Below, piece by piece: positions 1 to 38,678 of a stretch of DNA of 38,678 nt. Under the pieces are notes generated by a model. That model was not told where the DNA came from and did no database searches. It saw nothing but the letters and a program-made list of their open reading frames with translations. Source of the DNA: Craspedostauros australis (lineage: Eukaryota); NCBI GenBank assembly GCA_030167865.1, contig JALAGF010002372.1, positions 1 through 38,678 of the forward strand, given 5' to 3'. A program made the position numbers and the translations under genes. How positions within the stretch are numbered: position 1 is the stretch's first letter; every line of letters begins with the position of its first letter.

Positions 1-232
1 GACATGTGTGGAATTGGTTGCCTGAGGACAAGGCCTGCGCAGAGGCAAGGATCAGCTTCGTGCATGCTGCAACATGGCTGACTCAAACCGTTCACATCAA
101 CGTTAGTCTAGGAAAGAAACAAGACAATTCAAGAACAATGAAGATGCGAACCGAAGAAACATGTACGCTTATGATTGGATACAAAATTGTCAATTCATTT
201 TACTTCCGCGTGGAGTTCGTATTTGGCGGGAC

Positions 233-293
233 TCTTCAAATTACATGCCATGTCAAACGAAAGTTTCGTTTGACATGGCATGTAATTTGAAGA
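233..293. repeat. Perfect inverted repeat (30-bp arms, 1-nt spacer)
   Basis: 233-262 TCTTCAAATTACATGCCATGTCAAACGAAA is the exact reverse complement of 264-293. A degenerate direct copy of the arm (3 mismatches in 27 nt versus 228-254) lies at 352-378. The context is AT-rich. Confidence 0.95.
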
Positions 294-775
294 AGCGAAA
301 TTCTCATCCACCCCCCAAAATAAATGTCTCTATCAGGTTATTTTGGACCCTGGGACTCATCAAATTACATGCGATATCTCCCTAATCTCGCATTTTTGGT
401 TGGTTTGAGCGGCCGAAACGGACGCCATACAGACGGACTATCCTTGTCGTAATAGGATGTGCGGTAGCCTGAGTCGAGGCCGTGGCCAGGCAGAACATCA
501 TTGTGTCCGCGGAGACCCCTGCCGGATTCTACCCCTGTGCATTGGGAGAGTGGAATGCCTATTGCTCTGCTCCATTGTACTGCTCATAGTACGTGTGCTC
601 GTATGGATGCCGCCGGCCTCCTCTGTAGAGTGTTGCCGTCCTTGCACCTTGGAGCACTTGGGCGTGCTCTGCCTTGCTGGGGCGAACTGATGCATACGAG
701 TATAATTGCAGAGCACATAGTAATACTATATTATAATGTTAGATGATACTTCACAGCACCCACCGAGTATTTCAA

Positions 776-2695
776 TTAATTTGCGAGTTTGTAGTCGATG
801 AAGGCTTCGACATTCGCCAATATCTCAGCGGTGTGCTCCGACATGAGGGACTGCTGGCTCACTTTCCCCAGGCAGTTTTGGAAATGGTTGAGCACGTTCA
901 ATCGCCGAAAGATCTCCGCGTACAAATCATCGTCGCTGTAGATATCTATGAGAGCATTCAGAGTCTCGCACACGAGCTGTGCAGAAGCACCAGTCTGCGG
1001 CAATTTCAACAAAGCGACTGTCATCTGTTCGACCACGGCATCGAGAGACGCGATGCCGCTGGTCACAGCAGATGCCAGCATCGAAAGGGTATCAATTTGC
1101 ACACTTTCATCTGGCGTGCGTTCCAACATCTGATGCAGGACGAAATTGAAGTCGTCGCCGACGACCTGTGCTCGGCACACAGCGTACGATCGGGTAAACA
1201 CGACCATTGCGGACGTCGCCCCGGTGACGTCGAGCGACTTTTTGAGCATCTGCCACAACTGGCCGAGCTTTCCGTTCTTCCCCAGTGCCTCGGCAAGGAC
1301 CGTCTCGCCCATTGCGATGTTCGAAAGACAAGCCAGAGCCTTGGAGATGACCTCAACGACGTCAATCCGTAGGTTCGAAGCGGTCTCGTGAGGTGCAAGC
1401 CGATAACCACCGAGCACAAGCACCAAGTCAATGATGCGATCAACGAACGGTTTCTGGCCCATGGCCTGTGCCAGCAGCAGATTGGACGCTTCATCTTGTT
1501 CCGATGACATGGCATCCTCGTCCTGCATCATGCTGCCGAGAAGATTGGCGGACACTTCCAGCGCAACGTGCAACGGGTTGACGCATTGTTCCCACTGTGA
1601 AACGGCAACCTGCATCTCCTGCTGACCGTCGACCCGCTCCCCGAACTTGGCCTTCTCTTGCCTTGGATTGGTCTTCTGCCGACGCGCGATGTCACGCGAT
1701 GACTCCTTTCTCGTCTCCACCGCCTTCATGATGTCATCTTCGAGCATGCTGTCCTCCTGCTGAGTTTTCCAAAGTTTCTCCGATTCCACATATCTAGCTT
1801 CCAGCTTCCGAACTTCCTCTACGTCGACGGCGATGGAATCCACCAACAGGTCAATCACATGTCTCAGGACGAGTTCGTGGCAGGCCTGCGAGGAACTTTG
1901 CTGGTGGCAAAGGACCAGGAAACCTGCGAAGTGGAGCTGGGAGATCGCTGGAAGATCTCGAAGGGATTTTGGTGAAGATGACACAATGGACTTGATGTCA
2001 TTCCAGGCGTTCATCTCGGACAGACTGCGCAACATATCTGGGTTTTCGTCGATCGCTGAATGCAAAGCTCTGGCAGCGAAGAGCGCCATGTTGCTCATAT
2101 TCCGCTCTACCAACTCGTCGCGCTGCCCCTCGAAGTTGATGACGCACCTGAGAATCGACAGAAGACGTGGCCAGAAGACGTCGTAGCTTTCCTCGAGACG
2201 GTCGATCGCCTCTCCCGTCATTTCGATCAGGTAGCACAAGGCCTGGACGCAGGATGCAGCCAGGGCGCACCAGTGATTGCGCATGGTCTGCCGGTTGATC
2301 CCATCTTCGCAGTCTTGGATTCGGCCAAGGAACAGCGGCACCCATCCAGACGCCGTTGATTGATGCTCGGTCGGGAGCTGTGTTTTGGAGGAAAGGTAGA
2401 GGACAATGCAATCGGCAGCTGCGATGGCGCAGTCCAGGTTCTTGGACATCACTTGCTCCCGGATCGCCTGCAACAGCACCAGACTGATCTGCTTGCTTGA
2501 TGGGCGAACGATGGATCCTTGCAACGTGATGAGCAGGTTGTGCTTCGTCTTCGTATCCCCGTGCTTCAGCTTGTGAATTGTGGGTGCATCGCTGTTAATG
2601 GAAGCAGCATGCGCGGCAGCAGCTGCAGAAGACGTGCCCTGCTGGGTGGCCTTCTTCCTCTGCCCCTTCGACTTGCGACGACTCTGCTTCCCCAT
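776..2695 (-). CDS. HEATR3: HEAT repeat-containing protein 3 / Syo1-like ribosomal protein L5-L11 import chaperone
   Basis: 639-aa single-exon ORF. Basic N-terminus MGKQSRRKSKGQRKK and helical ARM/HEAT-like body. The C-terminus LNALIDIYSDDD...ILANVEAFIDYK matches the Syo1/HEATR3 C-terminal signature as I recall it. Confidence 0.75.
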   Translation of the reverse strand: MGKQSRRKSKGQRKKATQQGTSSAAAAAHAASINSDAPTIHKLKHGDTKTKHNLLITLQGSIVRPSSKQISLVLLQAIREQVMSKNLDCAIAAADCIVLYLSSKTQLPTEHQSTASGWVPLFLGRIQDCEDGINRQTMRNHWCALAASCVQALCYLIEMTGEAIDRLEESYDVFWPRLLSILRCVINFEGQRDELVERNMSNMALFAARALHSAIDENPDMLRSLSEMNAWNDIKSIVSSSPKSLRDLPAISQLHFAGFLVLCHQQSSSQACHELVLRHVIDLLVDSIAVDVEEVRKLEARYVESEKLWKTQQEDSMLEDDIMKAVETRKESSRDIARRQKTNPRQEKAKFGERVDGQQEMQVAVSQWEQCVNPLHVALEVSANLLGSMMQDEDAMSSEQDEASNLLLAQAMGQKPFVDRIIDLVLVLGGYRLAPHETASNLRIDVVEVISKALACLSNIAMGETVLAEALGKNGKLGQLWQMLKKSLDVTGATSAMVVFTRSYAVCRAQVVGDDFNFVLHQMLERTPDESVQIDTLSMLASAVTSGIASLDAVVEQMTVALLKLPQTGASAQLVCETLNALIDIYSDDDLYAEIFRRLNVLNHFQNCLGKVSQQSLMSEHTAEILANVEAFIDYKLAN

Positions 2696-2836
2696 CTTGC
2701 TTCCGCTGGCGTTGCTGTTGCTGGTGCTGTTGTCTTGGCAAGACTATTATTGTCGCTTGGCGATACAAGCACTTCAAATGCTGCAGCGTGGTGTCGCGTA
2801 TTCGTGAGATGTCGTGCTCTTCTCCTTGCTATCTGC

Positions 2837-2860
2837 CACTCACTCACTCACTCACTCACT
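2837..2860. repeat. (CACT)6 microsatellite
   Basis: Directly visible upstream of HEATR3. Confidence 0.9.
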
Positions 2861-3307
2861 CTCCCTCCCTTCAATGAGGTTGGCCTCCCCTCTTGTTGCG
2901 CAGTTGCGGATACTCGGGCGAGTACCTCTATTCCCCACACAGAGCAGGACAGCGCACATGTTCGTGGAAACACAGGAAGAAAACAGGAATGGTTGGTCTG
3001 TGTGCGCACAACCCGTGACTGAATCTACTCCGAATCATGGATGGCGAAGTCTGTCCATCAATGCGTACCTCCTTCCCACCAGCCAAAATTGGCAACTGGC
3101 ACAAAAAAAACTTATCTCCGCAAGTGAGAACACAACGAGAGCCGCGCCACGCGCCACGATGGTGGTGTGTCGAGAATACACCCATCAACACAAGGCGGTG
3201 CAGCGTCACTCGGATTAGCGCGTTTACTCACCACGGGCACACTCTTGGCGTCAACACAGCCAACAAACCAAGAGGGTGGCACACGATACTCGCAGGTATA
3301 CACGTAG

Positions 3308-3351
3308 AATACAATACAATACGATGCAATAAATGCAATACAATACAATAC
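3308..3351. repeat. Imperfect (AATAC)n microsatellite
   Basis: aatacaatacaatac...aatacaatacaatac in the HEATR3-WDR43 spacer. Confidence 0.8.
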
Positions 3352-3541
3352 AAAGTAGAATAGTATAATCGTAGGTATAGGAACATCATTGAGTAGCAGC
3401 GCGACCGTGCTGCATCGTATCGCATTGAATAAGTACGTACCATACTCGCACGGTCGAGTCGAGTAGAGAGAGCAGAGCACACACAAGTACATCAACCATC
3501 AAGAACGCCACAAAGGGTCCACAGTACCAATAGCTCGCAAC

Positions 3542-5116
3542 ATGACGGAAGGAGATACAATGCCGATCTCGGCGTTCTCCGCCAGCGGAAAGTACGTGGC
3601 GGTGGCCGCTCCGTCTGTGCCTGGAAGAATCCAAGTCCACGTGTATGAGATCTCAGGCGATGCCTCCGCCTGCAAGCTCCACCTGACCATGGGCTATGCG
3701 GCTCAGGAAGGCCTCAAGAAGCTGGTGTTCTGCGGCGACGCCTTCGTTGTGGGCCTGGTCGGCACGACAAAAACCAGCATCGTCGTGTGGGATGTGACGC
3801 GCGGAATTTTCACAGATGCCATCGAAGCGGGGGAGGTCACGTTCCTAGATCTCACGACTCAGGTCGACCATGTGAACGAATCGCCGTCGCCGCAGTTCCA
3901 CGCGCTCATCGGAGATGACAAGGGCCACCGGCTGCTTGTGCAATCCTACGCCGGGGCCCTTTGCCGCAAGAAGATCAAGTGCGGGAAGTGGTCCACGTCC
4001 GATCAACGAGCAGCTTCATTCGCCATTTCCAAGACCGGCATCGCAGTTGTTTGCCACGACGGCGTCCGAATTATCAACCCGGCAACCGGCAAGAAGACAA
4101 AGGTCATCAAGGTCAATTCAACGCAGGTGGGCGTTGCGTACTGTTCCAATGATCCAAACACACTAATGGTGCTGTCGAAGGATGTTGGTTCCGTGGTTCT
4201 GCACAGCTCACGGAAGGATAAAGATACCGCGGTCGACGTTGGGCGCATGTCATCCTCGTCTGGATCTGGTCACATGGAAATCTGCAAGGGCGATGATGGA
4301 ACTTACACAGCGTTGCTGGGTCGTTCAGTATTCTGTGGGAGCCACAGCTTTTCAACCAAGTGCACCATCCGCTCACCAGACCCATGCATCTTCAACGTGG
4401 GGAGTGCCACGGAAGTCATGTCCCTGAGAATGAACAAGGCAAACGGAATGTCCCCAACAACCATCGCCATCACCAGCGAAACGCCGAAGGAGGTCATTCT
4501 GGACAATGACGCTGGAACTCGTGGCAAGCTGGGGGCCAAGCGGAAACTCGACTCGCAAATATCCGTGCTGGGTCCCGGTCAGTCCGGTGTGGAATCAGAG
4601 GCGGTTGCCCTGTCGGAAAAGAGAAGTAGAAGCAGTTCGGACGCCAAGGACAACCTGGAGGACCTTCCCATCGCCGATCGACTGAAACAGCTGAACAAGC
4701 TCCTTGATTCGGAGCTCGAGGAAAAGGAGAAGACTGAAGCGGCCGGGTCATCTGGATTCGTTCCAAAGCTTGCGACCACGGAATCGCTGAAGGAGCTTCT
4801 TTCGCAAGGTCTGTCATCGCAGGACGCCTCGCTGCTCAAGCTCGCGTTCTCGGTGAGGGATACCGACACGATCGAAACAACTCTGAAAGATCTGAAGAAT
4901 GTGCAAGTGGCGCAGGTCATCGATCAGCTGACAGCGCAGATCGCGTCCAATCCTCTCTCAGTCGACGCGCTATCAGGCTGGCTATCGGCCTCTCTTATGA
5001 CAGGACGCTTCAGCAGAGAACAGCTGGGCACACTCCGGCACTTACTTTCGGAACGTGTGGAAAGTTTGCCTGACCTTATTCGGCTCGAAGGAAGACTCTC
5101 GGTTTACATCGACTAG
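3542..5116 (+). CDS. WDR43: SSU processome protein with C-terminal Dip2/Utp12 domain (WDR43/Utp5-like)
   Basis: 524-aa ORF. Beta-propeller-like N-terminus (SAFSASGKYVAV, IVVWDVTRG). The C-terminal helical segment SLKELLSQGLSSQDASLLKLAFSVRDTDTIETTL...LIRLEGRL is typical of the Utp12 domain of Utp5/WDR43. Confidence 0.7.
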   Translation: MTEGDTMPISAFSASGKYVAVAAPSVPGRIQVHVYEISGDASACKLHLTMGYAAQEGLKKLVFCGDAFVVGLVGTTKTSIVVWDVTRGIFTDAIEAGEVTFLDLTTQVDHVNESPSPQFHALIGDDKGHRLLVQSYAGALCRKKIKCGKWSTSDQRAASFAISKTGIAVVCHDGVRIINPATGKKTKVIKVNSTQVGVAYCSNDPNTLMVLSKDVGSVVLHSSRKDKDTAVDVGRMSSSSGSGHMEICKGDDGTYTALLGRSVFCGSHSFSTKCTIRSPDPCIFNVGSATEVMSLRMNKANGMSPTTIAITSETPKEVILDNDAGTRGKLGAKRKLDSQISVLGPGQSGVESEAVALSEKRSRSSSDAKDNLEDLPIADRLKQLNKLLDSELEEKEKTEAAGSSGFVPKLATTESLKELLSQGLSSQDASLLKLAFSVRDTDTIETTLKDLKNVQVAQVIDQLTAQIASNPLSVDALSGWLSASLMTGRFSREQLGTLRHLLSERVESLPDLIRLEGRLSVYID

Positions 5117-5712
5117 AAAATGAATCTTATGCGAGTATATACCTGCTCTACCTCTGTGTGAGTGAGTGTGTGTGCGTCTATGTCTGTCTGTTTCTACTAG
5201 CAGAAACAGAGAGACAGAGGCAGGCTGGTCTGCCGAGGATCACACACCTCAAAGAGCGGCTATGGCGCTTCACGCAGCACAAGATCATTCTCTCCTACTG
5301 TTAGAGTAAACGGAGTATGGTGATAGTACAAATGGTACATGGACTATCAGTGTTCCAAGTAACATCCACTGCGATTCTTGTCGTGCACTGTACTGTACTG
5401 ATACGTACTACTCTGCGAGTATGCAGGATTGTACGACTATGTATGACTCTTTTCTCTCACTCTCTCTCCACAGAGAATCTATTATACATACATACACCTG
5501 GTACGTTGGATTTCGAGGGCGTGTATGTATGTATGTGCTTATCCCTATAGTTCTGCACTCTACGATGATTGCATAAGTCCGGCATCATGTCAGTTCGTGC
5601 CGCATGGCCATTTGATCCCAGCTGGATTGAACTAAAGACTGTTTGCATGCTTCGGATCATTCTTTGTGGGAGGGGAATGGAATGACATGCAACAAGCAAG
5701 CGCAGATTGTCA

Positions 5713-8700
5713 CTAACGGAAACGGAAACGGACGTATGGCAGGTCGACCTCCTCGTCGGTGTCCTTGTCGTTGGCGATCAACTCGAGAGTCAGAAACAGC
5801 TGGTTGGCTGGGAATTCCTTCTTCGTGATACTCGCGATGACTTCTGTCATCTTCATGGCCTTGCGCTCCTTCACCTTTTGCTTGTTGGCGAAGAAGCTGT
5901 AAAGGATGGAGACGCCGTGGGAGAGCATCGAGATCTCGAGGTTGTACTCCTTCTCGAAGTGCTCAATGAACTCGCCCAGCGTCACGTCGCCAATGTCCAG
6001 GTCGAGGGAATCCCAGGCAGTCCACTGCCATTCTCTGCCCTTGAGCATGCACTTGGTCTTCGCCGGCGTTGTGGGCTCACTCAAGGTCATGAACGGAATG
6101 GCGAGGTTGAGGAAGGCGCTCTTGTAGGCATCGATCTTGAGCTCCTTGCGGGCGGTTCCAACGAGCTTGTACAACTCCAGACAGATCAAACCGGTCACGA
6201 GTGCGGTTGTCGTTGCGATTGCTGGGATGATGCGGCCTGCGATGGCGCGGGAACGATGGGTGTCCTCTGTCGGGATGGAGTAGTTCATCGCGCGGAGGTT
6301 GGAGCATGCCGTGACGAAGAGCATGTGGTCGTCGATGTCCTTGTCGAACTCGATCGCATTGAGCTTGAAGCCTGCGAGATCACCCGGCTTTGGCAGGGCG
6401 GACCACATCTGATCTGCCTCAGCATCGCCCGTGTCCATGTCATTGCTGGCGGCATTGTTGTTCTTCTCTTCCTCGTCGTTTGCTGCAATCTTCACTCCTT
6501 CGGTTGGTGCGAAGTCGGGCACAATCACGTCTTGCAAGACCTTCACGAAGTAGTCATGCTCGGTGGTCCCCTTGATCCCGTACATCTCGGCACGGAGATT
6601 GGATGCTGCCACAACAAAGTCGAGGTGGTTGAACATCTCCGCATCCTCACACTTTTCCTTCAAATCGAAGGACAGGGCCTTGGGACAGCGCTTCGATCCG
6701 GACCAGAACTTTGTGCCGTTCGATGTCACCTGGTCCTGGGGGAAGTTGTGGAGGAGCTGGCGGATCTGGTTGTTGAACAGAGTCTCGAACTTCAATCGTG
6801 CCCAAACCACGCAGTCCTCGAAGGTGACTGGCCGATCATCGACCAAGGTGGCGCGGATCTTCTTCAAGGTTTCCAGCTTGGTGTTTGGCTGGAGGCTGCT
6901 GAGGTACTCCTCGGCTGGTTGGGACAGGTATGAGTTGACATCCTCGGCAGATTGCTTGAACTCGCCTTCAAACCAATCTCGTGCCCACTGCAGGGTGTGC
7001 TGGATCTGGTTGGGGAAGTTCTTCAACGTGCAAACTGGAATTGACTTCTCTGGTGGGTCGCGCGTAGCGCCGTAGTTCTCGGTCAGATGCGGCACCACAA
7101 TCTGGGTGTTCCCCTTCGTTCCGAGCGTTCCGCTCTCGAGCATGGGCAGGCGGTAGAACAGGCATCGTTGGTCGATGTAGAGACGGGCCTCCACGTTGTC
7201 GAGCGCGGTGCACACGCCCGAAAGCTTCGAGTAAAAGTCATCGCCGAACAAGTGCTCTGTGTCTGGCGCAGCCTTTTCTTGGTAGGCAGTGATGTTGAAG
7301 TCCGGGTTCATCTGGCGCGATGCCTTCGCCGCCGTGGTGGACTTGAAGTTGTCGATGTCCGAATTGCGGAACAAGAATTGGCGAGACAAGTTGGATTTCT
7401 CGATACGGTCCATGTCTGTGACGTGCACCTGCCCCTTTGGTCCGCAGGCGACGCCCATCATGGCCCAGTTCTTGAGCATCTCACACCCGATGGCACCAGC
7501 GCCCACGATGAAGTAGTTGAGATCAAAGAGGTTCTCCTGCATGTCGGCTCCGAAGACAGCGATTTGCGAGTCGTATCTGGTGTCCTTGGCTGCAACCTTG
7601 TCTGCTGGGAGAAGGTCGTCCGGGAGGCATTCATCTGCGTCGAAGTAGAAGAAACCGTTGATAGGGCTGAACTTGCCACTGCAGGCCTTCAGCACTTCCT
7701 GACCCACCATGCCACCCAAAGCCGCGCACATGGGGGAGAGGACAGCCTTCGATCCTGAGGCAAGCTGCAGGACGATTCGCTCTTGCGCAGGCGTCATCTC
7801 CTCGGACACCAGGGTCTTTGTCAGCTCCAGCACACGTTGGCACGCCGTTTGGTCTCCTGGAGTTGGCAACTCGCCTGCATTCTCCGACTGGAACTTTTCG
7901 AGGGCCTGAAAGGCGCCGTGCAGCAGCAAGGGGCGGTCGAACTTGGCAAAGTCGGACATGGCGATGTCGCCTGGTTCCGCCAGCTTCTTTTCGTACGTAT
8001 CGAAATGTATGGTGACGGGTTGCTTGACCTGCGTGATGTAACCCTGCTGCACTTCGCCGGGTCCGGTTGGGGCCGACAGCTTGTGGTTCGGGAGCTCGAA
8101 AGTGTAAGGTCCCGTCACCTTGACTTCATACTGGGTGTTGGTTTCCACTCCATGGATGCCCTTCAAGCGCGCAAATGTCACCTTGTCGCCGGTCTCCAAT
8201 CCGTGGCGACCTTGATCCTCAAGGACCTTGATGACGATGCAGTTGTCATTCTCCTCGTCGGAGATCACGGATTCGATTTGGGAGGTGGACGGAGGGTTTC
8301 CGTCCTTGTCGGCGCAGACGAAAGCATCGCCGAAGTCGCAAAAGATGGTACCGAAGACACCGGCAGTGACGGCGTTGATGAAGCAAGCGTGGTTGTCTCT
8401 ACCCTTGTTGTTGAGGGCGATGAGGACATCCTTGGCGAGTGGGATAGTGACGACGACACAGGAAATGCCAGTGCCATCGATGAGTGGGAGGAGCTGCTCT
8501 GAGCTGAAGTCGGTCGCATCAGCCACGGAGACGTCGACGTACGGGTTGAGCTCGGCGAGGGCGTCACGGCAATCGGCGGCGCGAGGCTGGCCAACTCCGG
8601 AGAGGTAGAAGTTGCCGCCAAGATCGTACGATGTTGACTTTTGCGGATCGCAGAGGACCAAAGAATGGATGCCAGCCAGGATGCAGTTCTTCGCGATCTC

Positions 8701-9301
8701 CACACCCAAACCGCTGACGCCTATCACCAAGGCCTTGGAGGCCATCATGCGGCGTTGAGCTTCGTGTCCCATCACGTAAAGCTGACGAGAGTAGAGCTTC
8801 TCGTCAACTGCCGTGTGATACGAGCGGAGTTGGAGTATGGTGGAATCACGCGGCGTGTGCGCACACGCGACGAGGCGAAGATCGCAGCAAGCAGTATGTG
8901 ACAGGAAGGCAGGCAAGCAATCAAGCAATTAGAGAAGCAAAGGGAAGCGAAGAAAGACGGAGTCGTTAGCGTTTGATGGGGAGGGCGCGAATCGGAGCGC
9001 ATCTCGTATGTTGCAACCTCTCGTTGCACAGGATGATCTAGCTCCGTTGTGAATGGTTGAAGAAGGGTTTGGATACAGCCTTGAAGCACCATGAACGCGG
9101 AGGAGCGAAGGAGCCTGTAGGACGTGTGCCCGTGATGTTGGCAGGACCGCTGTAGCTGGCGCCGGCACCTGAAAGCAAGATACGGATCATTCGTCCAAAG
9201 CATGGTTGGGAAAACACACACCCCCTCCGCTGTTGGCCTGGCCGGAGATCCTTACCTTCCGCGGTGGCGGTCACCTCCATTGGGGTTGCGGTTTCCGACA
9301 T
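5713..9301 (-). CDS. UBA1: Ubiquitin-activating enzyme E1
   Basis: Exon 1 9301-9256 (MSETATPMEVTATAE), intron 9255-8808 (GTAAG...CAG, phase 1), exon 2 8807-5713. Motifs: VDEKLYSRQLYV, ATP-binding VGAGAIGCE, IEKSNLSRQFLFR, catalytic Cys in SIPVCTLKNFP, FDKD...H, AGRIIPAIATTTA, C-terminal UFD. Confidence 0.97.
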
Positions 9302-11145
9302 GCTGATGGGCTTGGTTCTGATGTTCCTCCTCGGTTCCTTTTTGGATTGGTTGCTCTCAGTTGTGCGTATGGTGCTCTTGTATGACTGCGAGTACGAGTA
9401 CGAGTATGCCGTCGTGACGGGGGGAAGCTGGTTGGATTGTGCTTCGTCTTTGTGTTTTGTGTGCGCTGTGTTGACGATGTCTGGATACTGTGACAGGCGC
9501 AGTTCGTTACGTATCCCAACGCTGTCCTCGTTCGTATTGGGAACGTGTTTTGCTCCCTTCCCACCGCGTGACAGTGTCCCCGCGGCGTGCTTCTTCCCCG
9601 TTCCGTCTGTGTCTCTTTTCCTCTCCATTGTTGCCCTGCGTTGCTGTGAAGCGAAGCGGCATGTTTTGGATTCCATCGTGTTGGTGTTTCGCAGATGTCC
9701 CACACACGGCGAAGAACCCCAACGATCTTTCTCTCATAGCCTGGTACCAACAGGTATCATGGTGAAGGTACTTTTAGTATTGGAACTGGGAATGTGGATA
9801 GTGCCGTGAATGCTATGGAATTATGTGTTTTACCGCTACTTTCGGAAAATCAAATCTACACACACGACTCGAAATAGGTCCTGTTGATCGTAGCGTGGAA
9901 GAACTGAAATAGGGACAATGCACGTACTCCACGACTGGCAAAGTGAAGAGCACTCTAGCTTGTAGGTACGTAGGTAGTACATACACATGACGAAGTATGG
10001 TAGAGCATGGGTACTTGTGCAACTACTCTCCTGTTCAACTATTGGTGGCACACAGCTTGGAAAGCGCAATCTTCTTGCACATTCTGCTGGACTTTAGTTG
10101 GATGGAATGGGGGATGCGGCTTTCCGCATCTCGCTACGAAACTCCAACTCGATGCTCTGCATTGGCATATCTCCTCTCTCTCTCTCTCTCTCTTTCCAGA
10201 GAGAGAAATACCTTCAGGGCAGAGTATAGAGCTTGCTGATCCCTTACTTCGTTGACATCAGCTGCTCAACGTGGACGCGCCTTCATCGGTCACTTTCCAT
10301 TCGTAGCACTTGAGTGGATGTGAGAGGCACCATCTCTGTCCATCAATATGGACCCATGACACCCTCATGCTGGAGCTCGCGTGGTCAACTCCAACGGCAC
10401 GGGCATTTGGTGGTCAGGAGTGTGTGGTCCCTTGGCCTTGGAGGTACTCACCTCTTGTTTCGCAATGTTCCACTGCATTCCTTTCCAGTGCAGAGTGCGC
10501 CTGTCTGGAGAGATTGCTCCAGTACTCAATAGTCGTACCCTATGTCCACTCAGCGCACTGTTGTCATGAGAGTGTTTGAACGATGCATGTATGCATGAAT
10601 AGACTCATGGAAGAGCATCGCGAATCGGGGACCACGTTTCTGTTCTTGTAACGTTAGCACGTCATGAAGTCCACAGTTCACGAGAACAAGCCGCTGGGCA
10701 GGAAGTCACCTATCGCTGTCGCCGATCGCAAACTGTTTGACCGAAAAGCGTGCAATGATGCGTAGAATTTGAGTGCAGAGAGTTGGTCTTATATGTACTA
10801 GTCCTATAGCTCGTACATGTGGTCGGCACATAAAGATGTTGCCACATGTACTTGAGTGTAGAACGGCGAAATGTCGTGCGAGCGATAGGCTCGTTCGCAA
10901 GCATTGTACGGAGACTACGTACTCTACGGCATGGCGTGCATCATGATCTATCCTTGTTCAGTGTGCTGTGTTCGAAAAGGGCTCTCCCAACGCGCGTCGA
11001 GTACATGTTCGTACCATACACGCAGAGGTCCACAGAATAGGATCACTCCGACGCAAGTCTTCGTATTGCCCATTTCGGTTCACTGTGGCGGTTGCGATGT
11101 GTGTTGCCCGGCTTCTACCTGTCGCTTCGTTTAGTTTACAATACT

Positions 11146-12281
11146 CTAATCCTTCTTGTGGATCCCATTTGCGAGGTACATCTTCGTGATACCATTGCTG
11201 GCGATCTCATCCATCTGCTCACAGTATGTTTGGATTTGGTTCGACATGAGCAAGCTCTCCAATCTGCTTGGCGCATCTTCCTCAAGCCAGGATTCCTTCG
11301 ATTTCTTGTTGGCCTTGGACAGTTGTCTGGTGTGCGATTGGAATTTGTACTGCTCGTTGGCAAGATCTTCCACCCAGCCAGCCATCGACTCCATCTGCTT
11401 TTCCAGGAAAGTGTTGGAGGACATGTCCAGCCGCCGCAGGTCCACGTCGACCGGTGGCTTCCAGTCTTGCAGGAGGGCCTCGATGAGGGATGGGTTGGTG
11501 TACTGGATGGGAAGTTCCTCGAATATGCTCTCCGGCGCAATGAACTTGTTGATGCTCGCCTGCTTCATGTTGAGACAGTCATCCGATAACCGCAGCGCCT
11601 TGATAGCGAACGAGCCGTTGGTGGTTTGCAGTGGGTCGTATAGAATGACAACAGAGTTTGGCGACAAGTCCGCCTGATAGGAGAGCTGGGTGTCGAGGAC
11701 GTTGGAGGTGGAGTACACGCCCATGTTCATGGACTGGTACCACCCGACGCAGTTGTTGTCGACGTTGACCTCCCGGAGCATGCGCATCATGTTGAGCTGG
11801 AAATCGTCGTTGGCATCAGTGTCCTCGTCTCCCTTTCCGCTACTGCCGAGGTTAGGAAATGCATGGGTGATCTCCAGCGTTCCGCCCGTGACGGTGAGAC
11901 CAAGCAGTGTACCGCTCGCCGTGTGTGGCAGAGTCTCCTGGCAGTGCTTGACGATTTTCAGGAGGGCCTGTTGTGGAATGTATTGTTATGGTATGTTGTG
12001 TTGTGTCATGTATACGTTGTTGACGGCAGCAGTGGCGGTGCAGGTTCGATATCGTCATTACAATCAGGGTGAGTGGCGAGGGCTGATCAAGCGTGGAGGG
12101 AGCACATCCCACGTCGGAGCTGTTGGCAGAGCAAGCATCGGACATCAAACACCAACAAGCGCAAGCAGCGGGCGGATACTGCCAAACCGATCGAGCAACC
12201 ACCACTTCGACGACTTACGAGGCCCTCGATTTTCACTGCGGAGACTCGCTCCGTCGCGACCACGACTGTCGATGATGCCAT
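11146..12281 (-). CDS. EIF3H: Eukaryotic translation initiation factor 3 subunit H (MPN domain)
   Basis: Exon 1 12281-12219 (MASSTVVVATERVSAVKIEGL), intron 12218-11968 (GTAAGT...CAG), exon 2 11967-11146; 294 aa. Motifs ALLKIVKHC, GTLLGL, LEITHAFP, MMRMLREVNVDNNCVGWYQS, ILYDP, IFEELPI, PSRLESLL are characteristic of eIF3h. Confidence 0.93.
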
Positions 12282-12993
12282 ATCTTCTGAATTAGATGCA
12301 CGGTGAATGCAGCCCTGCTCGTGTTGGGTTATTTGTGTGGCGTGCTGAGGTATGGTTGTTGGTGCGGGTGCAAGTGCGAGCGCAAGAGGAGGATCGGCTG
12401 TTGTTGTTGCACTTGTAGCTGTCTCCGATAACAGTTTCCCTCCAGTGGTCGCTCCTTGGTTGATCTTTGTTGCTCTTGGTTGCTGCGGTTGTCGTGTACT
12501 GTGGCACACCTCGCGCCGCGGTGCTGTGTCCTTGGCCAATTTTTCGTCTCGTTTTCGTTCTTTGCGTGCAGAGAGGAGGATCAACGCATCATGGACAGAC
12601 GATCGATCCAAGCCCGCACAATTGTGGATCACGAAGCGAGTCGTGGTTGCGCGCGCCTCACTCATCCACTCATCCATCCATCGGTGTCACATGCGGAGAG
12701 GGGGATTTGGCGTTGGATCTTCCGAGAGTTTCCTCGTTGCTTCGACCTCGTGCGCGCGTCTGCCCTGCGCTGCTCCTCCCAAACCTGCATCAATCCAGAA
12801 CATCAGATCTGCGACCTCCAGCTCGCACAAACCCGCGCAACGCATCACGCCCCGAACATCGATCCCAACTCACTGTTCTTCGTGAACGACCTCGACGTCG
12901 AGCACAACCGAAGAAGTTGCGGCCACAAGCGAAGCACCAACCAATACCGCAGCAGCAAGTGACAGTAATTGACAGCAAACAGTGGCAAACAAG

Positions 12994-15367
12994 ATGTCAG
13001 AAGCCGCACAGCAACAACCACCGGCCGCCGCCGGCGGAGAGGCCGCACCGGCCGCAACGCCCGTGGAGCACCTGGACGAGAACGGCAAGCCGCTATCCAA
13101 GAACGCCCTCAAGAAGAAGCTGAAGGCAGAGAAGGCCGCCAAGGCAAAGGCAGAGAAGGCTGCGAAGGCCGCAGAGAGAGCCGCCAACGCGCCGAAGAAG
13201 GAGAAGAAGGAGGAGGAGATCACCGACCCCAGCCAGTTCAAGGCCAACCGCGAAGCCGCAGTCATACAGATGGAGAAGGACGGAGTCAACCCGTACCCGC
13301 ACAAGTTCCATGTGGACTACCGTCTCCCAGATTTCTGCACCGAGTTCGACTCCAAGACCGCCAAGGGAGAGCAGCTCGAAGAGCAATCCTCCGTGGCAGG
13401 ACGCGTGGTATCCGTTCGTCACCAGGGCAAGCTTTACTTTTACGACCTGCGTGGCGATGGCGCCAAGCTCCAGGTCATGAGCGACCCCAAGACTTACTCC
13501 AGCGAGGAAGAATTCACCAAGATCCACAAGCTCATCAAGCGCGGAGACATCATCGGCGTCAAGGGATTCCCAGGCAAGTCCAAGAAGGGCGAGCTCTCCA
13601 TCTTCCCAACCACCATCACCCTGCTCAGCCCTTGCCTCCACATGCTGCCGTTCGCCAAGGGAGATTCCAGCCTCGGAGGAATCACCAACATGGAGACCAG
13701 ATACCGGCAGAGGTACCTCGATCTCATCGTCAACAATGAGATCCGCGATGTCTTCAGCATCCGATCAGACATCATCCGCGAGGTCCGCAAGTACTTGGAT
13801 GACCGTCACTTTTTGGAGGTCGAGACCCCCATGATGAACATGATCCCAGGTGGCGCCACGGCAAAGCCCTTCATCACCTACCACAACGACCTCAGCATGG
13901 ACCTCTACTTGCGCGTGGCACCAGAGCTCTACCTCAAAATGCTCGTCGTCGGAGGCCTGGACCGCGTGTACGAAATTGGACGCCAGTTCCGCAACGAGGG
14001 AATCGACCTCACGCACAACCCCGAGTTCACGACGCTGGAGTTTTACCAGGCCTACGCCGATTACAACGACCTCATGGACATGTGCGAAGAGCTCATCAGC
14101 GGGCTGGTGAAGCGTGTCACCGGCGGGTTCAAGATCAAGTACTCGCCGAAGCCGGGTATGGATGAGGTGGAGATCGACTTCACTCCGCCCTTCAAGCGCA
14201 TTAGCATGATCGAAGGCATCGAAGAGGCCATGAAGGAGAAGCTGCCGGAGCTCGATGACCCAGAGGTCGACGCAAAGCTCTTGGTGCTGCTCAAGAAGCA
14301 TGGCGTGGAGTGCAGTCCACCGCATACAACCGCTAGGCTGCTTGATGCCTTGGTCGGTGATTTCCTCGAAGACAACATCACGCACCCAACCTTCATCACG
14401 GAACATCCACAGATCATGAGCCCCCTAGCCAAGTACCACAGATCCAAGAAGCATCTCACAGAGCGCTTCGAATTGTTTGCTGCTGGCAGAGAGGTAAGTT
14501 GCCCGTCTTACTTGAACGGCGGCGTCGTATGCATCCATTCGTCTTTTTTCACGTGTGGTCTCGAGACAAATCCAACATGAGACAGATGGAGGGGAAGAGG
14601 AGGGCGCAATCATTACTTTGCATACTTGAATACTGTCGCCCAATGCACTGTCGAGCTTCATTACTTGCCATGGCTCTCTTGTCTTCTGAATACCGGCGCA
14701 ACCCCACCACCAACAACAACATAACTCACGTATGTCTCAAAATGTGAATGGTTGGTCTTCGAAATGTCGCGAAATACTTGCAACGACGGCAACGTTGTCG
14801 GCACCTACTCCCACTACACAGCTCGCCAATGCCTACACCGAGCTGAACAACCCGGTTGTGCAGTACAGGCTCTTCTTGGAGCAAGCCAAGGCCGGAAGCG
14901 CCGGCGACGATGAGGCCATGGTGCTTGATGATTCGTTCGTGACGGCACTGGAGCACGGACTCCCACCCACCGGAGGTTTTGGTCTTGGTATCGACCGTCT
15001 TGCCATGTTCCTCGCCAACAAGAACAACATCAAGGAAGTCCTGCTTTTCCCAGCCATGAAACCAACCGACGAACAGTTGGCGGTCATCGCCCAAAACGCA
15101 CCCAAGAAGGACGCCACAAACACCAATACGGGAAGCAGCGTGAACGTCGATGGTCTTGACGTCACCACGGAGGTCGGGCTCAAGACTTTGGATGGCGCCC
15201 TGTTCGGAAACTCGTTCGTCTCCGGCAACACCCCCACCAAGAGCGATGTCACGTTGCTGGAGGCAGTCAAGAAGCTTCCAGAAGCCACCGTCGCTCCACA
15301 CACCAACGTCACCGCATGGGTGAAGCTCATGGGGATGCTGTCCGAGGAGGCCATCAAGTCGTTGTGA
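12994..15367 (+). CDS. KARS1: Cytosolic class II lysyl-tRNA synthetase with C-terminal GST-like extension
   Basis: Exon 1 12994-14493, intron 14494-14821 (GTAAGT...CAG, phase 0; GRE|LANAY), exon 2 14822-15367. N-terminal [10 protein letters not shown] helix, PYPHKF, OB-fold, RYRQRYLDL, motif 2 [14 protein letters not shown], motif 3 [19 protein letters not shown]. Confidence 0.97.
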
Positions 15368-16124
15368 ATTTAACAAAACGATGCGCATACTAAACAGGAG
15401 GCATAGTTAGAGCGCAGCTTGATATCGAGCTCTGCCGTGTAGTACATATCTTATGAATCCTTGAGATTTCTCCTCACGTACATACGAGTACCTGCGGAGA
15501 CGTTTGGGCATTCTCCAGAGAGAGAGAGAGAGTAAGGGGAGAGTATTGCTGTTGTTGTTGCTGCTGCAATACTCTGTTGGCGCATTGAAGGGATTTGGAC
15601 AACAGGATGGGTGCAACCATGATCTTTCCTTCCAGCACTCTACTCGATTCTCCATCCCACTTGCATCGGCATCCGCATCAGTATTCACATCAATTGTGGA
15701 GCATGTGCGCGCCTGGCATACACGAGGCGCGGATGCGGCAGACCAACACAGTAGAGTACAAGCTAGTATTGGAGTGGAACGCGTACGGGTAGAGTGCTCT
15801 CTGGTTAGCATGCAAGAGCATACATACTCGTACCGTGGAGCACAAGAGCTTCATGCGAGCGTGATGTGGTGGAATAGCATTCTAATGTATGGTATACTCC
15901 AATACTCTCGAAAGTACTCTGTGGTACTGTATTAGAGTGCTCTATTCGCACAGGACGAGTTCGTACTAATACGACTGCTCCAGAGTACGAATACTCATAC
16001 GACTATACATACGCGTACGTCCATCGCACCTGTCTTGATGCGGGTGTCACGATCACTCCAAGTGTCCATACTTCAGCATGGCAGAGTACTCGAAAGCTCG
16101 ACGATAACGAGGAGGAGCGAGCGT

Positions 16125-16649
16125 TTATGACTCTGGTGCTGCTGGGGCGGCTCCGGCGTCGCCTCCGAACGCTGCCATGAGGTCGCTCTGGAGGGCCTGG
16201 TACTTCTCCGTGACGGCCTTGTTGATTGTCTGGGAGCCGTTGAGCAGAGCCTCCTGGCACGCTGTGGCGATGTCGTCGGTCGAAGCATCGGCGTACCACT
16301 CATCGTCAAACTGGAACGACTGCGTCTCGTACTCTGGGTTGGGATCCATGGGGTTGGTCACCGGCACGAACTTGAAGGTGGCAACCACCTTCTCGTTCTC
16401 CGACGTTCCGGAGAAATCCATCTGCGCCAGCTCGGTATCAAGCTTTTGCTTCTTCTGGGCCATCTCCTGCGCCTTCTTGAACATGGCGAGCTGGTCCATC
16501 ATTCCTGGCTTCTTCCCCTCCTTGTTGCCGCCGCCACCGAACAGGTTCAGCTCGGTGGAGGACGATGGTGCCGAAACACCACGGTGCTGCACGACTGTGA
16601 ACGCATCCGCGCCAGCCAACAGCAAGCAAGAAATCACCGAAACCTTCAT
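16125..16649 (-). CDS. Plastid-targeted YbaB/EbfC-family protein (STIC2-like)
   Basis: 174 aa. Signal peptide MKVSVISCLLLAGADA followed by F (ASAF-type motif) and a Ser-rich transit peptide ending TELNLFGG. The core KKAQEMAQKKQKLDTELAQMDFSGTSENEKVVATF resembles YbaB/EbfC. Confidence 0.7.
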   Translation of the reverse strand: MKVSVISCLLLAGADAFTVVQHRGVSAPSSSTELNLFGGGGNKEGKKPGMMDQLAMFKKAQEMAQKKQKLDTELAQMDFSGTSENEKVVATFKFVPVTNPMDPNPEYETQSFQFDDEWYADASTDDIATACQEALLNGSQTINKAVTEKYQALQSDLMAAFGGDAGAAPAAPES

Positions 16650-17359
16650 CGTGCACGTTTACGACTATGTTATGTGTGTGGAGTGGAGTGGAGTGGTAAT
16701 ACAGTAGTGTGGAGTAGTTGTGTTGTTGTCTTTTGCTTCTTGGCACCAATACTAAACCGCGCCACGGATATGGTGGGAGCGTCGTGGAGGAGAACGGAGC
16801 AGAGTGACCGAAAGAACTGGTGTGTTGCTTGTGTTCGTGCGTGACACGCAAGAGAATCGAGAGACAAACAGCGGTTCCTCCTTTCGCTTTGATTTGTCGC
16901 GCTATGTCCAACGTGCGAACGCGTGGAACCAATTTTCCCGTTTTGACCACTTTGACTAATTGTGTTCATTCGTGATTTCCTGTGCTCTTGGCCAGGCGTT
17001 GTCTCGTAGTCGTGCTACTACATTAGAATTCATATTCTCTCTATCATGTAGGAACAATGGCATTTTATAATAGAATATTATATTAGTATATCTAGGTCGT
17101 ACGCATGTGGTCCTCCACAGAGCTATCTTCAAGCTATAGTACGAGTGAGACCACAGAATAGTGATTTCCTGAGAATACAAGTGGAAGCAATCCACCTTCT
17201 CTCTTGAGAGCCAGGAAAGTGTAAGAGGTGGAATTGGCTGAGTAAGGCGTTGCACTGGCCGTTTGCCTCCTGGGGCAATCTCTCTGTGTGTCTGGAGAGA
17301 TTATGGCGTGGTGCGCATCGAATAGAATAGACTCTCCAAAGAGACCGAGACAGAGGCAG

Positions 17360-17363
<4 letters not shown>

Positions 17364-17394
<31 letters not shown>
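17364..17394. repeat. (GA)n microsatellite
   Basis: About 15 GA units preceded by GAGGCA units. Confidence 0.9.
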
Positions 17395-17399
<5 letters not shown>

Positions 17400-17659
17400 T
17401 CATCATCGACAGAGCAGGTGCTGGATCGACTTGCATGCGCTCGACCAGTACGTCATGGACCGTAGTACTATACATATTCTCTCTGGAGGAGGTGATCGTA
17501 TTATTCTACGAGTATGTGAGACTGGTTGGGTATTTGGGCTGCAGTGTGATGCATTAGCATTCGGGTGGCACCAGGTACATAGGGTGGAAGTACTCTACTC
17601 TACGGGTCATGTTTTAGAGTATTACCTTGGATGTCACGTCCGAATCCTCGTACCGCGCT

Positions 17660-20016
17660 CTACATCGCAACGAGCAAACTCATGAGCAATGGCTTCGCAA
17701 GGTAAGCGTGCTCTGCCTTCTTCCCAGAATCCTCCAACCTGGCTTCGCGCTCCGTCGCTTTCGCAACAGCCACCAGCAGGCCGCTGTGCTTGGCCAGGAG
17801 GGGACGGTTGGAGAATTCCGTGGCAAGACGTTCGATGGCACGGACGGCGGAGTCTCTTGTCTCCTCCATCTTGGCACCCTCCAAGGACGCCCCTGCAACG
17901 AGCGCGTTCAACACTGACTTGTTGCACATGATCTTGCGGTTGCTGCTTTCGTTCGTCAGATGCATGATGGCGCGGGTGGCATTATCTCTGTCCTTGTCAT
18001 CCGAGCCGCGATCGACGCAGATGTCCACAAGGGTGTCCAACACTCCCGGGTGCTGCGCCATCCTTCGCCTGTTCTCGGGATCTCGTGCCTTCACGCGAAG
18101 GACCGCCGAGACGCTATTGGGGACGGGGCTCAGCGAGGCCACCACCAAGGCGTCCATCAGCGTGTCGTAGCATTCCATCCCGATGGAGATGCTCGCCGCC
18201 AGCTTCGTGAGGGCCATCGAGGCCCGGGTCTGCACCTCGGAGTTGTCATCCTTCGTTGCCACGATGGCCAACGAATCGAGCAACCCCTTGTACATTCCCA
18301 TCTGCTCCGCCGTTTCGTCGCAGGCGAGGTTGGTGAGCGCACCAGATGCCCGCCTCCTGCCTTTGTCGTTCGTGTCGGCGGTGAGCGACTTCTTCAGCGC
18401 CTCGAGGACTATGCCGTCCTTGAACTGGATCAACGCAGGACGGTTTTCTTTCGCGAAGGCCAGGTTTTGCAGAGCTGTGATTGCGGACTCCCGCGTGGAC
18501 GGGCTCTTTTCCAGCAGGATGAGCTTCACCAGGATCCCAAGCAGCTTTTCATTTCGCGCCATCTCGATCTGATTGGCAGGCGCGGATGCCAGATCCATCA
18601 GAGACAGGGCTGCGTATTCCCTCGCCACATCGCAAAGATCCAGGTGGGCGATACGTAGGAGGCTGTCCATGAAGCCGTCTTGCTCGATCATGAGGGTCTT
18701 GTTCTCTTCGCAATTGACCAGATTGGCGATGATGCGAATCCTCGCCACGCGGCACTCCGGGTTCAAAATGGACGTCGCAACTCGGGTAAGGGCTTCGAGC
18801 ATCCCCTGGTGTCTGGCAAGATTCACTCGCAGCTCGTTCACTCTCGATATGTACAGCAGCGTCTTCGTAATGTTCAGGATGCTGACGTCCGCATGCCTCA
18901 TGTTCCCTGCCTCGCAGCGCTCCAGGAGTCTCAACAGCAGCGGTATCATCACGGATCCCGACTCATCGAACGCAACATGGACAAATCTTGTCTGCGCCCG
19001 GAACACCATCTCTATCGCCGCACAAATCATTCGAATTTCGTCGTCGTCATTGGTCATGCTGAGGATCTTGGACAACACCCGCGCAGCCCCGTTCTGCAAT
19101 TCAATGTTATGCTTGTACTCGTCGGCGTGGTCAAACTCTCCGCATGCATTTGTGATCGCGATGATTCGCCGTTCGTGTCCGTTTGCCCGATGCAGATCTG
19201 TTTCCCGTCGGTCAAGTGAGCATGGCGTACCAATATAGTAGAATACACGGAGGAGCAAGGTTTGGCAACGCCATTGCCATCGTTGTCAGTATGAAGCAAG
19301 GATGATCGGAGGGCATGAGAAGCAGGCGAACAGACCGATATTGGTGAGCACTACGCATGTCTAGCATATCGCAACTGCATCCAGACATTCCTCCAACCGT
19401 CGCAAGCGTTGCTGTGGGAGAACGTACCTTCGATCACCTTTCTTGCTGTTTTGACGTGTCGTTGCGGAGTGTCCGCGTAGTGCTTGGAGTCCGCTGTTGA
19501 TTCCTGCCTGTTGTTTCTACGCGTGCTTTGCGTTGACTTTGGCACGTCCAGCCTTTCATGAACATCGCGACCATTCGCGCTTCCTGAGCTCTCCATCATG
19601 TCCGCATCCGTCGCCGCACGCCTGGATCCGGTGCCCCGCGCACCGCGGTGTTGAGATGATGTCGACGAGAGGTTCATTGAGAAACCATGATAGTGACGAT
19701 GGACCTCAGGTGTGTGTGGTTGTCTCCTTTGGGACCCACCCTGGCGTCTCGCATCGTGCGATCCAGAACGACTCGATTGCTGCGATCGGGATCTGTGCCG
19801 ACCCATGCTTGGTGATGCTGCCTTCGATCTGCTGCTGCCACCCAGCAGAAATCCTTTCTTGTGTCCTCGGCTGTTGCCGGGGTTACTGCTATTCGTGGTC
19901 CACTCGCTTCCTGTCGAGGGCGACGGTGGGCCACGAGATGGACGGTTGGTCGGTATGCGGTTGGAGCGCGACGAAGACTGTGTTCGTCTTCTTTGCGATT
20001 GGGAGGGCTGCACCAT
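17660..20016 (-). CDS. Armadillo-repeat protein with Ser/Arg-rich disordered N-terminus, function unknown
   Basis: Exon 1 20016-19428 (first ATG, MVQPSQ), intron 19427-19198 (GTACGT...CAG, phase 1; IE|DLH), exon 2 19197-17660; about 708 aa. Repeated ARM-type motifs: RESAITALQNLA, RRASGALTNLA, RDNATRAIMHLT. Confidence 0.8.
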
Positions 20017-20376
20017 CGCCGTCAATCGTAGGAAGCCGCGTTGCGGTGCCGCAGCCTGGAGTTGCAATCGTCACGCCTTCGTGCACTTGCGTCGATGTAC
20101 TCCTTGGTATGATCAGGTCAGGTGTGGTCGAATGTGAATGTGATGGCCCAGTGGAAATGCAGCGTGCTCTGATGAAATAGAGTGCCAATCGTGGGTGTGT
20201 TTGCCGAAGTGTAGCGTATTTGTGCGGCAGATCACCGATGTGTGGTACGCGAACGATGCCTCTGCTGGTAGTACAATGGCAGTAGAGTATTGATACTGCG
20301 AGTGCAGGAGGAGCGCAGCACAGCTCAACTCAATGTCGTGCGAAGTGATGTAACGTAATGCACTCTAATGTATTGT

Positions 20377-20400
20377 GATGCGATGCGATGCGATGCGATG
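20377..20400. repeat. (GATGC)n microsatellite
   Basis: gatgcgatgcgatgcgatgcgatg. Confidence 0.85.
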
Positions 20401-21033
20401 GATCGTGCCATGGACGAGCAACCTTCCTTGACGTCTCCTCTGTGGTGGTCCTCACCATTTGAATTTGTTCTGTGCCACACCTGTCAACTCACGAGCCAAA
20501 CACACACTGGTCGGTCGCCCACGCAGCGAAGCCGCCAACCAAACTTGACAACAACAAGAGGAAAACCAACGACAAGACGAAGACAGGTCGCGCACATGTC
20601 CGTGTCTATCCGGTAGAACAACAGAAATCCGTTATCTTCTGCCGTTGTTGGCGTTTTTACCACGGGGCTGGTTTTGACCGACAAAGTTCAAAGCAAAGCA
20701 CGGCGTTTCATGGCTTGGCCACAAGTTTTGTCACTGGTTGCAGCGCGCGGCAAACAGGTCAGCACAGAAAAACGTTATTTTTTCGGTTACAGAGCTCTCG
20801 CGCCGACCGAGGTCCTCGCCAACAAACAGCGCATTCACAAAATGTGCGCCATCACGAATCACGATGAAGCAATCACGAACGAAGTTCCAATCCGAGTAGA
20901 GTGCTCCACGAGTCGAGAGCATGGGGCGCGGTCTCATAGGTCATAGCTCGTGTCGCACTACTACATACGAGTGCATGCCATTGGCAGAACAGACACTGGC
21001 TCCTGTTACACTATGCACTCTTATCCGAGTGTT

Positions 21034-21067
21034 CTCGTACTCGTACTCGTACTCGTGCTCGTACTCG
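21034..21067. repeat. (CTCGTA)n hexanucleotide repeat
   Basis: ctcgtactcgtactcgtactcgtgctcgtactcg. The same unit occurs inverted at about 9389-9406. Confidence 0.85.
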
Positions 21068-21223
21068 CAGAGGACGTGTTGCTGCTCTTGCTCCTCCGAT
21101 GACTGATACATGATACGAGTGCGTACACTCGGAACCGGGGTGTGTAGTAAATACTATGGCTCAACACATGATACCATGCAATGGTCTGACGGGGTGCGCT
21201 GCTTCACATCGCTTCTGAATGTT

Positions 21224-24200
21224 TCACTCCTGCGCCATAAGTCTCTGCTTGGTGTGCTCCCAAATGCAGATTGCTCCAGAAACGTGGACGTTGAGACTCC
21301 GGAGCATTCCCAGCTGCGGGATCTCAACGCACACATCGACGAGGTGGAGGAACTCCACGGGAATCCCCTCCTTCTCCTTGCCAAGGAGAAGCACCGTCGG
21401 TGATGACGAGAACTGCAGGTTCGTCAGCGGCACACTTGATGACGTTTGCTCAAGCCCGACGATGGTGTATCCCTTCTTCTTGTGCGTGATCAACCAGCGC
21501 GCCAAATTCTGTAAAGTTCACGGGGGACGATGTTGACAGTTGTGAGGGAATCGTATGTTTGGCCATCTCACACTTGTGCCCATTAGCGTGCCAGCATTGA
21601 GCACAGTGCCTGCACTCCAGTTGCTACTAATAATCAAGAGCCCAGCAGTGCTCCACTGATCTGCGGTTGTTTCCGGTGCAATTGACGCCACCACATACCA
21701 CACATCATGCAATGCATCCGCAATTCACGCGCAGCAAAGCAATCGACACTCCACAGCGTGGCACCACTTACTTCCTCCTTGCACTCCCTGATATCGATCC
21801 AATCTCCGGCACCAACGCTCAGGGCCTTGAAATTGTCCATCTTTGTGACATTCAAGTCTGGGATGACGAGGCAGTCCGCTGCAAAGATCTCTGCCGTTCT
21901 TGCCAGGCCTCCGAGATTGGGTATCTTGTCAACGAGAGAGGCACACACGACGAGATCCTGCTTGCGTCGGCTCATCACGTTCTGAACTTTCTTCTCCCTC
22001 AAATCTTCCAGCTGCAAATTCAGCGCATCTAACGGCGTGATTTTGCGCTGCACCTGGACCTGCGTCGCGTCGTCACTGATGATGGAATCGGCCGGCACTC
22101 GCAGCCTCTTTTCTGTCTCCTGTAGCTTCTTCCACGAAGGCAGGGACGCCTCGTCTTGGTGAGCCTCCGCATACACTTGCTGCAAGCACTCCTTGATACA
22201 GTCCATCGCACTCAGAGGATCAACTTCGTTCGTTTCATCCAGCGACATGTTCAAGATCCCTTCAAGTGTGCACGCATCCTCGATGCGGTAGGCACGGAAG
22301 AACTTCGTCTGCTTCTTCCTGAGCCTCGCCATTTCGCGGTTTTCCTTGAGGTACGCGAAGATGCTGCGGACGAGCCCCCATTCGGTGATTGTGTCACTAC
22401 TTTGACCACCGTCACTTCCCACGCTGGAAGCGTTCGCATCAGAGGCATCGAAGCTTTGCACCAGCTCAAAGACAAGCAACTGAGCGATTGCTCTGCTGAA
22501 CCCTTGGGTGCTGCTAAGCCAAGGGATTACCATCCGAAGGATCTCTTGCCGGGTTTCGATGGCCTGCGGCCCCTCCCAGAAAACGGTCAACTTGTATCGA
22601 CCAACAATCCAATTCCCACCGATGATCATCTATTGTGTGGGGATATTCGTTTCGCGCATGTATGGTGTAGTATGGTGCAGTATGTGTGGTATTGCGTACG
22701 TGTGAGTATCGAAGTACCAAAGTTCCGTGGAATTGGAGCACGCACAAGAGACAGCAAGTGAAGGAATGGTGCAAGTAGTGCATGCGGACAGAAGAAGAAG
22801 AAACCGATAGCAAATCATGCAACCAGATATGAGTCGAGTCATAGTATTTGGAGGCATTGTTGCATGTGGAACAGAAGACAACGAGCAAGGCATCTGTGAT
22901 GATGTGTTTGCACCGGCAACGCAGAGCGAGGGCGCGGGACGATCAAACTATTGCGTCAATCGCAGGGGCAAAAAAAGAGAGCAGGGCAGCCCGTGTGCAC
23001 AAACGCGGATCGCATCATCGATTGACAAGGTGTGACGTACCAGTGAGGACACGTGCTGGAGCGAGAGATTGTTGTTCTTCAGCGCTTTCATCCATTCTTC
23101 GATGAAGACGGATTGAAATCGTACTCCGCAGGATATGATGAAAATCTCCACGAAATATCGCACCTGCCCGTACAATGGTTCGCCGAGCGCAACAAATGCA
23201 CTTATACAGATCTGAGCGGCATTGGCGGCTGTAATGAACTTGGACAGCACGCAGATCGCCTGCCATGCTCGTATCTTCTTGCAATATAGCGGTGCACCCT
23301 TCATCAAGAGGGAGCCATGGCGGACAGGCTGGGGTTTGGCCTTCTCCAATAGCTGCTGGATGATTGGGAGCACTAATTTGTGTGTCACCTCGTCGCACCC
23401 AGCTTCATTTCCTTCTGCAGGTTCTGGAAGCTTCGAGAGGAACACCAGAGCGAAGGTGCGCGCCAGGCTCTGTTCGTTGGCGGCCCTGACTTCGCGGTCC
23501 GTCGGGATACCATCGAGGATCTTCTCGACGCTCTGGTTTGATGCGCACTCGTCAATCTCAGATTCCTTGTGAAGCAAGAGGTCAACGATGTCATCGCAGT
23601 ACGGGATCGCATTTCGCCCGGTTTGAGCGCCGGACTGTTCAGCATCACCATGCAGCCACGCGCCGACGATGTGCGTCAGAGCCACGCGCGTGAGGTGAGG
23701 CTTCAACGTACTGGCCCGGGTCACGATTTCACGAAATGCTTTGCGCACCGGCAGTTCGAAGTCTGGATCATGACTAAGGTACTCAAACTCTTGACGCAGG
23801 ATATGCTCCTGGAAGAGCAGCATGCAAATCTCGTTCAGCATGTAAGTGGAATCGTAGCTGTCCTTGCAGTCATCCATCGCGCTGAACAAGGCGTTCACGA
23901 GGTTTGTCATTGTGGTGGCATAATTTGACGAGTCCTTCGCGCTCTCGCTGTTGCCCGTGGATAGGCTTGAGATCATCTGCTTCCCACATGAAAGTATGCA
24001 TTGGAACAGTGGGACCAAAGCTTCGGCTGGCGTTGCTTGGACCTCCTCCACGATCGTATCCATGAGACTCTCGATGAGCATGTCGATGCCAGCTTTCTCG
24101 CTGTCCTCCAGCCGTTCTGTTGAATTCAGCACGCACGGGATTAGATGGGACAGGGAACCCCACTTGGAGTACTGCAGAAGCGTCCGTACTCGTTTCAACC

Positions 24201-27200
24201 ACTTCTTGTCCGCCCCCTTCGCATCCTTTCCAAGCCTTAGGTGGGATACCACGCGCCAAGCGTCAAGAGCTTCGCGACGGGACAACGATGCGCCAGATGA
24301 AAGGGCTGCGTAGACCAAGATTGAATTCTCAATCTCGTCGGTTGGCGTGTTCGCCCTTGCGCTTTCTGCGCCGCTGCTGCTGGGATCGCCCGTTGCGGAT
24401 TGGCTGCTCATGGACTTCAAGGCTGTCTGGAGATTGTCTCGCATCCGCGTTTGCACGGAGATGCTGGATGGGAATGCGGTACCCAAGACATTCAGCGTTG
24501 ACAAGATTTCCACAAACGTCGCTGATGTGTGTCGCGTGTTGGATGACCGTGCACTTCCTCCTTGCACTGTTGATGAATCGCGCCCGCTCATGTCTGTCAG
24601 CATGGCCAGATGATGCAGAATGAAGTCCATCGCAGATGAGAGCAAGCCTTCGATTCCTGCGGGCAACGGCATTGGCCGATTCGAAGGACCGTGGATCACC
24701 GCGGACCCGTTACCCAGCCCAGAGAGCTCTTTGATGCAGCTGCCGTACCTCAGCAACAGAACTGCGCGCGATACTTGGGCACAGTTCATCCCTTTCGTGC
24801 TGATTGCCAGCGCCGAATGCTTCAGCCCCTTTTGGATCGCGGGCCAAAGCAGCATCGACGCATTGCTCTGCTTTTGCTGCTTCGCAGCATCTGGTTGCAC
24901 GTCTCCCACAAACCTTGTCGCCAGCGCAGTAAGGAGGACGATGGCCCACGATGCGTCCATCTCCCACGCCGTGGATCCACGGAAGTAGTCCCATGAGTCC
25001 CGTTGAATCGACACAAAGCCTCCCGAAACAAACCCGCTGGCAACGGCCGCAGCGAGAACCGTGGCTTCAGTCCCCAAATTCGCGGTCCACCTGGAAAGCT
25101 CTCTTGCTATCGCATCATCCTCGATCCGCCACTCCGGCGATTGGATGTCGAAGTACTTGAATGAGAAGATGCCGAGGACATCAACGACAACCTCTGGCGA
25201 CCAAGCCTCCTCCGCTGGGCGGCAGATGGCCAGGATTTTGGCGAGCGATAGCAACAGCGCCTTCTGTTGTGATAGCACGACGGAGGACTGTTGGAACATG
25301 TTGGTGAAGAGACGAGCGACGTTGCTGAGCATTGCGTTATTCGCGCGGAATGCCACACCCGTCGGCGTACTCCTCGCAACCGAGTCAAAGACTGTCACGA
25401 CTGTCTTCACATGCAGATCTGCCCATGTCTGAGGGTCCCAAAACAATCGCCAGAAGCACTCCGTGGTCGGGGGTTGCTGTTTGATGATTTCAAGATAGGC
25501 ATCCCAAAACTCACAGAAGAGGTCGACCAGGTCGCATTGCTCCTGCATCTTGCCTCTATCGGCAGGTGGTAGCTTGTAACCAAGACTTCTCAATGAGTTC
25601 CAAGAAGGGAGGACGGTGAACAGCATGAACTCTGCATCGATGATTGACAAGACAAAAGCGGAGTCTGCTGCGACAGAGTTGCACGGACCAGATGCTGACG
25701 ATGGCACTGTTTTGGCTGCGTCACCCTGCTTCCCACTGTCTTGGGCCGTGCCGCGGCTGAATGAAATCGCCAGCTCGCCGCTGAGCAATTGATGCAAGGC
25801 CGTTTTCCGCATCGTGGGACGTTCACACCACAGGGCGCGCTTTACCAACAGACCTATCCATGGCGGGCTCACGGACATGATGTTCGGGTTTGCGTTGTCA
25901 CCTGCGGGGATGTTGGTGTCACCAAGCGTTGGCCGTCCTTGCTGGTCTGGGGATGGATGCAGCTCATGGCACTTGATGACAAGCTGCCGCACCGTCGTCC
26001 AGATCTGATTGACCAAGTGCTGCTCGCTCTCCATTTCGATCATCTCGAAGCAGGTGATGTATGGATTCCACAGCGGGTCGCAGCCGGAGGAGATGATGCG
26101 GAGGAGGAAGAGACATCGCTTCCTCAGCAGGGCCGACCGATCATCCGAGAGTTCTTCGAGCTGAATCGATCCTTGGGCGAGGCCACTTCGAACTAAGTCC
26201 CACAGCCTGCTGTCGTGCAGACTGATTTCGTGCTGTCCGTGGGATGGCACCTGTTGGTCACGGTGCACGGTCATCCCGAAAGACTCGTCGGAAGAAATTT
26301 GGTGAACCATTGGGCAAAGGATCCCCGTGAGGATCAGGAGCATCCACTCCTTGTCATCGGAAAACGCACGGCATTTCTCCCATCTGGACAGGATGTCGTT
26401 CCAATACCCAATCAGGTATGGTCGATGCTGTGCGCTGGCAACCATCACCGCATCTTCGTCAGATGATAGCCGTGCGAGCAGCCGCAGGAGGTCTTTCCTC
26501 TCATTCTCCAGCAAAGGGCCTCGTTGGTGATCTGGGGATCCGATGCCATCTGACGAAGCGGCGCCCTCTGTGGTCGTAACCATGGCCAGCATGCTTTCTA
26601 GTTTGTGGTAGAAGCTCTTCAGCACGGCATCGGGCGTGGGGGAGAAGCAGGACACCAGTTTGGCCAGAATGCGTGCAGCAATGGAGCTGTCGGATCCTTC
26701 GCAGGAAGATAGCACGCCGCCAAGCAATGCAACATCCTTCACAGATAATGATTCCATCGCCGCAGATCCTGATTGCAGAATGCGGAACATCGAATCAAAG
26801 AATTCATCGCTGATGTGCTTGTCGCCGATGTGTCCCATCATCATGAGGTGCGGGAAGACCACGCAGCAGAAGACTGACATAGATTCTGCGTTGCAGGCCA
26901 GGTACTCGATCGTGATGAGGCGTTCCAGCTCCTTGCAACTCTTCATGATGTCGTGAAACCTCTGCTTGTCGGATCCTGATGGGAATGAAATCGCCGATTT
27001 CATACGATGCATCATGTCGATGTCCGACGCCGCATGTTTGCTGCTATATGGTTGCTGTGGTTGCTGTGGTTGCTGTGGTTGTTGTACCTCCTTGATCTCA
27101 TCCTTGGCTTTCGGTTCCGTTCTGTCTCTGTCACCAGCCAGTCGTCGGATGAAGACACGGCCAATACCCGCGACTTGTTCCAAGGACAGGTCCTGCACAT

Positions 27201-27264
27201 CGATTTCTCCCACAGATCGTAGCACGAGATCGACCTCGTCGGCGATGAACCACATGCTTGCCAT
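21224..27264 (-). CDS. TARBP1: tRNA (guanosine-18-2'-O)-methyltransferase, TARBP1/Trm3 (SpoU/SPOUT domain)
   Basis: Exon 1 27264-23041, intron 23040-22630 (GTACGT...TAG), exon 2 22629-21772, intron 21771-21509 (GTAAGT...CAG), exon 3 21508-21224; about 1788 aa. The C-terminal SpoU motifs LVVCASLVDKIPNLGGLARTAEIF, IVGLEQT, LLLGKEKEGIP, VEIPQLGMLRSLNVHVSGA follow a long helical N-terminus. The start codon is uncertain. Confidence 0.9.
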
Positions 27265-28541
27265 TCTGCCTGCAGAAGGATGGCGGTGTTGGTGGTTTCG
27301 TCTCCTGTCGATCTCGCTGCGCATATGTGGCTGCGTATGGCTTCGTGTAATTGCACAAGGGGTGCTCCTGCGCGTGAAGATGTTTCGTCGCGAGTGCCTT
27401 GTTGATTCCCTCTGCTCGTCCGTACTGGACTGCTCTCTCCGACTCGTTCTTTGTCGGGCTGCAGAAGATACAGAGGGAGGAGCCATGAGAGCCAACATCA
27501 GCGGCACCGAGAGAGGTGACGAGCGTCAACATCCATCGCATCCGCCCACGGCCCACATTTAGCGGAGGGAAGATCTGTGCGCATTTTCCCTTGTTTTGTG
27601 ACATTGTTGGTGTCGCATTTGGTAATGAGCTCAATAGGTGTGGGCTACGCGGAGCGAGAGTAGATGCTGTCGGCAGTCGAAAGAGCATCGTGCAGATCGT
27701 AGAGTACCTGCATACAGGTGATGCAGGACGGTATGTGCAATAGGTAAGCATGGCAGAGTGTCAAGAGCGCCTGCTACACACGATAATGAAGCAGACTACT
27801 CTATATTCTGATCAAATCTCTGGAGGGCCCTACGTACGCAACAAGGTTCCTCCTTGCTCGCTCCAAGCTGATCTCCGCGTGTTGACATGGCAAGGAGGCA
27901 GGTGCACTGAGGACATGTATTGGTAGGGTAATACTCGCCAGCGGCAGTCTTCATCGAGTAGTATGAATGTATGCACATAGCACGTCCTCCAGCTACTTTC
28001 AGAAGGAGGACATGCGAGTTCAAGTCCTCTTCCGCAACGTGTGGTCCCGTGGGGTGCATGAATTCTTGTACTTTGATGATCTTGTAGCTGCGGGTACAAG
28101 AAAGTAATTTACAATCGGTGGCACTATGTTATTCATGTAATGTTACTTGTCCGCTTCCAGATGGTTGCATGTCGTTGTTGTTCCTGATGTCACGCCAACG
28201 GCGACTCATGCAATAATCTGTGAGGGAGACAAGGTCGTGAACCATACTAACGGCACGGGCAGTCGATGAGACCCGTGGCTGGTCTTGAAGTTTCGTCTGC
28301 TCGCTTTCCTTCTTTCATCTTGTCGCTGGGTGTGGTGGTGGCACCATCTCGAATATTCTGAGCGGAAAGCGAGACTTATCTCTCTGGAACAAATGGACTG
28401 AGACGGACCCTACGGTGGGTACACGCCAAAACGTCGATCGCGTCAAGCAACGAACGAACGAAGAAGGAGCGAGGCGCAGGAGCGGACCGATCACGAGATC
28501 GTTCCAGCTGGACGATTGCTGCGCCCCGGGTGACTTTTCTT

Positions 28542-30105
28542 TTAGGTCAGCACGCCGTCGCTGGGGCGACTCTCACGGTTCCTACTCTTTGACCGGCGGC
28601 TGCGCGATCCTCCGCGGCTCGATCTCTTGCCGTCTTCTCGGCTCTTTTTCTTCTTCGACTGCCTGTACTTGCGCATCATCATGGCTCTACGTCTGCGACG
28701 GTTGGTGAAGAGGATGCCGGTGAAGAGGATGAGAGAGGTGAGCAAGAAGAGGCCGCCGACGGCGTACTTCAGCTTCGTCACCCATGACTTCTGACTTCCA
28801 AACCCGCGGTTGCTGAAGAAGCTGCCAGTGGGACCAGCCGAAAAGCCGGAGCTGGAGCTCCGTGAGTTGAAGACAGCGCTGTCCTGGCACAGTGAATGGT
28901 CGTACGAGCTACACGGCTCTGAGTAGTACACCAGCTTGTGGATGAGGGAGTCATCCACAGCGTCACCGCCAGTGTACTGCACGTTGCATTTCTGGTAGTT
29001 GTCCATCTTCTTGTTGAGATTGCTAAGGGAGTTGTACACGGTTCCGGTGCGAGAATTGCAGTACTCATCGCTGAAGGTCCCGATGACGAAATCGTTGCCG
29101 TTGCAGTCAAGTCCGAGGTATCCGTTGTCACCTTGCCCGCACACGGGGAGTTCGTCGACTGCGTATCCATCATCGTCGTCGTTGTTGAATGCGCTGTTTC
29201 CATCGTACTGTTGCAGATAGTAGATGAATTCTGGCAGTCCTGCTGATGTTACGTACTGTGATTGCGGAGAATGCGTTGTGTTGTGCATCCGCGTTACGTT
29301 ACGTTACGGTACGTTACGTTGGGTGATGTTGCGTTAAGTGACGTATCGCAGCATTGTATAGGATGGGGCGTTTGTCAGTCATTGCAATGCGTTCGAAAGA
29401 AACGAGACGTCGGAGCAGCGTGCGGAAGGTGCTGAGTGAGTGCCTGTGTTTGGGCATGCGCAACATCGAAGGTGATGGTCTGTGCAAATTGGGATGGCTG
29501 CGTTGGATCCTCAGGTGGCAACCAAGAAAACAGCCGACGCAGGACGCAGGACAAAGCGCGATCCGCGATGCACCTAAGCATCATGGACGAGAATGGAACG
29601 CGAAATCTCTTTTTCTGTTGCCGGTTGTGCATCCCGAATCCAAGCCAAGGCGATGATTACATCGACGGCGACTTCGACACCAACATCAACACCTGAAGCA
29701 ACGTGAATGACGTACCGTCGATCGGAAGTTGCCGCTGTTGCATCCGCTGTTGCTGTACACCGAAAACACCACCTGCGGTCTCTTGCAGTTCGCCATCATG
29801 TACCAATTCGTGGTGCCGTCCTCGCTCTCATCCTGCAGGCAGCCGACCTCTTCGTTGTCCTCCACATCGGCCCAGACGCAGCCTTCGACCTTCATGGAGA
29901 GGCCCGAGTCGGAGTACAGCCAATCCTGCGCGAAGACGTTGCCGTAGTTCGATTCCACGACTTCGTTGTCGCTGTTGCCGTTGCCCCAGCCTCCCGCAAC
30001 TCCAAGCGGCAATGCGATACCGACCATCATGGCCAGCATGGCGCTCCTTGATGCGCAACGTATCATCTTCATCGTCGTCGTCGTCGTTGCCGTCGTCACC
30101 TTCAT
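28542..30105 (-). CDS. Cys-rich type I membrane protein, silicanin-like (putative silica deposition vesicle or cell-surface protein)
   Basis: Exon 1 30105-29716 (start uncertain among several Met), intron 29715-29256 (GTACGT...CAG, phase 0; RST|YVT), exon 2 29255-28542; about 367 aa. Signal peptide, acidic N/D-rich lumenal part with 10 Cys (YLGLDC...FVIGTFSDEYC), one TM helix (YAVGGLFLLTSLILFTGILF), very basic R/K/S tail. The CDS is solid; the family call is tentative. Confidence 0.65.
29292..29320. repeat. (CGTTA)n / (TAACG)n intronic microsatellite
   Basis: cgttacgttacgttacggtacgttacgtt near the 3' end of the intron. Confidence 0.85.
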
Positions 30106-31000
30106 CCTTGCCTTCGTGCTACTGTTTGGTGTTGCTGCTCTCAGTTGCACTTTGCCCGTCTGATGTTGTCGGCTTCTTTGCCTATGTCGCTTGAGAGGAT
30201 CGTGCACAGAGCAAGAGAGTGTCGGAATAGCTGATCCTGCTGCGCGGCCGCGTCCCGTTCGTACACTTGGCTTCGGTGGGGCGAGATGATCGTCGCAACG
30301 TCACGTTCGAGTATGGCATGTACAGGTCCCAGTGAGGCTGCCAGCGATGCTTTGCGAATAGCTCACCCTTGTGTTCCAGGAGAGTGCGAGTTTAGCTCGT
30401 ATAGTGGGGAGAGTGTCGAACACGGCGGTGAGTTGTTCTCTTGTTGTGTTGCTGGGCGATTTCGTGGTTGCTTTGACGTTGTTTCTCCCGACACCGAATC
30501 GCTTCTCTCTCTTTGTCTCTCCCTGACAGGCACACACACACCTGCATGCACCAACAAACACAAACACAGAGAGAGAGAAGGAAATGGAGCTCGAACACGA
30601 GCAGACAAACAAAAGGAGGGGCAAAAGAGAGCCAGACGATCATTCGTTTCGGCGAAATCTCAATGGATGCTGGAGCTGGAATACAAAATATTCATGCATT
30701 AATATATTTATACTCACAGTCCGGTTGGCGCCTGCAATGGTGTCTGGCATCTAACTGTTTCAAACAGCCTGACACCAACAGACTGACACAAGAACATGTG
30801 TGTCCCATGAGCAGTTCCGCGCCGAGGCTGGCGGACGTCATGTGCATCCGACAATCGGCGATCCAACTGTTGGCTGCTCACAATTCCGTTCTTCCGTTAG
30901 GCTCCTCCTGCTTTCCCACATGAAGATACCATCGATGGCAGTGATGGAGGAGCATACGATCGGTTGTGTTCAGCGCCACTTCCGTGATGTGCGAGAAGAA

Positions 31001-31080
31001 CGAATGGATGAACGAACGAACGAACGAACGGACGACGACAATGAACGAATGAATGAATGAATTAATCAATCAATCAATCA
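31001..31080. repeat. Compound (GAAC)/(GAAT)/(CAAT) microsatellite
   Basis: gaacgaacgaacgaacgaac...gaatgaatgaatgaat...aatcaatcaatcaatc. Confidence 0.8.
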
Positions 31081-31815
31081 GAGGAGGAGCAGAGTGCAAT
31101 GGCTCTCTCCGGTCCACTCTCCCAGCACTCTGCGCGATGCTGCGATCCGCTCTCCTCTGTCCGTTTTCCGACCAATTGCTCTCCATTCTTCTTCTCGTCA
31201 GCGTACCCCAACGACAGCACCTACTCTCTTGCAGGTGGATATTTCCAAGGCCCAAGTTTGTGACAATCAACGACAGCCGCGGTGAGAAGGACATCACGAC
31301 CATTCCTGCCATCCGCACACAAGGACATCGCGAGGCGAACCAACATCAGATCGCAGAGCACCAGAAGGCGAAGAACTGGAACCACTCAGGATTGCCGTCT
31401 CCCCCCCCAGGCAACGTTCCGCTCCTGCTTATACCCGGGCTCCTGCCAGAACGCGACGACCAGTCCACACCATCGCCAGCACCACCAATACCAGCGCGAA
31501 CGCTGTCGCTGCCGTCATCGTTGTTGTCGTCGATCGGAAATTCGTTCACATCTCTTTGCAGTGCAGAACCGTGAAGTGCGACAGCGCAACCGTGGAGGCA
31601 TACGCACACGTGCACGCATTCACTGACTCTCCATCGACCAAACGGAGCTGCGATCACTCGAAGGACCGGAGACGACTCGTCGAAACGAACCAGGCAGTTC
31701 CAACCCTGATTGTAGTGTTGCTGGCTTGCAGACAGTACTCGAATCGAGACCTGCTCAATCGAAGCGGCTCAGTTGGCGTTTTCACGTTGCGAACTTGAAC
31801 TTCGTCCAACTGAAG

Positions 31816-34800
31816 ATGAAAGGAACATGGGCCTTGCTGCCGGTGCTGGTCGCCTCTTGCTCAGCGGCAGCCTCATACGGGCAAGGCGATAAGAGATTGG
31901 GAGGCATCCGTGAACAACTGGTACATCGCGGAGATGCGACGAAAGCAACAGGAGAAACTGCCGCTATCGCCACAGCGTCTATGTCAGCTGAACTGGTGAG
32001 GGACGATGCGGAGCGAGATTTGGCGGCAGAAAGCACTGAGACGACAGAATTCTGGAATTCATTTGTGGAGGGACGCCTCAGCATGGAGGAAACTCCAGGG
32101 CCAAGCACAGCTCCGAGCACCAACCCAAGTACGACACCAAGTGTAACTCCAAGCAATCGTCCAAGCGCTGTACCGAGCGGAACACCGAGTAATCATCCAA
32201 GCGTCTCGCCAAGCACGAATCCCAGCTCGGCGCCCAGCACCAAACCAAGTGTGGCACCAAGCACAACTCCAAGCGCTGTACCGAGCGGAACACCGAGTAA
32301 TCATCCAAGCGTCTCGCCAAGCACGAACCCCAGTTCGGTGCCCAGCACCAAACCAAGTGTGGCACCAAGCACAACTCCAAGTGCTGTACCGAGCGGAACC
32401 CCGAGTTTCCAACCAAGCGCAAATCCAAGCGGAACGCCAAGTAGATTGCCCAGCGCGATGCCGAGCTCTGATCCATCCAGCACGCCAAGTGAAACTGCTT
32501 TGGAACCAACAGCCACACCCACCAGAGACGAGATAGGAAACATCACGGGGATGCCTTCGCATCTGCCATCTACGGTGCCTACCTCCACCGATTCACAGAT
32601 GCCATCCGTGGTACCATCCGCCCAACCATCTCAGGATCCGTCAGAGAACCCATCAGCAGTCCCATCTGAAACACCATCGATCACTGACGCAACAGAATTT
32701 CCCACGGTCAACGTGACGACACAGGTGACAGACACGCCGTCCATCAAATCGTCGGATACACCCTCTGCTACACCCTCGTCCACACCGTCGATCACGCCCT
32801 CTGCTGCACCTTCATCGGTGCCATCCGGTGAACCGTCTGGGGCACCGACGCAGGCTTCGCAGCGCCCGTCGTCGGAACCCTCGAGCAGCCCAACCGCGGC
32901 ACCCCAGGTACCATCAAACGTTCCGTCCGAAATGCCTTCGTTTGCGCCTGTACCGGATCAAACACCGAGTCCGACCACTCAACCGTCGGCTCAACCATCC
33001 TTGCGCCCATCTGCGTCACCCTCAACCGAACCGTCAGGACATCCGTCCACCTCGCCATCCGGGCACCCGTCTCAGAATCCCAGCACGATGCCGAGTGCAT
33101 CTCCGTCGGCACACCCATCGCAGAACCCAAGCGCGATTCCAAGTTCGTCGCCGTCGTTCGTGCCATCTGCACCGCCAAGTCTCACTGACAGTGTGTCGCC
33201 GTCAGGAAGCCCCTCCGTGACGCCATCTGCTTTCCCGAGTTCCAATCCCAGCGCAGTTCCCAGCCCAAGTCCCAGCTCATCTCCTTCCCAGGCGCCCGTC
33301 ACAGCATCTCCGACGTTCATGCCTGTTCCAGACGCAACCCCCAGGCCCACGATGCAACCGAGCGAAAGTCCCAGCTCGATTCCCAGCATGGCGCCATCAA
33401 GCACACCGACCTCGGCGCCAACGTCCAATCCAACGGCGAGTCCCACAAGCGTGCCAACATCGCAGCCAACCAGCACGCCAACGTCCAACCCAACATCTAG
33501 TCCGACAAGTGCACCGACGTCGAGTCCCACCTTGTCACCCTCTAGCCAACCAAGCAGGGACCCAACAAGCAATCCGACCTCAGCACCAACCAGCTCACCC
33601 ACGACTGCACCAACAAGCAACCCAACTTCGAGTCCCACATCGGTACCGTCTGTCCAACTGAGCAGCGCTCCAACAAGCAATCCGACTTCAGCGCCAACCA
33701 GCTCACCCACAAGTGCACCCACGAGCAACCCAACTTCGGGTCCAACCAGCGCTCCAACAAGCAATCCGACCTCAGCGCCAACCAGCTCACCCACAAGTGC
33801 GCCCACGAGCAACCCAACCAGCAACCCAACTTCGAGTCCCACATCGGTACCGTCTGTCCAACTAAGCAGCGCTCCAACAAGCAATCCGACTTCAGCGCCA
33901 ACCAGCTCGCCCACAAGTGCACCCACGAGCAACCCGACTTCGACTCCAACCAGCGCGCCAACGCCGCAGCCAACAAGCAATCCGACTTCAGCGCCAACCA
34001 GCTCACCCACAAGTGCACCCACGAGCAACCCGACTTCGACTCCAACCAGCAACCCCACAAGCAATCCCACCTCAGCGCCAACCAGCTCGCCCACAAGTGC
34101 ACCCACGAGCAACCCGACTTCGACTCCAACCAGCAACCCCACAAGCGCACCCACGAGCCAACCGACATCACGTCCAACCAGTGCACCGACCAGCCAACCC
34201 ACTTCAAGCCCCACAATACGGCCGTCCAGCCAACCGTCTCGTCAGCCAACCGCTATCCCAACTTCGATCCCGACGCAGCTTCCATCATCCACGCCTACCA
34301 CGCTGCCGGTCCGAGACCGGTTGATTCCGTTTGTGCTGCAGGGTGGCAACGAATTCAATGACCCAGACTCTTACCAATCTAGGGCGTTGGAGCAGACCAG
34401 ACTTCAGAATGGGATCCAGAACACCCAGGACTTCGAACTTGTGGCTTTCTACACGCTGAATTGCATCTTTCAGGCCACAAACGCCCAGGACAACCCTCTC
34501 GACGAGGTGGTCGACCCTCTCGGGTGGATCACGAGCTTCGGCTGGGAGGACACAGTGTTCAACTACTGTATATGGTTTGGTGTCACTTGTGACTTTGACG
34601 GTTTCGTGACGAGGATCAAACTTGACGATAACTTCCTGACCGGAACATGGCCCAGAGAGATCGTGTTGCTTTCGGTAGGCGGACCGTTCTCGCTCCCCGA
34701 TCCAACCCCCGGAGGCAAGCTCGAAGCCGTCGACTTGTTCGGAAACAGGGGACTGTACAGCATTGATCACTCCTGGATCACCGACATGGGCCCCAACTTC

Positions 34801-36038
34801 AGTAAGTGGAAATCAGCGCTCCCAATTTGCATCCGAACGTGATCCAGAAGCGGCCCTAGCCCCACGCAATGATACGGCTCTGCTCACGTTGTACGGCTGG
34901 TCTTGAACTCAACAGCGCGCCACTATCTCACGATCTTTCGGCCCACTCTTTCGTAAACCATTCGCACATCCCAACATCAATGTCAACGTCGATTGCGGCT
35001 CGCCGTGTCGCACCCAAACACACACGGAACCAACAACAGGAGAAGCATTCTTCGGATCGACTTCGTTCACTGGCCTCCTTCCAAAGCTACCATCAGGCTT
35101 GACACAACTCGACGCATTCAACAGTCGTATCACCGGAGGGTTCACCAACAGCAACTTCGAGGACGCGACATCGCTGCTTTTTCTGAGGCTCACCGGAACG
35201 TCGCTGAACTCGACGATTCCCATCACGTTGTCCACGCTGGCGAGTCTCAGGTTCTTCTACATCCAAGATGCCTTCGTGGAAACAGACTTCGCCTTCCTTC
35301 CTGGGATGGATGCATTGGAGGAATTCTGGATTGACAGCAACAATCTCGGCGGAAATCTTCCAGTCGCCATCACCGAACTTCCATCCTTCATCTCCTTCTC
35401 GATCACGTCCTGCCAAATCGTTGGCCCTCTCGATCCTGCCTTCGGTTCGTTCGCGGACCTCAGCTTCAAAAATCTGTTTCTGTACGACAATAAGCTTTCA
35501 GGGATCATCCCAACTGAGATGGGTGGCAACAGCCGAGTCGAGCGCTACCGTTTCGAGGGCAACGACTTCACAGGTTCGATGCCGGAGTCGGTGAGCAACT
35601 TGCGAGCCATCCGAGAGCTCGGAGTGGATTGTGCGGAGGTTGTGGTAAGTTTCAACGCGCGGGGGAGCTGCGACGGCAGGAGTCTCCTCCATCTCCGGAC
35701 TGTCAACTGGAGATGTCTGCGGATCATTTTTTGTCGGCGTGACTTGTGTTTTGCAGTTCGCGCAAGCACTCTCTGCCTGTCTCGATGTTATCAAATCGTT
35801 TGAAGTACGATGCTCTGCTCGGTTCCAACATACCTGCCCGTACGTTCCACCCAAACCTCTGGCTCACAGCAACTGCAACTGATGCATTCTTTAACTCCCC
35901 CATGAATCCAAACGGTGGCGACTATCTCGCCGCTGTGGATAACCGCACTATACTTCACTCCCAATGAACTCGCATCGACAGTGTCCGTTCTGCACGTGCT
36001 GTGACTTGGCAGAATGTGCTGCGCTGTCCACACTCTAG
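31816..36038 (+). CDS. Secreted protein with RXL propeptide, long PTS/PS mucin-like stalk and C-terminal leucine-rich-repeat domain
   Basis: Exon 1 31816-34801, intron 34802-35039 (GTAAGT...CAG, phase 1), exon 2 35040-35644, intron 35645-35981 (GTAAGT...CAG, phase 0), exon 3 35982-36038 (CPFCTCCDLAECAALSTL*); about 1215 aa. Signal peptide MKGTWALLPVLVASCSA, LRR N-cap CIWFGVTC, plant-type LRRs (LDDNFLTGTWP, NNLGGNLP, LYDNKLSGIIPTEMG), C-cap DC..V.C..CTCC. Confidence 0.88.
32095..34305 (+). repeat. Coding tandem repeat array (12-nt P-S/T-x-x unit) with 108-nt and 204-nt higher-order duplications
   Basis: Near-identical 108-nt units start at 32161, 32269 and 32377 (partial). The PTSSPTSVPSVQLSSAPTSN block is repeated at 33621 and 33825. 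Confidence 0.9.
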
Positions 36039-36994
36039 ATCTGCAACAGTCATCGTCCAGGTCATATCTCTGCCTCATGGGAATTTGAAAGGGGGGCATG
36101 TACATGGTGTGGAGTTCGATTTACTAGTCGTACTTGTGCTGTCATCCTGTCCCGTGCAACGTGGATACGGAATGCAGCAGCAACAACAACAACAACGCCA
36201 CTGCGGTGCTCACCAGGAGAGTGCAACATCTCAGCACCTGCACCGAGGAAGGATGCGATCATCGCTGGAACAAGTGACCATCATGGACGATCAACACCGT
36301 CCTCACTACGAGCAGACTACTCCAAGAGCGTGCCACACGACCGAGCCCAACTCTGCAAATACTCTCGTACATCCTCATAGAGTACCAAACTCCACCCGTA
36401 CTCTTCATCATATTGTTTATAACAAATCATTCAATCGAAGAGAATGGTGGCCGTAGTCTGTCATCGCGAATCTCCTAGTTCGAATGTGTGAGTGCGGAGT
36501 GGAGTGGAGTGCTGTTAACCACTATGGTGCTCTGCTCCATGACACTTTGGACTTTCCAACAATAGACAGAGCAGTCTACTACTATGTGTAAAAAGCGCAC
36601 TCCTTGTGGGGACTCTAAAGCTTTGATAGTACGCGTGGATTACGTACACCCAGATACGGGCAGATCATGGCTACGAGTTCGGAGACGACCACGAGCAAAC
36701 TGTGATGGCGCCTGACGAAACTCGGAGAAGGAAACAAAAATGTGAGGAACATGCCCCGAGAACACCCACGAATGTGCCAGACAAAAGCACAAGACGACAC
36801 CAATGCCTTGCGCGTCCTCGTACGCGTGCGAGCAGTCGCACACACCACTGCACAAAAAGGAAGCAACGCAAGGCACAAACAAAGTCTCTATTGCAAGTGC
36901 AAACGCAACCACGCTCCGCTGCAGTACAAGCGAACCAGTTTCCATTTCGCAGGAGAATAGCTCGCACTCGAAGCGACGCCACATTGCACACGCA

Positions 36995-38134
36995 ATGACT
37001 CCATCCACAAACAACGAAGCTCAGATGGAGTTCGATTCCGAAGGCTTCGACCTCGACGCTGTGCTGCAGGATCAACAAGGCAAAGCGCAAGGTGCGAACG
37101 ATGGTGACGATGCTGATGTCGTGTACGAAGTTGGTGGGAAGGCATCCGCTTCATTACCGCCCGTGTCTGCGTCTGCACATGCACCAAAAGCAACGGAAGC
37201 GGCGAGCTGTGACAAGGCGCAGGACGGTCGGAGCAACGACAGTGACAACGGCAACGGCAATGTCAAAGGCGAAGCCCCCTGCGAGGAACAAAAGGAGGAC
37301 GAAGTAACAGCTCCGACTTGGAAGGCAAGAGGCAACGCTTACTTCCAACAAAGGCTCTATGAGGACGCTATCGACTCGTACACCAAGGCCATTCAAATCG
37401 CGTCGATGGACGCCGCAATTGCCATCGATATCGATGAGATAATTGCATCGCAAATCCCCGGTGATGACGCCAATCAACCAATGGACGCCGACCAGGATGC
37501 TCTTGGACGCCGACTTCGCCCGAATGATCCATCAGGTCGAAATCAGAAAGTCGAGCGTGGCAACTCAAACGACATGGAGGCCGATGCGACTAGTCCAAAT
37601 GCGTCAGTAGAAGCAATCGACGACGGGAAGCGGAACGGACACGACGACGGTGACGCTCACGAAAAACTTGGCGGCCAAGGTCAGGCACGCGCAGGATGGC
37701 ATCGCTTGGTGGGGACGGACGCAGGCAATGAATTGGCTGTGTACTTTGGAAACAGAGCAGCGGCTGCATTCAAGCTGGACCGAGTGGAGGATGTCATCCG
37801 AGACAGCTCAGTCGCTGTCTGTTTCAATCCGGGGTACGCCAAGGCATTCGTCCGTAGATCTGCGGCCCAGGAAAAGTTGGAAAAGACGGACCTAGCATTG
37901 CAGGATGCGCGGCAGGCCCAGCATCTCGAACCGCGCAATGCCGAGATAAAAGCACTCGTTGAGCGCCTCCAACGCGAAGAGGATGCGCGGATGGAAAAGC
38001 TGAAAGCTGAGACTCTGGGCAAACTGAAGGATCTGGGCAACAGCATCTTGGGAAACTTCGGGCTCAGCGTCGACAACTTCGAGGCTGTGAAGGATCCAAC
38101 GACAGGAAGCTACAACATCAAATTCAATCAATAG
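36995..38134 (+). CDS. TTC1: Tetratricopeptide repeat protein 1
   Basis: TPRs WKARGNAYFQQRLYEDAIDSYTKAI, YFGNRAAA, NPGYAKAFVRR. The C-terminal LGKLKDLGNSILGNFGLSVDNF...DPTTGSYNIKF is the TTC1 signature. Start placed at MTPSTNN (36995); the ORF is open from 36803. Confidence 0.88.
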   Translation: MTPSTNNEAQMEFDSEGFDLDAVLQDQQGKAQGANDGDDADVVYEVGGKASASLPPVSASAHAPKATEAASCDKAQDGRSNDSDNGNGNVKGEAPCEEQKEDEVTAPTWKARGNAYFQQRLYEDAIDSYTKAIQIASMDAAIAIDIDEIIASQIPGDDANQPMDADQDALGRRLRPNDPSGRNQKVERGNSNDMEADATSPNASVEAIDDGKRNGHDDGDAHEKLGGQGQARAGWHRLVGTDAGNELAVYFGNRAAAAFKLDRVEDVIRDSSVAVCFNPGYAKAFVRRSAAQEKLEKTDLALQDARQAQHLEPRNAEIKALVERLQREEDARMEKLKAETLGKLKDLGNSILGNFGLSVDNFEAVKDPTTGSYNIKFNQ

Positions 38135-38678
38135 ACGCAAGCAAGCAAAACAAGCGCTGTGTTGCACATGGATGGTATGAGTTAGTATTCCGTGTCTTTT
38201 GCACGTTGTCAGGAGGATTGGCTGTCCTTCAACCGGTTTTGACGCCGTTTGATGTTGAGAACAAAGCTGTATCAGACGATGATGTAACTGTAGTAGATTT
38301 GAAAGTAAGCTGTAAAGATTGTTTCTGATTGCTTGTTTTATGTGTTAAGCTTACTNTTGACAGGACGATCGAGTAAAAGGGCAGGGTTCATGCTGTCGTG
38401 CTTGAGCCGTTTGTGTTGTACATCAACATGTCGTGGTGGTTCGGCACATTCACAGCTGTTCAGCAGCTCCATCCGCAGAGCAGTACTTGATCCACAGGCA
38501 TGGATATGCTTCAAGATGCCTGCAGGATTCGCAAGATGGTGAGCTGAACAGGTGGCGTGGTTACAGGAGCTGGAGGGTGAGCAGGGCATGGATTGTGGTT
38601 CAACTACACACCATGCGCGCGGTAGCCTTTCATTGCAGTATCGGGTTCGGATACCGGGTACCGTGTACGCAACATGGA

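Follow-up and report, generated by a model that had tools for sequence, protein, structure and literature searches.

AG-free zones of 110-262 nt precede the 3' splice sites of eight introns in a diatom contig and suggest distant branch points

Introduction

To our knowledge, distant branch points have been described only in exceptional cases, tied to regulated exons in animals and to special hairpins in yeast. Structured introns of this kind, with distant branch points, were reportedly described in Saccharomyces cerevisiae by Meyer and colleagues in 2011, and an excerpt of Gahura et al. (2011, PMC3239191) likewise presents structured distant-branch-point introns in this yeast. In human, the excerpted account of Gooding et al. 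(2006, PMC1431707) lists 838 of 67,334 introns with an AG exclusion zone of at least 100 nt and 165 with one of at least 150 nt, and links introns with distant branch points to regulated alternative exons. Among diatoms, the portion available of a study of Phaeodactylum introns (PMC5859163) leaves branch points and AG-free zones unmentioned, and in open-access full text we found no papers on diatom branch points or AG-free zones.

Here we describe nine introns from a single 38.7-kb window, by which we mean the whole stretch of 38,678 nt of Craspedostauros australis DNA that was analysed. With the human distant-branch exons, as far as the excerpt cited above describes them, these introns share the exclusion of AG, an AG in human being tolerated when it lies no more than about 12-15 nt from the branch. 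The layout is rare there, however, whereas here it is found in eight of nine introns, including those of the housekeeping genes for UBA1, eIF3h and lysyl-tRNA synthetase, and the spacer here is C/A-rich, without the long U-rich tract with regulator sites. With the structured introns of S. cerevisiae they would share a distance between branch and acceptor far beyond the norm together with first-AG logic. Low intron density and canonical GT-AG boundaries are shared with Phaeodactylum, in which the consulted part of PMC5859163 gives 0.7 introns per gene; introns average 142 bp there and 330 nt here, which bears out the original prediction that these introns are longer than those of model diatoms.

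Results

Nine GT-AG introns of 230-460 nt, amounting to 2,966 nt, were located in the window (Table 1), which holds about 13 genes. All coordinates and lengths match those of the original prediction. The donors are GTAAGT in five introns, GTACGT in three and GTAAGG in one. U12-type donors follow the extended consensus (A/G)TATCC, and minor introns are ruled out by the donors found. The nine are best explained as U2-type GT-AG introns of the ordinary kind whose 3' layout is unusual. No further introns were found in the SYO1-like, Utp12-like and TPR genes or in a small gene at 16128-16658, all of which are single open frames; the non-coding sequence of the window contains two more putative candidates that combine a donor with a zone.

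Table 1. Positions of the nine introns, their AG-free zones and the candidate branch A of each; distances in brackets are counted from the acceptor unless marked otherwise.
Intron	Position	Strand	Length (nt)	Phase	AG-free zone	Candidate branch A	Remarks
UBA1	8808..9255	-	448	1	9002-8810 (193 nt)	8966 in CGCTAACG (159 nt from exon)	Pyrimidine-rich tract follows
eIF3h	11968..12218	-	251	0	12082-11970 (113 nt)	12070, CACTCACC (103 nt)	
Lysyl-tRNA synthetase (KARS)	14494..14821	+	328	0	14656-14819 (164 nt)	14728, AACTCACG (94 nt), or 14660, CTTCAT (162 nt)	
ARM-repeat gene	19198..19427	-	230	1	19350-19200 (151 nt)	19345, CTCAC (148 nt)	Model only; proximal CTCAC also at 19217 (20 nt)
TARBP1-like, intron 1	22630..23040	-	411	0	22893-22632 (262 nt)	22703, CTCAC (74 nt), 22759 (130 nt) or 22830 (201 nt)	
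TARBP1-like, intron 2	21509..21771	-	263	0	21566-21511 (56 nt)	21543, CTCAC (35 nt)	Conventional exception
Cys-rich membrane protein gene ('silicanin-like')	29256..29715	-	460	0	29431-29258 (174 nt)	CTCAC at 29437; alternatively CTGAC at 29375, GACTGACA (120 nt)	Boundary AG begins 5 nt after CTCAC
PT-repeat/LRR gene, intron 1	34802..35039	+	238	1	34916-35037 (122 nt)	34930, ATCTCACG (110 nt)	Model only
PT-repeat/LRR gene, intron 2	35645..35981	+	337	0	35870-35979 (110 nt)	CTCAC at 35866, or CTGAT at 35882 (100 nt)	Boundary AG begins 2 nt after CTCAC; proximal CTTCAC at 25 nt

Seven of the nine junctions have independent support, and those of the ARM-repeat gene and of LRR intron 1 are models drawn from open-reading-frame logic only. 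Contigs of run X1, which was placed against positions 16400-36399 and whose being RNA is a guess, omit exactly three introns: TARBP1 intron 2 (21509-21771, with a 59-nt anchor), the silicanin-like intron (29256-29715, 33-nt anchor) and LRR intron 2, where a single 954-nt contig passes from 35223-35643 to 35981-36399, its record showing no gap. Over the positions compared, no X1 contig spans the ARM intron, TARBP1 intron 1 or LRR intron 1, which carries no weight for or against these three. For UBA1, transcript-like contigs of relatives (L001, L002) have N-termini, M..ATTE-VDEKLY, that equal the spliced model. The Pfam tRNA-synt_2 profile runs continuously across the exons of the KARS gene (profile positions 1-234 in exon 1 and 232-307 in exon 2), and the sequence ..LSLQHxSSL|MIxGGN.. 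that spans TARBP1 intron 1 is contiguous, with no additional residue, in 19 of 19 long homologues. The eIF3h junction we infer only from the frame and from a JAB profile that begins at its position 8 at the start of exon 2. In the ARM-repeat gene, an alternative start at a Met within exon 2 is possible. The name 'silicanin-like' is a label carried over from the original prediction only; the product has no Pfam match, and the Atlas returned unnamed clusters only, mostly from Bacillariophyta (scores 0.91-0.94).

We then examined the sequence before each acceptor. All nine AG-free zone lengths of the original prediction were reproduced exactly, and in eight of the introns a zone of at least 100 nt (110-262 nt) lies directly 5' of the acceptor AG. 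Median lengths are 151 nt for the terminal AG-free interval and 13 nt (maximum 86) for the 63 other AG-to-AG intervals of the same introns (Mann-Whitney p = 1e-6). An AG-free run of at least 100 nt precedes 8 of the 9 acceptor AGs but 22 of the 4,691 other AGs of the window (Fisher p = 9e-18). Over the final 100 nt of all nine introns combined, AG was observed twice against 41 expected and GA 34 times against 41, with the remaining 14 dinucleotides at 0.6-1.7 of expectation. The AG-free zones, 1,345 nt in all, contain no AG and 45 GA, where 51 AG would be expected from the base composition of the zones themselves; upstream of the zones, 1,603 nt hold 72 AG and 83 GA, a normal AG density. AG is also mildly low within the introns' 5' parts (63 observed versus 90 expected).

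These counts bear on whether G-poor composition alone could produce the zones, a check proposed together with the original prediction. Both the GA control and shuffling (5,000 shuffles per intron) contradict this: G-poor composition does not explain the zones, because GA stays near expectation while AG is lost. Per-intron p values were 0.0002-0.017 for mononucleotide and 0.0002-0.117 for dinucleotide shuffles, giving Fisher-combined values of 1.7e-19 and 7.7e-10, respectively; by the dinucleotide shuffle alone, TARBP1 intron 1 (p = 0.117), eIF3h (0.074) and TARBP1 intron 2 (0.068) are not significant. Long AG-free runs are not exclusive to introns. Over both strands of the window there are 30 runs of at least 100 nt, where a geometric model predicts about 9, and 10 of at least 150 nt, five of which lie away from any modelled intron, those that were placed being antisense to coding sequence. 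The geometric model is thus too liberal for this window and was therefore not used for significance. The zones exceed chance, and the exclusion is specific to AG.

Branch-like motifs were then related to these zones. Altogether 13 motifs of the form CT[ACG]AC occur in the nine introns, and in 7 of 9 introns at least one falls in the interval from -8 to +40 nt around the zone's 5' edge (mean of 2.06 under random placement, P = 0.00065, an optimistic value because this interval was chosen after the data had been inspected). At 15-45 nt from the acceptor, by comparison, such motifs are not enriched (2 of 9 introns, null 1.35). The yTnAy motif is absent from the 70 nt nearest the acceptor in six introns, and in UBA1 from the nearest 113 nt. 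A simple score combining motif and pyrimidine content places the best unit, in the order of Table 1, at 159, 103, 94, 148, 74, 35, 182, 110 and 116 nt. The far-upstream branch-like motifs that had been predicted were recovered at 159 nt (UBA1), 103 nt (eIF3h), 94 nt (KARS), 110 nt (LRR intron 1) and 120 nt (silicanin-like). In two introns, silicanin-like and LRR intron 2, the last AG before the acceptor begins 5 or 2 nt past a CTCAC; the excerpt of Gooding et al. (2006, PMC1431707) indicates that an AG less than 12-15 nt from the branch is bypassed or tolerated, and since both AGs lie in this range, they count in favour of a branch at the zone edge. The motif at the 5' edge of the zone is the putative branch in use.

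In line with the original prediction, the 3' ends are C/A-rich rather than U-rich, with base frequencies in the last 40 nt of 0.31-0.32 for A, 0.34-0.39 for C, 0.12-0.16 for G and 0.17-0.19 for T. Pyrimidine content after the distal motifs is only moderate (0.61-0.66 over the opening 60 nt of each zone), and in the tract after the candidate motif it is 0.87 in UBA1 and 0.5-0.7 in the other introns. Predicted folding is weaker in the zone than in the upstream part in all nine introns (-0.143 versus -0.254 kcal/nt, with a window background of -0.258). Against 60 dinucleotide shuffles, the zones have a mean MFE z of -0.26 (range +1.32 to -3.41), LRR intron 2 being the sole zone with an unusually stable predicted fold (z = -3.4). 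In the yeast introns a hairpin shortens the distance and may hide decoy AGs, whereas the zones here hold no AG to hide and, LRR intron 2 apart, are no more structured than shuffles. A yeast-type hairpin bridging branch and acceptor is ruled out for eight of the nine zones, whose predicted folding does not rise above that of shuffles; the zones are C/A-rich, G-poor and weakly folding, and the yeast solution is inapplicable here.

Finally, we compared the UBA1 intron with its orthologues in other diatom-like metagenome contigs, control introns of other eukaryotes being automatic calls that serve as context only and that include some doubtful GC donors and near-duplicates (L025/L026, L005/L006). 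AG-free zones of 251, 148 and 137 nt are present in 3 of 7 loci. The part of the original prediction that made the long zones a lineage-specific trait is therefore weakened, although the zones themselves are real here: because these other loci carry them too, the trait is not peculiar to one lineage. The intron of L038, the closest genomic relative, has a conventional layout with a 36-nt zone, CTCAC at 21 nt and a U-rich tract. L013 combines its 137-nt zone with a perfect CTAAC 36 nt from the acceptor, so that a long zone need not imply a branch far upstream; likewise, L008 has a 251-nt zone yet a CTCAT at 26 nt, and in L004 a CTAAT at 52 nt accompanies a 97-nt zone. CTCAC or CTAAC also lies near the zone boundary in L038, L015, L017 and L010, an arrangement that favours reading the motif as the branch sequence, with the zone as its proxy. 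The proposal that introns expanded mainly between the branch and the 3' splice site is weakened as well: in the one comparison at hand, with L038, the distance from motif to acceptor is larger in the window (about 159 versus 21 nt), and so is that from donor to motif (about 289 versus about 116 nt).

Discussion

Routine use of distant branch points is the best reading of these introns, and we consider it moderately probable, the putative branches being read from the sequences of nine introns. A branch point of the CT(C/G/A)AC type would lie about 70-180 nt 5' of the acceptor, where 18-40 nt is usual. Once the first catalytic step is complete, the spliceosome would pick the first usable AG 3' of the branch; any AG between branch and acceptor would then be a wrong acceptor and hence be removed by selection, leaving an AG-free zone. 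The AG-specific exclusion, the normal AG density upstream and the motifs at the 5' edge of the zones all speak for the distant branch points originally predicted, and what is weakened is their restriction to one lineage. Points that weigh against distant branching are the conventional layout of L038, the proximal motifs that coexist with long zones in L013 and L008, the consensus-like motifs at conventional distance in three window introns, the moderate pyrimidine content after the distal motifs and the mildly low AG count in the introns' 5' parts. The sharp return of AG at the zone boundary fits a boundary set by the branch better than a diffuse decoy effect. By extension, the distant-branch layout may be typical of the genome.

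Branch points could instead be conventional in position (15-45 nt) and degenerate in sequence, with AG avoided widely on other grounds. If, for example, an early, U2AF35-like step recognised every AG of an intron whose acceptor has no U-rich tract, upstream AGs would compete as decoys. The long zones above good proximal motifs in L013 and L004 fit this account, as do the consensus-like motifs at conventional distance in three window introns (ARM at 20 nt, TARBP1 intron 2 at 35 nt and LRR intron 2 at 25 nt) and the somewhat low AG count in the 5' parts of introns; relaxed TnA motifs, moreover, occur nearly everywhere, so that a degenerate proximal branch is compatible with the sequence. We nevertheless think it rather unlikely, since six of the nine introns lack yTnAy in their last 70 nt, strong motifs are enriched at the 5' edge of the zone and not at 15-45 nt, and AG density is abruptly normal just 5' of the zone. 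It is also conceivable that each intron uses several branch points distributed over its 3' half, in which case the zone would mark the most upstream one, maybe a minor one, and nearer ones would do much of the splicing. Most introns carry two to four yTnAy inside the zone, and the ARM intron has such motifs at 148, 119, 95, 89, 20 and 15 nt; several branch points per human intron are documented, according to an excerpt of PMC5959240. We found no counter-evidence to this account, which is a softer form of routine distant branching and still needs some of it; taken by itself, we judge it unlikely.

It seems very improbable that the zones follow as a by-product from a composition poor in G and rich in C and A, or that they arose by chance among so few introns. 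The excess of runs of at least 100 nt across the window (30 versus about 9), the position of half of the ten longest away from modelled introns and the three non-significant dinucleotide shuffles (TARBP1 intron 1, eIF3h and TARBP1 intron 2) lean that way, but GA, made of the same bases as AG, is not depleted (34 versus 2 in the last 100 nt, 45 versus 0 in the zones), the combined shuffle p is 7.7e-10 or lower, and long runs set apart 8 of 9 acceptor AGs from all but 22 of 4,691 others. Similar lengths and uniform strong donors might also suggest copies of one mobile 'introner' family that inherited the zone with the family sequence. For this window such a family is contradicted by all-against-all blastn of the nine introns, whose best match spans 33 nt at 82% identity (E = 0.005), and the rest of the window yielded no further copy of any of them; we regard this origin as extremely improbable.

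Returning to distant branching, we offer a wider proposal more tentatively, as a possibility that we would not yet call probable: in this diatom, and variably across diatoms, the default layout may be a branch, an open, C/A-rich, AG-free spacer of 70-250 nt and the acceptor, the second step routinely spanning distances that are rare elsewhere. If this reading is true, other eukaryotes span such distances only in rare introns that are specially regulated or folded, and lineage-specific changes would be expected in the machinery that selects the acceptor, for which a U-rich tract beside the AG would be unneeded. As a default in housekeeping introns, the layout would offer a natural system in which to test first-AG finding over 100-250 nt. 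In diatom gene prediction, the acceptor would be the first AG past a long AG-free stretch that starts at CT(C/G/A)AC. For variant interpretation, the mutational target would take in the entire 3' half of every intron, where a wrong acceptor would arise from each newly formed AG.

Intron models and gene content

Reading the junctions on both strands gave nine GT-AG introns (see table), exactly where the original prediction implied them, with GTAAGT (5), GTAAGG (1) or GTACGT (3) donors and CAG (8) or TAG (1) acceptors. Contigs of X1, a public sequencing run tentatively taken to be RNA, match the window without differences and lack precisely TARBP1 intron 2, the silicanin-like intron and LRR intron 2. 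For UBA1, 80 metagenome loci were retrieved with the exon 2 protein; in the closest relatives, L001 and L002 (78% and 77% amino-acid identity), the transcript-like contigs start M..ATTE and pass directly to VDEKLYSRQLYV, the same N-terminal reading as the spliced window model. When the middle TARBP1 exon was compared with a representative protein library, LSLQHxSSL and MIxGGN, which flank intron 1, were contiguous with zero added residues in 19/19 aligned long homologues from the best 40 of 150 listed. In KARS (lysyl-tRNA synthetase), the tRNA-synt_2 profile ends at 234 in exon 1 and restarts at 232 in exon 2. The eIF3h junction is based on frame and domain logic, and those of the ARM gene, whose start could alternatively fall within its second exon, and of LRR intron 1 have open-frame logic as their only basis.

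This 38.7-kb nuclear eukaryotic stretch (G+C ~54%) holds ~13 genes, with Pfam matches to UBA1, eIF3h, a class II lysyl-tRNA synthetase, an ARM-repeat protein, a PT-repeat/LRR protein, a large protein with a terminal SpoU methylase domain (TARBP1-like), and SYO1-like, Utp12-like and TPR genes. A Pfam search returned no family for the silicanin-like Cys-rich membrane protein; its closest Atlas clusters are unnamed and chiefly from Bacillariophyta, which is the sole taxonomic pointer obtained and a weak one. The LRR gene contains a frame of >1,000 codons without a stop, nearly all Pro/Ser/Thr repeats (Pfam PT repeat, E = 2.9e-40), which continues into the LRR domain, with a Cys-rich C-terminal tail encoded 3' of LRR intron 2; the product has the look of a mucin-like LRR protein of the cell surface. 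A small single-exon gene with a signal-like N-terminus and a Gly/Lys-rich linker lies under the deepest X1 contig (depth 327) within the part of the window compared with X1.

Introns, AG-free runs and other features of the window, and orthologous UBA1 introns of seven diatom-like contigs. Motif entries for window introns are the top motif-plus-pyrimidine unit by a crude score.
Feature	Position	Strand	Length (nt)	AG-free zone (nt)	Branch-like motif (nt from acceptor)
UBA1 intron	8808-9255	-	448	193	159
eIF3h intron	11968-12218	-	251	113	103
KARS intron	14494-14821	+	328	164	94
ARM intron	19198-19427	-	230	151	148
TARBP1 intron 1	22630-23040	-	411	262	74
TARBP1 intron 2	21509-21771	-	263	56	35
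Silicanin-like intron	29256-29715	-	460	174	182
LRR intron 1	34802-35039	+	238	122	110
LRR intron 2	35645-35981	+	337	110	116
Candidate 5'-UTR intron	27459-27837	-			
Candidate non-coding or UTR intron	9966-10199	+			
Non-intron AG-free run	1562-1742	+			
Non-intron AG-free run	26929-27135	+			
Non-intron AG-free run	28551-28708	+			
Non-intron AG-free run	13316-13162	-			
Non-intron AG-free run	13071-12893	-			
Pro/Ser/Thr-repeat frame	31627-34839	+			
Small single-exon gene	16128-16658	-			
(AACGT)n-like microsatellite	29293-29330	-			
UBA1 intron, L038			137	36	CTCAC 21, then U-rich tract
UBA1 intron, L017			273	58	CTCAC 67, immediately ahead of boundary AG
UBA1 intron, L015			113	64	CTAAC 59
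UBA1 intron, L004			120	97	
UBA1 intron, L013			144	137	CTAAC 36
UBA1 intron, L010			271	148	CTCAC 118
UBA1 intron, L008			287	251	

AG-free zones precede the acceptors

Counted back from each acceptor AG to the next AG upstream, all nine zones had the lengths given in the original prediction. Over their 1,345 nt they contain no AG and 45 GA, where their own base composition (G-poor, 0.12-0.19) predicts 51 AG; the 1,603 nt of intron upstream contain the two dinucleotides similarly often (72 AG, 83 GA). Counted in fixed windows to avoid circularity, AG is found twice and GA 34 times in the final 100 nt of the nine introns, where 41 of each would be expected, and all remaining dinucleotides are within a factor of ~1.7 of expectation. 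The terminal AG-free interval has a median of 151 nt, compared with 13 nt (maximum 86) for the 63 other intervals of the same introns (p = 1e-6). The zones of the nine introns exceed those of shuffled sequence (5,000 shuffles of each intron interior; combined p = 1.7e-19 mononucleotide, 7.7e-10 dinucleotide-preserving), although under the stricter test TARBP1 intron 1 (0.117), eIF3h (0.074) and TARBP1 intron 2 (0.068) fall short singly because they contain few AGs overall. The observation of AG-free zones is thus right and far above chance, and composition alone is ruled out as their cause, since GA is kept while AG is absent and the shuffles are significant.

Long AG-free runs also occur elsewhere in the window, which makes a simple geometric model too liberal: both strands of the window carry 30 runs of at least 100 nt, eight of them intron zones, and ten of at least 150 nt, five intronic and five (155-207 nt) at no modelled intron. 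The latter, antisense to coding sequence where placed, show strong local variation of dinucleotide content in this genome. A run of at least 100 nt nevertheless precedes 8/9 acceptor AGs vs 22/4,691 other AGs (p = 9e-18).

Two further GTACGT donors were seen. One (27459-27837) has TCTTCTGCAG 379 nt on, preceded by a 114-nt AG-free run, and lies ~195 nt 5' of the probable start codon of the TARBP1-like gene; it may be a 5'-UTR intron built like those modelled. The other (9966-10199), with CTCTTTCCAG 234 nt on and a 100-nt AG-free run before it, lies in a 1.3-kb stretch without a long open frame and could be intronic to a non-coding or UTR transcript.

The pattern is the AG exclusion zone that Gooding et al. 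2006 (PMC1431707) describe as the mark of rare human distant-branch-point exons, often alternatively spliced, with zones of at least 100 nt in 838 of 67,334 introns and of at least 150 nt in 165; here, in contrast, such zones occur in 8/9 introns, including those of housekeeping genes. Intron density resembles that given for Phaeodactylum in PMC5859163 (0.7 per gene), whereas mean length is 330 nt vs 142 bp, in keeping with the expectation that model diatom introns are shorter. Searches of open-access full text yielded nothing on diatom branch points or AG-free zones.

The spacer between zone edge and acceptor

The last 40 nt of the introns are C/A-rich and U-poor (T 0.17-0.19), and the pyrimidine maximum (0.61-0.66) lies 100-160 nt upstream and just past the zone start. 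Seven of the nine acceptors are ACAG, CA/AC dinucleotides abound in the 20-40 nt before the acceptors, and AC occurs 80 times in the last 60 nt against 54 expected; this combination may be a specific acceptor-proximal signal replacing the absent U-rich tract. Predicted folding is weaker in the zones than in the upstream parts of all nine introns (-0.143 vs -0.254 kcal/nt; window background -0.258) and no stronger than in dinucleotide shuffles (mean z = -0.26), except in LRR intron 2 (-3.4). Apart from that intron, a hairpin that spans the branch-to-acceptor distance, as in yeast, is therefore ruled out, and the spacer looks like open RNA in these predictions. Comparison of the nine introns with one another found no sequence in common, and an introner family was rejected as their source. 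The microsatellite in the silicanin-like intron is touched by an X1 contig of depth 132 (the gene's own being 11-33), with a back-joint and 12 unmatched letters, probably a repeat common to another transcript.

Branch-point candidates and orthologous introns

The branch-like motifs quoted in the original prediction were all found, at 159, 103, 94, 110 and 120 nt from the acceptor. The strict motif, CT[ACG]AC, has 13 occurrences across the nine introns, and in seven introns it lies between -8 and +40 nt relative to the 5' edge of the zone (random placement mean 2.06; P = 0.00065, optimistic in that this interval was picked after the positions were seen). The last AG before the acceptor begins 5 nt (silicanin-like) and 2 nt (LRR intron 2) past a CTCAC; as an AG within 12-15 nt of the branch is tolerated, being too near (PMC1431707), these two could be tolerated.

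Proximal branch points, with AG avoided for another reason, seem unlikely to us. They would fit the UBA1 intron of L013, where a proximal CTAAC accompanies a long zone; in the window, the motif yTnAy is absent within 70 nt of the acceptor in 6/9 introns (present at 20 nt in ARM, 35 nt in TARBP1 intron 2 and 25 nt in LRR intron 2), and CT[ACG]AC falls at 15-45 nt in 2/9 (null 1.35). Several branch points per intron, a softer version of the distant-branch reading, we hold to be quite improbable. Routine distant branch points appear, with some reserve, the best mechanism for the window introns: a distant branch point would be followed by an open, C/A-rich spacer free of AG, across which the first AG is selected.

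Neither restriction of the trait to a single lineage nor growth of the introns mainly between branch point and acceptor was established. Long zones also occur in UBA1 of other diatom-like contigs (L013, L010, L008). Seven such genomic contigs share the phase-1 intron before VDEKLY; the L008 zone has 20 GA and no AG vs 10 expected, and the L010 junction is confirmed by L011, which equals L010 minus exactly 270 nt. The two contigs are 99-100% identical across ~5.8 kb apart from this intron (L010:1734-2003), and L011 would be a long spliced transcript or else reflect precise loss of the intron, as a presence/absence polymorphism within a natural population of diatoms. Among the other UBA1 introns (automatic, unverified calls; 13 loci, 28 rows, some near-duplicates), the 13 of at least 200 nt, from loci with at most 56% protein identity to the query, carry zones between 15 and 95 nt long, and zones of at least 100 nt appear only in L007 (70% identity; 104 of 145 nt and 118 of 149 nt). 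The seven-contig comparison thus suggests that CTCAC and CTAAC serve as the branch sequence in this diatom-like group, tending to mark the zone edge, and shows that long zones are not confined to the window's own lineage.
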